DNA from: Bilabrum cf. latius
Taxonomy: Eukaryota
Reading direction: 5' to 3'
Assembly: GCA_965178125.1 (NCBI GenBank)
Contig: OZ237737.1
Coordinates: forward strand, 1,302,001 to 1,366,000
DNA: 64,000 nucleotides
The notes under the pieces were generated by a model. It had not been told where the DNA came from. It did not search any database and was given only the letters and a program-made list of their open reading frames with translations. Below are positions 1 to 64,000 of this stretch, in pieces. Both the position numbers and the translations under genes were made by a program. How positions within the stretch are numbered: the stretch's first letter is position 1; each line of letters starts with the position of its first letter.

Positions 1-3000
1 TCAGGCGGCAGTAGAGGTGCGAGCGGCCAGGCAGGACCGCAGATCGTTGAGTTGGGCCATTCTACGAGTCACGACGGCGTAGCAAGCGTTCCGCATAACC
101 AAGGCGCTGTTCTAAGGACACTTGTCGGGACCCGTGCAAGGCTCCGCAGACTCACTGCTGTTGAGCTTGCCTCCCTCCCCGGCGTATACGGCCGGGTGCT
201 TGGGCTAGGCATGGCTGCCAGAGCGCGACACCTTGGGAAAGTGGGCAGAATCAGCATGATTCTTCGCTCTCTTGGTACTGTGCATTTGTTGCTGCAGCGT
301 GCCAAGTATTGCCACAGGAACGGATCGGCAGCTCGCCTGTTTGCAGTTGGCTTCGCCCTAATGTAGCACAGGAAACGACGCCTGTTCGCAGTTGCCTCTC
401 GCGCAATGGCCCTTGGAGCTTTCGTCGCGGAGCACAGATGGCGCGTTGAGGCCAGAGAGAGGCGAAAGCACGTGCTCCTCAAGAAGGTGAGGGCAATGGG
501 GGCCAAGGCAGCCAAGACACTCATGCAGAGGCGCTAGAAGAAGGCCAAAGGCGGCAAGGCACAGCAGGGGCAGAACCCCGACGACGATTTGCTTGCGTCT
601 CTTGCGCTCACCAAGAATGTCAATTGGGACGTTGTTGACGAGGTGAGGGGTTCACTCTGGGACCAGCACCGCCGCGTGGTGCGCCCCAAGCATAACGCCG
701 ATGGCGTAGAAGCCATGGGCGACTCAGACTCGGACGAGAGGGAGGGAGAGGGGGATAATGGTGCCGGCAGCCGGGATCTGGAGCAGGCAAAGAAATCTGG
801 AATGACCTGGATGGATGCGTTCGGGCTCGACACGGACGGCACTCCGTACGATGTGTCTCCAGATAGCATCCTTCGGAACCTGCTTCGGCAATCTGCAGCG
901 CATTACAGGTCAGAGGCAGCCGCTTCTAACGCCCCTGCGAACGTGACTCCACGAGTACAGCTGGCGGCTGCTGCGTCTCCACCAGACGGAGGTCACATTC
1001 AGCACTCTCGTCGCATGTCGCAGTTCACAAGGTCCGACAACGCAGCTGCCCTCCTGGAACTCAAGCAGCTGCCCACTCCTGCCCGAGGCCAGCGCAGAGG
1101 TGCAGGCGCTACAGGAGGCATGAAGTCGCCGGGGCAGGCCGCGGCAATCGTAGCCCAGACGGCAGACGAGATCACGCAGCTTGTGTCGCACCCTGCCTAG
1201 CTACGGCTCTCTGCGCGCTTGTTTCCTGATCTCATGGACGAGTTCGGAGTTCAGATGAAGGAGTCGAGTTCCCGACGGTCCACATCGGCAGCCGGAGGGG
1301 GCGCCTCCACGCCTCGGGCTGGCCGCAAGAGTGAGGTAGTTAAACGGCTATTTGATGACGGGGATGCCAAGCAAATGGACATAGCGCTCATGCGAATCCT
1401 GCAGCAACACGAAAAGCAAGTAGCAGAAGAGAGTGGCGATACAAGGAAGGCGCGTAGGAAGGGTGCTTCATTCAGCTCGCCGGGCGCGATCGAGACACCA
1501 TACGATTGGATTGCCTGTGCGCTGCAATCTGCGGACTTGGAGGCCTTGGGTGGGATGGAGGTGGTGGAAGCGCTCCTACGGATGCCTTGCTGGGACCGTC
1601 GCCTCGCTGACATCGTCAAGGCCCACGTGGCGAGGCAGCGGAGTCTCACCGCTGATGGCGCGCAGTACGACGTTGGGGCCGATCGCGCATTTGGTCCGGC
1701 GGAGCTGTTCGTCCTGTCTGTTCCCCTCGGAGTGTCGCAGGCGCAACAAAAGCTCAAGTGCTTGCAGTTCGTGGGCGGAGTCTCTGAATCTATTCAGCAC
1801 CTCCACGTCCCAGTGTCACGACTGCAGCGAGCCTGCAACGAGGTACTGCAAAGCCCCAGGCTGGTCGTCCTTCTTCGCGATGTGATGCTCCCAGCCGGCA
1901 ATGCTCTCAACACGCATTCTTCCAAGGCAGCTGCGTCTGGTATCAAGCTGTCGAGCCTGCCTGCTCTTGCCCGGACGCGCAGCAAGTCGAACGTGAGTCT
2001 GCTTCGGTATGTCGCCCAGAAGCTCGTACGGCTCGCCGATTCGGAAGCAGCACAGTCAGCAGGATCACCCGAGTCTGTGCAGCAGCACACTTCCGCTGCT
2101 ACTGCCACCCATGACTCCCACGGAAAGCTACTGGGGTCCCCCTCCGTGCGCCTGCTCACGCATGGTAGGCTGCAGCGCGTGCCCGGCTCGGCATCATCGG
2201 CAGCGGGCATCGCGATGCAGCAGCTCCCTGCTATTGAAGAGAGCACAGCGGAAGATCCAACGTCCCCCGAGGCCCAGGCGCCGCCGCAGACACCCAAGCC
2301 AGGAACACCGCTTGATTCGCCCGCCACGGAACTGCAGCAGCGAGCGACCCCTCGCCAAGGCGCTGGGGACGCGAGGAGGCCGCTCATGAGGCGAACGTCT
2401 TCCATGTGCGCGAGGAAATCGTTTGCCAGCGTGAGCGTGCAGGAGTTGCTTGATCCTGCAGAGGAAATCCCTACAGCCATGACAGTTGGCCGTGTTTCCC
2501 TTGATCAGGTAGTGTCCGACTCGATCTAGCTGCATGGCCAGTGCCAGCAGCACATCGACTTCGTCAAGAGGCTTGTCGAGCTCGAACGGAAGAAAAGGCA
2601 GCACGACTTGGAGATGGCAGAGCGCGAGGATGCGCAGGAGTTTGCTTCGATGATGGACGAGGAGGGAGCCATAGTGCCGGCTACGAGGCACCGGCGCCGA
2701 GTCACGGTGGATCGACGCGACACCCAGAGCACCGCCTCGTTCTCCAGCGTGGTCGAGCCCATGCTGCTGCGTGCTGAAGCTCGCATCTCTCAGCTACTGA
2801 CTATCAGCCTAGAGGCCATTCTTGGCTACGTGGAACTGTGCAGGTACACGTGCGAACTGCCGGCCCTGCCGCAGCAGGCGGCTGAGCTGCGCGAGCTGTC
2901 CCTCTCCGTGGCCATCCGGATCGCCACTCGGCACGGGACCGTGGTGCACCCCGGGCACCCTGCCGTACAGTCTTCCCTCCCCGAGCCAGAGGGCGATGAA

Positions 3001-3306
3001 GATGACTGCGTGACGTGCTCAGAGCTACTAGATTCTGTGCAGTGGTTTGTGCAGGAGTGGGGCAAGGAGGTAGCTTACTGCAAGCTCAGACTAGAGCAGG
3101 AGAAAAGGCAGGCGGCTCTGTCGCAGCAGCGGTCTGGTAGGAGCAGGCGAACTCCGGGAAAGGGTGGACGGAAAGCCGAGCTGCGGGCTTCGCTTGAGCA
3201 TGCTCTAGCTACCAGGCGATTGAGCGATCGTGCCACTCCCCAGCGCAAGCTTCGACGCGAAAACAGCGCCGACTCCATGCAGATGCACGACGGCGACTCT
3301 GATTGA
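1..3306 (+). CDS. FH2-domain formin, 5' partial; one frame if TAG is sense
   Basis: ORFs 52-366, 589-1200, 1219-2529 and 2608-3306 share a frame and are separated only by TAG (364, 535, 1198, 2527); ends TGA. FH2 motifs: KNVNWDVVDEVRGSLWD (lasso) and LQRACNEVLQSPRL...GNALN...GIKLSSLPALARTRS...SLLRY. Confidence 0.85.
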
Positions 3307-3369
3307 ATGAACGAGTCGCAGTATTATTTTTACTTGTGTTTTTGACCTCATCATTACGTTACAAATACC

Positions 3370-6300
3370 TTATCGACCCCGCCCACGCCCTCGCCCGCGC
3401 CCACGCTTGGAGGCCCCACGGAACCCCTGGCTTGCACCAGCAGGCACACCATCACCGTGGCTGTCCATTTCTGGTCCACGAGCAACCACCGCACCAGCTT
3501 CATTCCGGCGGGCCGGCGCCATGCTTGTGACCTCAGCCGCCTTGCGAGTTTGTCGTGACTTCTCTCCCCTTTTGCCACGCCCTCTGCCCCTGCCACTACC
3601 TCTGCCTCGATTCTACCCACTCTGTCTCTTCTGCGAAACCTACTCCCGATACGAAGCACCAGCATGCGCAGCGTCGCTGATGCCGGCGGCTGCCGAAGAC
3701 GGCGGCAAGGCGGGTACTGGCAGCGCCCTCGCGACGCCTCCAAACGCAAGGGCTCCGGAAGCTATCGGGCTCTCAACGGATGGATCCGTGGGAAGCACAC
3801 CGGTGAGCTCTGTCCTATCGGCCGCAATCTCCTGCACAAGTGCAAGGCACGACACTCGAGAGCTAGAATCAGAACCGTCTCCATGCTGCGCCCTGACCGG
3901 GTTACTCGGCCAGCCGTACGTGTGACCGATCCCGTACAGCTCCCGAAGCGTGGACTCGACCATGCTGCTAGCATCGACACCAGTTGGCCAGTCCTCGTTC
4001 TCATAAACAGCAGCGAACAGCTTGCACAGCCGCAGGGCGGCCCGAGCGTCCTCCACCGAATCGTGCGTGGCGCTCTACAGGCCCTCCTGTTCCAGCAGCT
4101 GCGCAGCGAGGAATCGCAAGGGCAGGCTCCTGTCGCCCGGGAGCTTCCAGAGGTGCGCAGAATCCCGCACCTGCCGCGGGGGCACAACGATGCCCAGCGT
4201 CTTGAAATCGTTCTCGAGTCCATGCCCCACGATCGTGCACCCCTGGTCCACGAGCGCCCTCAGCTTCAATAGGACGCTGCGAAGGGGGACGAGCACGCGC
4301 TCTGCGCGGGACTCGTCCAGGTCGGCCGGTGTGACGCCCGAGAATCGCGTGAGGTAGTCCACGATGGGCTCAGTCACGCGGATCCAGTCGTCAAACACCA
4401 CGCTGCCGTCGCTCCGAACCACACTCACCCGTGCCGGTGCAAGCCTAGCAGGTCGCACGACCACTTGCCGCCCATCCGTGTCAAGGCGCGTCTCCTGCAC
4501 CTGCACAGACACAAACTCCGCATCGAGAGCTAGCTCGTCGCCAGGCTGTGGCCACTCCTCGGGTGGGAGATTCAGCTGGCCGGCAGCGACAGGCTTGCCC
4601 CGAGCCGCCGCCGCAGAGAGCTGGGACTGGGAGAGCTCGACACCCCAGGAGAACACGCGCAGCGGGACGGCACTGACGGCGGAACCCGGTGTCACCGAGG
4701 CCCAGGCCTTCTGTAGCACGGGCAAGGAGGCAGCCTGCGGCCCGGACAGGTCGGAGAGCGGGAAGAATGCGCTGCAGTCGGGTGCCTCGTCCTGCAGGGT
4801 GCAGCTAGCGTACAGCATCGTGCATGGGGTCACGGCGGCATGGTTCAAGATGTCCTGCACTGAATGAAAGCCACTCAGTAGGCCGATTCGGCCAGGTGCC
4901 AGCGAGAACCACTGTGACTTTGTGTCAGAGTCGCGAAGGTGCGACAGACCGGCGTCTTCGGGCGCGACCAGGGTGGCGTGCCGCTGATCCACGCGTGCGA
5001 GCACCGCGTAGTGGCCCGAGCTATGCTCGGCCTCGCTCGTCTTGCGCACGCCAGCGGGTGCAGGACCGGTCCCGTCGTCTGCAGTCTCGTCTTCTTGCTC
5101 CGGGGCACCCCTGCGGTTCCAAGCCTCGTCCACGTGGACGACCGCGCCAACTAGGCGGTACTTCCTCCGGGTAGCAAGCTTGAGCCCGTGGGTGCCATGC
5201 GACTCCCGACCGCCGTACGGGTGAATGCCCAGGCCCTCACCCACGTACTGCCCGGCCCATGTCGTTGCAACTCCCCCTGCAGCCACACTAGGCCCAGACG
5301 GGGAGCCACCTGCCTGAAGCCCCCCAGCCTTCGAGTCGGGACACTCCACGCGTACCTCGCCGAAGACCTCCGGCAGCCCACCCGAGGCAGCCGCCCCTTT
5401 GCTGTCGTCGAAGCCCCTGCCGTCTAGGCGCCCGATCGAATCGAGGACACCTCGCGAGCAGCGGCCCTCCGCGACAAACTCCTCCGGAAACCAGCAGCTG
5501 CCAGGCCCGGCATCGCTGTTTCTGATCACGCCGAGGCCCTCTTCGTCGTCGATGCCCGGCAAGAGGACGAGCGTGGTCGGTAGGGACAGGAGCACGCGAG
5601 AGTCCACGATGGGCGCACCCCTGTGCCTAGGAATGGCGCGAGCTCCGCTGATAGCTCGGGACAGCAGGCGAGGGAAGGAGAGACGGCCAGCTGGCCCACT
5701 GGCGCCCCCCTCCACCATGATCTCCCCGTGGACAAAGTCGCTGGGCCTCTCCCTCGCCCGCTGGGCAGATGCCTCGGCGCTTGCCCGAAGGTCCATCGAG
5801 GCGTGGCGCCTGTGCCTGCGGCCCCCCGTCCCGTCCCCCAGCACAGAGAGGGTGCGAGCGCGCAGTGAGTCGAGCAAAGTGGCAGCCAGGGTGCGATCTG
5901 CGGCGCTCGTTGCGCTCTTTGCACTGCCAGGGACAGGGCCTGCCGAGGTCTTGTCTCGGGTCCTGCCAGCCACGTCATCGATGATGTGGCTTAGAGCATA
6001 CTGCGCAAACGTGTGCATTCGCTTTGCCGGTGGCGCGTGGGTAGGGTGCAGGAAGCCGAGGTTTCCGACACCTTTCAGCTGTGCGACAGCTCGCGCCACG
6101 TTGTCAGGGGGCAGGGCCATGTCCTCTGGCGGCAGGGAAGTGACGGCCATGGTGATAGCGTCAAAGAGCAGCCGGGCCTCGCTGGCCAGGCACCTGGGCG
6201 ACGATGACAGGTGCAGCTGCACGCTGCCGCGGATCTCGGGCACAAAGTACAGCAGCTGAAAGAACTGGGCGGTGAGGTCGTTCTCGCCGGATGGCATCAG

Positions 6301-9300
6301 CGGGACGATCGGGATCTGCGCGGATGCACCCGTTCCAGATCCAGACCCACCGCCACCGCTGCTGCCGTCAACCTACTCGACAAGGCTCTGGTTGTCGCGC
6401 GACCAATCCACCATCCAGATAGGCCTACCTCCGATTACACCCCTGCCACCTGCTGCCCCAGTCTCGAGGCGACCCCCCACGCGCTCGCGAGAGGCCGCAG
6501 CCGCGCGCACGCCCTTTGGGGCTGGGACACGGACCGCCCAGGGAGGCACGCCAAGCCTGCCTGCGGAGCCGTCGTCGCGCGGCTCGATTCCAAGCAGCAT
6601 CAGCAGCTCGTCGCCTGTGACGTGGGGCCCAATCGCCTCAACGGTCGCCAGGTCGTCCTGCAGCTTCGAGTCCTCCTCCGTCTCGAGCTCCGACTGGGAC
6701 GTGTCCAGCCCGCCGGCGGACACGGCGCTCACCGCACGGCCCCGCCGCGCCGCCCGGCGCGACCTGTCCGCGATCCTCGCGAGCATTCGCAAAGCCAGGG
6801 CGCGCGAGAGCACCTTGGGCTTCGAGGCGGCAGCAGCGGCTGCTGCCGCACCGGCTCCGCCGTCTGCCTTGGGTTCCGCCCTCGATGGGTCGCTGGCAGA
6901 CCGCACTACCTCCGTGACGGGAGGCACTGCCCCCAGGTAGACTGCTTGATCGATCCAACGGTTGCTGTACAGCAGGGCGGACGGGTCGATGCCCTGTGCG
7001 TCCTTCTCGTCAGACCAGCCCTGTACTAGCAGGGAGCGAATCGTGTCTGCAGGGGTGCCCTTGCCGACCATGCCAGACGCAGCGGCCAGAGGCAGCGGGC
7101 CTATGAGTCCTGCGCCCGGAGTTCGTTCCATGGGGGCAGGGACGGGCAGGGAGCCCGAGGCAACGGCTTGCTGGTCCACCTTCCGCGCCAAGGGCACGCG
7201 GGGTACCCTCCTCGACGACCGGTCCGACTCCAGCACCGGGTGCAGGTGGCAGCTGGCCCGATCGGCGCCGGTGATGGAAGGCTAGCCCGAGAACGCGCCG
7301 GCTGGCTGACCCCCGAAGACGGATTGAGCTGATTGCCTGCCGCTGTAGCCACCGTCCCTCCAGCTACCGGCCTGCGCATCTGAATGGCCTTCGAACCCTT
7401 GCTGGCCGGCCCCGGCCCTGCGAGGCGGCGCCCTCGGGGGCAAAAAGAACGACAGCAGCTTTGTGGTATGTGCCCCCGGCCCGCCAACCCCGCGCCCACC
7501 AGCTCCGCGCCCCACGAAGCCCCTCCCCTGGGGCGGCCCAGCGCCCACATCCGGCAGCACTGAGTGGTGCGCCGGGCCCTGGCTGCGTGCCAGGCTACGA
7601 GCATCACCCAGCACGACGGCGAGTGAAGCGATCCCCCAGTCGTCCACGTCCACGGAATCGCCGCTCCCAATCTTCGCCCCGCTCTCTGCCCTCGCGCCCT
7701 CCAGCAGTGCCTGCGTCTCGCCCTGCGCCTGCCCGTCTCCCTGGTCCCCGTCCCCCAGCGGCGCGTGCCGCCTGACGGCGACAGGCGGGTCTGTGGCGCC
7801 GATCTGGGCGCCCCTCCCTAGAGCCTTGCAAGACGACAGGCTCACCTGCATGCCCCTGCCCTGCAAGGCCTGCGCCACCCACGGCGCCACGAAGGCCACG
7901 GTCAGTCCCAGTGAGGCCACGGGGGACAGCCCCCTCATGATCTCCACAGCGGTGCCCCTGTCCCCTGCCGCGTCAAGAGCGCGGGCCTCTATGCGGGCTC
8001 GCTCCCGGCGCTCGACCGTGTCCAGCTCCACCGCGCCTCCCATGATTGCCACCGGCAGCAGCCCGGGACCCTTTCCCTCCAGCACCACGTGCGCTGCGAT
8101 GAGGTCTCCGGAGGGTGCCACGGCCATGCCCGCCAGCCTGCGGGACACACCCCGTGCGGCCCTCGTCGGGTCGAACGAATTCATCTCGCCGTCCTCCACT
8201 CCGGCGGCGCGCGCCAGATCTAGCGCTTGCTCCGTCTGCAAAGAGCTCGAATCCACCGACGTCGCCGCTGCCTTGTGAACCTGACCCTCGATGCATGTGG
8301 CACCAAAGGTGCTTAGGTCGTCTCGGCTGGGCCCACCGAACCCGCCCCCGCCCACGGCACTGGCCTGCGCAGCGGCAGCGGCTTGCGGATTCGACAGGTC
8401 GATCACTTGCGCCCTGCCTCCTCGAAACCCAACCACGACTGCCGCGCCCGCAGCCGCACCGCCCCGGCGCCCGCGCCTACCCGGCCCGCCCGTCATGTGG
8501 CTCGATGCCGACCTTGCAGCAGGGGGCAGCTCCTTCAGCGCCACGGGAGCCGCTTCCGCCAAATAGGAATGGACGATCTTCTGACGCACGGCCCACGTGT
8601 CTGCGCCGGTCAGTTCCCTGTCGAATGCGGCGCAGCTGACCCCTCTCGGGCTAGCCATGTCTCGGGGGGTGGCGAGCGGCACCAGGGCCACTTGCCTGTG
8701 CATGCGGACATCAAAGACCCGGAGGGCCGTGTCAGCCTGCGGCAGAGCCCGTGCACCGTCCTTGCTGGTATGTGATGAGTGAGGTGGCTCGCTGCGCAGG
8801 CCGATGGTCATGAGGTAGTCGCCCGAGGTGGCCATGGCTAGGCAGCCTCCCGAGTGTCCCTCCAGTGAGGCGATTCGCTCTGTCTGGCGCAGGTTGGGGT
8901 CGAACATGGAGATCGCAGGGCCCTCAGCGCTTCCTGCAGCGAGGATGCGGCTCCTGAGGCCGCCGCCCGCGAGGAACGAAGCGTCGTGGTTGTCGGGGCC
9001 GGCTGGCACACGGGAGAGCACGCTCGGGGCGTACGAGCCGGGCCCGGGTCCAGGCCCGTGCTGCTGCTCGGAAGAATCGCCGAGGATGCCTAGGCTGGGA
9101 AGCATCGTGGCAGCGGGATTATCGTCTCCAGTTGTTGATGCCGCGGTGGCGGCGGATCGTGCGGCCCAACCGAGGGCGCGCCGCACGGTCGAGCCGCGAT
9201 GCTTGCTCTCTCGTGCCAAGTCGAGGAGACACAGACCACCGAGTCCAACTCCACCAACAACAATGCGTTCTGCGGATGGCACGTAGGCTGTTAGCCCGTC

Positions 9301-9757
9301 ACCGTACGAGAGCCTTGCCTCGAGCGAACTGCCTATCGCAGCCATCGATCGCAGTTGATGGTGCTGCGTCGCATCAGCGGCTATGGATGCTGCCGGCACA
9401 TGCGCCCGCAGCACGCAACCACGATCATGCAAACGAATTGAATCATCTGCGAGCGACACGATGCCCCTGCGGTACAAAAAAAATGTGCAACAGCGCCAGC
9501 ATGCGGTAATGTGGCATGCAACAGAGCAAGTGAACTTAGGACCACAAGTCTACTTACTCATCCACAGCAACAATTGAGGAAATGGCGCTGAACGCCCCCT
9601 AGCACGCAGCAGAGGTGCGCAGGGATGGGAGCTCAAAAGCTGCAAGAGCGCCGATTGAATTGGCTGCCCACAGTCGCTCAAACTTAGAGTCAAACTCCAC
9701 AGCGGTAGGATTTCTCAGTAATTCTGTTGCTCCGGAATCGAGCCATGGTAAGTCCAT
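3370..9757 (-). CDS. PAN2: PAN2 poly(A) nuclease catalytic subunit (WD40, UCH-like and DEDDh exonuclease domains)
   Basis: Exon 1 9558-9757 (VEFDSKFERLWAANSIG), intron 9467-9557, then one frame through ORFs 7282-9477, 6373-7236, 4075-6297 and 3640-4056. TAGs at 9599, 7282, 6373, 4075, 3640 and 3613; ends TAA at 3370-3372. Motifs ALDAEFV, IVDYLTRFSG, IVGHGLENDF, HDSVEDARAAL. Confidence 0.9.
9467..9557 (-). other. Spliceosomal intron of PAN2
   Basis: GTAAG...TTTTTTTTGTACCGCAG; removal joins VAVD-E-GIVSL in frame. Confidence 0.75.
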
Positions 9758-9854
9758 GGATTCGCGACTCTGAAACGCCCGCTGGCCTATAGCAGAAATA
9801 AATGGATTGACGAAGGCATGTTCTTCCTTTCCGTAAACTAAAACTAGTTTTGAA

Positions 9855-9862
9855 TATTATAA
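9855..9862 (+). promoter_or_regulatory. TATA-like element upstream of 5S rRNA gene
   Basis: TATTATAA in an AT-rich patch about 16-23 nt before the predicted 5S start. Confidence 0.35.
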
Positions 9863-9877
9863 TACCATTGTGTGGTT

Positions 9878-9996
9878 GTCTTCGTTCATATGTGATTGGA
9901 CCCGCCTGAGCCCTGCCGACCTCAGAAGCTAAGCAATCACCAGTCGGGCCAGTACTAGCGTGGGTGACCAGCTGGGAAGCCCCGATGATGAAGGCC
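9878..9996 (+). rRNA. 5S rRNA gene, single dispersed copy
   Basis: About 119 nt. Terminal helix GTCTTCGTT/GATGAAGGC; helix GTGATTG/CAATCAC; box A-like GAAGCTAAGC; AGTACTAGCGTGGGTGACCAGCTGGGAA matches the eukaryotic loop E/box C region; followed by an oligo-T run. Confidence 0.9.
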
Positions 9997-9999
9997 TCA

Positions 10000-10004
10000 T
10001 TTTT
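10000..10004 (+). terminator. RNA polymerase III oligo-T terminator
   Basis: TTTTT a few nt after the 5S 3' end. Confidence 0.7.
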
Positions 10005-10093
10005 GTTCCAGGTGCTTTGATATCTCTTTCCTCGATATCGTCTGGTACAGCTTCAACTTTTTGGAACACTGAATCTATGCTATATGGAAATGT

Positions 10094-12937
10094 TCAGAAC
10101 CTGTGAGCACCCTTGGTTGCAGTGCCTCTCCGCCCTTTTTTCCCCAACCTTCGCCCGCGGCCGCCGGCCACTCCTTTTGCTCTGGCACCCCCACCGACCT
10201 GCTTGGCCATCTCAGCGTTCAAGCCGGCCACAAGCGCATCCATACTGTGCTCTCCAGCGCCAGCGCCCTCTGGCTGGCTCTTCCTCCCTTCGCTCTAGCC
10301 CTCCTCATCACCCTCGCCCTCGCCATCATCGCCTGCCCCGTATTCGTACCCTCCCACAAAGGTCTGTTCCCCGGCCCACGGCACTGTCCCACTGGCACCA
10401 TCCTAGTGCTCAGCACCGCCATGCAATGCACCATAGATTCCCCCCTCCCCCTGCCCCTGCCCCTAACCCCCTCGCTGCTGCTGCTGGTCTTCGATCGGCA
10501 GCGCGGGCGGAGGGGGAGGTGGCCTGGACTCAGCCACCTTGGACTCGGGAGCAGACGGCAGCCTGTTGAGCCCTCGGGTACTTGAACTCGCAGGACCAGC
10601 GCCAGCGCCAGCGCCTCGTCCGCGCCTCCGGTCACCCCCACCACCCCTGCCCCCGCTGCCCCGGGCCGCGTATCCCCCCCCCGCGCCCGCCCCATGAGCC
10701 CCGCCTAGACGCCCCTGCACAGCGTACCCGTTCCTGGCCGCATCTGCACTACCATGCGGTGCACCCAACCCCGCGCCGGTCCCTAGGACGTCCGGGCCGT
10801 TGACCTCCGCCGCGTCGATGACCAGGTCAAGGGCAGCGAGTCTGGCCTGCAGCTTGTGGCTCCTCAGCCGCTCGCGGTTGGCCTCCTGGCCCTTGCGCTG
10901 GGCAGCGACTCGGAGCCGCTCGCGGTCACTCGTCATCTCACCGACCTCGACCCGGAGCCTCTGCAGCGATTTCTCCGTGACCTCCCTGTAGAGCTCGAAG
11001 TCGGCCACCTGGTTCCGCAGCCTCTTGATCTCGTCATGTTGGGAGGCCAGCTTGGACTGCATGCCCGGCGGCACGCGCACAGGCTGCGCGAGCTTGGCCC
11101 GCAGCTGCTCCTGCTCCTCGAGCAACTGCTCCATTCTGCGCTCCATTTCCGCGGCTCGGGCCTCCGCAGCATCGGCGCGGGCGGCATGTCTCTGGGTCTC
11201 TGCTTTCTGCGCCTCGAGGTCGCCCAGGATGGAGTCGAGCCACGCGGAGGAACCAGCCCGCTTGAGCGTCTTGCCACCGCCCTGTTGCTGATGAATCTGC
11301 TGCATTGGCTGGCCAAGCGATCGGCCGATGCTCTGCGCAGGTGCTCCCGGTGCATTGAACTGCTCCGCAGACTGCACCCCGCTCCCCGACGCAGGTGCAG
11401 CTTCGTGGGCATCGGCTCCAGCATAGGGGGCCGCAAACCCAATGCCTGACCCGGGCTCTGACGATTTTCCGCCCGTGCCCGCACCCGGGCTCGCGTCCTC
11501 GCCGTCCTCGAACCGTCGCACGGTAGGCAGGTGCCCGGTGGCCGCTGTTGCCGCCCGCCCCAAGGATGACTCCGCCAGCTCCCGCTCGAGACCGCTCTCT
11601 TGTTCCCCGGGCACCAAATTTCCATCCTCGTCGACCATCATCCTTCCCTTCTCACCGCCCGCCGCCCTGACCCCTGCCTCCTCGCCCTCCTCCTCTGCCT
11701 CCTCCTCCTCCTCCTCACCGCCGTCCTCTGCGGAGGACTCTCTGTCGTCGCGCAGCAGGGCACGGATCCGGGAGGAGAAGCGGAGGGTCGCGACCATCGC
11801 CGGCTGGTCGGCGAGCGCACTCGTCACACAGCCCACGAAGAGGGCTTTCTGCAGCCGCAGCAGCGGGCGCCGGAGCAGCTGCGTGACGACAGAGCCGGCG
11901 AAGGGCGCGGATGGCTCCGCCCGCTCCAGGGAGGAGAGCACACGCTGCAGGCTTCGAACCCACGGAAGCACGCCATCCTCCTGGGTGCCTTCGTCCTCCT
12001 CGAAAATAGGATCCACGGCGGACGCGTCGCCCATGCGGACAAGGCACAGCTGGGAGGTGAGCGTCGGTCGCCGGTCGGGCTCGCTGCCATCGCTGCTGCC
12101 GTCGCCAGCGGCTGCCGCACCGCTCCTCCCACCCTTTCCGCGGGAAGATTTCGCCGCTGCAGTTGCAGTGTACGCGTGGACTGGTGTCTGCAGCAGCGTG
12201 AGGCAGACGACGTCGTGCGGCACGGGATCGGCATCCGGATCGACGGGAAGCCCCTCCGCGTCGCCTTGCTCTGCCTCTTCGCTCGGGGGATAGACGCACT
12301 GCGCCAGCTATTCTACGTCTTCTTCAGCCTGTACCTAGACTTCCCACAGACCAGGCACGACCGGACCTAGCATGGGGTCGTCGCGAAGTGAAAGCGCTGG
12401 CGCTTGTGGAGCGTCGGATCCGCCGCCGGCCGAGCTCGAGGCTCCCGCGCCCGGCCCACCGGACGCTGTTGCCCTCAAAATATCGCGAATTTTGTCTCGT
12501 CTGATCTGGTACCATGCCATTCGCACGACTGGGCGCCACGCGTGCGCATCTTTGCGGGTTCCTAGCCTGCGAAAGAGCTCCCCGGCACACTGGGAGAGCA
12601 ACGACCTGGCCCCACCAGGACGAGCAGATGGTGGACCATGGGCTAGAGCATATTTTCCTGGCCCATCCTCACCCATTAGGACAACGCTTGCGCTGTGGCC
12701 TTCGCACACTGCTGCAACTGCTGAAGAAATGTCACTGTGCAATGCCCCTTGCCGCGCTGCCACGGCCGTCACTGTGGCGTCATAATCAAACCGGACGACT
12801 TCGTTTATTCTAGTTCCTGGCGCGAACACCGCCTGGCGCTCATCGCTCATCATCATCCCGCCTTCGTCCTCGCCCCTGGACACTAGCACAACTCGTCCCA
12901 ATCGCAGCGGGTCCGCATCGGCTCCTGCTTTCGGCAT
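10094..12937 (-). CDS. Divergent kinesin-motor-like protein with C-terminal coiled coil
   Basis: ORFs 12335-12937 and 10463-12223 plus tail in one frame; TAGs at 12335, 12308, 10463, 10403 and 10295; ends TGA. Kinesin-like segments VRFDYDATV, VCEGHSASVVLMGEDGPGKY, VRMAWYQIRRDKIRDIL, LRDDPMLGPVVPGLWEV, SVVTQLL. Confidence 0.7.
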
Positions 12938-13528
12938 ATTTTACTATCCACAGAATCTAAACGATGTGTGTGAATGCAGTCTTGCCGATCGTCTTTTGCG
13001 TCCTTTCCTGGGATCTGGCAACCAGCCGTTGACTTCTGTGTCGATTTCAGTCCAAACTGGTCGCAAACGGCTCCGAATCGAGGGTCGACACTCCAATCCA
13101 ATGATACCCAAATGCAAATAGAATGCCTTGTCACAACTATACAGGGGACGTAGCTCAATCTCCAGCTCTTGGTTTGATTAGTGTAAGGAGCTGCATGCGG
13201 CACCCTCGCCGTCCACCGGCAGCCAATCCGCTACGGCCCATGCCCACCTCACCGACGCGTTGTTTTGGCCACTGTCTGTCCTTCCAGCACCTCCAAGCAC
13301 CTCATAGCATTTCAGATCTCTCTGGTATACCAACTTCCCTGCCTTCTCGCAGGTGTCCACTGTCCAGTCTGCTGGCGGACTAGATAATGCAGCTCAATGA
13401 ATAGATCCAGGATTGCACCCCTCCGCACTCACTCCGCAGATCCGATCGCACCGCAAGTCAAATCACTTCGTCGCATATCCTTGTACGTAGCCAGAACAAG
13501 CACCTGAAAGCAGGAGACTGCCCAGGCC

Positions 13529-15259
13529 TCAGTGCATCCTTGATGAATGCGTTTTGAGACTGCCTGCCTGCCCGAAGCGCTTGCCGCACACGCTGCACTC
13601 GTGCTTGCGTTCCCCTAGATGCACAGTGGTCATGTGCGTCTTGAGATGGCCCGCCACCCCGAAGCGCTTGCCGCACACGCTGCACTCGTGCTTGCGCTCC
13701 CCCAGATGCACAGTGGTCATGTGCGTCTTGAGACTGCTTGCATGCCCGAAGCGCTTGCCGCACACGCTGCACTCGTGCTTGCGCTCCCCCAGATGCACAG
13801 TGGTCATGTGCTTCTTGAGACTGCTTGCATGCCCGAAGCGCTTGCCGCACACGCCGCACTCGTGCTTGCGCTCCCCCAGATGCACAGTGGTCATGTGCTT
13901 CTTGAGACTGCTTGCCACCCCGAAGCGTCTGCCGCACACGCCGCACTCGTGCTTGCGCTCCCCCAGATGCACAGTGGTCATGTGCGTCTTGAGACTGCTT
14001 GCCTGCCCGAAGCGCTTGCCGCACACGCTGCACTCGTGCTTGCGCTCCCCCAGATGCACAGTGGTCATGTGCGTCTTGAGATGGCCCGCCACCCCGAAGC
14101 GTCTGCCGCACACGCTGCACTCGTGCTTGCGCTCCCCCAGATGCACAGTGGTCATGTGCGTCTTGAGACTGCCTGCCTGCCCGAAGCGCTTGCCGCACAC
14201 GCCGCACTCGTGCTTGCGCTCCCCCAGATGCACAGTGGTCATGTGCGTCTTGAGACTGCTTGCCTGCCCGAAGCGCTTGCCGCACACGCTGCACTCGTGC
14301 TTGCGCTCCCCCAGATGCACAGTGGTCATGTGCTTCTTGAGATTGCCTGCCACCCCGAAGCGCTTGCCGCACACGCCGCACTCGTGCTTGCGCTCCCCCA
14401 GATGCACAGTAGTCATGTGCTTCTTGAGATTGCCTGCCTGCCCGAAGCGCTTGCCGCACACGCTGCACTCGTGCTTGCGCTCCCCCAGATGCACAGTGGT
14501 CATGTGCGTCTTGAGACTGCCTGCCTCCCCGAAGCGTCTGCCGCACACGCTGCACTCGTGCTTGCGCTCCCCCAGATGCACAGTGGTCATGTGCGTCTTG
14601 AGACTGCTTGCCCGCCCGAAGCGCTTGCCGCACACGCTGCACTCGTGCTTGCGCTCCCCCAGATGCACAGTGGTCATGTGCGTCTTGAGATGGCCTGCCA
14701 CCCCGAAGCGCTTGCCGCACACGCCGCACTCGTGCTTGCGCTCCCCCAGATGCACAGTGGTCATGTGCGTCTTGAGACTGCCTGCCTGCCCGAAGCGCTT
14801 GCCGCACACGCCGCACTCGTGCTTGCGCTCCCCCAGATGCACAGTGGCACGTGTGTGTGTACCTGTGTCTGCCCGTCGCCTCTTTGCGCCTGCACCACCC
14901 GAGGAGCTCTTCGATGGTGCAGATGCTTCGTCCTTGCTTCTGCAGCGCTTTCGACCTCGGAGGGCAGATCCAGAATTGCTTGCTCCCTCTGCCGTCTGCA
15001 ACAGGTTTCCAGGTGATCCTACGAAACGGCCCGGGCTGCTACCGGCTGCCTCAGGTCCCAATATACTCGACTCGGGAATGGACTGCCTTATTGCCTGCCT
15101 ACGGCTGCCGCTGGCACGCGTGTTGCGCTGAGAAAATGCTGGTTCCATAGCGCTCCGTGAGTGTGCGTTCAAGGTGCTGTCGCTGTCACTGTCACTGCAG
15201 CTAGATTCACCCGCTAAATCGATCACTGCCGATGGGCACTACTTCGCCATCCTGGCCAT
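13529..15259 (-). CDS. C2H2 zinc-finger array protein with 15 fingers
   Basis: 15 units of LGERKHEC[G/S]VCG[K/R]RFGxAxxLKxHMTTVH. The first ATGs (15259 or 15250) are in frame only through a TAG at 15239-15241; ends TGA. Basic NLS-like segments (RGRKRCR, AKRRR). Confidence 0.9.
13553..14848. repeat. 87-bp coding minisatellite, about 15 copies
   Basis: Near-identical units such as gcactcgtgcttgcgctcccccagatgcacagtggtcatgtgc; one unit equals 29 codons. Confidence 0.95.
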
Positions 15260-15575
15260 CAACTTAAAATTGCTCGAGTTTCCACTTATAGCCAGCCTAT
15301 TATAGGAATTATGTTGGACCAAGGCAGACTCAGGAGATTTGACTGCAAGCTTTTCAATTCCCCCTATCGTCTCAGATCTTTTTCGTCCCCGTGATCTATG
15401 CTTCTGCAGACGAGGCAAATTTAGGTGACCCGTTCGATAGGAGAAATGAATCTAGACTAGTCTATGCTCTTCGGGCAAGGTTGCGCGACCGTGGGGTCCA
15501 CCCTTCCATGTGTGACGAGTGACAGCACGAAAGAACAGCGAACTGCAACTCGGTCAGATTGCGAGCCCAGTTGAG

Positions 15576-16682
15576 ATGGCATCTTCCGCTGGAGATGTAG
15601 ATCGCACAGTATATGTATCTGGGGTTCCGTACGAGGCAATCGAAGACGATATTGTGGGTTTTTTCGAAGAGTGCGGGGAGCCCGAATCTGTCAGAATGCC
15701 GCGATACCAGGATTCAGGACGTTGCCTTGGCTATGCGCACGTGACGTTTAAGGACACGGATGCTTTGCAAGCAGCACTAAAGTTGAGCGGGCAGAACCTT
15801 ATGGGGCGATACCTGGACGTGAAACAAAGCAAAGCGAGAGGGGCCGGAGCAAGGCGGGGTCCCACTGAGCAGCCCGCCGGCTGCAAGCGGTTGTTCGTGA
15901 AGAATTTGCCGTACCAAACGGACGAAAGAGCAGTCAATGAGGTATTTCGCAAGTACGGGCCCGTGAAGAACGTCCGGCTGTCGCGCTGGCACCACACCGG
16001 GCTTCTAAAGGGATTCGGGTACGTCGACTACGGCACGGTAGAGGCGGCAGGAGCGGCGATGAAGGCCTCCACAGAAGGCGCTGGACTGCTAGTCAGCGGC
16101 CGACCGGTTCGCCTGGACTGGGAGACCGCCGCACCGAGCATGAGTTTCAGAACGGCGGAGGGCCGCCTCTTCCACAAGGTCGCCAAGGAGGTGGGCTTGG
16201 ATGGACCCACCTCGAGGCTGGAGGGAGGCGTGAGGCAGAGGGACGTGGGTACCGAGCGAGACAAGCGCGGCCAGCGCGGGTCATCATCGTCGTCCAGGGG
16301 GGCGCCGTCGGTGCCACGTGCCCCATCGTCCTCGGCCTCCTCCTCCTCCTCCTAGTCGAGCAGCGCCGCAGCACCAGCAGCAGCCAGGGCGGGCGACGCA
16401 TCGGAGCGCGCGGATTCGAGCGCTGCGGCTGGGGAGGGTACAGGCACTGGCAAACGGAAGCGGAGGCGCGGCACGCGCGGAAGCAGCGGGAAGAAGGACG
16501 GCGACGGTGCGGGTGCGGGTGCAGGTGCAGCTGGCGATCAGAGGGATGGAGGTGATGGCGACGGGCCGGCAAGCAAGAAGAGACGGACAGATGGAGGGGA
16601 GAAGAAATCCAAGAAGGGCAAGAAGGAGAAAAAGAGCAAGAAAGAGAAGAAGAGCAAAAAGGACAAGAAGAGCAAGACCTGA
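15576..16682 (+). CDS. Two-RRM RNA-binding protein with Lys-rich tail, probably nucleolar
   Basis: RNP motifs VYVSGVP/LGYAHVTF and LFVKNLP/KGFGYVDY. Reading through TAG 16353 gives the tail KKSKKGKKEKKSKKEKKSKKDKKSKT then TGA. Confidence 0.85.
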
Positions 16683-16840
16683 TCCGGCTCGCTCGGAGCT
16701 GGACTGAACCAGAAACAAACTTTGACTTCACACGAGATGTCTGTTCATTCCAATGATAGCCGGTGGTGCTTCAGCGGGCCCCCTCTTTTGAAAGCCGCTG
16801 CAGTCGGCAGCAGGCAATCCTCGTTGCACGCAGCAGGCAG

Positions 16841-18452
16841 TCATTGCCGAGCGTCGCCAGCACCCGCCGATGCCTTGCCCCCCGCTGCCGATGGCAGCCA
16901 GTCCACGGGTGTTTCCAGCACTTTAAGGAGCTTTGCCTCGGGACTGCCTGCCTCCGGCTTGTGCATGTACTCCCACCTCGCGGTCAGCGGCATAGACATG
17001 AGGATGGATTCCACTCGGCTGCCCGGCGTGTGCAGGCCGAACTTGGTGCCCCTGTCGTGCACGAGGTTGAACTCGACATAGCGTCCGCGCCTCAGCTGCT
17101 GCCATTCCTTCTCCTCCTCCGTGAAATCCTCCTCCTTGCGCAAATCCACGATGGGAGCGTAAGAATCCACGAAGGCCTCCGCGCAGCTCCTCACGAACGG
17201 GAAACCGTCGGCCATCGCGCTGCTGCCCGCCTCGGGCGCTCCCTCGCCAGCCGTCGGTGCCATGCCGCTTCCGCTGTCTCCCTTCGCAGCAGCACCCGCC
17301 CCAGCCTTGCCCCCATCCACCCTTTCCGCCCCCGCCCAGTCCACGCTCCCGTCCGGCTGGATGGGCGCTCTGCCCTCCGCGAAATCGTCAAAGAAGATCC
17401 CGCCAATCCCCCTGGCCTCGTTCCGGTGCGTGTTGCGGAAATACTAGTCACACCACTTCTTGAAGGCGGGGTAGAGCTGCTCGCCGTGCTGCTCGCAGGC
17501 CGACTGCACGGTCCTGTGGAAGTGCACCGCGTCAGCCTCGAACAGGTAGGCGGGGGTGAGGTCCTGGCCGCCACCGTACCACCACCTGAGGTACTGCTGC
17601 CCCGTTGCGGGGTCGGTCTCCAGCACCTGGAACATACGGTAGTTGGCGTGTGCCGTGGGTGCCTTCGGGTTCCTAGGATGGATGACGAGGCTGACCCCGC
17701 AGGCGTAGAAGGGTACCTTGGGAAGGGGCTGGCCGGGCTTTGGCGCGGCAGGCATGGGCAAGTTCTTCCCGCGGGAGTTCATCATGCGTACCGCTGCTGG
17801 CGGCAGGTGCCCGTGGACGATGGAGACGCCCACGCCCGCCTTCTCGAAGACCTTGCCGTCCTGGAGGACGCGGCTGCGGCCGCCGCCGCCCTCCTTGCGG
17901 GACCAGGTGTCTTCGCGAAACTTGCCGACGCCGTCGACGCGCTCCATGGCCGCGCAAATTTGGTCCTGCACGCGCATTGTGAGCTCTTCCATTTGTTCCA
18001 TTCGCTTGTTGCGCGGGATCCCACTGGAGGCCGGGCCTCGTGCCCACTTCGGAAGTGCGTCGGACGAGAAGGCATCCCCGATCGCAGTGGCGGATGCTGC
18101 TGTTGGAGATGTCGCCCTTGCTCCCTCTGCCTGCGCGATAGGTCTAGCACCGGCTTGGCAGGGCGTGTTCGCGCGGATGACAAGGATGTGACAGGGCGGA
18201 GATCTCTGAGCTACACACAAGTATCAGTCGGTCGATACTAAGACTTTGCAAGGAGCGCATGCATTAACACGGCTTATTGTAACACCGCACCCGGCAGGCC
18301 AATCTCACCGTGGATTCGCGGGATTCATCGTGACATGCCGATGATGCGAGCCCCACACCGCCGGCGGCTAGCAGTGCCATTACCGGAGCACGCCCCGCAA
18401 ACTGACGTGCCGCAGTAGACAGAGGGGCCCACAATTTCCTAAAGCTTGACAT
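16841..18452 (-). CDS. CPOX: Oxygen-dependent coproporphyrinogen III oxidase
   Basis: [66 protein letters not shown] (TAG 17444), [23 protein letters not shown]; ends TGA. Putative exon 1 18309-18452 resembles a targeting presequence. Confidence 0.93.
18131..18308 (-). other. Probable intron of CPOX
   Basis: GTGAG donor after codon 48 and a phase-0 GCAG acceptor; acceptor choice is uncertain. Confidence 0.5.
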
Positions 18453-18557
18453 TCTGTTGTCGCAATTCGCTGACGCACGCACAACTCGTGACGGGCCGAA
18501 AACTTGGCAGCAACCGCCGCGAACCTTCGTTTCTCCGCCCTCTGGTTCCTCGCCAAC

Positions 18558-21500
18558 TCACTTCGAGGGCATGGCCACGACAAGAGCACCAGCCGCCTCC
18601 GTTGGCTCGCCCCCACCGATCCCACCCTCCACCCCGATCCAAGTTGCACCCGCATCGAGGCTTACCGCGAGCGGGCACTTGCTCTTCGGTGCCACGGCCC
18701 CAGCAGACATGCCCACGCACGTCGCCGGACCATGCCGCGCCGCCACCACGATCGGCTGCTCTTGCCCGCCGCTGCCGATTGGAACCACGGTGAGGCCTTT
18801 GGATTCCTTGTCGCCCGGCAGGCGGAACCCCACTCGCAGCCCCGCGCCTGCACCTGCATCTGCGTCGATGAGAGACAGGGTCTCTGGCTGTAGCACCAGT
18901 GCGGGTGCGATACCCTCCTGTTCCCCCTCTTTATCGCCTCCTTGGGCACCTGCGACAGCCGGTGCAATGGCGGACGGGCTGCTCCCTGGTCCCAGCAGCG
19001 CAATGAGCACGAGCGAACCCACATCCCCATCCCGATCCTCAGCCTTTGCCTCGCCCTCAGCCTCGCCGTCGCCTCTGGGACCACCCAGTGCGGCCAAGAT
19101 GTCGGCAGGGGCCATCTGGAAAGCACTAGCGATGCCCTTGACCGTAAACATGATCTGTTCTCCCCACTTTGCTTTCTTTGGGGCAGCCAGGTCGGCCAGG
19201 CTGAGCTCTCCGGGCCTGTACACCACAGCTGCACCACCATTGCCGCTGCCGCCGCCGCTGGAAGTGCTGCTGCTCGTCCCGCCGATCAAATCGAACGTGG
19301 CGCCCCCGTCGATCGAGTATTCCAGGACCAGAGAGGCCGGTGCAGCTGCCTTGCTCTCTTCTTCCGCGCCAGCTGCGCCGGCCGCTGCCTCACCGGCACC
19401 CTCACCCTCCTGCCCAGCCTGCGCACCGGTCTGCCCAGCCACAGCGGCAGCCAGAGAGGGTAGCGCCAGCACGGCGGTTCCATCCGGCCCAACGTCAAGG
19501 ACCTGCAGAGCGACTTGTTCCATGGGTGCATCGCCTTGCTGCACAGACGCCTTGACAAGCAGGCCCGCGGCATCTGCCAGTCCCACCTGCTGCATCACGC
19601 TCGCGGGGGGCACCCACAGCCCGCGTGCAGGAGCATCCTCCGCATCCGGGATCTGTGCGTCCTCCCCCGCGCCTGCACCGCTTGCGGCAGCCTCCTCTGG
19701 CTGCTACCCCTCCTCGACTGCTGCCGCACCTTTCCCCTCGTCGGCTGGTCCGGCGGCGTCCTCGGGGCCGGCAGGGGCCCTCCCAGCAGACTGCTCGTCG
19801 CCTACCCCCCCACCAAGGAGCTTGGCAGTGCTGACTTGCAAGCGCACCACAGCCACGCCATCGGAAGGCGATACTGGCAGGAGCGCGGGCCACGCGCCTC
19901 CCACGGTGCCCGGTCGCAGCAGCAGCACCGGCCCGCCTGCCGCCGCAAACGTTGCGCCGCCGTCGAAGGACACCTCGACAAGCGCCAGGCGGTACCCCGG
20001 CTCCCCATCGGACACCAGACTCGCCTGGCCAGACCGGCCAGGCACACCGGCCAGGAGACCCAAGCCATCAGCGACATCTCGGGCTGGGAATGACGCGGCC
20101 ACCTCGCTGCTGCCCCGAATCTGCGCCTGGCCCGCGACAGTGTCACCGGCACCGCCATCACCATGTACGCGGATTCTAGCGCGGCAGTCGCAGGGAACAA
20201 GCCCCTGCCCTTCGATGGAGATACCGATGACTGACTCACCACCGGCTGTGGCAGGCAGCAGCTTCACAGGCTCTGTGGGTGCTCCGAGCGATGGGGCTGC
20301 CAGCCGCTGCGGGCACCTAACGGGAACCCACGAGGCACCCTGGTCCATGGACAGCTCCACCACCATCCAGGCACCCTGCGGGGCACCGGCGGCAACAGAG
20401 CCGGCTGGACCTCTGCCCATCTCTGCAGCACGCCTCACTGCCTCCTGTACAGCCACCCTGTCCCTCTCCTCCCGCATCAAGGGGGCCTCAACCCACGCCT
20501 CCAGCCAGCCGCCTAGCTCTTGCGCGAACTCTTCTCGCGGCAGCCGCAGCCGAGATTCCTCTCCTGCAGCCGTGCTGAAGCCCACCGCCGCGCCCGAGGC
20601 GACCAGCTGGCTCTCGTTAAAGTCTGTCTGGGGCCTGGGCTTCCTGGTCTCGGCCTCTGCCATCTCCTCAGCGAGCACGAACGGCGCCAGGCCCTCCGTG
20701 CACAGGGGCGTGGGGGCGTCGGGGTCACCGGCCGGATCCGATTCCTCCCTAAAGCGCGCCCCGAATCGCCCGCGCACAGAGGGTAGGACCTCGACGGTCT
20801 ACCACGCCCACGGCCGGTGCGGCACTCCTGCCGCGTGGCGATCCACGGCCTCCCCCGGGGCCCTAGCTGCGGCTGCTCGCACGACCCTCACCCTCGCAAG
20901 CACGCGGTGGTACCTCGGCAGCAGGTCGCCGGCCGAGCGCAGAGCAGCCAGGGACACCGTCTCTTCGGTGCCCGGCACCGGCGGGCTGCTGCTCCTGCCT
21001 GCCTCCCCTTCTGCATCACCGTCCTCGATGGGCGGGAACAGCATCATCCGGCCGAGATGCCTGTCCGGGCTCGTGGGCGACGAGGGAAGCTCGAGCGCAG
21101 GAGATGGTGGCCGCCCCATCGCGGCCTGCACCTGCCCGATGGGAGATATGGGCCTGGAAGGGCCTGCCGAGGGCAGTGCTGGCGCATTGCTGCCACCAAT
21201 CTCAGTGCTGCCGCTGCCAGAGGCCGACCTGTCACCGCTCTGATCCTGGCCTGCTTCCAGCCGCGCCAGGGCTCCCGCAGTGAGGGTGCCGAGGACGGGC
21301 TGCGAGCCGTCTCCAAGGAGTGCGGCGTTCCTGCGGCGCTCGAGGTCGGCGGCCTCCACCAGAACCTGGGACTCCATGGTGCACGCCCTGAGAGGCGGCA
21401 TGGCACCTCCGCTGCCACCGGTACCTGCCTGACTGCTGCCTGCAAAAGGCTGCTGCTGCTGCCCGCCCGCTCCGCCCGCGGGGGAGACCTGCCTCGAGTG

Positions 21501-24500
21501 GATGGCACCTGCGACGGCACCATCCACTATGCTGCCGTCCGCGTCAACGGCAATGGCAGCAGCCTCCGCAGCCAGCGACAGCTCCTGTTCCTCGGCCCGC
21601 TCCGCCTCTGCCGCCTCCCTCGCTGCCTTGCGAGCACGCGCCACCGCAACGAGGCCCTCCGCCAGTGGAGCCGCCGCTCGATCCGCGAGCATGCACTGAA
21701 ACAGGCCCCTCCCCCACACCCGCACGAACCCCGGGGCGGGCTGCCCGCCGTAGCACTGCTGCACGGCCTCCTCATCGTGCAGCTTCACGGCTTGGCCAGC
21801 GTCGTCTCCACCGCCAGTCACCTTTTCGGCACCTGCGCCGGCACCGGCATCGCCTGGGGTACCCTCCTCGTCGCTGCCCTTGGGTGCCTCCCCCGCCAGG
21901 ATGAGCGTGTCTGGTTGCGCCCTGAGCAGGCAAGGGGTCTCGCACACGGACACATGCACCTGGCCACGTACCGCCTGCCACCGCCGCCGGCCCGCCTCGT
22001 CCGCATCGGCGCCCGCCTCGCCCGCGCCCGTCTCGCCCTCGTCTCTGACCACCACGTCCAGGGTCATCTCGCAGGGCTCGCCGGCTCCCTCGGCAGCGCC
22101 TCGTCCGTACAGATCCAGCAGAGCGTCCACGAAATCGGCACCCGCGAGACCCAGCACGGACAGCGGGCCAGACACGCCGGGGGGTCCGAAGAAGCACGAC
22201 GGCATGGGCACGCGGAGCAGCCTCGCGTCCCTGAGCCTGCCCTCCTCGTCGTCCCCCTCGTCCTCCGAGTCAGCGCTGAGCTGCCGCCCGGGCGCCCACG
22301 CAAGGTCCTGGCCTGAGCCAAGCTTCGGCTGGGATTCGCCCCTGCCAGCCGACGCCAGGCCGCGCCTGAGGGCCCGGTCAGCGAGGGGGAGATCGAACGT
22401 GACCGACTCGCCGGTGTCTAGCGCCAGCACGCGCTCCATGCGCGGCGTGACGAGCTCCAAACCGTCCTGCGGCAAGAACCACCGAGGTCCCCTGCCTGCC
22501 CTCACGCTCCACTCTCTCGCAAGACGCTGCGCCTGGGGGTGCGGCACCAGAGCGGAGGTGAGCCTTGCCCACCGTCCGTCGGAGAGGCCACCGCCCAGCT
22601 GCCCCGCCACGGCCTGCTCCTCCCTGTGCTCCAACTCCCGCAGCTGGTCCAGCATTTCCTCGTCGTCCTCTGCCTCCTCCTCGTCGGCCTCCTGCCCGAT
22701 CGCCTCCAGCTCCGGATCTGCAAGCCCCGCCCTCACGCGCTCCGCCCGCTCCATCAGCCGGCGGGCCCTTGCCCTCGACCTCCGGGACACGGAGTACGGC
22801 CCCGCGGGGAACAGATGGGCCGCAAGCTCCGGCCCGCGCGTGCCCTCGTACTCGGCATCAGCAGCAGCATCAGCAGCGGGGACGGGCGCGGGCGTGGGCG
22901 TGGGAACCCCGTCCCCGACCCTGTTCAGCGACCTAGACCTCCGCAGGCGCACGAGCACGCCGGGGATGGGCTCTCCGCCGCGTACCTCCAGCTCCCAGCT
23001 GGCAGTGCCGCGGGCCCCCTCTGGAGGCAGCGGACCGCCCTCCCTGTGGCCTGCCCCCGGGCCTCGGCCTCGGCCTCGCCGCGAGGCCACAGCCACGAGC
23101 GAGGCCAGCCCGGGGCCGAACAGAGCGAGGCGGGCGCCGCCGCTGGTGCGGAACACCCCAGGCGCCACTCCCCTCGTCATCGCTGGGGCAAAGGCAAGGG
23201 TCACCCCGCCCGCACCGCAGGCCACTCGCTCCACCACCCGAGCACTGAGCTCGGGGTGCAGCACGGGGCGCGGTGCCAGGCACACCCCTGACGTGTCCGT
23301 GGCCAGAGGGACCGAGCGACCGACCCTGGCAGCGGCGCGCACCCTCCGCTCCTGCTCCTGCCGCTGGGCCAGCGTGCCCGGGCCAGCCGTGCGGATGGCC
23401 AGGGCCTGCCCAGCCGGTGCCGTGCGCGCGCCTGGAAGAGCCAGAGCACCTAGCTGCTGGCCGCCTGCTGTGACCGCTGCCGTGCCGCGGGCCCGCCAGC
23501 CCGCCAGCCCGATCCCCTCACCGCCATGTGATTGATTCCCGCCGGCCGCTGTGTCGATCCCTTCGATGAATGGCGACGATCGATCGAGGGGCGGCGCGAT
23601 ACCCTCGCTGCTCGGAACGCCGACGCCGGCGCGGGAGGACTCGGCGGAGACGCCGCCGCCGGACCGCCTCTCTTTCTCGCGGGACAGCCGCCGGGACACC
23701 TCGCGCTGGGTGCCTCTTGCTTCCCGAATGGACGGCGTCTCGCCCACCATGGATGCCGCGCCGCTGGCGCTGGCACCACCGCGGGCCTCTGGCGCTTCCT
23801 CCTCGCGGAAGATCGCACCGCGCAGCTGCCGCACCGGCTTCGTCCTCAGATCCTCGAAGGCAGGCCGCGAGGTGCCCTGCCCGAGCGCGTGCAGCCCGGG
23901 CGCACCCGTCGCCGTGGCGGCGTATCCGCCCACCGCACCCCGAGTCTGCCCCGGACGCAAAGCTTCCAGCCGGGGTGCAGTCGCGAGGCCCTCCACCAGG
24001 GCCCCTCCCATGCTCGTGCTCGCGTTCACGTGGCCGTCGGGACCTAGCGCCGTCATGCTACCGTCGCTTGCCCTCGCCCGCACCACGCCGTCCTCGCCCT
24101 CCTTCTCCTCGGCAGCGGCGCCCACAGCCCGCTCATGCCTGCCCATGGCGCCCACGGCGCGCCCCTTCCGTCCGAAAGCGTGCTGACCCCGAGCCACTGC
24201 CGCTTCCCTGTCCCTGAACCTGCGGAAGGGTGACACAGCCACCAGGGGTGCTTGCATCCCGCGGCGCATGGCCGCGGCGGTCGACCGTATCCGCAGCCCG
24301 TTGCCTGAGGCACCAATGGTGAGGGCGGCAACGGTGGCCGTGCGGCCGTTCCCAGCAGGCACGGCTGCCCTGGCCTCTCGGCTGCGCTGCGCCAGCCTAG
24401 ACTGCACGGCACGCTCCGACTGCCGCAGGGATGACCCTGCCAGAGCAAGCGCGCCCGCGGATGAGGGCGGCAGTCGGGGCACATTGGCCGGGTGAGCCTC

Positions 24501-27223
24501 GGCGGTGGCTCCAAGCCCGGTGGACTCGTACGGCGCGGTGCCACCCGCCGCGGAACCGGGGGCCTCGAGTACCGTCGAGGCCAGCGCAGAGGTGGTGGGC
24601 CTGTGGATGGGAGGCAAGCCACCGATGGAAGGCAGCAGCATGGAGTGGGCGGGGTACCCTCCGCCGGGGGCAGGCAACGTGCTGGGACGGGAGTTGTCGC
24701 CTTCTCTAGTCTGGTCCTGCTCCAGCGAAGGACCGCGCAGCGTGTGTCCGCCCAACAACATACCAGCAGTAGCAACAGACCCGCCGTCTGTCTCCTTGGA
24801 CTCGCCCAAACCCTGCGCCGGATCGCCGTCGTCACCAAAAAGCTCGGTGCTTTCGTTGCCGATCTGAAGCCTAGACGCGCCGCCGGCACCAGCACCGGCG
24901 GCGGGACCGAGCTAGTTGTCAAGCCGAAGGGTGGTGCTTGCCGCCGGCTCCAGGTGGAACGAGCGCCCGAGCCTGCCACCTGCCGCGCTGCCCCACGTCC
25001 ACATCCGCCCGTCAGCACCGGCGATCGCGCTGTGATGCGCCCCCGCCGATACGTGCACCGCCCGCAGAGGCACCCGCTCCAAAGCATCACCGGCTCCACC
25101 ACGCGACATCGCTCCATCGTTGTCTCGGTCCAGCAGCTCCATGTCGCCGCACCCAGGCCCAGCGTCGGCGAAGAAGGCGAGACACGCCGCTGGCTGCCTC
25201 TCCAGCGCCAGCTCCGCGTCTTTGACCGCCCTCTGATCATCCAGCGACAACCCTCCTGCTGCGCCGTCTCTGGCCCTCCGAGCAGCCGCAGTTGCGATGG
25301 CCGCCACGATGGAGGGGCCCTACGACTCGAACCGCAGCCCCCGCCTCCAGAGCGTCGCCATCTTGCCGCGTACGGGCGCGCCCTCCCCAGCACCGCCCCC
25401 CTCGCCAGACCCGGGCACTCGCGCAGCACCCACGGCGGACCGACCTTCGCCTACTTCGTCGAGCAGGCTAGCGCTTACTGCCAGCCTGGCCGGGACGTGC
25501 CTTGCCCGCGTGTCCCCGGTGCCCAGCTGCCCCTTCGCGTTCAACCCGCAGGCAAACACGGCACCCGATGCTGACCGTGCCATCGTGTGCGCCCACCCGC
25601 ACGCCACCTGCACGAAGCTAGAGTCCTCTGGACACCTATCCGCAACGAGCCGGGGCCGGTCCACCCCCGAGCAGTGCCTGCCCAGACCGAGCTGGCCGCA
25701 CGCGTTCTCCCCCCACGCGAGCCATTCCCCAGTCTGCAGCACGCAAGCGGTGTGCCTGCCGCCACACGACACCGATTTCACCCCGAGGCCGTGCAGCGCC
25801 GACACGTACGTGGGCGCCGGGACGAGCGCCCTGGCCCTGGCCCCGAGAGGGACCCTCGGCCTGGCCTTGGAGAACGGCATGTCCCTCGTCTCACCCTCCA
25901 CACCGGATGCGCCGCCGCCCTCACCGCCACCAGCCTGGACGCCCCCCTCTTTCTGCAGCTGATCCAGGGTCCATCCTTCCCTCTCCTTCTCCCACTTGCT
26001 TCGAAGGTTTTCGTTCCCCTCGCCCTCGCCGCCCCCCTCGGGCTGTTGCTCGTCTCCGTCCTCCATCTCCATCGAGACGCGCTGCCTGCCGTCCTCTGCA
26101 GCCGCTTCGGTTCTCGCAGCGGCCCCGCCCGGGGATTTGCTCTCCGCCTTCGAACCAAAGTTGCTACCACCGCTTCCAAGCGGTGCTCCTTGCCGGATGG
26201 CGTCCGGGTCGCGCCCTTGCAGATCTGGCCTCGCAGCTGCTTCGGCCAAGAACGCTGGCTTCGCGTCCGACAAGGCCTGCGGGTGCGCATACCTGTCTCT
26301 GGCGCCGCCTCCTGCGGCGAGCCTGGGCTTGTGGACCCCCAGCCCCTGCCGCTTGGGACCCAGACCCAGCTGGCCCTCTGTGCCTCTGCCCCACGTGTAC
26401 AGCCCACCGGCCGCCGACACCGCCGCCGAGTGCTCCGTGCCACACGACGCCTCCACCACCTCTGCCCCTGCGAGCCGCTGCACTGCGCGAGGCACCCTCA
26501 CGAACGGCAGCGAAGAGTGCAATCCGCACTGGCCCCGGTCGTTGCGACCCCATGCCAGCACAGCCCCATCGTGGGTCACTATAAGCGCGTGACCGCCACC
26601 CAAAGCTACCTGCGAACCGAAAAAAATCGAACTATCGACGAGCATCCAGATGAGGCGCTTGGGAAGTAAGACCCGCCACAAGAGGACACAAGGCAATTTT
26701 CCAACCAAAGGCCTACGAGTCATCATTGTCTCACCTAATTTGGTCTCGCGGCAGCGCATGCAGCCTCGAGAGCAGTCCGGGCCATCTCCATACCTTCCTC
26801 GGGATCAGACGGATCAGCGAGATCCGTTGCAAAGCCTGGTAGCTCCTGCTCAGCATCCATAGCTGCCAGCGCCAGCTGCCCGGTCTTTCCTGGCCGAACA
26901 GTCTCTACAAGTGCGTCGGCGCTTGCACTTGCATGCTGTTGCGGTTGCCTGCCATACTTCACGGCGTTGGTTATGGCAGCCCTTACAGCAGGCACAGAGA
27001 CTGAATCCGGCATTTGAGCCCACACTAGACCCTTTGAAGGCAGCACCGCTGCCGCACCACCATGGGGATCGCTTCCGGCTGCTGCTAGGGCAGCCACAGA
27101 TGCACCGGCAGCTTCCTCGTGGACCGATGTGCATCCATCCTTCTCTGCCCCAACAGACAAAAACGTTCCATATGGCGCACCTCTGGCAGCGAGAGCTGCT
27201 TCAAGCTCGCCTGAATTCGACAT
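18558..27223 (-). CDS. Very large RCC1-repeat protein with IPT/TIG-like segments (~2,850 aa)
   Basis: Exon 1 26735-27223, intron 26610-26734, then ORFs 25320-, 24912-, 20799-, 19704- and 18558- all in one frame joined by TAG; ends TGA. RCC1 repeats such as VALGGGHALIVTHDGAVLAWGRNDRGQCG and VQVACGWAHTMA; IPT-like GVAPGVFRTSGGARLALFGPGL and VEVSFDGGATF. Confidence 0.8.
26610..26734 (-). other. Spliceosomal intron of the RCC1 gene
   Basis: TAG|GTGAG ... TTTTTTTTCGGTTCGCAG|GTA, phase 0. Confidence 0.75.
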
Positions 27224-27340
27224 GTTCGGGCGGTATTTGCCTTTTTTGATCGTTGATCCATCGTCCGATATAATTCAGTTTGTAACGTAATAGTTGGCAT
27301 GCAACTGCAACTCGATAAAAAGGGCCCGTAACATAAAGAA

Positions 27341-28684
27341 ATGACCTTAAATCTGGGTTGTGTTCTTGCTATTCTATTGGTTTATACGTTGAATGCAGTC
27401 TCAGCAGGCGGGAATAGCAGAAACCCCGCATTGGTAGCAATTGAAAGGCTAGCGTCTCCGCACCGCAGGTGCTCTGAATAGCTGGACTCGATTGAAGGTA
27501 GTGTTGTTAGCACAAATGAGCTTCGCCAATCGTTTGAAAGTATGTGGAAAGGTGCAAAGCCATTTGTCTTGAAGAGAGGCAAAGATTGCATTCATAATCA
27601 AGCCATTAGCGCAATGCGGGCCGAGACTGAGGAGGCAAACGTGGCAAATGAGTGGGCCCGAACTCCAGTAGTTCTTGCTGGTTCGTCCTCATTCAATTCG
27701 AAGCAGAAAGAGTCGACACTGGGCTCTTACATCCAAGGGTTGAGCAAGCGTGCCCGGCAGATGAAGGCAAGGCTGCAATCTGAGAACTGGATGCTCCAGC
27801 TACGGAACAGCAGCGAGTCGGCGCTCTACGATTACTACCTGTTTGGCGACACGTTGAATCCACAATGGAACTAGCTGCAAGGTATGTATGGCGGCGCCCC
27901 TTCTCACTTCGGTGAACGAAAGCAATCACCTCAGACGAGCAGCTAGCCCACGACTCGCACCGGCGGCAGCTCCCTCGTCCCGCCGTGCATCAAACCGGAA
28001 GAAGAGCCCCTGCCAACTCTTGGAATCGGAGGATTATACTCTGGGGTTCAGTTCCACACCCACGGAGCCGCCTGGGCTGAGGTGCTGCACGGCTCGAAGC
28101 TGTGGCTTCTTGCCCCCCCCAGCTAGTTCTAGTCACCTGGGGATGGGGACGTTGATGGTGATGGCGATAGTGATAGCGATGCAAGCAGCGCGGGGGGCTT
28201 GGGATTGGGATACGGTACGTTTGGGTCGGAGCTGAAGGATAGTGTCGGTGCCCGCTCAGAGGGCCTGGCCGCGGGTCGTGATTCAGCCGCAAGGTCGAAC
28301 GCCAGCGACACCGCAAGCTAGCCCCGTGGCAATGACGGCTCTCCTGCCAGGCCCAGTGCAAGGGTTAGGGACTGGATCCGTGTGGGACCATGGGACGACC
28401 GCGAGAACCAACTGGAAACGACAGCCTTCGGAGGAGGTGCAACGCTAAGGTATCGGCCGAAGCAAGGCATGATAGAGTGGGTGTTGCGGGCGGGCAACCA
28501 GACGAGCTCCGAGGCCGACCCAGGGGTGGCATGGCCAGCAGGCGTGCCCGGTGCCACTGCCTGCGTTCTAGAGCCCTGTGAGATCTTGTACATCCCGTCT
28601 CAGTGGTGGCACGCGACACTGAACCTCGAAGACTACAACGTGTTCGTGTCAACGTTTGTGCGGGAGATCTAGAGCAAGCCTTGA
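27341..28684 (+). CDS. JmjC/cupin protein, JMJD8-like, with signal peptide
   Basis: Hydrophobic start MTLNLGCVLAILLVYTLNAVSA; GIGGLYSGVQFHTHGAAWAEVLHGSKLWLLAPP; CVLEPCEILYIPSQWWHATLNL. One frame with 7 TAGs (27479, 27872, 27944, 28124, 28130, 28319, 28670); ends TGA. Confidence 0.85.
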
Positions 28685-28851
28685 CCTTGCAGATATATAT
28701 ATGCACAGTGCCGTGACTAAGATGCGCGCAAATCCCTATGCGTGCGCGCAAACTGAAATGTCCCAACATTGATGCATTGATCTCCTAGCTAGCAATTAAG
28801 CACCCGCGAGCGCCACCTGGAAACAATCCATTTGCCCCACCCAACACGAAG

Positions 28852-31800
28852 ATGAAGATCACAGTGCGACCAAACGCCTCCAACGGAAAGCATAGTACAA
28901 AATTAATCGCTTGCGACTTGCATGGCGTACTTGTCAGCATGAATGCAGCTGCAGTTGGAATTGGTGCACCCGGAGAGGTGCACTTGTCTGGAAAAGCATC
29001 CCAGCGGGCCAAGCGAGGAGAGTTTGAGCCACCAGCGGGCGATGACCTAGCTCAGGTAATTGGCGAGGTCAGCCTGGTTCTCTCGAAGCCAGACGACGGC
29101 ATATGCACGCTTGTTCTGCACGCAGGAATGAAAATTCGGACGGCAACCAGCAGGTCGCTCGCAGTTTTCCTTCTGCGCGGCGCAGGCGCGTGGGACCAGA
29201 TCTATCTGGAAGCCGGCGCTGGCGGCTTCCTGGACCTAGGATTGAGGCAGAGGCTGGAGCGGGAACCGCCAGCGACTCGATTTGCTCGTTGGCGTAAAAA
29301 AGGGCAGGCTGCGGCTTCAATGGGAGGGATCGGCAGGCGAGAGCCCCGCAACCAGGCCGAAGAGAAGAAATGGATGGCGTTGTCAGGGTGGGGCGGCGTC
29401 GAGCAGCTGCTTGACTCGCCCCACGACTTTTAGGACGTGCGCGCGGTAGCGATTGGAGTTCCAGTGGCTGACACCGGCGCCGATGCACGGCCACTCGTCC
29501 TGCTTGGGATCGCCTGGCTGGCTCCGGTGAATTCGCTGCTGCCTAGCATCAGCGCGGCACGAGCGGCCCGCGCTGTGCACAGTGCCGAGGGTGCCGACGT
29601 GAGCGCAGTCATGGCGGAGGCAGACGCAGCCGCAAAAGAGCGCGAGTAGGAACTGGACGATTTCGCGGGGGAGGAAAGCTCCGGGGTGCGTGCCACGAGG
29701 ATCAGGGGGGCCACAGCGGACGCGGTGATGGACCAGGGCAAGGACCTGCTTGACAGGGGCATAGACCCTTTCTTCGTGCCCCCGGCTGCCGTGCTTCCGA
29801 AGGCCCTGCGAAACGGGCTGGAGCTTGCCGGGCGCTTGCACAGCCTGCGCCGCACGCCGCTGAACGTCCCCGTTATCAGCAAGCCGGTCACGAGCGGCGG
29901 CCTCTTCGGCAGCTCTGGCTCTGGCGGTGCGGACGACGGGGATGATTCTGCCGGAGGGGGTGCCAGAGGGGCACGGGCCTAGGACGAGTCGGCGGGCAGG
30001 GACACTGACGCCAAGACGCTCCAGCAGGCGCTCAGCACGAGGTCGGTGAATCACAGAGTCGAGCAGCAGCGGCGGATGTGGCAGTCCTCCAGGCGTCTGG
30101 GCCTGGGCGCCCTGGGCCCCTCATCTCGCGGCATGCGGGCCTAGTCTCCGCGCCGGGGGCAGGGCAGGGGCGCCGTTAACCGGGGCGCCGCGCTTGCCAG
30201 AGCCAATGCAAGCTTGGACGCATCCGTGGCCACCGGTGGGCCCATGACGAGCATGGACCGTCCTGGCAGTGCCGGCTTGACGCTTGAAGACGGAGTGGCT
30301 GGCAGCGGCAGGGGCAGTCCGACTGTGGCGCCCTCTGGCGGCGTCTTGGCGCAGGGGGGCTCTCGAAGGGGGCTGAGCGTAAGGTGGGGTGACGCAGGCA
30401 AAAGCATGGACCAGCTGGACGACGAGGGCAGACCTTTGTCTCGGGGAAGCGCCGCAGGTGCCGGGAGGCCGGGCTCTGCGGGCTCTGCCACTGGTGATAC
30501 CGGGCTAAGTATGGTGGTGGCCCCTGCTCCACGCGGAGGTATGCTGTCCCGCGGACCGGGAGGAAGTGGACGCGGCATGAATTTCGAGAAGAGCCGGAGG
30601 CAGCTCGTGCTGGAGGACGAGGAGGACGCAATCGCGAAGGTAGATGGAGTTCCCTTGCCGCAGCTGCACCTGGCAGGGCAGCTATTGGCGAGAGATGAGG
30701 ACGAGAGGTCGGCCCAGGCCAAGGCAGTCATCCATAGGATCGTGGGAAGGTCGTGGCGCGGCCAGCAGAAGCATGATCAGAGGGATGCGAGTGTTTCAAA
30801 GGGTGAGATCGGATCGAATGGGAAAAACACCGGAATTATGAGCAGCAGCGAGTCCGAAGACGAAGAGGGGGCAGGTGGTGATAGCGCAGATCAGACGCGA
30901 GCTACTGGAGCATCTTCATCCAAGAAGAAAGCGAGGAAGAAGGCCGCACTGGGACTCACGACTGGGCCTCGGCTGCGCCCGCAGCAGCTGCATGGGGCGC
31001 TGACGATCCTCGGCCTCTCTCTGCTGCCTGGGCAGTCCCAAGCGTTCCTCATGTCGTTCGCGCGGCACGTTCCACCTCCCATTCGTGGCTTGATGAAGCG
31101 GCTTTACCACAGGATCCGTCGGGAGCGCGAGAGGAAACGCAGGGAGGACGAGATTGGTGGGCTCACCCCGTTTGGTGGCGGGATCTCTGGTGGTGGGGAC
31201 GCAGATGGCCTGTCCACTGCACGAACGGAAGGCACCGTGGATTCCACCGTGCTAAGCACCACCAAGATAACGCCAAAAGAGGCGCGAGAAGCGGCAGACA
31301 AGTTAGACGACAAAGCCATGGATCCGTTCGCCTGCGTGACGGCTCATCATCTCAGCCTGTTGCTCGCAGTGGTGCGCCGTGCTGCCGTCCTCAGCCCGAC
31401 TTGGCTGGTGCGTCCCACGGCGATGGACGGGTTTCGCATGGCATCAACCGACGGAGTGCGTCTCGATCTTCCCGAGTTTGTACTTGCAATATCGCTCGTG
31501 GGAATCTACACATTCGCTTCGGATGCGGACGCGTACGCAGGGTATCCTGAAGCCGAAGCAGGAGCCAAGCTGACTCGCAACCAGCTGCTGGACTACTACA
31601 TCAAAAAAAGGCATGCCACGGGAGCAGATGTGGAAGAAGACGCCAAGGCTGGGAATCTTGCGGGCGCGGGGGCATCTGAAGAAGTAGCTGGTGATCTTGC
31701 TCTGCTGCAGCAGCGAGCTGACGGCCGGCTGCCCATGGCTGACCTGGACAAGCTCGGCCGGCCCGATACGCGAGGCCTGGTGCGGCACGATGGGTCCATC

Positions 31801-34800
31801 GAGCTCGGATCAGAACTCCAAAAACGCCATTCGAAGGAGGCGCGGACCGCAAAGAACGTGCGGTTTGTGGTTTCTACCGGCTAGAAGTCTTCGTCCGGCG
31901 TGTCGTCTGAGGAAGAGGGCTTCAGGGTCCCGGGTGGCTCCTCCTCGAGCAGCTCCAGCTGGGGTGGTGCCAACACAAATGAGGAGCAAGATGATTTTCA
32001 GAGCATGGAAGTCTAGTTGTCTACGTCTGAGCTGGAGTGTATCCGCCTCAAGAGCAAGTCATTCGGCGGATCGATTGTGCTCCTAGTGGGCCCTGCCGCG
32101 TACAATAGGCTGCGACCCCCCAAGAACAAGGAGGACGATGATGACCGGATCGCAAAGTCCACGGTTAAGACTGCCGGTCAGCTTGGGGGATACAGGCTCT
32201 GGGAGCGCGCCCGCAGCGCGTTCATGAAGTATTCGAGTGACGGCGTGTTCGTTGGCATGGCTGGGTTCTGTGAGGCTCTTGGGGCGCTGACCCTGCGAGC
32301 GTTTGAAGAGGCCGAGCGAAGAGATGACGAGCGGCGGGCGTGGTACGCCAACGAAGCAAGGAAGTTGCGTGCAAGGAAACGGGAGCGCATGGAGGCGCTC
32401 CATCAGGCCAGGATGCAGGTGCTGAAACGGTTGGAGGAAAGAAACGCTGCCATTGCCACAGACGAGTCGGACGGCAGACTGGTTTCCGGCGTATCCATGG
32501 GAACAAGCGGGAGGCTGATCACCCACCATATCTCTGATGCTTCCATGTCTGGGATCGTGAGACCCGACTCGAGAGAATCCACGGGAATGGTCCGTGGTGC
32601 CCGAGCAAGGGAGGATGAGAGGCCAGTTGACGCACCTGGGTCTGATGGCATCGCTCGAGGCAGGCGCTCCTCCCGCGGCCCTGCCGCCCTGGTGGGTGCG
32701 CGCAGACCTACCAGCCCCGAGATCCTTGCGCCTGTCAAGGTAGGAGGTGGTGTGCGAGACCGTAGCGCGTCTCCTGGCGCCACCTCGGATGCGGAACAGG
32801 GACGGCCCTCAGGGATCCTGCGAAAGCCACCAAGGCCAACGTCCCCGCTGCGCCTCGAGCCGCAACCGAGAGGTTCTGTTCCGGGCATTACCCGAGGTAC
32901 TGACTCCAGGGCGAGATTAGATTCGGGTGCTTCGGATTCTGAGACCCGACAGACTTCTGGAAGGTCGATAGACAGCGCTCAGAGGCAACGCATTAGCTCG
33001 GCTGAGTCAGACAGGTCGGGAGACGGCTCGGCCTCGGGTGGAAGCGGTCAGGCAAAAGAGGGCGCTGAGACGCCCACGCGTCCCGGTTCGCATAGAAGCA
33101 CAGGCAGCGGAAGGCCTCCAAGCGGTGCGACCAAGCCTCGCAGAGGCAGCAGCGGCAGCCCCTCTAATAAGCGAAGAGGCTCTCAGTCCCGGCGCGGTGG
33201 CGGCGCCCGTGCTGCGCAGCGGCGCGAGAAGCTGCGTGCGCGACGAGCAGGGGGCACGAAGAAGTCACGTTCCGGATCTGTTGGCAAATTCAGCGGCGGT
33301 CAGAGCAATAACAAGAGCGCAAACAGGCTGGGTACGCCCGATCCGACCTCAGGGAGCCGAGGAAGCAGGCCAACCACCGGAGCTATGGCCAGGGGTTCGC
33401 GGGCCAGGTCCAGCAGCAGGAGCGTAGTGCGCCACGAAGGGTCTTAGTCTGTTGCACCCACTTCGTCCATGCGCATCGCCAAGCCAGCCGGATCAAAGGC
33501 AGGGAAGCGAGCGCGTATGCGGCGACGCTCCATGCTGCAGAAGCAGCAAACGGAAGAGGAGCGCATGAACGAGTCTGAGGTGCTGCAGCGGCTCGTGTGG
33601 CAGCCGAAGGGAGACCCGTACTTTGTAACTGTCGCGGCTTTTGCAGAATATGTCCGTCTTGAGGACCAGAAAAGGCTTGCGGAGCTGAGCAAGATCGCCG
33701 ATGATGTCACCCCGCCGCCAGCCAAGGTGAGCGACAGCCGTCAGAAGAGGAGACAGCTGCGGCGAACGCAGGAGAAAAAGGCGCGTGTGGACAATGCGAT
33801 CGAGGACCAGGAGCGGCAGAAAGAGTCCAAAGAGGAAGAAGAAAAAAGGAAAAAAGCGTACGAAGAGGAAGCCAAGCTGCGCAAGAAGCTGCAGGAGGCC
33901 GTTGCCGGCAGGGAGCGGGCAGAGCGTGCTGTTGAGAGGGCGCAGATGGCATCGCTGGAGCAGGACTACGAGGCAGACATGAGCCGAAGGGGGGCCGACA
34001 CGCTGGACATGTCCCGACGGTTCATTCGGGAGTCGCCCACGAGAGCTGACCTTCTTCGGGCGTGCGACCTGGAGGCCAGGCGGAAGGGTCTCGCGTCCAT
34101 GCTGGTGGACGAGCTGGCGAGCATATCGCTGGCGGACAACTCGGTGTCTTTGCTACAAGCACCATTTTTCTACTCGCTCCTGTCCCTGCAGTCTCTGGAC
34201 CTTTCCCACAACCGGCTGAAGACCTTGCCCTCCGAGATCGGCGGGCTAGGCCTACTCAGGATCCTCAAGCTGCAAGGGAATCGGCTGGAGAGCCTTCCTC
34301 CGGACATTGGCAAGCTGGGCAAGCTCGAGCTAGTGGATGCCAGCTTCAATAGGCTGGCCCGGCTACCTTCGGAGATCCTGCTGGCGTCCAGGCTTAAGGT
34401 GCTGCTGGCCAAGGGCAACAAGCTGATATCCCTACCAGAGCCGCCCAGGGAGGACCCTGACGTCAAGGCCGACCGGTTGGCAAAAATGGCAGCGTCTCAG
34501 GCGGCGTCTGTGGTGAGTGGCACGCTTCGGGCCGCCAACGCCAAGACGGAGCGGGGAAGGCAGCTGGCTGAAAAGGCAGAGGCGGAGGAGGAGGCAAGGC
34601 GTCTACGAGAGATGGAGGCAGACGACCTGAGCGACTCGGAGGACAGCGACGACGACGACAACCCGGAGTACCGCGGGCTCGATGACGTGACCATCCAGAA
34701 ACTCAAGATGCAAAAGAAGAGAAAGCGGATGGCCGACAAGCGCAAGAAGCTGCTGACCGGCTCTGGCGGGGAGCAGACTTCGCTAGCCATCGCAAAGCGA

Positions 34801-37800
34801 ACGGTTGGAGCGGCGGGTCCTGACGGAGGCAAAGAGAGAGGGTCCCAGGGAACTGGCGGGCTCAACCGTCCGCCCCAGTTGATGCCGATGTGGCCATCAA
34901 TGATGCATCTGGACCTCCGATCAAATCAGATTGAGCAGTTACCGATGGATCCGTACTGGATGCGCATGCCGTCGTGCTCGGCACTGCTGCTCGACGACAA
35001 CCCGCTCTCGGTATTAAGCATAGCTCTTGGGCCCGGTGCAAGGTCCCTGTCGCACGCTGAGCACGCACGCAAGTAGGAACTAAAGGACAAGGCGGGCGTT
35101 GCTGCCGTTGCGCGGGACGAGGCCTACCAAGCGCAGATGGCAGCGGGGATCGGCGAGGGCATGCCCAGGCAAGCCAGCACGGATGGAGGTCCGAAGCCGC
35201 CGCCTCCCTACTTTGTACCGAGGCTCATCCTCAGCGCAAATGGGCTGCGTGGTGAGGGTCTGCGATCCTTGGGCAGCAACGTCATCCATCCCGGTCCCGC
35301 CGGGGAGCAGTCCGTCCTCACCGACATAACGAAAGGCGAGGGCTTCCCCGACTACGAACTGATCCTGCAGACGCAGAAAGAGGAGGAGGAAATCGCGCTG
35401 GCCAAGGCGCGGGCCATTGCCGCCGCAAGAGGCGATCCATCGGACTCTGCGGCACTGCAGAGGCTTCTGCACGCCCGCGCCAACAAGAAGAGGAGGCGGT
35501 CATCGATCGTAGAGCGCGCTGCTGCCGCTGCCAATGCCACAGCCATGGCGGTTGTGGGAGGCACGGCAACCAGCTCCATGCTCGCGCCGTCCAGGGGCAG
35601 CAGGGGTGGCGGTCTCACCAGAGCTGCCATCCAGACCCTGCTTGCTGCTAGCCGCCAGAGGCTTCGATTCATACAGTACGACCCCGTACTGATGACTCCA
35701 GAGTCGCTGCGGCCCATGGAGCGAGTGGCTGTGACCTACACGGTGCTCATGCGGAGAGCTGGCATCCTCTCTCTCCCCGAAGATCTCAGCGCATGGTCTC
35801 GCTCGCTGCGGTTCCTTGACCTTGCAGGCAACAAGATTAAGGAGCTGCCCGAGGCCATGGCCGACCTCAAGCGCATCGAGGCCATCAGCCTTGCCGACAA
35901 CTCGCTCGGAGGCGAGCTGGCGCCAGCCCTGTTCCAGTGCACCACTCTCAGGCATCTTGACATTTCCAGGAACTCTCACCTGCAGAAGCTTCCCGACAGC
36001 GTGGGCTCCTGCCAGTAGCTGCAGACTCTGCTCGCGCGGCAGTGCGCGTCTCTCGAGGAGATGCCCCCTACCTTCCGCATGTTGCACTCCCTTCGGCGAC
36101 TGGACCTGGCAGGGTGCGCGAGAATGAAGCGGGTCAAGTTTCGGCTCAGGAGACTGACGTCACTGACGGCGCTGCGGCTGCCCGGGGCCGTGTCGATCCG
36201 TTCCATCCCTGGGGTAGCCCCTGGCAAGAGCAAGCTCAAGAAGCTGGACACTTCCAAGCTGGCCGGACTGGCCACAGGTTCTCCGGAAATGGTCAGTGGG
36301 CCTGTCGTTCTGTCGCCCGCATCGGTTGGCAGGGGCGTGTCGCCCTCAGCCACCGACCAGAAGCGGTTCGGTGGCTTTGCGCCCACCACAGCTAAGGGCA
36401 GCGGGGACCACGACAAAGACTCGAGAGGGTCCCCTGAGCCCGGGAATGCTAGCGTTGCCACGCCGTCTCCGTCTCGCGTGCTCATGTCGAAGGGTGCCAC
36501 GGACACTGCAAAGCTCCGGGCCACACCGCCCCCGAACGTCGTGTTTCTTGACGTGAGCGGTTGCAACCTAGGAGACGCTGAGCTCTCGGCCGCAATTCTG
36601 CTTGCCATGCCGCAGCTGCGGGCGCTTTCTGCAGCTGACAACGACCTGACCAAGATTCCAGATGCAGTCTTCTCACACTCCAAGCTATCATACGTAGATC
36701 TGCGCCGCAATCGGATCCAGGAGCTGGATTCGCAGTAGGAGGAGCTGGTCCAGCACTTGCTGCCAACGGAGTGGTGGGGGCAGTGGGACAGCGGGGGCGG
36801 CCCTGCCCCGGTCGCCACACCAGGTGTAGGAGGTGAAGGGACGCACGGCCTGCCCGCCGCGACCAGGCAGCCCAACGTAATGGGATACACTCGTACGGCT
36901 CCGGGAAGCACCAAGGTGGCTCGGGGCCCGAAGCAAGCCGGCAGGCATGGCGGGTCAGATGGCTTGTTGATGCTCGAAGACGAGCAGCCGCCGCCGCCGC
37001 CGCAGACGACTGCCAAGGACCGCACCCGGATCCTTATGCCTACTCCCAAGCACCGCCTGCGGCTAGCGGGCAATCCCCTGACCCGCGTGCCTGGTCTCAG
37101 CCCTGGGGGCTTCATCGCAGACCCGGAGCTGACCGAGGACGTGACCGGTGTGAGCCAGCAGAAGGGCGACGAGGCCGCCCAGGGCGGGGATCATCAAGGC
37201 AAGGAGGGCGGCATGAGCCGCCGCACCGGTTCCTCCCAAGCAGGCCGCAAGCACAGAGACAAAATTTCGATGGCCCGCAGGGCGGCACTGAAGGTGATGA
37301 GGCTGCAGCTGGGGCGGGGAGCTCCAGGTGGGCTCCGGCGGTTCCGCACCACCCGATGGAATGGGACTGCAGCTCTCGGTTTGCTTCGGGGTTTGGTGCG
37401 CACCGGAGCGGGCGAGCCTGGGCTTCCATTCGGGGGCGCGGAACGAGAGGATGTGAGTCGGTTGGACATGAACATGATGGCTGGGGGCAGCTTCGGGGCT
37501 GCGAGCGGAGCAGGTTCAGAGGCTGGTAGCTCGGTGGTGGGCGCAGGGGGATAGGACGGTACCGCGGCCGCAGACCTGGACGGGGCCGAGAATCGCTGGG
37601 ACTGGCGCTGGGCGCTCCTCCGCGGCGGCCTCGCGCCCTCGTCGAACGCAGGAGCAGCCCCCAGCGAATGGCTTCTCAAGGCGCACGAGGGGCTTTGGAC
37701 CGAGGCGGTGGCAGGGACGGGGGTCGGCCACGAGGCAAAGAACTCGGCCGGCGGGCTGTGGATGTGCATTCCTGAGGCTGCGCTGCTTGAGGAGGCCGAG

Positions 37801-39882
37801 AGACGGTGGGCGGCAGAGATCGGGACTTCTGGCCTGTTGGTCCAGACCGCCATCCAAGGCGAAGGGGGCGGTGAGAGTTCAGACGGAGGGGACAATGGCG
37901 CCGTGAATTCGGCTGGCATTCGACAAGAGCGTCGCTTAGGAGAGATGCACGACGCGCTGCTGGCGATGGCTACCGCGGATGGATGGGACGGGGGTCACTT
38001 CAGCATGGGTGGGCTGGGTGCCGGGGCCGCAACAGGTCCCTTCTCCCCTGGCAAAGGGGGGCCAAGGGGGGCGCTGCATCGTGCAACCGACGCGCTCATC
38101 GCCGAAGGCGCGGTGGCGGGACCTGGTGACCCTGTGTCGAAGGACGAGGAGTCGCACGAGTCTGCGATCCTGCATGCCGTGGCTCTCCGTCGCATGATCA
38201 CAAGGATCTCGGAGCGCGTGTGGAGAGCCACACGGGGCGCCGCGGACCCAGCCGCATTCGTGGCTGCCGCCAGGCAGGATGTCCTCATGGACAACCGAAG
38301 AGAGTGGAAGCAGCGCGCAGAGTCGAGCGATCGAGTGGTGCAGGGCATCCTCGCCGAAATGAGGAACAGGGAACAAGCGGAACGGGAGGTTGAAGAGCAC
38401 GATGGCCGGAGCGACAGAGCGGAGGGTCAGAGAGACGCCCCCTTGTCGCCAACTGCCGCTAGCATTCCGACCGCGGGCGAGGCCATGGCGCTGGATCCCT
38501 GCAATCCCGACTACGCAACGTTGACGCGAGACGGACGTGCTGTGGTTGCAGAGACAGGTAGCACCGCACAAGTGCTTCTTGTGCTGTCGTCTTCACATCC
38601 CGTGGAGGCCCCGCTGTATCCACTGCCGTGGCACGAGCATCTGATGGTGCGAATGCTCACCAGAATCCATACGGCCCTGCGAAAGGCGCACGGTGTCAGC
38701 GCGCCCAGCGGCATGGCGGTTCGTCGGCGAGAAAGGCGCGAGCTGGAGAGCCTCGGAGTCGACTGGAGGAAGTACGAAGAGCGATTCTGGTTCTGGCCGT
38801 ACGGTTCCGATGGTATCGGGCGAGACTGGCACGGCGATGTGCGAGGTGTGCGAGGCCTTAAGGAGGACCCGGTGCCGTTGAGTTAGCAGTCCGTAGATGC
38901 GGGGGGACTCGCGTACAGCGGCACGGCGCAGAAGCGCAGGGAGGCTGCGATGTCTGCCCACGGCGCGAATAGTAGGCAGGAGGCCAAGGCAGCCGAGTCC
39001 AGGAAGGAGTACATCCCCAAGATCGTGCGCATCATGCGTTACCTGAATCACACCACGTCAAACGCGCCAGAGAGGGCGCGAGCGGACAGGCTGCTGTGGC
39101 CTCCCGACCCACCGAAATCCGTCGAGTACGCTCTGTTCAAGTCAGCAGAAGAGCAGCGGCGCGCAGAGCAGCTGTACGGATGGAAGCCACCAGGAAACAT
39201 GAAGCTGTCAAGAGACACTCGGGACGGGCGAGTCATCATCGACGCAACTGAGAGCCGGTACATCCGAGTCAGGCAATACGACAGCGGGGCCTACGAGCGG
39301 ATGGAAGCAGGCCGCACGCAGCCGCCAGATAGCATGATTCCTGCGATTGATACAAGGGATTCCGCGCTGCGCGCAGCTGGCCGCAGAATCATGATGCAGC
39401 AGCAGCAGGCACCGGGAGGCGCTGCGAGCGGCAGTAGCAGCGCAGATGCCAGTGGAGGTCGGGGCGCTCGCTAGGAAGAAGGCGATACGGAGCAAGATGG
39501 CGCCTCTGGCATCGAATTTGGTATCTCTGCTATCGCTGCCTCGTACCCTAACAATGTGGCGCGGCTAGGTTCGGAGCGACTCCCCGGTGCGGCGGATTCA
39601 AGCGAGCTGGAGGGGTACCGTCCGTCTGGCGTGGCGACCCGCCGGGTGAAGGGCAAGCAGCTCAAGGCAGCACCGTCGGTTCCAGGGATGCAGGTAGGCG
39701 GTGCTGCATCGGAGTACACTGCAGACGGCGTGAGCAAGCAAAGGATGCGCGATTTAGCGCGAGTGAGTGCCGGGGTCGAGCCTGGCTTTGTGCCGCTGTA
39801 CGAGCGACCCGAGTTCAACCCTTTGCTGGGTCGGGTAGAGAGTTCTGGGGGGCGACAAGGTCGGTCCAGAGATGTCGGTTGA
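28852..39882 (+). CDS. Giant leucine-rich-repeat protein (~3,676 aa), apparently intronless
   Basis: A chain of same-frame ORFs joined by 13 TAGs (29431, 29647, 29980, 30142, 31882, 32014, 33445, 35074, 36016, 36736, 37552, 38884, 39472); ends TGA. LRRs such as LQSLDLSHNRLKTLPSEIGGL, LRFLDLAGNKIKELP and LSYVDLRRNRI. Confidence 0.8.
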
Positions 39883-40300
39883 AGTTGTCATGGTACTCGT
39901 ACTATGGTGTACTGGTGTACTCTTCCTCAAGCGCGGCCTGTCTGGCAAGTCAAGGTGCGGTGATCTGAGCCAACCCCATCTATCACCTCGTACAGGAACC
40001 CACTTTCCCACATTGCGCGCGCATCACTGTAAACACTATCCAGTCCCGCTGCACGTTGCGCGATTGCACTCGAGAGGTTACGACTGGGGTGGGGTGGCAA
40101 GCACTGTTCTCGGGCGGTTTCGCACGACTCGGATAAGATCGCCAAACGGTGGAGTGCAGCAAGATTCCGCAACACGGGGTGGCAAGGACTTTGCTTGCAC
40201 GAGATACATATTTGCAGCAGTAAAGTTTTGATCGTCGGTCCAAGCTCCTGCTTTTTCCTACTTAATCTACTGCAAGGGCGTTGATATTGCAGTTCGAGAA

Positions 40301-43257
40301 ATGTCCAGGGCTACTGGTGCGGCAGCAGGCGAAGTGGTCAGGGAAATGCACGCCGATAGCGTTCCGTTGCGAATTCCAAGATCAAGCAAGGGCAAGCGCG
40401 CTGGAAAACGGATTCGGCTGCTGGGCTAGGGGCAATTTGGGTCCGTCTACCACGCCTAGTTTTGTCAATAGGACAGCCGTGAGTGGCTTGACGCAGCAGT
40501 GAAAGTCCCGCGCCTGCCGTCATCGGCACAATTTGGTAGTAGCATTCACTTAGATCCCGCATTCCGGGCAGAGCTTGAGCTCATGTAGCTGGTAAGTACT
40601 GAGTGGTCTTGCAATCGTAGTTCGTCGGCTCCTTGCACTTGCCAGTGGGTGCAGCGCCTGGATGCAGACACCCCAGCGTTCCATTGTTCCCGCAGCTATC
40701 CAAACATCCCCATCCTAACGTTCTCAATCTGCATGCTGCGATTTTGGACCGATCTGGCAAGAGCGCAGCTGGCTTGGGGCTGGTCCCCGAGACCGATCGC
40801 CACGGCCCAGCACCGGACTAGCCGGCCCTGTACATCGTGACGGAGCTGTGCGACCAAGGAGACCTATTCGATCGGGTTGCAGACCCCAGGACATCATACA
40901 CAGAGCGGGACGCCGCACTCCTCTTCAGACAGGTTCTGCACGGCCTCGAGCACATCCACCGGGCGGGCTTCGTGCACCGCGATCTCAAGCCAGAAAACGT
41001 CTTTCTGAAAGCCCCGGGCGCGTCCATGTGGACTGATCAGGCTGAGACTCCCTCTTCTACCCGGGTGAGGCATTTGGAAGTCGTAGTGGGAGACATGGGT
41101 CTCGCCGCAGTACCCACACCTGAGGGCAAGAGCCAGGACGCATTCGAGGGCACCCTGCCGTATGCCGCCCCGGAGCAACTCAGCCCACCCAGGTTTGCCT
41201 TCGGATTTAAGTCAGACATCTGGGCGGCCGGCTGTATCCTGTACATACTCCTGTGCGGGCGGCCACCGTTCTACGCGCGGGGCTCTGGGACGAGACAGGA
41301 ACAGGAGGATCGCATGGTGGAGGAGATCCGAGGGGGGCGGGTCGACATGAGCGATGGGCTCTTCAAAGGCGTTTCGAAGCAGGCCATGTCGCTGCTCCGA
41401 GGGGTGCTTTGCGTGGATGTGGATAGGCGCCTGTCTGTGCAGGCGGTGCTAGACCATGATTGGTTCGAGCTGACCGTGCCAGACGTGCTAGAGGCAGAGA
41501 GGACGATCGCAGCCAGGGCCGGGGCCTCGGAGGGAAAAGAAAAGGAGGGGGCGGGGCACTAGGACGGCGATTGCTTCAGTGAGATCGCGAGGGTATCTTC
41601 CGTCCGCACTGCCAGCTCCTCCATGTCCATGTCCGGGTCGCAAGCTGGACGCGGCGCAGCCGGGGAGCATCCGGCGGACCAGAAGGGACCCTCGCAGGAG
41701 GCAATCTCGGCAGTGGCCTTGAATGGAGCTCAGCAACGCCTTCGGAAATTCAATGCTCGCCGGCGTTTTCGCGGCGCAATGATGGCTGCACTTGCCATGG
41801 GCAAGGCAACCGCCATTGGAGCAGCCAAGGAGGGCAAGCATGGTATCGGTGGGGGCGCGGCAGTGACGCTGGACGGAACGGGAGTAGCGTGTACGCGAGT
41901 TCTGCGCGTTCGATCGCTGCTGCGAGAGCCCGTGTGCCTTCCATCTGGCACTGATGAAGCGTCTCTCTCCGCAGACCACGCAGCGATTTGGAGGATCTGC
42001 GAAGGCCTCAGGCTGCGATGGATCGATCTGCTTGGCAGCCGGTTGGCCCTGACCCACCTGCGGGAGGGAGTGGCAGACCCTATGGATCCTGTTGAGTCTA
42101 GTGGTGAGGTTGGGGGCGATGGAACCACTTCTGCACCTGCTTCTGCTTCTGCCTCTCCGGCACGCGGTACCACACGCCGGGCTCGAAGGCACCAGACCTG
42201 CCGCCGCGTGGGTCCTGCCCGCTTCCGCGATGCACTGGCGCAAGCCATGAGCACCGCGGTGAAAAAGTTGCTGCGAAAGGGCAAACGGAGGGCAAGCTCG
42301 GTGTCCCAGGACCCGAGGGAGGCGGCAGACGCTGGATTCACGCCCGGCGCTAGGATGCCGGTTCACCGACGAAGCAGCTCCAGCTCCGGCACGGTGGAAG
42401 TACCAAGTGGCTGGCTGGATGCACCCGTGTGGGAGCAGGTGCTGCGGGCCCTTGGTTATGGGGAAAGAAGTGGCACTGGAAAGCCCGAAGGGGTGGATGG
42501 CGCAGTGGTGCTGTCCTCATTCGTTCTGTCTCAGAGCTCGCTGCCGGCTCTTGTCACAGCTGCCGAAAGACCATCAGAGAAAACAGCAGCAGCAGGGCAG
42601 GGAGAAAGACCAGGAGAAGAAGACAACGCCGAGCAAGAAGTGGACAGCAGGTTGTTCGCGCGGGACTCTGCATGGAGCCTGCTGTTCTATGCCTCTGACC
42701 TGGACAGAGATGGTACCGTGACACAGCAAGAAATCACCCGAGGGCTGGAGGGCCTGGGGGATGGGTGGGTGAGTCTCGTGCGTTCTGTGGCTCTGGAGGC
42801 GACGCAGGAGGCGGAATGGTTGCACGAGGCCGGCGAGTCGAGCGGTGAAGGTGCCGCGCGTGCTCCTCCTACTGCTGCTACTGCTGCTGCTGCAGCGGGC
42901 GGCCACGAGGCCGAGGCAGCGTCTCTCTTCCACCGCGAGCTGGAGGCTGGGGCCGGGGGCGTGCTCGGGGCCCTGGATGCCGACAGCGACGGGGAGATTT
43001 CGCATTCCGAGTGGATGGCGGCGGTTGGGTTCAGCGCGAGCCGACGGCTGAGGGCCTCCCCGAGAGCGGGGTCGGGTCTGGGTCGCGATGTGTCGGCGTC
43101 GAGCGAGATGGGCGACGGCGTCATCGACCTGGGAGGGGATGAGCGCGGGGCGCAACTGTCCTCGATTGCCGAGGCAGAGGCCGCCGATCACCAAGGGGTT
43201 GGACCCGGGTCCGGGGAGGATGAGGATGGGGAGGGGGAAGGTAAGGATCCGGGCTGA
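40301..43257 (+). CDS. CAMK-group Ser/Thr kinase with CaM-binding-like helix and EF-hands
   Basis: Exon 1 40301-40591: LG*GQFGSVY...AAVKV...AELELM*L; intron 40592-40695; HRDLKPEN, GDMGLA, GTLPYAAPE, SDIWAAG; RLRKFNARRRFRGAM; EF loops DLDRDGTVTQQE and DADSDGEISHSE. Six TAGs; ends TGA. Confidence 0.87.
40592..40695 (+). other. Spliceosomal intron of the kinase gene
   Basis: GTAAGT...TTCCCGCAG, phase 0; joins ELM*L to LSKHPHPNVLNL. Confidence 0.8.
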
Positions 43258-43344
43258 TGCCTACCGCAGCCTGGTCTGCCGGAGTTGCGCCGCGCAGCAG
43301 TTACGGAACCAATTGTGTCCTTTCTCGTGCACAGTTCCACCAAC

Positions 43345-46300
43345 ATGTGGTCGACTGGTCTCTTGCACACAGTAATCTTTGCTTCAGCAACTATGCATAT
43401 AGCTGCGGCTGCTCCTCGCACGTTAGAGGAGATTGCTGCGATGAACGGGCTGGATCCTACTGTCGAGTGCGGGTGGCGACAAGCTGCGCTCGATTTCGCC
43501 AAAGTGGTTCAGCCAGCAAGATCAAAGGCCGAGATATAGAGTGTTTCGGATGCTTTGTAGTTGGAATCTCTGTGTGCCAACGGGACCGAGACGACAGCAA
43601 CACCCAGCGCGATCGAGTCAATCGACGCGTCGTGGAACGGCAGGCTTCGGGTGCTATCGGACAAACTCGACGCCGCAAGGAGCGCAGCAAGACGTCGCAT
43701 CACGGCCGCTGCTACTACTTTCTTCGTGGACGCTGCCGCTGGCTCGGACAGGAACAGTGGGACGTCTCGCTCGCAAGCACTGCAATCTTTGGAGGAAGCG
43801 ATCTCCCGATCCCGGGAGCCAACATCCGTGCGGCCCGTGGCAATCGTGCTCACGGCCGGCCAGACGCATCGTATTGCTGCAACTGTGGAGCTGGGTCCGT
43901 CCGATTCGGACCTCTCGGTCGTGGCAGACCCCGAGGCTGACCCTGGCACCCCGATGCCGACGCTCTCGGGAGCCCAGCCACTGAAACTAGACGGCGCGTG
44001 GGAGCAGCTGCCAGAGAGAAGCAGTTATCTATCCGCTGAAAAGAGCTCTGGCGATTCCAGCAGCCACTGGGTGGTCCTGAACGCAACGAACGCAGTGTAC
44101 GGTGCCACGCCGAGCCCCGCCGGCCCTGTCATCAACGTGACCCGCGTCGGCAACGCGAGCGCGTGCCAGGCCATCTGCGAGACAACGAAGGGGTGCTCCG
44201 TCTTCACGTGGCACGACAGCACGTGGCCCCTCGAGTACAAGGACACGTGCTGGATCAGGCTGGACGGCATCTGGTCCCCCGTCCCCGATCCCGACCACGT
44301 GGCCGGGCACAGGCTTGCGCCCCGCAACGCGTGGAAAGCGGAGGTTTCGCTGGCATCGGGCGGGCAGCTGCCTCCGGGTGACATCCAGGCCATTTTTGTG
44401 GCTGGTGGGGCGGGCGGGCAGGGCTCCGGGTTGGAGCGCCGTGGCATCAGGGCCAGGTTTCCGAACGCCGACCCGGAGAGGACTGTGTTTCCCACTGGTT
44501 GGCTGCCTACGCACGACGACATCGCGGTGTGGCAGGCTCCCGAAGTTGACTACGGCTCCGAGGTGATTTCCGTGGACATGTCAAAGTGGGGCGTCTACCC
44601 GGGCGAGTTCCAGAACTTTTACATGGGCATCGGCGGAGAGTGCGAGAGGTTCGACCCGCCCCAGAGCTACTGGTGCCAGCCCAACGGTAGGGTGGCAAAC
44701 TCGACGTACTGGGTGCGCTCTCCTCCCGCTCTGAACGTCAGCAAGTCCGCCATGCCAAACCTGCCGTACACGGAGGACCCGCGGGGCGCGAACGGCGCCG
44801 TGCTGAATTTCTGGAGGTCTGGGCATTGGTTCACGCTCATGGACCGGGTCGTTGGCACGGCCCCAGCGCCGTCCAACTTCGGCCCAGGCGGTGTCTCTTT
44901 CCAGCTGGCCCAGCTGGCCAACCAGGGGGCCGAAGGCGACTCCCACCCCAGGGAGTTCTACATCGAGGGCGTGGTGGATGAGCTCGACTCTGCGGACGAA
45001 TTTGTGCTCCTCGATGGGACCCTGTACTACAGGCCGAACCAGACGGACGGCGCGCCGGACGCCTCGACTGCATTTGAGGCAATCCCTTTGCGCCGTCTAG
45101 TGCACATGCAGGGCACTTTTGGAGATGCCCAGCCATCCGCCTTCTTTCCCGGCAGGCAGTCCCAGGTCCGCCAGTTTGGGCAGCCCGTGTCCAACGTGAG
45201 CTTTGTTGGAATCCGGGTAACCGGTGCGGGCCCGTCCTACGTGGATTCGCCTCATCAGACGGCCACTGGTGGCGACTGGGGCGTCAGCAAGGAAGGCGCA
45301 TTTTACCTCGAGGGCACCGAGGGGGTCTCCATGGAGCACTGCTTCTTCGAGCGTGTCGACGGCAACGCGGTGTTCGTGTACGATCACAACCGCGACTTTT
45401 ACGTGTCCGACAGTGAGTTCGCCTGGATCGGCGAGTCGGCCGTGGTGCTGCAAGGGGTGCTGGATGGACCCGACGGGAGAGCGGGCACGCAGCCCCGCGG
45501 TACAACGGTGGAGCGCATGATGTGCCGGCAGGTGGGAATCTTCGAGAAGCAGTCCAGCTGCTTCTTCCAGAGCGCCTCTTTGCTGAGCACCGTGAAGGAC
45601 TCGGTACTGTTTGAGAGTCCGAGGGCCCTCATCAACCAAGAGGACCAGATCGGGGGCGGGCATCTGTACGATTCCAACGTGCTGTTCAAGTCGTGCACGC
45701 AGAGCCAGGATCACTCGGCGTTCAACAGCTGGGGCAGGGTGCCTGGTATCACCAACCTGGCCCCGCCCAGCCCACCGCTGCTGGATCTCGATGCAGCCAG
45801 CATGCTCGAGCAGGTCAAGCGCGAGAGGGGGCTGGCAGCACCGTCAGAGGCTGGATCTGCCATCCCACAGTTCTCGGTAGCAAGCAACAACTACATTGTG
45901 GCCGGCGGTTTCGCAGGATCCGAGGTGGGCGCGAATGGAGGTGCCTTCGACAACGACGACGGCTCCAGCTTCTACTTGATGCACAACACGACCTCCGTCC
46001 TCGGCGGCGTGAAGCAGGACTTTGATGGTCACGGCATGATCCACGTAGGGGGGCTTTACCTGGCTTCCTACGTGTACGGACCCAAGTGCGTCAACTACAT
46101 GTCAGTACCCGAGAAGCACCCCGACAACTCCACACTGTGGGACCTGGGCTACCTGAACTCAACCTGCGTGCTGGCCAACCCCACCGATGCATACTTGAAC
46201 ATTGGCGGGGGGTGCGACCTGTCCAAGCCCGGTGACCTCGCGCTGCAGCTGGGAGGGAACAAGATCATGGTAGAGGGCTCAAACCCCGTGATCAAGGTTT

Positions 46301-46434
46301 GCGGCAAGACTTTCACATGGAAAGAGTGGCAGCAGGCTGGTGTTGACGTCGGCTCCAGCGTGGAGGAAGCCCCCACACCCGAAGAGGCGGTGGCCATGCT
46401 GCGCGCGCACCTGCACCTACCGGCAAGCAGCTGA
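43345..46434 (+). CDS. Secreted PAN/apple plus right-handed beta-helix (pectin-lyase-fold) protein, possible glycoside hydrolase
   Basis: Signal-like MWSTGLLHTVIFASATMHIAAA; TAGs 43537 and 43558; NASACQAICETTKGCSVFTWHD...CW (PAN); RARFPNAD, FYIEGVVDELDSADEF, FERVDGNAVF, AFDNDDGSSFY; ends TGA. Confidence 0.75.
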
Positions 46435-46622
46435 GAAGAGCCTGGCGCCATCGACACGATGTGGTCAATTTCTAATGATTCGTGTGGCACATTGCGTGTT
46501 TTTCTTCATTTTGTCGCACAGTACCCCTCAACGTTTGACCTATGTGGCGGTAGGAAAATATTTAGTTCGACATGTGGCACACAACCAAGCTAGAAGCAAA
46601 TATTGAAAGTAAAGCAATGCAC

Positions 46623-49167
46623 TCACTTGGCACCTCCCTTGGCGGCACCTGCGGCTCCCTTCGAGTCTCCGGTGGCCAGCTCGGCGTACATCTCGTCCAG
46701 CTGGTCCTGGTACCTGAGCTTGAGCTGGTGCCTCTTCAGCTTGAAGGACGGCGTCATCTCCTCGGTGCCCGGCATCCAAGGGTTGGGCTCCAGCCGGAGG
46801 GCCCTCGGCCTCTCGAAGCCAGTGAGCCCGCACTGCTTGCACACGTCGGTCATGTCGCTCAGCACGGAAGCGCGAACCTCGGGCAGGGCGCACATGGCCT
46901 TCACGTCAACATCTTCGGGCTTACCAGCCTTGGAGAAGCCCATCTCGATGCAGTAGGACGGGAAGGTGTCCGGGTCGGGTACCGCCACGCACACGCAGGC
47001 GGACTTCTTGGAGTCTCCGTACACCCACGCCATGAGCACCACCTTGGTGCCCTGCACCTTGCCCTCCACCTTCTCGGGGGCCACGTACTCGCCTTGCGCC
47101 AGCTTGAAGATGTTCTTGAGCCTGTCCACAATCTTTATCTTGCGGCTCCCCTTCAGGCAAATCGCGATGTCGCCCGTTCTAAACCATCCATCCGACGTGA
47201 ATGCCGCCTTGGTCTTGTCGGGCGCCTTGAAGTACCCGCTGAACACGTTCATCCCGCGCACCTGCAGCTCGCCCCTGCCCTCGCACTGCAGCAGAGCAGA
47301 GCCCTCCTGGTCGCTGAGGATCTCCCCGGGCAGGTCGCACGCAGGAGAGGAATCGCCATCGTCCCCGCCTGCCGCTTCGGCGTCGGCCGCGCCGCCAGAG
47401 GCGGCAGAGGCGGCAGCGCCACCAGCACCCGAGCTTCCGGCAGCAGGTGCAGGGCCCCTCTTGAGCGGCTTGCCGTCCAGCCTGTGGACGTGGTCCGTCG
47501 AGTAGTAGTCCAGGTCGGGCACGGACATGAGGCGCACCTCGCACGAGGGCAGGGGCGAGCCAACGTGACCTGTGGTCATCGTGTCCCGAACATCGGCGGC
47601 AGTGACAGAGGGGGCCGTCTCAGTGAGGCCGTAAGCCTCAACCAGTGGAACGCCGGGGAGCACGGTCCTAAAGAACTGGTGAACCTCCTCAGCCAAAGGC
47701 GCGGACCCGCTGGCCATGAGCTTGCAGCGATCCAGGCCGAGCTTCGCAGCCACTCCTGAGAAGACGAGCCTGTCGTAGATGGAGTGCGTGGTGGTGCCGT
47801 CCGCCTCGAGGTTGGCCTTCTTGGCCTCGTAGCCCCACCCGTACAGCGTCTGCACGACCGTTGATGCCTTTGAGATGTTGAGCGCGACCTTATCCTTGAA
47901 GCGGCTCAGCAGGCGAGGCACCGTAGGGAACATCGTCGGCCGCAGGCTGGTCAGGTCGCCGCTCAGCTGGCGGATATCCCCGCAAAAGAACCCGATGCGG
48001 CCGCCCATCAGGACGAAGAGCGCCTGCACGGCTCTCTCGAAGATGTGAGAGGCGGGGAGGTAGGACAGGTGCACCCAGTCGCTGGGCTTGTCCCCCATCA
48101 CCTTGTCCACGATGGACAGCGCATTGCACACGGAGGAGACCATGTTCACGTGCGTGAGGACCGCCCCCTTGGGCAAAGAGGTGGTGCCGGATGTGTAGTT
48201 GATGGTGGCCACATCCTCGGGCTTGGGAGGCGTGTGGGCCTTGACCTCGTGCTCGCGGCCCGCAGCGATGAGGTCGGTGAGGTCGATGATCTCCAGGCCG
48301 GCCTTGTCCGCCGCGGCAAGGATCTCGTCGTCAGGCTTGCCGAAGGAGACGACGTTCGTCAGCTTGCTCGTCTTTTCGGGGTCCGCCGTACGGACCTTGA
48401 GAAGGATCTTGAGCTGGTCCAGGCCAGCAAACACGACCCGAATCTCCGTCTGCTCGAGGATGTGCGTCAGGGCCTCCTCGCCCAGCGTGTCATAGAGGGC
48501 CACAGACACACCGCCGTAGGCATCCCCAGCCATGCAGGCGGTCGTCCACTCCCACCGGTTCTTCGAGAACAGTCCAAATGGCCGAACCGTGATGCCTTGA
48601 TCTTCTACCTCTGGCAGCCAGTCTCGACGAACCATTTCACTGCGGTGTGATATGATATTAGGACGCCCCAAATTGACAGTGGTGGCACAAGTTGTGACAC
48701 TGGTGGCACATGTTGGAACACGGCACGTGCGCATGGACATGTTCGCGCGGATTGACTCAGCTCGGTAAGAATTGACCGGATATCCACGAGATCATGGACG
48801 GATATCTACTATTTATTTGCACGGCCGCACTGGATGAGATTTGCACTCACGAGCCGATAATGTCGCGAAGCTCAGCCACTTGTTCGTACGTCTTCCAGTC
48901 GTATGCGGTCGTAAGCGAGCCATCCTCCGCTGGAATCCGATGCCCAAGGCAAGGCTAGTCTCTTGCCACCCGAAGACCGCGCTGGAATGCACCGTACAGC
49001 GTGGTAGCATCCGGAAATGCCGTCTTCAGCAACGGCTTGCCTTCCATGCCGGCACCACGCAGAATCGGAGTGGTTTGCAGACCATCTACCACCTGACTAG
49101 GTGCCACTGGTACGCTAAGAGCATCAGGAAGCTTTCCTTCTCCAGGTACGGACGAGGTGTTTCCCAT
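46623..49167 (-). CDS. Long-chain fatty acyl-CoA synthetase
   Basis: Exon 1 48851-49167 (MGNTSS...TLYGAFQRGLRVARD*PCLGHR, TAG 48955), intron 48640-48850; INYTSGTTSLPKG, EAYGLTET, DGWFRTGDI, IVDRLKNIFKLAQGEYVAPEKVE; ends TGA. Confidence 0.92.
48640..48850 (-). other. Spliceosomal intron of the acyl-CoA synthetase gene
   Basis: GTGAGT...CACCGCAG; restores IIG-S-EMVRR in frame. Confidence 0.75.
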
Positions 49168-49288
49168 GTTAATCGACAATTGTGTCGACCAAGCAATCCG
49201 CGCGTCAGATCCTTGCGACCACGTGCGGCGACCGCAAGTGCACTGCACGAACCCACAACCCATCCAGGAGACGTTTGCAGGCATTCAA

Positions 49289-52200
49289 ATGGATGCCTCG
49301 GCCAAAGGGCATGGCACATCAGACACTGCGAGAATGGGCTCAGAAGAAAACGAAAAAGCCAGGGCCGCACTGGATACGAGGCGCCGTGTGGTTTCAGTCG
49401 TCCGAATCTTGCCCTTGCATTGTGCACCCGTTTCGTTGTCGGAGCCAGGGGCTGCCAAGGCAATGAAAGGTGGATGCATGATGACTAGCCAGCCATTCAA
49501 TCGAGTTCGTCTGCTTGTTCCTTTTCAAGGCTCGGCCGCTGCGCCTCTTCGGTCGACGCACTAGTCGGTATTGAGCATCTCGCAGGAAGCAGTCGACTTG
49601 GGCCTTGTCGGAGCCGGCTCAGATGGAAAGCAAGCCGTCCACGGCATGCTAGACTAGCTGGTTCGATCGCACCGAGTGGATCGCGTGTTTGCAGAGTCTG
49701 CTCGGCAGGCAGAGGTACGAGATTTTGCGCATCGCTTTGTGCAGGCATCGTTGCTGGCACGAAGAAGTGCCACAGTGGTGGCTGCTGGAGCTACTGGCTG
49801 TGGAAAGACGTTCACTATGACCGGATCTTATGGTGACAGCGAGGGGGTAGTTCCATGCCTCCTACGATCGATTCTGAGAAGACCTGGTGGCGAGACAGAT
49901 CTCGGTGGAACCGCCAGTGTACGGAATCCGAGCTTGAGCGCCCCCAAACACGAAGCATTCGAAAGCATGGCTAGACATGATGCTGGTGTTGATGTGCAGA
50001 GAGTGGACGCGTCTTGGTTGGAGGTGCAGGGCGAAACGGTGCGCGACTTGCTCAAGGGCTGGGACTATCGCCATTCGGGAGCGGATGCGGATGCGGTGGC
50101 GGATGCGGGTGCGGGCCGGGGCGACAAGCCTAAAGATGGTGCCAGATTGAGCGCTAGGAACGCAAAAAAATCGTCATCGACCTTGCTTTCTGCTGCCCGA
50201 GCTCGCGGCAGCAGGGCAAGAACGGTCGTGTTGCAATCATGGGAGCAGGCGAAGGCGATGCTTGAGCACGCGGCTGGGGCTCGGAGCACGCGCCGCACTG
50301 CACTGCACCCTGAGAGCTCCCGGTCACACGCCGTTCTGCGGTTGCGGGTGCGCCTGCCATCCGCTGAGGCGGCGGGGCCCGCAGGCCAGGCGCCCGGCGC
50401 AGTCAGCACGGACTGCCTACAGCTGGTATTCGTGGATCTGGCGGGCAGCGAGTCTGCAAGGGTGCAGGAGGCAGCCAGGCGGGGCCTCGTCGTGCTCTCG
50501 CCATAGCAGGTACAGAGGAGAGAAGGGCGTTCTAGAGCCAGGGGCGGGAGTCCCGGGGAGGAGCTCCACGAACCATCGCCCGGGAATGGGCACGGGCTGC
50601 GCACGCCGCCTAGGCGCCGCCGAGCCAAGGCGTTGACTAGCAGCAGCAGCTCGGTCGCGTCTCCGGAATCGGCCCGGCGGCAGGAGGCGGAGAGGGCGGC
50701 CGAAGCTAGAGCGATCAACAAGAGCCTGGCTGCTCTCGGCACGGTCCTGCGAATGCTTGCAGCTGGGCCGACCAGCGGGAACCGGGGGTCTCGCGAGAGC
50801 AAGAGCAGCTCTCCTAGCATCCGAAGTGAAGGTGGATAGCATCCAATGGCTGGTGCAGACGGCCGAAATGGCAGCTCTGGGGCGAAATCGCGGGAACGTG
50901 CCGATGTTCAATAGAGCTCATCTGCCATCGTGCGGCAAGAATAGAGAATACCGGCATCTCAAGCATCGCAAGCCGCACTGCGAGCGTCCTTCCGCGCCTG
51001 CGCGCTCACGCGGGTATTGCAGGGGTCGCTGGCCAGCCCTGGCAGCCGTGTGCTCGTCATTGGATGCGTGTCTCCGTCATTTGATGCCCAGCGAGAGTCC
51101 TTAGCGACTCTCCAGTTCGTGTCTGCCGCAGCAAGGATGCGTTCGATCCAGGGACTCCCACCTGGCGTCGGGCGGCAGGACGTCAGCGAGAGGGTGATGC
51201 CCTCACCACCCAGACGAGATAGCAGACAACCGCCGAAAAAGTCTCCATAGCGCCCAGCAAGAGAGGCAATTAGACCGGAAAACGAGGACTTAGACAGTGA
51301 GACAAAGAGAGCGAGTACCCCCAGAACCCACGACGTGGAGGCTGCCTCGGAATGTCCGGCATTCTCTGCTGAGACGCAGTCAGGCAGCGATGCGCAGCCC
51401 CCGAATCGCGTAGTGCCTGTTGATGCAGTTTCTGTTCGGTCGTTAGGAAGTATTGCATGCGCAATTGAGGCTACTGCAGTTGCTTAGGCGTTTGTTGCAC
51501 CATCATCAAGTCAGGTCGCTGCTGCGCAGGTAGCGGCAGCTGCGCGACTTGGGGCACCTCGCGCCAGTGACCGAAGCGAGACTGAAACGAGTCCGCAGGA
51601 TAGGGACTCGAGCGTGCGAGAAGAGCTTGAGGGCGTGAAATCGTCCATGCAGCACATGCAGCATACGCTAGACGACGTGCGGAAAGCAGTGGCACAGATT
51701 CGGGCGAATCAGGTGGTTCGGTAGCAGAGGCGAGAGCTGCTTTCGCGGCCCGGCGGGGTGGCACATCAGAACGAGAAAAAATCGTTCGGATTGTACCAGT
51801 CGGAAGGCCGCTATTCCGCTGGCTGGACGCTTGGGCCGACGTCTCTGCCCTCTGCTCAGCATCAAGCAATCCTGCCCATGAGCCACACCGGAAGGCGTGG
51901 GTTCAAGGTTGCCTCTAATTCTACGATGCGGTCACCCACGTCTTCCAAAGCGTTGCGCTCTATTGCCGAAGAACTGCCCGTAGATCGCAGAGGCGGGCGG
52001 AACCTTCACAGGGTCAAGGTCAAGCACAGCGAAAGCGGAGCTGCCAGACAAACAGCCTCGCAGTCAATGTCAACGTCGTCCTCATCTAGCGACGATGACC
52101 TCAGCGACTAGAATGGGAGGGATCTTGGTGCTTCTACTATAGATCGCGCGGGAAGGAAGTCTAGAAACGGACGGGGGTCTCCCGTGTCTGTCAAGTCGAG

Positions 52201-52951
52201 TGGATCGTAGCGTGTGCATGCAGCCAACAGACCTGCCAAGACATCTGGTTCCTACGCGGATGCTACCTCCAACGAAATGCTGATTGCAGACGTTGTCAGC
52301 ACTGAAAAGCATCTTATTAAGACGGCAGAGAGACTCTGGGGGCGGCGCACAGCTGAAGAGGATGGCATGACCGAGGGCTCCGCAGACAGCGGCACTCGGC
52401 GTACCGGGGGAGACGCATCGTCTGAACTTGCTGGCATTCTATTGGCTAGCGAAAGCGAAAGTTCTAAGAGTCAAGAAGGCGACCGCCGCATAGATGCGGC
52501 GAGGACACTGTCTCACACGCCCCTTGTGGAGGACAGAAGCCCGCCGCTGCGCACCCGAACTCTTCTTGCAAGGAGTATGCGATCCACGCCTGGATCATCA
52601 CCGGGTGTCACGACCATCACAGGCTCTCGTTTGGACCCTTCATCCAGTCCACTGGGGACAAACGGGGACGTGCAAGCCTCAGCGATTCTCAAGCCAACAG
52701 CCGAGGTCGGACACCTTCGCCTTGAAAATAGGGGTTTGCGCGTGAAGTACTCTCGAGCAGTCAGAGCATTGAAGCTGGTACTGCAGAGGACTCCCCCTCC
52801 AGCTGCACAGAGAATCATTGATGAGCTGAAGTAGGATGTTGTGGGGCGGCCCGCCCCTGTACCGTTGGGGGAAGGCCATTCCACCAGCGATGTGCGTATT
52901 GGCGAAGGTGGGAGTGTTGCGTCACTGCTTATTGCGCTGGCTGGCAACTGA
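49289..52951 (+). CDS. Kinesin motor protein with N-terminal motor
   Basis: VVSVVRILP, DRVF, GATGCGKTFTM, HPESSRSHAV, FVDLAGSE, INKSLAALG, FRACALTRVLQGSL, CVSP...ESLATLQF; one frame with about 12 TAGs; ends TGA. Confidence 0.87.
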
Positions 52952-53190
52952 ATCCAAACAACTTGATTTTTCGAATGTCATGCACAAGTGGTCTTCGTGA
53001 ACTGCAACTGCATCGAAATAGTCGTGTATACAAGGGACATAGCATACCGTATTCTGGCAAGCGGTCTGAACTGACCAGTCTTCCTCGGACCGCGAGACTG
53101 ATGGTAATAGACTACCTTTCTAGGAACACATCTGATATACAGTCTAGATTCAAGTAGTTTCAGCGCATGCTTGCCAAGCTCCTGGATGCA

Positions 53191-56100
53191 TCAGCCGACC
53201 GACCCCTTGGTCTCCAAGAGGTCCAGGACGCGATCCAGCTTTGACTCGAGGCGATCCATCCTCTCCTCCAGCTTGCTCCTGCCTCGCCTCGCGCGCTCTG
53301 CCCCGCGCTCCGCCTCCACACGAGCCGCGTGCGCCGCACGGGCAAACATCGCGGCCTGCTCCGCGCGCACCACACGCACCAGCTGCTGCATCTCGTACGA
53401 CTGCTTGCCCAGCTGCGCGCTCAGCATCAGCACATCCTTCAGCTCCACGCTGCGCCCGATCTCCAGCAGCAGCCCAGTCACAAACTCGTACGGCAGGTCC
53501 CTGTCGGTGCGGTAGTTGCGGGCAGCCATCATGGACTGCAGCACTTTGACGGAGAGGGCCTGCATGTCGTTCGCGTGCAAGGGGTGCTGCAGGAGAACCC
53601 TGGGCATGTAGTCCATGCGGAGGGCCTTGATGCGGCGGCGACGCTCCTCACGGATCATCTCTTCATTCTACTGCTCCCGCCCGATCATTGACAGCGACAC
53701 TCCAATGCTGTCAGTGTCGGCAGATTGCTTGCTGTCCGAGCTATCCTTACCTGCCAAGTTGGGCTCATGCCCGGACCCAGCAGCTGGCGCACTCCTCGTC
53801 GACTGATGAACTGCGATGGCCTCTACGGCAGTGGGCTGACCATCCGATCCTGTAGGTCTGAACATGGCACGCATTGCTGGATCGATGTTGGGCTGCGGGT
53901 TTATTGGTATAGGCCGGAATCCTTCCAATGGTGCGCTGACACTGCTGGTTGGTGGCCCATGGTCGGGTCGCACACTATCTGCTGCAGGAGGCTTGGCTTG
54001 ATTGGCTGCTGAGGCAGAGGTTGAACTTGCATCCGATGCCGCTAGCCTGCTAGCTGACGCTTCGAGCTTCTGTGGCGATGCGAGCCCGTCGCTGCGTACT
54101 GCTGGCAGTGCTTCATCAACTTCTCCAGAATCGGAGTTCACGAGCCGAATGGCCCGCTCCACGTCCTGCACCTGCGCCGCGAAGCCCTCGTACCGAGCCA
54201 GCACCTGCTCCTCCTCCATGTCGTCCACCACATTGAACAGCTTGCGGTCCATCTGGGATAGCACGGATCCCAGCACTCTCCTGTCTGAGTTCTCGATGAG
54301 ATAGGATATGTCAAGCAGCACGTCCTCGCTGACGTGCAGAAGGCGGAAGAGTTCCGCCATGTTGGACTGCTTTGCATCCGCATTCTATGGCGTCTCCTTC
54401 AATTCTTCCTTCTTTTCCGGAGCAGGCTTTGGTTTCAAACTTGGCGCAGCAAGCTTGCCCAACAAGCTCTGCCGGGGGGCCGCGCTGCGAGTCCTGTCGT
54501 GCTATTTAGCAGGAACTAGCCCACCGAGTGTTGGCTGCTGGCCATAACTACTACTTGATTGCTGTACCGCAACAGAACCTTTCTGCGTTGGCTCTAACGG
54601 TCTGGAATCTGCGTCGGCCGACGCCGCAGCCGGTGCATGGACGCGCTGCACGCGGCCATCGCTCATCAAATCGCTGTCACAAACGATGTCCTCTAGTCCA
54701 ATACCATCATCTGATGGAGCACCCAATTTCATGAGTGGGTCCAACAGTGTGCAGTGGCCGCTGTCCAGCTTCTCCCGGGCCTGCAAGTTGTTCTCCGCGG
54801 CCTTGGCAAACGCTGCTGCGTCAGCTGAATGCCCGTCATCGTCCTCGTCGTACTGTTTGACGACGTATGCATGGACTGCTCGACGTAGCTCTTCGCTCGA
54901 GATCCCGTTCGAGTCATCGTCATCGATGTCTTTGAAAGTCTAGATGATCTGGGTGCGGCGCTTCCGACGGCTCTCCAGTCCTTCCAGCTCGCGGCGTTGC
55001 CTGTTGGCTCGCGAAGTTTCCATCAGCTTGTCCGAAAAAAGCCTGCGAATACAAAGAAGCAGTGTATTTCACTATCACTCTCAAGCTTGGTAGCTCTATC
55101 GCGCGGTGAGGAGGACAAACTGTCACGGCCTGTGCCAACGATTGCAGTTGCGGCGGACTCACCCGATCACAAGGTTCAAGATACCGAAGGCTGCGAAAAA
55201 GTCAGGGAACGTGTGGATGGACTGGAAGTTTATTTCATCCCACATGGTGCACTTGTTCTGCGATAGGACAGACCCTCCGACCCGCTGCACAACGAAGCCG
55301 TCCTCACCGGTAAGAAGAACGTATGACACGAAGAGCGACACCGTCCACCCCTGCACCTCCCAGATCGGACGCGCCAAAGCCATAGACCAAGACTCCAGCG
55401 ACATGATCTAGAACAGCGAGTACATCGACCGAGGCACCGTGCCGTAGAAGGCCCGCACATCCTCCTCCTCCGGCCGCCCGATCCACACCTCTGCCTTTCC
55501 AACCGCCTCGGTGAAGATGAGGGCATACACGTAGATGAGCACGAGCAGGAGCATGGACGCCCAGAACAGACCGGAGAGGGAGGCAATCTGCGAAATAGTT
55601 GCATGAATGGGTTGGACCAGTTATAATGAGGCAGTCGTCGGCGAAGGCCTGCCTCGGGCTGGGCGCACCTCGAGGCACAGCATGCTCCGGCGGAGCGCAG
55701 GACAAGGCAGTTTGGCGCTGCCGAGCTCACGAATCCCATCAGCAGGTTGTTCAGCTCGTGAAAGAACTGCGAGGTACGAGAAAGGCATTCAATTTCAGGT
55801 GGAAACCGGGCAGTTGCGTGAGCAGGCCTGGGCTGCTTCACCGCGAAGCTATGCAGTACACTGTGGCATGATGTTGCTGCGGCTCCTCGGTCACACTTAC
55901 CTGTAGTGTCCGCCCCACGCGACCCACGCGCAGCAGCCGATTTGCCAAGAACACGCGCGGGATCGCCCCACCTGCTGATTCAAGGGTCGTACTCACGATC
56001 AGCCCGACCGCTGATACGAAGGCAATGAAGAAGTCGAAGACGTCCCACCCGGAGCTGAAGTACACTGACGGCGTCAGGGCCACGATCTTCACAATGGCCT

Positions 56101-56652
56101 CCAGCACGAAGAACCAAGTGAAAAGGTGCTCCAGGGCGCTGAAAGTTGTCTGCAGGTCGGGCCTGTCTCCGTAATCCACGCTGAACCCGATTGTGATGCA
56201 GCTGGAGATTATGCAAATGATGACTAGTCTGCGATGCTCTAATCACTGTAGTCACAAAACCAAGGCATACACTCGAAGCGCGAAACAAAACATTTAATTA
56301 AGTTTTCCATCTTACACGTTAAATCCGCGGCTGTGAACCAGGTTTTCCCAAATACTCTTTCTCTTGGAATTGTACAGCGGGTCGTGAGACTCCATCAGCC
56401 TGCGATCAGAACGAGCGTGCATGCAAGCGAGAGAAAGCATAATGTTACAGTCAGCAGCACACTGTTTCATGCCGATCAAACCAAAAGTTACTCACCAGTC
56501 GATGCAAGTGAAATCCAGTCTCTGACTTTCGCTCCACAAGCCAGTACCCTATAGATTGGAACCATCCCCAGCCGCATGCCGGACCGGCGCTTGTTTTGGT
56601 ATTGAAACCGAATGGTGGCTCTGATGCTGGCTTTGTCGGCTTCCAGTGACAT
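53191..56652 (-). CDS. Single-domain voltage-gated Na+/Ca2+ channel, BacNav/EukCat-like, copy A (multi-exon)
   Basis: YFSSGWDVFDF (S3), PRVFLANRLLRVGRVGR (S4), YGTVPRSMYSLF*IMSLESWSMALARP (pore), FGILNLVIG (S6), EF loop DDDDSNGISSEE, coiled-coil end, TGA. Start codon and some exon borders are uncertain. Confidence 0.8.
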
Positions 56653-56811
56653 GTGCGTGGGCCCGTGAAATGTTGTGCATCACACACCTTTGCGATCAAC
56701 TTGAAGCGTTTGCAACGGGGTGCTCAACGAGGTGTTCCACGCAAAGGGTCTTTATACTTATAGGACACAAAAGTGTAACACCAGAACCCCTGACAGGCCA
56801 AAAAGATGGAT

Positions 56812-59800
56812 TCAGGTGGACTCGCTTGAGTCGCCCGAAGAAGCATGCGGAACCTCAGGCTCGCCGGATTCCGGTTTGTCTGACGCGGCTCCGCTCTACA
56901 AGAGTGCAAGGAGCTAGTCCAACTTGCCCTCCATGGAACCCAAGCGGTTTTCCATCCGATCCATCCTCTCCTCCAGCTTGCTCCTGCCTCGCCTCGTGCG
57001 CTCTGCCCCGCGCTCTGCCTCTACACGAGCCGCGTGCGCCGCACGGGCAAACATCGCGGCCTGCTCCGCGCGCACCACACGCACCAGCTGCTGCATCTCG
57101 TACGACTGCTTGCCCAGCTGCGCACTCAGCATCAGCACATCCTTCAGCTCCACGCTGCGCCCGATCTCCATCAGCAGCCCAGTCACAAACTCGTACGGCA
57201 GGTCCCTGTCGGTGCGGTAGTTGCGGGCAGCCATCATGGACTGGAGCACTTTGACGGAGAGGGCCTGCATGTCGTTGGCGTGCAAGGGGTGCTGCAGGAG
57301 AACCCTGGGCATGTAGTCCATGCGGAGGGCCTTGATGCGGCGGCGACGTTCCTTGGTATCCACCTGCTGCTTGTCCTCCTCCTCTTTGCCGCCCTCTTCT
57401 TCTGCACCCTTGGTCTACTTGTCTTCGTCGCCTCCAGCTGCCTTCACGATCGGATCCAGTGCGTTGCTACTGCTGGCAACCGGGCCGCTGGACCCGGTGC
57501 TGTTGTTCCGAATGAGACCAGGCTGATTGAGTCTGTGTGCAGCGACGGATGCGCGCCTACCGTGCCCGATGTGATGGATATTCGTATTGCGATCGGCTTG
57601 AGCGGCCTCTACCAGCAGGCTTGACGCCTGAGTATCATCGCCTGTTCGACGCAGTTGGTGCTGCAGGGCTTCGGGAATAGCCGCTGCAGGAATGACCGGA
57701 ATGGGAGCTGCTGCCAGCATTCTGCCCTCGCGCCGGCTCGCCCCGCGCGATCCACTTCGGCCATCGGTTGCACCACCAGGTGTACTCGGAAACGAGAAGA
57801 CATTGCCAGTGCCCGCTTCAGCAGAAGAGCTAGAGCCATGACCTTCCTGGTTCCGTGGCTAAGAGCCTTTTGGCGTGAATGGGACGCGGGACTGCGTCTC
57901 TGCGGCCCGACCGGCTCGTGCGGGGGGGCGCGGGAGACCACGTCCAGGCGAGCCACGCACAGTGCTACCGTCAGTGCGAGCAGGTGGTTGGGGCGCATCC
58001 ACGCTGCCGGAACCTGGTGCATAATTCACGAGCCGAATGGCCCGCTCCACGTCCTGCACCTGCGCCGCGAAGCCCTCGTACCGAGCCAGCACCTGCTCCT
58101 CCTCCATGTCGTCCACCACATTGAACAGCTTGCGGTCCATCTGGGACAGCACAGATCCCAGCACCCTCCTGTCTGAGTTCTCGATGAGATAGGATATGTC
58201 AAGCAGCACGTCCTCGCTGACGTGCAGAAGGCGGAAGAGCTCGCCCATGTTGTCATAGCGTCGCTCCAATTCTTCTTCGCTCACTTCGTCTCCCACGATC
58301 GATGATCGGTGTCTGCGAAGGCTCTTCCTCACCGCTGATTTATCTTCCTCCGTGGAACTATGGCCAGCTGCAGAAGCCCCACTGGATGATCTTGGTTTGA
58401 CCATCCCGCGTAAGCGACCCTTGCCCTTCTGCTAGGAAGGAAACTCTCCGCGGCCCTCAGCACCCCCGAGCTGCTATTCCTAAATGCTGGATGTCCCAGC
58501 AGTAGGCACCACAGCGAGCTCAACCTCTGGCTGCACACTTGTAGCTGCAGACACAGATGCAAGAGCGCTAGATTGTACCTCTTGCTAGCCAGTCGACAGC
58601 GCAAGATGTGCCTGACTGCGACTGCTCGCGGGAACTGCCCCGCCATCGTCAGGTATCGCGGGTGGAGCCACATAGCGTGTGCCCGCCGCCGCAGGCTCCT
58701 CACCGATGGGCGATAGCTGGCCTGCATCCAGTGGCTCCTCCTATTTGGAATTCTGCTGTCTTCGCGACTGAAAATGTCGAGTGGGGGGGGGCTGCGTGAC
58801 TACCTGCTGGTGCCTGCGGTGGTCCTTGAAGCTGCTGTCCGAGTCAGAGGAGTCTGAGTCGATGTTCCCCTCAATCATGTCCTCTAGTCCAACCCCATCG
58901 TCTTCAGGCATGCCCACTTTCATCAGCGGGTCGACAATCTCGCAGTGCTCCTTGTCAAGCTTTTCCCTGCTAAACATGTTCGATTCAGCTGCCTTCGCGA
59001 ACGCCGCAGCATCTGCCGCGTGCTCGTTCTCGTCCCCGTCGTACTGTTGCTAGACGTAAATATGAACAGCACGCCGGAGTTCGTCACTTGATATCCCATT
59101 GGACCCGTCCGTGTCCATCCCTTGAAAGCTCTGAATGATCTGCGTCCTGTGACGCTTGCGTGATTCAATGCTCTCCTGTTCGCGTTTTTGCCTGGTGGAC
59201 CTGGACGACTCCATCAGCTTGTCGGAGAACAGACTGCGTACGTGATCAGGTCAGCGGATAGGTAGGACAGATACGTGAAAGGGCGCCTGAGCAGAGCCCC
59301 ATGAACGGCATGTGCCACAGCTTGCCTCACCCGATGACCAGATTCAGGATACCAAAGGCTGCGAGCCACGTCGTGAGGTTGAAAGTGATGATGCAGAGAC
59401 AGATAGAACCGGAAGCAAACACAATAACTCGGTTGGGGGTGACTGCTTATTGAACTTACCACTGAGAAGAACGTACGACACGAACAGCGACACCGTCCAC
59501 CCCTGCACCTCCCAGATCGGACGCGCCAAAGCCATCGACCAAGACTCCAGCGACATGATCTGGAACAGCGAGTACATCGACCGAGGCACCGTGCCGTAGA
59601 AGGCCCGCACATCCTCCTCCTCCGGCCGCCCGATCCACACCTCTGCCTTTCCAACCGCCTCGGTGAAGATGAGGGCATACACGTAGATGAGCACGAGCAG
59701 CAGGACGAAGGCCCAGAACAGACCGGAGAGGGAGGCGAGCTGCGGGAGCAAGCATCAAGCAAGAACGACAGCAACAAGAAAATGATCTAAAAGACACTTC

Positions 59801-60914
59801 AAGGATTCTGTGTGTGACAAGCAATGCCAAGGGCTCCGCTAGTTCCGCGATGTAGACCGCCAACTCACCAGCCCGAGAAGCAGGTTGTTGAGCTCGCTGA
59901 AAAACTGCGAACGAGCTTGAGAAAAGCGATGGAATGCAGGGGTACAGTGCAATCTAGGGTCACATCGAGAAGGTACCGCCCACCAGATCGCGCGCGGTGC
60001 AGCTTACACCGCGCGATGTCTAGTCAACAAGTTGGGCTCGCCAGCCACACGGTGCAAACACGCGAAGAGCCGTGACCTCACCTGGAACGTCCTGGCAACC
60101 CTGCCGATCCTTAGGAGTCGGAACACTCGAAGCACTCGAGGTATGGCCCCCTCATCTGCGCCCGACGCCATGTTGATCACGATTCCAATCGCTGAGATGG
60201 ACGCGACCACGAAGTCGAACACGTCCCACCCGGAGCTGAAGTAAACCGACGGCGACAGAGCTGCGATCTTCATGATCGCCTCCAGCACGAAGATCCAAGT
60301 GAAGAAGTGCTCCAGTACATCGAATGCGACCTACGTTTCGGGGTAGTCACCGTAATCAATGTTGATGCCGATCATCGCACAGCTAGCAAGAATCAAGATC
60401 ACCAGGCACCTGCGATATAAAGGCGACCATACAGACCTCGCACGCCATAACAGAAGGGAAATTACACAGCTTCCATGATAAACAGCTTGCGGAGACACTA
60501 TTTAGGGTCCATGCGCTGGCCAAACCACCGCAGGCAACCAGAGATGAATAGAAACGCCATCCTACTTACACGTTAAATATTCTGCTATGGATAAGCTTGA
60601 ACCAAAATCCTGCTGTATCATCATCAGCAGTCGGGTCGTGGGATTCCATCAACCTGCAAATGCCGTAGATTGGCCTCAGCAGCGCCAGGAGCAGTAGACT
60701 GGAAACGAGTAAACTGGCCCGCACAATAACGAAATTTGACCTCACCAATCCAAAACAGTGAACTCCGTTTGTTCAATTGCGCTCCAGATGCCCCCAGATT
60801 GGACAAACGACGAGGTTTTTCGCACTGTACCGCTGGTGGCTTTGAATGGGCCTGATCCTCTTGATTTTTTCTTTTGGTTACTCGAGGAGCTACCTTTATT
60901 GGCATAGTGCGCAT
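56812..60914 (-). CDS. Single-domain voltage-gated Na+/Ca2+ channel, copy B (multi-exon tandem paralogue)
   Basis: PRVLRVFRLLRIGRVAR (S4), SLFQIMSLESWSM (pore), EF loop DTDGSNGISSDE. Frame continues through TAGs (60331, 59050, 58741, 57859, 57415, 56914, 56896) to TGA at 56812. Start uncertain. Confidence 0.8.
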
Positions 60915-61352
60915 GCGACGCGGCAACAGCGTGCATTGCGGGCAAGAATGAGAACCGGGTGTACGAGTCCTGTGGTGCAGCTGGAAGCTGCGGCTGCGTG
61001 TCACGTGGCTTATGCTCCAAAAGCGTCTTCGGTGTTCGCTTACAGCGAAACACACAGCAGTCACGGATTCGGCTGCTGCTTGGGCAACAACCTGGACACG
61101 TGAAGCTTCTAGGACAGAACTGCTAAGTTAGCCCTGGAGCCGTTGTGGAACTGCTCGCAACAATCCACCCATCGAATCCGATATAAATCCAAGAAAGCTC
61201 GTCTGCTAACAAAGAGACTCTCGGCAAGACTGGACATGTAGTCTTAAGTTAGGTTTGTCTCTAATGGTAGACCGAGCAAGGCGCTGGTTTGCGACCAGGT
61301 TTGCGTGAGGTGGCTATGATCTCCCCTTGCTGTACGTGTTGCAGTTTACCTA

Positions 61353-63944
61353 TTGTTAACGGAAGCGGTGCACTACTTTTATCTCTCCGGTTTATATTTT
61401 AGTAGCACAGAAGCACTCAAGTTGGAAGAGAGGCAATCCTGGGGCGCTTTGGGCCAGAAGGCGGTGCCTTCATCAGGTGTTTGGAAGCGGTCGCAAAGAA
61501 ATGTAAGCCTGTCACCAGCGGGAACGATGCAGAAATCTTCACCTCGTAAATGTATTTTATGTGTACCAAGTCTTGCAATTTTGGACCCCGCAGATGCCGA
61601 CGATGCCACCGCGAGCCAAGTTACAACGGATATCGCGAAAATCGCCGCAAAGGTGGGCTTGCTTCACGCTGAAAAGAGACTGAGACGAAAGCAGCTTCGC
61701 GAGTTGGCGAAACTAGCTGTAGATCTTGCACACGAGTTGTTGCTGGGACTATCGAAACGTCCTGGGTCTATCGACGGCAGCAGCATGGTGCGCGCCTTCG
61801 GGCTGGTTGCAGATGAGGTCGAGCGAGTGCTAACGCCGCTGATGCAAGAGCACAACTGGCGGAAGGCTAGTGGGCTCGTAAGATTCTATGGTGACCCCAA
61901 CGTGGTAAAGGCGGTGGCAAATGAGCCCCGCTTCGGAGAGGACCGGCAGATGCTGCGCGACTTCCTGCAGCACGCGCTGAGCCGCTCGGGGAAGTACGTG
62001 CCGTTCCAGGAATGCTCCGTGCCCGGATGCAAGCTGCCTCGCTGCAATCTGCCTGGCTCAACTTACTGCGAGGGCCACCATGCCGTCCGATTCCAGGAGC
62101 CCCCAACACTGGAGGACTTTTTGCGCAACGACGTGTACAGGTCAGTATTCCGTGAGTACTGCCAGTCGGCCCGCCCCGAGATGCAGGACGTGCTGGGCTT
62201 CATGGAGAGAGCTAAGGACGTGTCACAGCTGCGGGCCAAGCATGTCCTCGCGGAGAGAGCGAGGGTGGTGTTCGACCAGTACGTGCGCGAAGGGGCTGAC
62301 AAGCAGCTTTTCTTTTTATCCGACGTGGACCCGAGGGAGGGGTCGGGCAGGGGGGCCGCAGCGATCGGATCAAGGTCTCGGCTGGATTCGGCCAACACGG
62401 TCGGCGGGGAGAGCACAGCGGACATGGCAAGGGAGGCAAGCGGCTTTTCTCTGCGGTCCGCGGGCGGCATCGAGGATTCGGTTCTCGTTCCGGGTGCAGG
62501 AGGGGACTCCTGTGGAGAGGTTGCGCAGTCTGGCGTGTGCGCTCCTGCACTGCCATCGTCCCGAGTGACTGCAAGTGGAGAGGACGGCGAGGCCCCTGCG
62601 GGGCTAGAGGCTCGAGCCAGAGGCGGATCTACCACAACCGCAGCAGAGGCGACACCGCCAGCAGGACCCGTTGTTGATGCCGGCGCTAGCGCACACGTTG
62701 GCGCTGGGATGGGGCCCCTCTCTGTGCCGGGTCCCATGGCACCCAGCAACGGATTAACATCGGGAACTCTGCATGCTGGCTTGCAGCGATCTCGTGGCGG
62801 CATGAATCTGCTGGCAGCAGCTCCCTCGTCGGAGTCGAAGGAGGACCCCACTGGCGGTGGCACCGAGTCGAAGCTGTTTCCGTCCGGTGCAGGCGCGCCT
62901 CCGTCACCGACAGTGACAGATGCCCCGCCGACTAGCGAAGCCGGTGTTGCTCCTAGCAATGGGCACGCTTCCACAAGGGGTCCAGGCCAAGCGTCTCCGC
63001 CATCCGGATCACCACCCCGGATCCGCGGTGCCAGCGCCAGGGCCAGGGCTAGTGCCAGGGCTGGGGCGGGTGCCGGGGCGCTGGCTGCTGCAGCCTCGGC
63101 GGCGTCTCCGGGACGGGGGCCATCCTTGGCGCACCGGGCCGACTCCACGGCATCAACGCGGTCCAAACAAGGCGGTGGCGGTGACTTTGCCCGGTTCTGT
63201 GCCAGGCGAGATGCCGAGGAGTACGAGGCAACTCGCGTGAGGCTTGCGGGGATTTTGAGGTACCTGTACCGGGTGCTGAGCGACGATTTCGACGAGGAGG
63301 AATAGGAATAGGCGGGAGCTGCTGGAGCAGATGCTGTTCCTGCTGCCGGGGGTGATGGTGGCAGCGACGGCCCCGCCGCGAGTGGGGCTGGTGCAAGCAG
63401 TTCGTCCTTGCGCCCGCCGCCGTAGACGCGGAGGAAGGGCGCTGTCAGGTCCACAGTGTTTAAGGGCCTCGTTAGGGAGTGCAGGTGGCACCTGCACCGA
63501 GTGTTCGAGGGCGAGTTCAAGTTCAGCCAGCAGTACGCAGCGTGGGCTGACGTGAACCTCGGGCTGGAGGTGCCCGAGGTAACCGCTGGCCGCGCTGCCA
63601 TTCTGAAAGCCGCTGGGGTGTCTATCGGCGAGGCCATGGGGGTGAGGAGGGTTTCTTCGGGCGAAAATGGGGGTGCTGGACCCGCGTCTGGGTCTGGTGC
63701 AGGGACGGGTGCTGGGTCTGCGTCTGGGTCTGGGTCTTCTGCTGCAAGCACCATGTCATCGGAGGCTGGTGTTGGCGTTAGTAGGGCTGGAACCGGCATG
63801 TCACCGGTGTCCACGCCAGATTCAGAAGCGTACCAGGCTGGTTTGGAAGCGCTGGCAGCTAGCCCTGAAGACGAGAGCAGCGCCGGCGACGGGGCGTCCT
63901 CTGCGGCTGCGGGTGGCGCGGCTTCAGGTGGATTGAACATTTGA
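61353..63944 (+). CDS. RGS-domain protein; 5' end uncertain, probably spliced
   Basis: LEDFLRNDVYRSVFREYC...VLGFMERA...ARVVFDQYVREGADKQL, then a long Ala/Gly/Ser insert, then VFKGLVRECRWHLHRVFEGEFKFSQQY. TAGs at 63303, 63309 and 63423; ends TGA. A Cys/His cluster (CSVPGC...C...CEGHH) precedes the domain. Confidence 0.7.
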
Positions 63945-64000
63945 ACTTGCACAAGACCGGCAGCTTTCGCAGTGCTTGCAGATTAGAATTCTTGCCAACA

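Follow-up and report, generated by a model that had tools for sequence, protein, structure and literature searches.

Introduction

Reassignment of UAG alone is a rare type of genetic-code change. UAG-only decoding as Gln (the pattern of NCBI table 15) has been reported in the fornicate Iotanema spirale, the ciliate Protocruzia tuzeti, and two phyllopharyngean ciliate lineages (PMC5304391, PMC11687900), and the dominant stop in both taxa of Pánek et al. is UAA (PMC5304391). In the rhizarian exLh, UAG codes for Leu (PMC5304391), and in Scotinosphaera (Ulvophyceae) for Ser, the stops seen there being TAA and TGA (PMC8271138). Assignment of UAR to Gln (NCBI table 6) is reported from many ciliates, Dasycladales and related ulvophytes, Hexamita, Streblomastix, and Amoeboaphelidium (PMC11687900). 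In one uncultured ciliate, UAG is reported to specify Glu (PMC11687900), and so is UAR in Blastocrithidia (PMC12153298). The list of UAG-only lineages given in a preliminary description of the present DNA proved incomplete, Scotinosphaera (UAG as Ser), Protocruzia tuzeti, and the two phyllopharyngean lineages (UAG as Gln) being missing from it (PMC11687900, PMC8271138).

The DNA analyzed here, a stretch of 64 kb referred to as the window, resembles the table 15 pattern in that UAG is read as sense while UAA and UGA continue to terminate; Gln has the best support as the amino acid, and a tRNA(CUA) together with an altered eRF1 would be expected. It differs from the table 15 organisms in being GC-rich (∼62%) and intron-poor, in its Ala/Gly-rich proteins, and in the use of TGA as the main stop (15 of 16 genes). 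With Scotinosphaera it shares the reassignment of UAG alone, and with exLh the occurrence of a UAG-only code outside the ciliates that is known only from sequences.

Gene models and in-frame stop triplets

Sixteen gene models were built in the window, the introns of two being taken from transcript-like contigs and some models being started at whichever ATG comes first in the open frame. They are listed below in window coordinates.

1..3306, + strand: formin (FH2) gene, truncated by the window start; 4 TAG; TGA end; Pfam FH2 3.3e-20
3370..9714, - strand: PAN2-like deadenylase gene; 6 TAG; TAA end; RNase_T domain; PDB PAN2 matches 4.9e-42
10094..12940, - strand: divergent kinesin-like gene; 5 TAG, 2 within the motor domain; TGA end; Pfam Kinesin 1.7e-12
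13529..15553, - strand: C2H2 zinc-finger array gene; 1-2 TAG in the N-terminal part; TGA end; Pfam zf-C2H2, 12-14 stretches
15516..16682, + strand: two-RRM protein gene; 1 TAG in the Ser-rich tail; TGA end; Pfam RRM_1 7.3e-30
16841..18223, - strand: coproporphyrinogen III oxidase (CPOX) gene; 1 TAG at 17444-17446, in the domain; TGA end; Pfam 1.9e-128
18558..26804, - strand: large RCC1-repeat protein gene; 4 TAG; TGA end; Pfam RCC1 / WD40_RLD; L002 orthologue
27332..28684, + strand: JmjC/cupin_8 gene with signal-peptide-like start; 7 TAG in 447 codons; TGA end; Pfam Cupin_8; relatives P0244, P0245, L001, L002
28717..39882, + strand: very large LRR protein gene; 14 TAG; TGA end; Pfam LRR_8 1.5e-23
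40301..43257, + strand: CDPK-like kinase with EF-hands; 6 TAG; TGA end; Pfam Pkinase 2e-41; exon 1 40301-40591, GT..AG intron 40592-40695, exon 2 40696-43257
43258..46434, + strand: PAN_4-domain secreted-type protein gene; 2 TAG; TGA end; Pfam PAN_4
46623..49167, - strand: long-chain acyl-CoA synthetase (ACSL) gene; 1 TAG; TGA end; Pfam AMP-binding 3.5e-61; exon 1 48851-49167 (starts MGNTSS), intron 48640-48850 (GT..AG, minus strand), exon 2 46623-48639
49097..52951, + strand: kinesin gene; 12 TAG; TGA end; Pfam Kinesin 5.5e-40
53191..55068, - strand: paralogue 1, EF-hand-like N-terminus and conserved C-terminal blocks; 4 TAG; TGA end; pairwise alignment
56812..59250, - strand: paralogue 2; 10 TAG; TGA end; alignment with paralogue 1; upstream introns 59234-59330, 59359-59459, 59740-59868
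61320..63944, + strand: TNFAIP8-like / RGS-like protein gene; 3 TAG; TGA end; weak Pfam TNFAIP8 6.3e-5, RGS 1e-3

No tRNA gene and no 18S were found in the 64 kb, where a 5S gene is the sole rRNA gene, and none of the 16 genes encodes eRF1.

Each model contains at least one and up to 14 in-frame TAGs, a few of the 5'-most of which (e.g., at residue 55 of PAN2 and residue 24 of the LRR protein) may precede the true start. Altogether, 81 TAG, 0 TAA, and 0 TGA were counted in frame in 18,567 codons, and the terminators are TGA in 15 genes and TAA in one (PAN2). The preliminary description had claimed in-frame TAGs in all 16 protein genes, more than 70 in number, with no internal TAA or TGA and with UAA and UGA remaining stops, and these counts bear it out. 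The +1 and +2 frames, on the coding strand of the models, contain 236 TAG, 77 TAA, and 577 TGA, TAG making up 26% of the stop triplets; if drawn from this mix, 81 of 81 in-frame triplets would be TAG with P = 2e-47. The data support UAG as a sense codon, UAA and UGA being the only terminators seen.

Codon usage bears on the meaning of TAA. With CAA:CAG at 132:568, ∼19 in-frame TAAs would be expected if TAA shared its meaning with TAG, and since none was observed, TAA is not sense. On these grounds, and with TAA closing PAN2, the table 6 assignment of UAR to Gln, which resembles the code of the window in a stop-to-Gln change and in UGA as a stop, was rejected for the window. With TAG counted as sense, the longest stop-to-stop frames reach 3722, 2749, and 2115 aa instead of 1371 aa, and with TAA so counted, frames and genes gain almost no length. 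Many frames, on either strand of this GC-rich DNA, also become longer if TGA is taken as sense; hence, the case was built on homology rather than on ORF length.

Protein domains continue across TAG. In CPOX, the TAG stands in the context KKWCDxYF (x denotes TAG throughout), and PDB alignments run on past it. The kinase carries four of its six TAGs in exon 1, including one at 40427-40429 inside the glycine loop (LGxGQFG), and TAG 4075-4077 of PAN2 lies inside the exonuclease motif GLxSATHDSVEDA. Other Pfam domains spanning TAGs are two kinesin motors, FH2, and one LRR repeat, and in paralogue 2, homology persists past the last TAGs (LDxLLALLxSG vs. LDRVLDLLETKG). The earlier placement of TAGs in mid-domain holds for CPOX, the kinase glycine loop, the kinesin motor, LRR, and PAN2; in JmjC, the Pfam Cupin_8 match covers residues 406-442 only and is free of TAG. 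The seven TAGs of that gene flank the match in the same open frame, and an orthologue can be aligned across them.

TAG is used as sense in a related organism as well. Two metagenome contigs (L001 and L002; GC 55-58%) carry a JmjC orthologue with 47% identity and an RCC1 orthologue with 58% identity in the same gene order. They have in-frame TAGs of their own at other positions, two of them in the RCC1 orthologue of L002, and the JmjC gene there ends in TGA, again in line with UGA as a retained stop. The preliminary description had suggested that the organism may be a bicosoecid stramenopile; a CPOX tree placed the window protein no more closely than with environmental sequences in a mixed clade adjoining a dinoflagellate, an MMETSP sequence, and oomycetes.

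Amino acid specified by UAG

Gln is the best fit for UAG, mainly owing to the PAN2 column and to close relatives. The one strongly conserved column that holds a TAG, in the PAN2 exonuclease, is Gln: Q is found in 136 of 147 non-gap representatives, E in one, and S in two. In several of the 11 representatives without Q, the same IQ motif is merely displaced by one column, and at least one of the two S cases is an alignment shift. The PAN2-specific HMM gives Q 0.61, E 0.04, and S 0.03 at this column; Q stands opposite TAG in three of three PDB PAN2 matches among the alignments listed, and also in a 78% identical relative (P0252), in a fully conserved context (EGLQSATHDSVEDARAALRLCKL). Opposition of CAG and TAG was found in three instances: the ORF of a 93% identical relative (P0247) ends exactly before CAG 4627-4629 of the window, TAG 54940-54942 of paralogue 1 lies opposite CAG in paralogue 2, and WNxLQ of the window lies opposite WDQLQ in L001. 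BLOSUM62 sums are highest for Q (24.0 half-bits, with E at 14.9 and S at 14.2), and over close pairs, Q reaches 19 half-bits vs. 9 for E.

Other comparisons do not separate Gln from its competitors or run against it. HMM emissions over six usable columns are nearly equal for Q (-20.30 bits), E (-20.38), and K (-20.74), with S 3.1 bits lower than Q; Pfam scores summed over five domains are 686.4 bits for Q, 686.7 for E, and 682.6 for S, and a naive frequency likelihood over seven columns ranks E, T, K, S, and D all above Q. Leu, the amino acid of exLh, comes out well behind Q, E, and S in the window: over distant columns it has -13.6 half-bits vs. +5.0, and its CPOX Pfam score is lower by 2.4 bits. 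The original proposal of Gln stands as the best-scoring residue, mainly through the PAN2 column and close relatives, but Q is not set apart from E and K by profile columns, and relatives have S, T, or R opposite many TAGs.

A sense reading as Glu is improbable. It draws, besides the tied HMM columns and Pfam sums, on the CPOX column, where 120 homologues have D 60, E 36, K 11, N 8, S 2, T 2, and R 1 but no Q (D/E in 96 of 120), and where the closest relative (60% identical) has E opposite TAG. Kinase columns 4 and 5 also favor E, one TAG lies opposite GAG near the end of the paralogues, and xEx runs occur beside poly-E (EEExExAG). The single E among 147 residues of the PAN2 column, the Q of P0252, the three CAG oppositions, and the lower E score over close pairs all argue against Glu.

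Ser, for which the green alga Scotinosphaera offers a published example, is a serious competitor, though equally unlikely. Among close pairs, no residue stands opposite TAG more often (five of 19 pairs, with Q in four; the pairs were hand-picked and are not independent). In an 80% identical JmjC relative (P0244), four aligned TAGs lie opposite L, S, R, and S, none opposite Q, and two of the contexts are identical (PPSxF vs. PPSSF and TASxP vs. TASSP). In L001, T is opposite two window TAGs and a TAG is opposite a TCG Ser codon of the window; one further TAG lies inside a poly-Ser run. These S/T matches, however, all come from the JmjC gene, at sites variable among relatives, and no TAG falls at a conserved Ser column. 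Ser lies 3-4 bits below Gln in profiles (3.1 in HMM columns and 3.8 in Pfam sums), and only the two S noted above occur in the PAN2 column. TGTAA is a hallmark signal of chlorophytes. It was found within 400 nt of the stop in only three of 16 genes, giving no indication of a poly(A) signal of the green-algal type.

Retention of TAG in spliced transcript-like contigs

Eight GT..AG (or CT..AC) intervals that the DNA-like run X2 retains are missing from contigs of three public runs (X5, X6, and X7), which therefore behave as spliced RNA. The kinase joint 40590>40695 is present in X5 and X6 contigs and the ACSL joint 48639>48851 in X5, X6, and X7; both are absent in X2, and the frame joins continuously in each gene. 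Within 40001-60000, 31 of 35 TAGs are unchanged in pieces of X5/X6/X7 contigs, with no other letters and no gaps. An X5 contig (49297-52959) covers all 12 TAGs of the kinesin gene, again with 0 other letters and 0 gaps, and no differences were seen in the X5 contig 43340-46550 for the PAN_4 gene or in the X7 contig 56939-59233 and X5 contig 56495-57348 for paralogue 2. The single TAG of ACSL (48955-48957) lies within the short 5' exon. X2 also reads TAG, with 0 differences over 40001-53281, and the same letters occur in contigs from four runs of three studies. In-frame TAGs are retained unspliced and unedited in the spliced transcript-like contigs, a comparison made on contigs, which can conceal minor edited variants. 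This agrees with the preliminary view that the frame resumes after TAG with no splicing needed; splicing out of TAGs or their editing to CAG in RNA, named beforehand as the contrary outcome, was not seen in the X5/X6/X7 contigs.

A standard code with high-level near-cognate readthrough and no dedicated tRNA, or an ambiguous UAG that is sense inside genes and a stop near some 3' ends, is very improbable. Context-dependent codes are reported in other protists (PMC4967479, 10.1101/2022.04.12.488043), no tRNA(CUA) lies in the window, and the last TAG of the JmjC gene stands four codons before its TGA, within a few codons of where orthologues end. However, with up to 14 TAGs per gene, almost no full-length protein would be made unless decoding were efficient. 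TAG closes none of the 16 models, partly by construction, as frames were defined through TAG. An artefact (pseudogenes, assembly errors, missed introns, or TAG-to-CAG RNA editing) can be dismissed as barely conceivable: no support for it was found, although contigs may mask minor variants, whereas every one of the 81 in-frame stop triplets is TAG, the letters agree across runs, the TAGs persist in spliced contigs, with 0 gaps, and the relative keeps its frames open with TAGs elsewhere.

Discussion

The window is probably governed by the nuclear code of a compact, GC-rich eukaryote in which UAG specifies an amino acid, most likely Gln, with UAA and UGA (the usual stop) still terminating. By analogy with other UAG-only codes, a tRNA with anticodon CUA would decode UAG but not UAA, and for Gln it would be one mutation away from tRNA-Gln(CUG), while the N-domain of eRF1 would have lost affinity for UAG (PMC5304391). 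No paper describing this UAG-as-sense code was found.

It is conceivable, if somewhat short of probable, that the window belongs to an undescribed protist clade, GC-rich, intron-poor, and probably heterotrophic, that has its own UAG-only stop-to-Gln change and UGA as the main terminator. This clade would include the relatives with ∼93% and ∼80% protein identity, known as ORF fragments, and the 47-58% relative present in two metagenomes. If true, it would be among the very few non-ciliate cases of UAG-only reassignment, and one for which DNA and RNA data are already public.

Gene content

The window has a G+C content of 57–72% and is densely filled, carrying 16 protein genes, distributed over both strands, and a single 5S rRNA gene.

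Genes of the window (identities of protein genes from Pfam and PDB searches)
Formin gene
PAN2 deadenylase gene
9878–9996 (+), lone full-length 5S rRNA gene (81.4 bits), between the PAN2 and kinesin-like genes and outside any rDNA unit within the window
10094–12940 (−) and 49097–52951 (+), two kinesin genes (the divergent kinesin-like A, and kinesin B)
13529–15553 (−), C2H2 zinc-finger array gene
Two-RRM protein gene
Coproporphyrinogen oxidase (CPOX) gene
RCC1-repeat giant gene
27332–28684 (+), JmjC/cupin protein gene
LRR giant gene
CDPK-like kinase gene
PAN_4 protein gene
Long-chain acyl-CoA synthetase (ACSL) gene
53191–55068 (−) and 56812–59250 (−), two paralogous EF-hand-like protein genes (paralogues 1 and 2)
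TNFAIP8/RGS-like protein gene

Gene packing is extremely tight (3306–3370; 43257–43258; 28684–28717): 63 bp separate the stop codons of the convergent formin and PAN2 genes, and the frame of the gene after the kinase starts immediately past the kinase stop (43257–43258). The C2H2 gene encodes at least 12–14 near-identical tandem fingers of 28 residues each, a repeat that also keeps other frames and the opposite strand open; the long open frames overlapping the array, e.g., 13401–15131 (+), are probably not genes. The two paralogues share two near-100% identical blocks of ∼100 and ∼150 residues amid far more diverged parts, a pattern that suggests gene conversion or recent partial duplication. 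Contigs linking 56030–56134 to 59671–60000 show that the regions upstream of the paralogues are repeated too. The ACSL protein begins after splicing with MGNTSS (49150–49167, −), which we take to resemble an N-myristoylation signal.

In-frame TAG codons

In the 16 gene models (18,567 codons; two introns derived from transcript-like contigs), 81 TAG triplets were found in frame, with no TAA and no TGA, and every model carried at least one TAG. Counted in its remaining two frames, the same strand contains 236 TAG, 77 TAA, and 577 TGA, and the chance of drawing TAG for all 81 in-frame stop triplets is ∼2e-47. TGA terminates 15 of the genes and TAA one. These counts bear out the preliminary description, which had noted more than 70 TAGs spread over all 16 genes and no internal TAA or TGA, both of which remain stops. 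A purine follows the stop codon in 11 of the 16 genes. With a CAA:CAG ratio of 132:568, ∼19 in-frame TAA would be expected if this triplet had the same meaning as TAG, against none observed, and a UAR = Gln code was rejected for the window.

The longest stop-to-stop frame under the standard code is 1371 aa, and reading through TAG gives frames of 3722, 2749, 2115, 1285, and 1102 aa. Read-through of TAA lengthens the frames almost not at all, but that of TGA also extends many frames on both strands; ORF length is thus weak evidence in such GC-rich DNA, and homology was therefore tested. Matched domains were found to run uninterrupted across TAG (x) in CPOX (KKWCDxYF), PAN2 (GLxSATHDSVEDA), and the kinase (LGxGQFG), in agreement with the earlier claim that the same frame resumes mid-domain. 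In PDB searches, the TAGs of kinesin B fell in loops, kinesin-like A gave weak matches only, which stopped at a TAG, ACSL exon 1 gave chance matches only, and the JmjC protein gave no match. In no other gene is TAG nearly as dense as in the JmjC gene (447 codons, 7 of them TAG); AGC precedes three of these TAGs, giving AGCTAGC. One TAG of this gene lies four codons upstream of its TGA, near the ends of the orthologues.

TAG codons in spliced transcripts

Ten public sequencing runs contain part of the queried stretch, and four of them (X2, X5, X6, and X7) were compared over 40001–60000. Run X2 provides a 38-kb contig colinear with the window, without a difference over 40001–53281, and behaves as DNA. 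Gene-sized contigs of X5–X7, which come from two studies other than that of X2, omit eight stretches bounded by GT..AG (or, where the gene is on the minus strand, by CT..AC), none of which is skipped in X2; X5–X7 therefore contain spliced transcripts, their RNA nature being read from the spliced joints alone (run label "RNA?"). Two of the joints define introns of the gene models.

Introns from transcript-like contigs
40592–40695, joins the kinase 5′ exon, which carries four TAGs including that of the glycine loop
48640–48850, joins the ACSL 5′ exon (MGNTSS start), which carries the sole TAG of that gene

Contig pieces cover 31 of the 35 TAGs of 40001–60000 with no other letter and no gap, the four TAGs of paralogue 1 lying outside the pieces listed, and a single 3663-nt contig spans all 12 TAGs of kinesin B. 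Splicing out of the TAGs, or their editing to CAG, had been named among the observations that would speak against a sense codon; since these 31 are unchanged in the spliced contigs, wholesale editing or splicing out is excluded. Partial editing may occur, as minor variants may be hidden in contigs. At 42669–43335, the tail of the kinase contains a GCN-rich stretch of low complexity, at which many contigs from each of the four runs end loosely or join falsely; it is a repeat common to other loci of the genome.

Relatives of the window

Among 5.8 billion proteins, just three relatives of the JmjC protein were found. A metagenome contig scan identified two near-identical contigs of a more distant relative (L001 and L002; GC 55–58%) that encode orthologues of JmjC (47% identity) and RCC1 (58%), with RCC1 upstream of JmjC on the other strand as in the window. 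Their frames have TAGs of their own, placed differently from those of the window (JmjC, four; RCC1, two), and their JmjC gene also closes with TGA. The trait is therefore one of a lineage and not of one assembly. In the JmjC orthologue of L001 (∼1000–1700), two tandem peptide repeats, one SDLESSDLP-like and the other EDGSKNGSNESQV-like, are inserted at places that in the window gene are short loops, acidic or rich in Ser. The closer relatives were represented solely by ORF fragments, truncated by gene callers that use the standard code: P0248 (99% identical) stops exactly at the PAN2 TAG and P0247 (93%) exactly before a CAG of the window, and P0252 (78%) and P0244 (80%) extend across TAG positions. 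No relatives were found in the genome and viral contig sets.

Amino acid specified by UAG

On sequence comparison, UAG probably specifies glutamine: at one strongly constrained site and over the shortest evolutionary distances, TAG appears to us to act as a synonym of CAG. The constrained site is the TAG column of the PAN2 exonuclease motif, in which Q occupies 136 of 147 aligned representatives, several of the non-Q entries being the same IQ motif displaced by one column. A PAN2-specific HMM gives Q 0.61, E 0.04, and S 0.03 at this column, and P0252 has Q there in a fully conserved context; the generic Pfam RNase_T model is insensitive to the PAN2-specific Q column, scoring Q, E, and K all at 47.7 bits. 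TAG stands opposite CAG between paralogues 1 and 2 and in L001 (WNxLQ vs. WDQLQ), and a CAG of the window stands opposite the ORF end of P0247.

Glutamate is an improbable assignment. It would suit the CPOX column, which is rich in acidic residues and lacks Q (D 60, E 36, K 11, N 8, S 2, T 2, R 1, Q 0) and in which the nearest relative has E, but at the PAN2 column it reaches only the 0.04 against 0.61 of the specific HMM. The kinase TAG columns are polar, leaning to E or K. Summed HMM emissions over six usable columns are −20.30 bits for Q, −20.38 for E, −20.74 for K, and −23.39 for S; these emissions replaced a naive frequency likelihood in which zero counts were dominant and two kinase N-lobe columns were poorly aligned. 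Pfam scores summed over five domains are 686.4 (Q), 686.7 (E), and 682.6 (S) bits, and a rough BLOSUM62 total for seven distant columns plus 19 close pairs picked by hand gives 24.0, 14.9, and 14.2 half-bits, respectively. A neighbor-residue naive Bayes classifier on the 81 TAG contexts failed to discriminate among residues (V 2.9 bits against −1.5 for Q and −2.5 for E); its calibration was leave-in, and it was discarded.

Serine, too, is unlikely. It is nevertheless a rival to be taken seriously, since a nuclear UAG = Ser code is described for Scotinosphaera (PMC8271138). At four JmjC TAGs, P0244 has the residues L, S, R, and S; L001 has T, T, V, and S opposite JmjC TAGs, and a TAG of L001 itself faces a Ser (TCG) of the window. 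These matches count against Gln, but in our reading those with S, T, L, or R fall at sites that vary among relatives, where one-step neighbors of TAG (TCG, TTG, and others) would be expected regardless of its meaning. Of the preliminary reading of UAG as a sense codon for Gln, the sense codon stands, and glutamine remains probable, favored by PAN2 and the close relatives, while the CPOX column lacks Q and the HMM emissions tie Q, E, and K.

Placement and known UAG-only codes

No 18S rRNA gene was found in the window. In a FastTree analysis of CPOX with 56 homologues, the window sequence grouped with three environmental sequences (support 98), within a 10-row clade (support 91) with one Symbiodinium and one MMETSP sequence, near oomycetes. 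The bicosoecid placement suggested in the preliminary description gains no support from the window and is not contradicted by it either, and atlas look-ups gave no lineage signal. The TGTAA poly(A) signal is a hallmark of chlorophytes; as it occurs within 400 nt of the stop in only 3 of the 16 genes, a chlorophyte origin of this DNA appears unlikely.

To our knowledge, UAG and UAA are almost always reassigned together. UAG-only nuclear reassignments are few, as described in passages of PMC5304391 and PMC11687900: to Gln in Iotanema spirale, Protocruzia tuzeti, and two phyllopharyngean ciliate lineages, and to Leu in a rhizarian and in ciliates; the Ser case is that of Scotinosphaera (PMC8271138). 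Similar to the UAG-only Gln codes, the window has UAG as sense in mRNA with UAA and UGA as stops, and unlike UAR = Gln codes it is devoid of in-frame TAA. That the variant is real and belongs to the known UAG-only class is well supported. The full-text literature searched, which takes in few subscription journals, yielded no nuclear UAG reassignment in a stramenopile, bicosoecid, or comparable GC-rich flagellate; a published description may exist or be coming, given that the public runs are of 2025.

By analogy with published cases, UAG would be read by a tRNA whose anticodon is CUA, the only one that reads UAG but ignores UAA (passages of PMC5304391). For Gln, such a tRNA would be one mutation from tRNA-Gln(CUG), and a loss of UAG affinity would be expected of eRF1, which in Iotanema is changed at position Thr32 (PMC5304391). 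A tRNA scan of the window gave no genes, and eRF1 is absent from its 16 genes.

UAG-only codes are natural experiments for how eRF1 distinguishes UAG from UAA. The present lineage is non-ciliate and combines a compact genome and public DNA and RNA data with relatives at several distances. It would permit the code change to be dated and the tRNA(CUA) and eRF1 substitutions to be found, as well as a check of whether the loss of TAG as terminator is favored in a GC-rich genome where TGA is the predominant stop. Standard-code gene callers truncate the genes of this organism at each TAG; fragments like P0248 end there, and annotations and phylogenomic data sets are therefore wrong until the code is set.

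What the first reader, a model, noticed from the sequence alone, without database searches (positions are those of the whole stretch)
3300..3375. Evidence that UAA remains a stop, so the code is not ciliate-type UAR=Gln
Seen: PAN2 ends ...GRGRGRGR-TAA (3370-3372), and the sequence turns abruptly AT-rich for the 63 nt before the convergent formin TGA. Reading through this TAA meets no TGA before entering the formin CDS. The other 15 genes end in TGA. Inference: UAA and UAG are decoupled, requiring a CUA-anticodon tRNA and an eRF1 that discriminates the third base. This rests on one TAA-ending gene in the window.
Basis: partly seen in the sequence, partly recalled or inferred. Interest (0 to 1): 0.7.

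Follow-up and report, generated by a model that had tools for sequence, protein, structure and literature searches.

The report
TAG means glutamine; TAA still stops
This GC-rich protist genome reads the stop codon TAG as glutamine but keeps TAA (and mostly TGA) as stops, a rare split code already known from a few other protists, here seen in what looks like another lineage.

Summary
On the minus strand PAN2 ends ...GRGRGRGR-TAA at 3370-3372. A 63-nt spacer of 33% G+C follows (flanks 60-69%), up to the formin TGA at 3304-3306. The other 15 of my 16 gene ORFs end in TGA.

The reading is supported, and by more than the one gene it rested on:
- **TAA is avoided in frame.** In 18,218 codons TAG is in frame 75 times and TAA and TGA never. 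TAA occurs 35 and 40 times in the two other frames. If TAA were a synonym of TAG, 17-22 would be expected (P about 1e-8).
- **No circularity.** ORFs bounded by TGA alone (19,156 codons) hold four in-frame TAA. One is the PAN2 end; three lie upstream of start ATGs.
- **TAG is glutamine.** The PAN2 TAG column is Q in 136 of 146 homologs, and TAG pairs with CAG between paralogs.

This is a table-15-type code (Iotanema, Protocruzia, Hartmannula, Trochilia). It differs in that TGA, not TAA, is the main stop and the genome is GC-rich and non-ciliate.

Termination at TAA itself rests on one gene plus weak RNA-contig support. The tRNA and eRF1 could not be examined. The scan met this code before, in giant-virus windows (e1-5483482).

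The parts
3370..3372 (-). TAA that ends the PAN2 reading frame; the only in-frame TAA at a gene end in the window
   Evidence: Preceded by GRGRGRGR codons and followed by the AT-rich spacer.
3373..9465 (-). PAN2 main coding exon: UCH-like middle part and DEDDh exonuclease domain, with an RG-rich tail
   Evidence: Pfam RNase_T 3.7e-10. PDB PAN2 chains 2.4e-42 to 4.6e-36. 4,402 library hits. The upstream exon is joined across intron 9466-9556.
3307..3369 (.). 63-nt AT-rich spacer between the convergent PAN2 and formin genes (both 3' UTRs)
   Evidence: G+C 0.333 against 0.60 and 0.69 in the flanks. Read in the PAN2 frame, 6 of 21 codons end in G or C (list), against GC3 0.73 for PAN2. RNA-like contigs of X5 stop at 3338 and 3392 while DNA contig X1 spans 1-9904.
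3304..3306 (+). TGA stop of the formin gene
   Evidence: FH2 domain 9.6e-21.
1..3303 (+). Formin (FH2) coding region, cut by the window start; holds 4 in-frame TAG
4075..4077 (-). In-frame TAG in the PAN2 exonuclease domain, at a column that is Gln in nearly all homologs
   Evidence: Q in human, fungal and yeast PAN2 structures. Q in 136 of 146 library homologs that cover the site. Q in the 78%-identical fragment P0257. The 99%-identical public fragment P0242 stops just before it. Coordinates checked.
55408..55410 (-). In-frame TAG in an ion-channel pore exon; the window paralog has CAG at the same place inside a long identical block
   Evidence: paralog exon ORFs 55159-55620 and 59344-59754.
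17444..17446 (-). In-frame TAG in coproporphyrinogen oxidase, at a variable acidic or polar column
   Evidence: The column is D 58, E 41, K 10, N 6, S 2, R 1, T 1, Q 1 in 120 homologs.
3019..3021 (-). First TGA met if the PAN2 TAA were read through (117 codons on, antisense to formin)

Best explanation
The window is nuclear DNA of a GC-rich, compact, intron-poor eukaryote. Its cytoplasmic code reads UAG as glutamine while UGA (dominant) and UAA (minor) remain termination codons. This is an NCBI table-15-type code. The TAA at 3370-3372 is the true stop of PAN2, and both convergent mRNAs end inside the 63-nt AT-rich spacer.

Shown: TAG is sense and corresponds to Gln. TAA and TGA are absent in frame from about 18,000 codons. 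One gene ends at TAA.

Inferred, from established decoding rules and from Panek et al. 2017: a tRNA-Gln with anticodon CUA, which pairs with UAG but not UAA, and an eRF1 that has lost or weakened UAG recognition while keeping UAA and UGA.
For: - TAG is sense. ORFs reach 3,722 aa only when TAG is read through, and 75 in-frame TAG lie in 16 genes.
- TAG is Gln. The PAN2 column is Q in 136 of 146 homologs. The 78%-identical relative P0257 has Q there. TAG pairs with CAG at 5 of 13 aligned paralog sites, including the two in strongly conserved blocks.
- TAA is not sense. The frame table gives TAA 0/35/40, TAG 75/118/108 and TGA 0/286/280 in 18,218 codons. The expectation of 16.7-21.9 gives P(0) of 6e-8 to 3e-10.
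- The census is not circular. TGA-only ORFs (19,156 codons) hold 4 in-frame TAA: the PAN2 end, two upstream of the kinesin ATG and one upstream of the cupin ATG.
- TAA works as an end. There is an abrupt fall in G+C after it. Read-through would run 117 codons, antisense through formin.
- RNA-like contigs from two studies stop at 3392-3401, and X5's formin contig stops at 3338, while the DNA contig goes on.
- The share of TAA among stops (1 of 16) matches composition (about 1.9 of 16 expected).
Against: - Only one gene in the window ends in TAA. Its C-terminal about 180 residues are unconserved and low in complexity (one search aligns only to query residue 297 of 476), so homology does not fix the C-terminus.
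- The listed RNA contigs do not cover 3339-3391, so the stop codon and 3' UTR are not shown as transcribed (906 pieces were not listed).
- The CPOX TAG column favours D/E (99 of 120) and holds Q once.
- Eight of the 13 aligned paralog TAG sites pair with codons other than CAG, mostly in poorly aligned stretches.
- No tRNA, no eRF1 and no further DNA of this organism could be examined.
- Absence of in-frame TAA shows avoidance, not termination as such.
Confidence: 0.8

Rival explanations
1. Both UAG and UAA mean Gln (ciliate/hexamitin type, table 6) and UGA is the only stop. TAA is merely rare because the genome is GC-rich, and PAN2 is translated through the TAA.
For: TGA ends 15 of 16 genes. 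TAA is rare everywhere in this 62% G+C window.
Against: A-ending codons are not that rare: CAA 125, GAA 263, AAA 134. That predicts 17-22 in-frame TAA where 0 are seen. Read-through of PAN2 would add 21 AT-rich codons and then 96 codons antisense to formin. RNA-like contigs do not bridge the spacer.
Confidence: 0.04
2. UAA is ambiguous or nearly unassigned: very rarely sense, or poorly terminated, with its meaning set by context as for UAA in Blastocrithidia or the Condylostoma-type codes. On this view the PAN2 TAA says little about a dedicated stop.
For: Only one terminal TAA is available. The window cannot tell a dedicated stop from a codon avoided in frame. Such ambiguous codes exist (listings and abstract starts of PMC12153298 and PMC4967479).
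Against: There is no in-frame TAA at all in 18,218 codons. In the known ambiguous codes the codon is common in frame (recalled, not checked here). TGA, the partner codon in those codes, is also never in frame.
Confidence: 0.08
3. The PAN2 3' end is mis-modelled (an unseen terminal intron, or an end made elsewhere), so the window holds no proven TAA-terminated gene. The depletion of in-frame TAA stands, but its function as a stop is not demonstrated here.
For: Introns exist in this genome. The listed RNA contigs stop at 3392-3401, before the TAA. The tail is not conserved. GT dinucleotides lie near the TAA.
Against: The two confirmed donors are GTAAGT and GTGAGA. The GT sites around the TAA (GTCGAT, GTATTT) fit poorly, and the better one lies after the TAA. 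The contig break at 3392-3401 coincides with a repeat-type false joint, 3400 to 19909, in the DNA run, so it probably reflects the low-complexity GR-coding repeat. The composition changes exactly at the TAA.
Confidence: 0.08

Closest known systems
Iotanema spirale (Fornicata) nuclear code: UAG=Gln, UAA and UGA stops (Panek et al. 2017, PMC5304391; abstract and passages read)
   Same: UAG alone is reassigned, to glutamine, and UAA is kept as a terminator. The same inferred mechanism applies: tRNA-Gln(CUA) and an altered eRF1.
   Different: In Iotanema UAA is the primary stop (abstract). Here TGA ends 15 of 16 genes. Iotanema is an anaerobic metamonad known from a transcriptome. This organism has an oxygen-dependent coproporphyrinogen oxidase and a GC-rich compact genome, and its CPOX falls in a non-opisthokont clade near oomycete and dinoflagellate sequences.
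Ciliates with table-15-type codes: Hartmannula sinica, Trochilia petrani, Protocruzia tuzeti (PMC11687900; passages read)
   Same: UAG=Gln with UAA and UGA not reassigned. UAG is distributed along gene bodies like a Gln codon.
   Different: There, 93.5-100% of C-terminal alignments end at UAA. Here TGA dominates. The window shows none of the features I recall for ciliate macronuclear DNA (AT-richness, small chromosomes); that comparison is recalled, not tested.
Rhizarian exLh (UAG=Leu) and Scotinosphaera (UAG=Ser), both with UAA as stop (PMC5304391 abstract; PMC11687900 discussion passage)
   Same: UAG and UAA are decoupled in a nuclear genome.
   Different: A different amino acid. Here the conserved PAN2 column and the paralog pairs point to Gln.
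Ciliate / Hexamita / Dasycladacean code (NCBI table 6; UAR=Gln). Also reported for Amoeboaphelidium and Streblomastix (PMC11687900 passage)
   Same: UAG=Gln and TGA as a stop.
   Different: TAA is a Gln codon there. Here in-frame TAA is 0 of 18,218 codons and one gene ends on it.
Soil giant-virus windows with TAG=Gln and TAA/TGA stops, noted earlier in this scan (e1-5483482, e1-5483516)
   Same: The same three-way assignment of the stop codons.
   Different: Those are viral DNA with an unknown host. This is cellular nuclear DNA (5S rRNA gene, spliceosomal introns). No link between them was tested.

Membership tests
Table-15-type nuclear code (UAG=Gln; UAA and UGA stop) | UAG occurs in frame inside conserved protein-coding genes | tested here: met
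   75 in-frame TAG in 16 genes, 15 of which hold at least one. ORFs reach 3,722 aa only if TAG is read.
Table-15-type nuclear code (UAG=Gln; UAA and UGA stop) | UAG corresponds to glutamine | tested here: met
   The PAN2 column is Q in 136 of 146 homologs and the relative P0257 has Q. TAG pairs with CAG in paralogs at 5 of 13 aligned sites, both conserved-block sites among them. Against: the CPOX column is D/E in 99 of 120 and Q in 1. That site is variable.
Table-15-type nuclear code (UAG=Gln; UAA and UGA stop) | UAA is not used as a sense codon | tested here: met
   0 in-frame TAA in 18,218 codons against 35 and 40 off frame, with 16.7-21.9 expected. The 4 in-frame TAA of the TGA-only ORFs all lie outside the ATG-to-end span. 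This covers the window only.
Table-15-type nuclear code (UAG=Gln; UAA and UGA stop) | UAA terminates genes | tested here: inconclusive
   One gene (PAN2) ends at TAA, with a composition break and no plausible read-through. RNA contigs give only a weak hint. The C-terminus is not fixed by homology.
Table-15-type nuclear code (UAG=Gln; UAA and UGA stop) | UGA terminates genes and is not sense | tested here: met
   15 of 16 ORFs end in TGA and there are 0 in-frame TGA against 286 and 280 off frame. The CPOX alignment ends 17 residues before its TGA.
Table-15-type nuclear code (UAG=Gln; UAA and UGA stop) | A tRNA-Gln with anticodon CUA, and no UAA-reading tRNA | not testable with these tools
   No tRNA gene in the window by ARAGORN or Rfam. 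No genome is held.
Table-15-type nuclear code (UAG=Gln; UAA and UGA stop) | eRF1 N-domain changes that weaken UAG recognition | not testable with these tools
   No eRF1 among the window's genes and no other DNA of the organism was reachable.
Ciliate-type code (table 6; UAA and UAG both Gln) | In-frame UAA in conserved genes, used like UAG | tested here: not met
   0 in-frame TAA against 75 TAG.
Ambiguous stop/sense codes (Condylostoma, Blastocrithidia types) | UGA and/or UAA common in frame and also used as stops | tested here: not met
   TGA and TAA are both 0 in frame in 18,218 codons.

The most novel reading that the evidence does not exclude
This is a so far undescribed eukaryotic lineage: GC-rich, compact, aerobic, non-ciliate, with SAR-like affinities. 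It would have reassigned UAG to Gln on its own and, unlike every described UAG-only case, terminate almost always at UGA, with UAA a shrinking minor stop. Public gene calls for it are already truncated at TAG (P0242). Such an organism would also be the kind of host that the scan's TAG=Gln giant viruses need.
Probability: 0.45. Interest if true: 0.6.

Novelty: new member of a known kind. Interest (0 to 1): 0.45.

Why it matters
UAG and UAA almost always change meaning together. Only a handful of nuclear genomes are known to split them (PMC5304391, PMC11687900).

- **Another case.** A further, probably independent, instance in a GC-rich genome where UGA rather than UAA is the working stop would widen the conditions under which the split can evolve.
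- **A genome to test in.** It offers a genome, not just a transcriptome, in which the predicted tRNA-Gln(CUA) and eRF1 changes could be looked for.
- **Annotation.** Genes of this organism called with the standard code are cut at every TAG; the fragments P0241-P0243 already sit in public protein sets. Calling them with table 6 would wrongly read through TAA stops. Table 15 is the right choice.

Tried and rejected
- **tRNA genes.** None found by ARAGORN. Rfam at gathering scores found only a 5S rRNA.
- **More DNA of the organism or a near relative.** A metagenome scan with the acyl-CoA synthetase gave 80 pattern matches, none confirmed. None is the relative itself, and L001-L010 were not used further.
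- **C-terminal 215 residues of PAN2 against the protein collection.** No hit at E<=1e-5, so conservation of the C-terminus could not be compared.
- **RNA runs.** No listed holder is on record as RNA. X5, X7 and X8 behave as RNA because they skip two GT-AG introns that DNA run X1 keeps. The listed contigs do not cover 3339-3391, so the 3' ends are not mapped. That uncovered stretch is no evidence either way.
- **PDB alignments.** Those of the kinesins, formin and kinase gave no TAG at a reliably aligned conserved column.
- **Codon-usage log-odds for the PAN2 read-through.** The score was -0.18 per codon, against +0.42 for the last 100 PAN2 codons but only +0.04 for all of PAN2. It discriminates too weakly in antisense frame 0 and was dropped.
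- **Bacterial promoter/terminator scan of 3200-3500.** Nothing found, and it is not relevant to a eukaryote.
- **TAG=Glu.** Considered because of the CPOX column, and rejected on the PAN2 column (E in 1 of 146) and the CAG paralog pairs.
- **Lineage guesses not supported by any search.** Trypanosomatid, green alga, aphelid, labyrinthulomycete and Amoebophrya were considered. A taxid from a truncated label of a homolog led nowhere.
- **Literature.** Six searches found no paper describing a UAG-only code in a GC-rich non-ciliate, non-fornicate, non-rhizarian lineage. PMC6733595 was opened and proved irrelevant. Subscription-only papers are not in the library.
- **Earlier notes of this scan.** None for this genome or for look-alike stretches.
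Full report
**What is at the coordinates**

The window is 62% G+C. It carries large, mostly uninterrupted reading frames only if TAG is read as sense. With the three standard stops the longest ORF is 1,371 aa; with TGA+TAA as stops it is 3,722 aa.

I accepted sixteen gene-sized ORFs. Thirteen have Pfam support: FH2 formin, PAN2-type exonuclease, two kinesins, a C2H2 array, an RRM protein, coproporphyrinogen oxidase, an RCC1 protein, a cupin/JmjC protein, an LRR giant, a CDPK-like kinase, an acyl-CoA synthetase and an RGS-like protein. One has a PAN_4 hit just below the Pfam cutoff. Two are window paralogs without Pfam hits.

On the minus strand the PAN2 frame (3370-9714) ends in GRGRGRGR followed by TAA at 3370-3372. 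The convergent formin frame ends TGA at 3304-3306. The 63 nt between them have G+C 0.333, against 0.60 and 0.69 in the adjoining 100 nt. Reading past the TAA, the next TGA is 117 codons away, at 3019-3021, in antisense frame 0 of formin. The other 15 ORFs end in TGA.

**It is cellular, nuclear and transcribed**

A 5S rRNA gene lies at 9878-9996.

Runs X1-X4 hold the stretch completely. A DNA contig of X1 spans 1-9904. Runs X5, X7 and X8 come from two other studies. Their contigs skip 91 nt (9466-9556) and/or 178 nt (18130-18307), which X1 keeps. On the minus strand these read GTAAGT...CAG and GTGAGA...CAG. They are spliceosomal introns of PAN2 and of the coproporphyrinogen oxidase gene, and X5, X7 and X8 behave as RNA.

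The kinase gene also has an intron. Its glycine-loop and VAIK-like exon lies in ORF 40232-40840 and is followed by a GTAAGT. The two unnamed paralogs have upstream ion-channel exons. The ORF-based models are therefore approximate. At least one of the 75 in-frame TAG (PAN2 ORF codon 55) is intronic.

**What TAG means**

- **The best single site is the PAN2 TAG at 4075-4077.** It sits just before the HDS-x-EDA exonuclease motif, where human, Chaetomium-type and yeast PAN2 structures have Q.
- **Homologs agree.** I searched the last 1,015 residues of PAN2 against 1.84 billion representatives. Of the best 150, 146 gave a BLASTP alignment over the site: Q 136, G 4, N 2, and S, D, E, C once each.
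- **Near relatives agree.** The hits include fragments 93-99% identical to the window (P0241-P0243) and 73-78% identical (P0248, P0257). P0242 ends exactly before the TAG, as a standard-code gene caller would make it. The 78% relative P0257 reads Q there.
- **Paralogs in conserved blocks agree.** A TAG in an ion-channel pore exon (55408-55410) faces CAG in the other copy, within a block identical over some 60 residues. A second exon pair shows another TAG/CAG pair.
- **The C-terminal parts of the paralogs are noisier.** Eleven TAG positions align to a codon: CAG 3, GAC 2, and GTC, AAA, GAA, TCA, CGC, GAG once each. Only the TAG/CAG pair at codons 43/40 lies in a well-conserved block.
- **One result goes against Gln.** The single TAG of coproporphyrinogen oxidase (17444-17446) falls on a column that is D 58, E 41, K 10, N 6, S 2, R 1, T 1, Q 1 in 120 homologs. 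That column is variable and polar, and Q is a conservative replacement there. E at the nearly invariant Q of PAN2 would not be conservative.

I take TAG=Gln as settled at about 95%.

**What TAA means**

From the first ATG to the codon before the stop, the 16 ORFs hold 18,218 codons. Counts by frame (0, 1, 2) are as follows:

| Triplet | Frame 0 | Frame 1 | Frame 2 |
|---|---|---|---|
| TAA | 0 | 35 | 40 |
| TAG | 75 | 118 | 108 |
| TGA | 0 | 286 | 280 |

A-ending codons are not scarce: CAA:CAG is 125:563, GAA:GAG 263:901 and AAA:AAG 134:502. A TAA synonymous with TAG should therefore appear 16.7-21.9 times. The Poisson probability of none is 6e-8 to 3e-10.

These ORFs were delimited with TAA as a stop, so I repeated the count on ORFs delimited by TGA alone. 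In 19,156 codons there are 83 TAG and four TAA. The four are the PAN2 end (codon 2115 of 2231), two upstream of the kinesin ATG (codons 72 and 151; ATG at 153) and one upstream of the cupin ATG (codon 25; ATG at 29). The kinesin motor domain starts about 8 residues after that ATG (Pfam position 30 at residue 38), so no upstream extension is needed.

TAA is thus excluded from coding sequence just as TGA is, and quite unlike TAG. One TAA among 16 stops is what composition predicts: the off-frame TGA:TAA ratio of 566:75 gives about 1.9 of 16.

**Does TAA actually terminate?**

This is the weaker half.

For it:
- The composition break falls exactly at the TAA.
- The 21 spacer codons in the PAN2 frame end in G or C only 6 times (one search list), against GC3 0.73 for PAN2.
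- Read-through would require a 96-codon antisense overlap with formin.
- The X5 contig that carries formin stops at 3338. The X5 PAN2 contig starts at 3392 and an X7 contig starts at 3401, while the DNA contig goes on.

The break at 3392-3401 probably reflects the low-complexity GR-coding repeat, because the DNA run shows a repeat-type false joint, 3400 to 19909. The stop codon itself is not covered by a listed RNA piece.

Homology does not fix the PAN2 C-terminus. The alignment to human PAN2 ends about 180 residues before the TAA. A search for the tail in relatives found nothing.

I see no credible splice donor that would remove the TAA. The GT sites nearby (GTCGAT, GTATTT) fit the two confirmed donors poorly, and the better of them lies after the TAA.

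**Mechanism**

Shown: UAG is decoded as Gln, and UAA and UGA are excluded from frames.

Inferred from wobble rules and stated by Panek et al. for Iotanema (PMC5304391, passages read): only a CUA anticodon reads UAG without reading UAA, so a tRNA-Gln(CUA) is expected. It is probably a one-base derivative of tRNA-Gln(CUG). An eRF1 with weakened UAG recognition is also expected. Neither can be tested here: no tRNA is in the window, no eRF1, no genome, and two metagenome scans found no DNA of the organism.

**Comparison with what is known**

Decoupled UAG and UAA were first described in 2017: the rhizarian exLh (UAG=Leu) and Iotanema spirale (UAG=Gln) (PMC5304391, abstract and passages). The discussion of PMC11687900 (passages read) adds Protocruzia tuzeti, Hartmannula sinica and Trochilia petrani (UAG=Gln), TARA ciliate genomes (UAG=Leu), Scotinosphaera (UAG=Ser), and a ciliate with UAA=Lys and UAG=Glu (PMC10553269, listing only).

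The assignment here is that of NCBI table 15. The differences are these:
- TGA, not TAA, is the main stop: 15 of 16 here. UAA is the primary stop in Iotanema and accounts for 93.5-100% of C-terminal alignments in the two ciliates.
- The genome is GC-rich, compact and intron-poor. Spacers are as short as 32-87 nt.
- The organism is aerobic in its haem synthesis.
- In a quick CPOX tree it sits with unnamed environmental sequences in a non-opisthokont clade near oomycete and dinoflagellate sequences. The named PAN2 hits are oomycete. This placement is weak: single genes, 40-60% identity.

Six literature searches found no description of such a code in such a lineage. The library lacks most subscription papers, and I saw no supplements.

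The scan itself met the same code before, in two soil giant-virus windows (e1-5483482, e1-5483516). No link to them was tested.

**Verdict**

The finding is a sound piece of code diagnosis, not a new kind of code: a new member of a known kind, possibly an independent origin with an unusual UGA-dominant stop usage. My confidence is about 0.95 that TAA is not a sense codon here, and about 0.8 for the full statement that it is a functional stop in a table-15-type code.

Noticed in passing
window 9878-9996 (+): A complete 5S rRNA gene (Rfam 81.4 bits) lies alone between PAN2 and a kinesin gene. In DNA run X1 the matching 119-nt contig has depth 1,134 against about 26 around it, so the gene is highly multi-copy or dispersed.
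   Followed up: partly
window 13529-15260 (-): An array of about 14 near-identical 28-residue C2H2 zinc fingers. Read depth here is 20-40 times that of the neighbours in all four runs (about 1,000 against 26 in X1), and one C/T variant is seen at 14434. The unit is therefore repeated many times in the genome or is collapsed in the assembly.
   Followed up: no
window 53191-56242 (-) and 56812-60501 (-): Two tandem paralogous multi-exon genes, each with ion-channel pore exons and a long C-terminal part. Several blocks of 60-150 residues are identical between the copies while the linkers are unrelated. This suggests recent duplication or gene conversion.
   Followed up: partly
window 9466-9556 and 18130-18307 (-), about 40520-40700 (+): Short GT-AG introns of 91 and 178 nt are confirmed by RNA-like contigs. 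A third is inferred in the kinase gene from a GTAAGT after the N-lobe exon. All lie near 5' ends of genes; otherwise the genes are intronless for up to 11 kb.
   Followed up: partly
window 28685-28737 and 43258-43344: Very short spacers between tandem genes. There are 32 nt from the cupin TGA to the next ORF (53 nt to its first ATG). About 87 nt separate the kinase TGA from the ATG of a secreted PAN_4 protein in the same frame.
   Followed up: no
public proteins P0241, P0242, P0243 (93-99% identical to window 3373-6417, minus strand): Public protein collections already hold pieces of this organism's PAN2, or a near strain's, called with the standard code. P0242 is cut exactly at the TAG. Gene sets of this organism in public data are therefore probably fragmented throughout.
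   Followed up: partly
window 28670-28684 (+): The cupin/JmjC gene has a TAG four codons before its TGA. The window cannot say whether TAG is ever also used as a stop.
   Followed up: no

Follow-up and report, generated by a model that had tools for sequence, protein, structure and literature searches.

Results

UAG as a probable glutamine codon

A 64-kb stretch of DNA, referred to here as the window, was analysed together with related sequences. Judging from the sequence, the window is very probably part of the nuclear genome of a GC-rich eukaryote that reads UAG as Gln and stops translation at UGA, rarely at UAA; the TAG/CAG swaps between two tandem channel genes, A and B, would then be synonymous changes in functional genes. 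The central observation is that TAG occurs where relatives have Gln, in channel genes that are expressed and spliced; thus, TAG is most likely read as Gln. That is, UAG would be an ordinary sense codon, presumably decoded by a tRNA-Gln with the anticodon CUA, and eRF1 would be blind to UAG while still recognizing UAA and UGA. Each swap would amount to a synonymous C-to-T or T-to-C change. ARAGORN found no tRNA gene in the window, where the only Rfam match is a 5S rRNA.

Structure of the two channel genes

Both genes lie on the minus strand, and each model consists of seven exons and encodes a single Ion_trans domain. Gene A (53191-56680; exons 56680-56496, 56399-56316, 56228-55901, 55766-55731, 55587-55308, 55190-55163 and 55042-53191) has 930 codons, six of them in-frame TAG, and ends at a TGA at 53191-53193. 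Gene B (56812-60936; exons 60936-60746, 60653-60570, 60409-60082, 59904-59869, 59739-59460, 59358-59331 and 59233-56812) has 1122 codons, eleven of them TAG, and ends at a TGA at 56812-56814. The genes are indeed arranged in tandem, with 131 bases between the stop codon of B and the ATG of A. All 12 introns, six per gene, have GT..AG borders.

The preliminary description of this DNA named three sites at which TAG and CAG are exchanged between the two genes, and each is present on the minus strand as reported. In the pore helix, codon 271 of A is TAG (55408-55410; PRSMYSLF-TAG-IMSLESWS), opposite CAG in B (59560-59562; PRSMYSLFQIMSLESWS) and CAG in an environmental homologue, L001. Codon 348 of A, ahead of an EF-hand-like loop, is TAG (54940-54942; RTQII-TAG-TF), opposite CAG in B (59131-59133; RTQIIQSF) and in L001. 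Reciprocally, codon 118 of B, in the S1-S2 loop, is TAG (60331-60333; YGDYPET-TAG), opposite CAG in A (56150-56152; YGDRPDLQ); this column is variable in the channel relatives P0002 and P0003. These are three of the 17 TAG sites of A and B. Another, codon 44 of A in exon 1 (56549-56551), was absent from that description and faces CAA in B, while codon 377 of B (59050-59052) faces GTC (Val) in A and CAG in L001. The long last exon of A contains three more TAG codons (54502-54504, 54385-54387 and 53668-53670), whose partners in weakly aligned stretches are CAG, GAA and GAC. The last exon of B contains nine more (58741-58743, 58585-58587, 58480-58482, 58474-58476, 58432-58434, 57859-57861, 57415-57417, 56914-56916 and 56896-56898).

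Expression and selection

All 12 introns of A and B appear as joints, matching the model sizes, in contigs of three runs, X5, X6 and X7, whose RNA nature is presumed, X5 being marked 'probably DNA'; X5 and X6 come from one study and X7 from another. For gene A, six of the six introns were recovered as joints in X5 and five in X6; for gene B, six each in X5 and X7 and three in X6. The DNA run X3 yielded no intron joints for either gene. One spliced X7 contig (record 24, 3412 letters) spans 61100-56939 and covers nine of the 11 TAG codons of B, with no other letters along its length; X6 record 18 likewise covers the pore TAG of A, again with no other letters. No base change at a TAG site was found in the listed contigs over those sites.

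The comparison of A with B shows purifying selection: dN/dS is 0.196 across 376 codons, with values of 0.087 for the pore and 0.05-0.2 for the C-terminal blocks. The two had been viewed as recent paralogues sharing a nearly identical block. The block holds for exon 5, at 96% nucleotide identity, but the genes as a whole are a mosaic, and their age is not simply recent: dS lies above 2 for the voltage sensor, compared with 0.09-0.3 for three blocks. This pattern fits old copies that were homogenized in patches.

These data bear on the alternative that A and B are decaying pseudogenes whose TAG codons arose by nonsense mutation, or that editing of the mRNA turns TAG into CAG. CAG becomes TAG in a single step, so TAG opposite CAG, taken alone, would be compatible with a fresh nonsense mutation as well. 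Against this, the gene models contain no frameshift and no internal TGA or TAA in 2,052 codons, and the same TAG pattern recurs in 11 other genes of the window and in L001. The joints at all introns, the unchanged TAG codons and the dN/dS of 0.05-0.2 show that A and B are not pseudogenes and that the TAG codons are not edited out. We therefore give this explanation almost no credence.

Stop and TAG codons across the window

Thirteen genes in the window, comprising 18,180 codons, contain 72 in-frame TAG codons; 12 of the genes terminate at TGA and one at TAA. The frames were delimited by TGA and TAA; neither triplet was counted in frame, which is partly a product of this definition. The off frames of the same genes contain 272-288 TGA versus 109-116 TAG. 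When TAG is read as sense, the three longest frames have 3721, 2748 and 2114 codons, as opposed to 1370, 957 and 945 otherwise, and the lengthened frames contain Pfam domains. Frames of this size need TAG readthrough, and gene finders using the standard code would truncate or split most of the long genes. UAG accounts for about one tenth of the Gln-type codons.

Could UAG be ambiguous, i.e., read as Gln inside genes and as a context-dependent stop at the end of some, as in some ciliates, Blastocrithidia and Amoebophrya sp. ex Karlodinium? Context-dependent stops are described for other lineages (PMC12005148), and frames delimited by TGA and TAA could not reveal a gene ending at TAG. Yet each of the 13 genes runs on to a terminal TGA (12) or TAA (1), and as many as 14 TAG codons occur in a single frame. 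Moreover, the last two TAG codons of B lie 33 and 27 codons ahead of its TGA, and the similarity to A runs past both (KLDxLLALLx in B versus KLDRVLDLLE in A). We consider such ambiguity unlikely, and UAG as an ordinary Gln codon the better description.

An alternative of still lower probability is that UAA also encodes Gln, as in NCBI table 6, and is too rare to show in a GC-rich genome. Of the three stop triplets, TAA is the least frequent in the window, with 140 occurrences on one strand and 144 on the other, and UAA and UAG usually change together (PMC11687900). Nevertheless, if TAA stood to TAG as CAA stands to CAG (124:555), about 16 in-frame TAA codons would be expected beside the 72 TAG. 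None was credible when all TAAs in TGA-delimited frames of at least 300 codons in the 64-kb window were inspected for coding sequence on both sides. Reading TAA as sense leaves the frame lengths almost unchanged and does not lengthen real genes. In addition, the PAN2-like gene terminates at a TAA (3370-3372, minus strand), the only one of the 13 genes to do so; past this TAA the frame runs antisense to the FH2 gene.

Identity of the encoded amino acid

The preliminary description held that TAG is a synonym of CAG and that the paralogues identify the amino acid without external data. The first part is supported by the live genes, the conserved pore Gln, the PAN2-like gene and L001; the second is not. 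In a codon alignment of A and B, 14 of the 17 TAG codons have an aligned partner and three fall in gaps. Six of the 14 partners are Gln codons (five CAG, one CAA), well above the 4.2% share of Gln codons in both genes (binomial p = 1.3e-5); the remaining eight are GTC, AAA, GAA, TCA, GAC, GAC, CGC and GAG. The alignment is thus less clean than the three original examples, although Gln is above chance. Arg (CGC) stands opposite TAG in two strongly conserved columns, KAL-R-MDYMP, where the TAG is that of L001, and KLD-R, in the comparison of A with B.

Two sites at deeply conserved positions can be compared with homologues from outside, and no others. The first is the pore TAG of A, which aligns with the Q of lfQvmtlesw in PDB chains of BacNav channels. 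The conservation asserted for this residue was borne out: the column contains Q in nine and S in one of 10 single-domain relatives, with neither E nor R; of 45 pore stretches that were aligned, 27 have Q and none has E. The second is a TAG in the exonuclease domain of the PAN2-like gene (4075-4077, minus strand; codon 1880 of the frame 3370-9714), whose column contains Q in 22, E in one and D in one of 24 aligned homologues; Q is also opposite this TAG in four of four PAN2 PDB alignments shown. The E and the D belong to the two homologues closest to the window's gene in local context. The TAG codons of the kinesin motor fall outside the aligned conserved segments and are uninformative; those of the kinase, RCC1, FH2 and LRR genes are outside the best-matched domain stretches or, as judged from sequence context, at variable positions.

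L001 adds a third line of comparison. It was the sole close homologue among 62 loci returned by a metagenome scan with a single-protein query; its 743 codons include eight in-frame TAG and neither TGA nor TAA. Four of the eight TAGs are opposite Gln codons in A and B. Two of these columns have CAG in both A and B, one of them in the conserved context DMEEE-Q-VLARY, and a third has CAG in A and CAA in B; the L001 columns that support TAG at Gln positions are 165, 337 and 515.

Codes in which UAG means Glu are known (PMC10553269), and a residue other than Gln, e.g., Glu or Arg, has in its favour GAA or GAG opposite TAG in two paralogue columns, CGC in the two conserved columns, and the E and D in the PAN2 homologues of most similar context. 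The lack of E and R in the pore column and the predominance of Q in that of PAN2 speak against such a residue, as does the fact that Gln is by far the commonest partner of TAG. TAG also clusters beside Gln codons as Gln codons themselves do: a Gln codon adjoins 12 of the 72 TAG codons (0.167), compared with 0.131 for Gln codons and 0.070 for all other codons (Fisher p = 0.004). We rate another residue as highly improbable. It is the external alignments, beyond the paralogue comparison, that settle the identity as Gln.

Relation to known genetic codes

The code of the window is most likely, on sequence grounds, the rare one in which UAG alone is reassigned to Gln, i.e., a code of a known kind (NCBI table 15 type). 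As in the window, UAG then means Gln, UAA remains a stop, and the two UAR codons are uncoupled. The window stands apart from the lineages with such a code in its GC content of about 60%, its long genes and its introns of 87-177 bases. High GC, long genes and introns of this kind are unlike ciliate macronuclear DNA. Examples of UAG as Gln with UAA kept as a stop given in PMC11687900 are the fornicate Iotanema spirale, the ciliate Protocruzia tuzeti and two phyllopharyngean ciliate lineages. The same source assigns Gln to both UAR codons (NCBI table 6) in many ciliates, ulvophycean green algae, Hexamita, Streblomastix and Amoeboaphelidium. These codes resemble that of the window in that Gln has taken over a former stop, presumably by way of a suppressor tRNA-Gln; they differ in that TAA here gives no sign of sense use and ends one gene. 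A code of the type of Amoebophrya sp. ex Karlodinium, which is AT-rich and reads all three stops (PMC12005148), was considered and set aside.

In the literature searched, we found no description of a GC-rich non-ciliate with UAG alone as Gln, which is no proof that the code is new to the literature. We tentatively propose, with rather less than even confidence, that the source lineage belongs to neither the ciliates nor Fornicata and may instead be a myzozoan alveolate or fall in another poorly sampled group of protists. Within a GC-rich genome, this lineage would have separated UAG from UAA on its own and turned UAG into a routine codon for Gln, and the divergent environmental relative L001 would share its code. 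Apart from a short local match of PAN2, the best protein matches of the window reach only 37-42% identity. If correct, the proposal would imply a further independent origin of the UAG-only reassignment to Gln, with GC pressure acting in place of the AT pressure that is commonly cited. PMC11687900 reports only a handful of nuclear codes that give UAG and UAA different meanings; each new case of this split narrows the models for the way in which eRF1 and suppressor tRNAs come to separate the two codons, and one from a GC-rich genome would offer a helpful contrast.

The encoded channels and their relatives

The Ion_trans domain (PF00520) scores 60.4 and 68.0 bits in exon 3 and 32.6 and 34.5 bits in exon 5, with a cut-off of 25. 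The translated models of A and B show an S4 segment with Arg at every third position. As in BacNav and EukCat channels, A and B each have one domain of six transmembrane segments, with an S1-S4 sensor and an S5-P-S6 pore. The filter region, SLFQIMSLESWSM, lines up with lfqvmtleswsm in 4lto_A and related chains of the PDB, and the filter SLESWSM of A and B matches tLESWSM of the best PDB BacNav chains. The filters of characterized EukCats differ, being TLDAWAD in OsEUKCATA1 and TGESWSE in EhEUKCATB1 (10.1101/2020.04.29.068528). EhEUKCATB1 resembles A and B in having a long cytoplasmic tail after S6, which in that channel comprises a C-terminal EF-hand pair and a coiled coil (10.1101/2020.04.29.068528). 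The tail of A and B is 600-800 residues long, and matches to EF-hand_5 reach 16-17 bits, below the Pfam cut-off of 25.9. A filter identical to that of bacterial sodium channels combined with a very long tail makes these channels notable; expression constructs would need TAG recoded to CAG.

A word-based channel search with exon 5 gave two relatives only. The nearest named channel relatives are CEM04539.1 of the chromerid Vitrella brassicaformis and a dinoflagellate transcript, which are 37-40% identical to the relative P0002; the tail of A has no significant similarity to the Vitrella and dinoflagellate channels (E = 2.9 and 7.0). For the acyl-CoA synthetase gene of the window, the best match has 42% identity over 55% of the query, and identity at near-full cover is 39%; its nearest named relatives are from Heterosigma akashiwo, oomycetes, plants and chytrids. 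Local identity of the PAN2-like protein is 33-55%. Database proteins of the organism's relatives resemble single-exon fragments.

Structure of the channel genes A and B

The tandem channel genes A (53191..56680) and B (56812..60936) both lie on the minus strand and are each divided into seven exons at homologous positions, by six GT..AG introns of 87-143 bases in A and 92-177 bases in B. A spacer of 131 bases separates the stop of B from the ATG of A. Both models run without frameshifts from an ATG to a single TGA, and neither TGA nor TAA interrupts them before that point. A comprises 930 codons, including 6 TAG, 33 CAG and 6 CAA, and B comprises 1122, including 11 TAG, 37 CAG and 11 CAA. Ion_trans is matched above Pfam's cut-off on exons 3 and 5 of both genes. 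The encoded protein is of the single-domain, six-helix, voltage-gated type, with an Arg at every third position of S4, the filter SLESWSM, and a tail that is 600-800 residues long and weakly matches an EF-hand. Its nearest named relatives are from Vitrella brassicaformis and a dinoflagellate. Passages of two studies describe EukCatA, B and C channels from algae whose plastids are red-derived (PMC6509283; 10.1101/2020.04.29.068528).

Three blocks are 96-98% identical in DNA between A and B, namely 53252-53648 and 56957-57353, 54137-54364 and 58025-58252, and 55313-55592 and 59465-59744. In these blocks dS is 0.09-0.3, and in the voltage-sensor exon it is > 2. The mosaic suggests that the duplication is old, not recent, and that gene conversion has since homogenised the copies in patches.

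Codons opposite TAG in A and B

The preliminary description had reported reciprocal TAG/CAG swaps between A and B, and had concluded that TAG is a synonym of CAG, the amino acid being thereby identified. The codons read at their coordinates are as claimed. In the pore, within an identical context of 17 residues, TAG in A (55408-55410) faces CAG in B (59560-59562); TAG in A (54940-54942) likewise faces CAG in B (59131-59133), and, reciprocally, CAG in A (56150-56152) faces TAG in B (60331-60333). A codon alignment provides a partner for 14 of the 17 TAGs, and 6 of these partners are Gln codons (5 CAG, 1 CAA; p = 1.3e-5 versus a Gln-codon share of 4.2%); the others are GTC, AAA, GAA, TCA, GAC, GAC, CGC and GAG. 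Four of the TAG sites have 4 or more identical neighbours out of 8; there the partners are Q, Q, V and R. The swap is real and non-random, but on its own it leaves the amino acid unfixed.

External evidence for glutamine

Exon 5 of A, with X at the TAG, matched 77 distinct PDB sequences, and in the four best of these alignments the X stands opposite the Q of lfQvmtleswsm. A full HMMER search with the database relative P0002 returned 16,063 hits; phmmer produced alignments of 45 pore stretches from the top 150, in which the TAG column holds Q in 27, V in 5, R in 5, I in 2, and G, S, K, L and T in one each, with one gap. In those proteins of up to 700 residues it holds Q nine times and S once. 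This last count and the PDB alignments uphold the earlier statement that the pore Gln is conserved in BacNav-type channels.

The PAN2-like frame (3370-9714, minus strand), whose local identity to homologues is 33-55%, carries an in-frame TAG at 4075-4077, inside its exonuclease domain. This column is Q in all four PDB PAN2 alignments shown, and in 22 of 24 aligned homologues; the two others, with E and D, are the homologues closest to the local context in the window.

A third homologue

A metagenome scan yielded 62 loci, only one of which, L001 (2597 bases), is close to A and B. Its exon 5 is 99% identical in protein and 84% in nucleotides, and the structure and intron positions of its exons 5, 6 and 7 are the same as in A and B. 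Its partial coding sequence of 743 codons contains 8 TAG and no TGA or TAA. Because the intron positions are shared and these TAGs are in frame, the code seems to be common to at least one divergent environmental relative.

Over the three sequences aligned together, beginning with exon 5, TAG occurs in 23 columns, and 10 of these include at least one Gln-codon partner. Among conserved contexts, TAG in A has CAG as its partner in both B and L001 in the pore and at the site preceding the EF-hand-like loop; TAG in L001 is matched by CAG in A as well as in B at two columns, VKQY/xQQY and DMEEE-Q-VLARY; and a TAG of B that faces Val in A is CAG in L001. There are, however, counter-cases: in the context KAL-R-MDYMP both A and B have CGC opposite a TAG of L001, and close to the C-terminus a TAG of B is paired with CGC of A.

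Splicing and selection

The stretch is present in seven sequencing runs, and contigs of four of these were compared with it. Contigs of run X5 have joints at all 12 predicted introns of A and B, with sizes equal to the model; those of X6, from the same study, have joints at 8 of 12, and those of X7, from another, at 6 of 6 in B. No intron joints were seen in X3, a DNA run belonging to the first study, which is distinct from these two. That the other runs are RNA is only a guess, X5 being marked 'probably DNA'; splicing is shown by the joined forms with GT..AG ends, not by run type. Record 24 of X7 (3412 letters) is spliced from 61100 to 56939 with zero differing letters. Together, the listed contig pieces span every TAG of A (6) and every TAG of B (11), and differing letters are reported only at 53539 and 53572, neither of which is a TAG site. 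Between A and B, dN/dS is 0.196 over 376 codons; its values for the pore and for two C-terminal blocks are 0.087 and 0.05-0.2, respectively.

Two alternatives bear on these data: that both copies are unexpressed pseudogenes, and that the TAGs are removed by RNA editing. Since the spliced contigs retain the TAGs unchanged and dN/dS is low, both are rejected.

Intron 5 of A (55191-55307, minus strand) is open in frame, and its retention would add 39 residues; it is spliced out in X5 and X6 contigs. Record 11 of X5 (56495-57348) links the 3' end of B, the spacer and spliced exons 1-3 of A, which suggests co-transcription or overlapping untranslated regions. Some X5/X6 contigs track the conserved blocks and then diverge, at 58113 and 59599, with loose ends of 167-255 letters. 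The database fragments P0010, P0103 and P0297 mix features of A and B. The genome probably contains additional paralogues or strain variants at other sites.

Codon use across the window

The GC content of the window is ~58-70%, and short GT..AG introns are present. Domain searches of its long coding frames identified eukaryotic domains: LRR, RCC1, PAN2-type exonuclease, FH2, two kinesins, a kinase with EF-hands, a C2H2 array, and an acyl-CoA synthetase, whose best identity is only 42% over 55% of the query (39% at near-full cover). With TAG as sense, the longest frames extend from 1370, 957 and 945 to 3721, 2748 and 2114 codons; TAA as sense has almost no effect. The first two, the LRR frame (28717-39882, plus strand; 14 TAG) and the RCC1-repeat frame (18558-26804, minus strand; 4 TAG), are rich in Ala/Gly/Ser low complexity and remain open only when TAG counts as sense.

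Over 13 genes (18,180 codons), frame 0 contains 72 TAG, 555 CAG and 124 CAA, TAG thus amounting to 9.6% of Gln-type codons. The two off frames contain 272-288 TGA, 109-116 TAG and 41-46 TAA. The zero count of in-frame TGA and TAA is partly a product of the frame definition; the evidence is the length of the frames together with the domains that lie across them. A Gln codon adjoins TAG in 12 of 72 cases (0.167), compared with 0.131 for Gln codons and 0.070 for other codons (p = 0.004). TGA ends 12 of the 13 genes and TAA one, the PAN2-like gene; past this TAA the frame is antisense to the FH2 gene. All TAAs in TGA-delimited frames of at least 300 codons were inspected, and in no case is the sequence convincingly coding on either side of the TAA at once.

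Reading of the code

Constrained genes carry UAG at Gln positions in their spliced transcripts, whereas UAA and UGA are excluded from frames and terminate genes. The interpretation of TAG as Gln is supported by the swaps, L001, the pore and PAN2 columns, and the window-wide counts. Up to 14 UAGs occur in a single frame, too many for occasional near-cognate readthrough to yield a full-length protein. By analogy with established reassigned codes, UAG would be decoded by a tRNA-Gln(CUA), and eRF1 would lack UAG recognition.

According to passages of PMC11687900, UAA and UAG almost always have a common meaning; UAR-to-Gln is given for ulvophytes, Hexamita, Streblomastix and Amoeboaphelidium, and UAG-only Gln for Iotanema spirale, Protocruzia tuzeti and two phyllopharyngean ciliate lineages. 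The UAG-only kind is therefore known and rare, and the code described here is a further case of it. Our literature search turned up no account of UAG-only Gln in a GC-rich non-ciliate, which does not prove that the code is unpublished.

Other features of the window

The C2H2 zinc-finger array (13529-15553, minus strand) consists of ~15 near-identical fingers with the linker HLGERKHEC, and both TAGs of its frame are upstream of the array. A full-length 5S rRNA gene (9878-9996, plus strand; Rfam RF00001, 81.4 bits) sits between the PAN2-like gene and a kinesin-like gene, and may aid placement of the organism.
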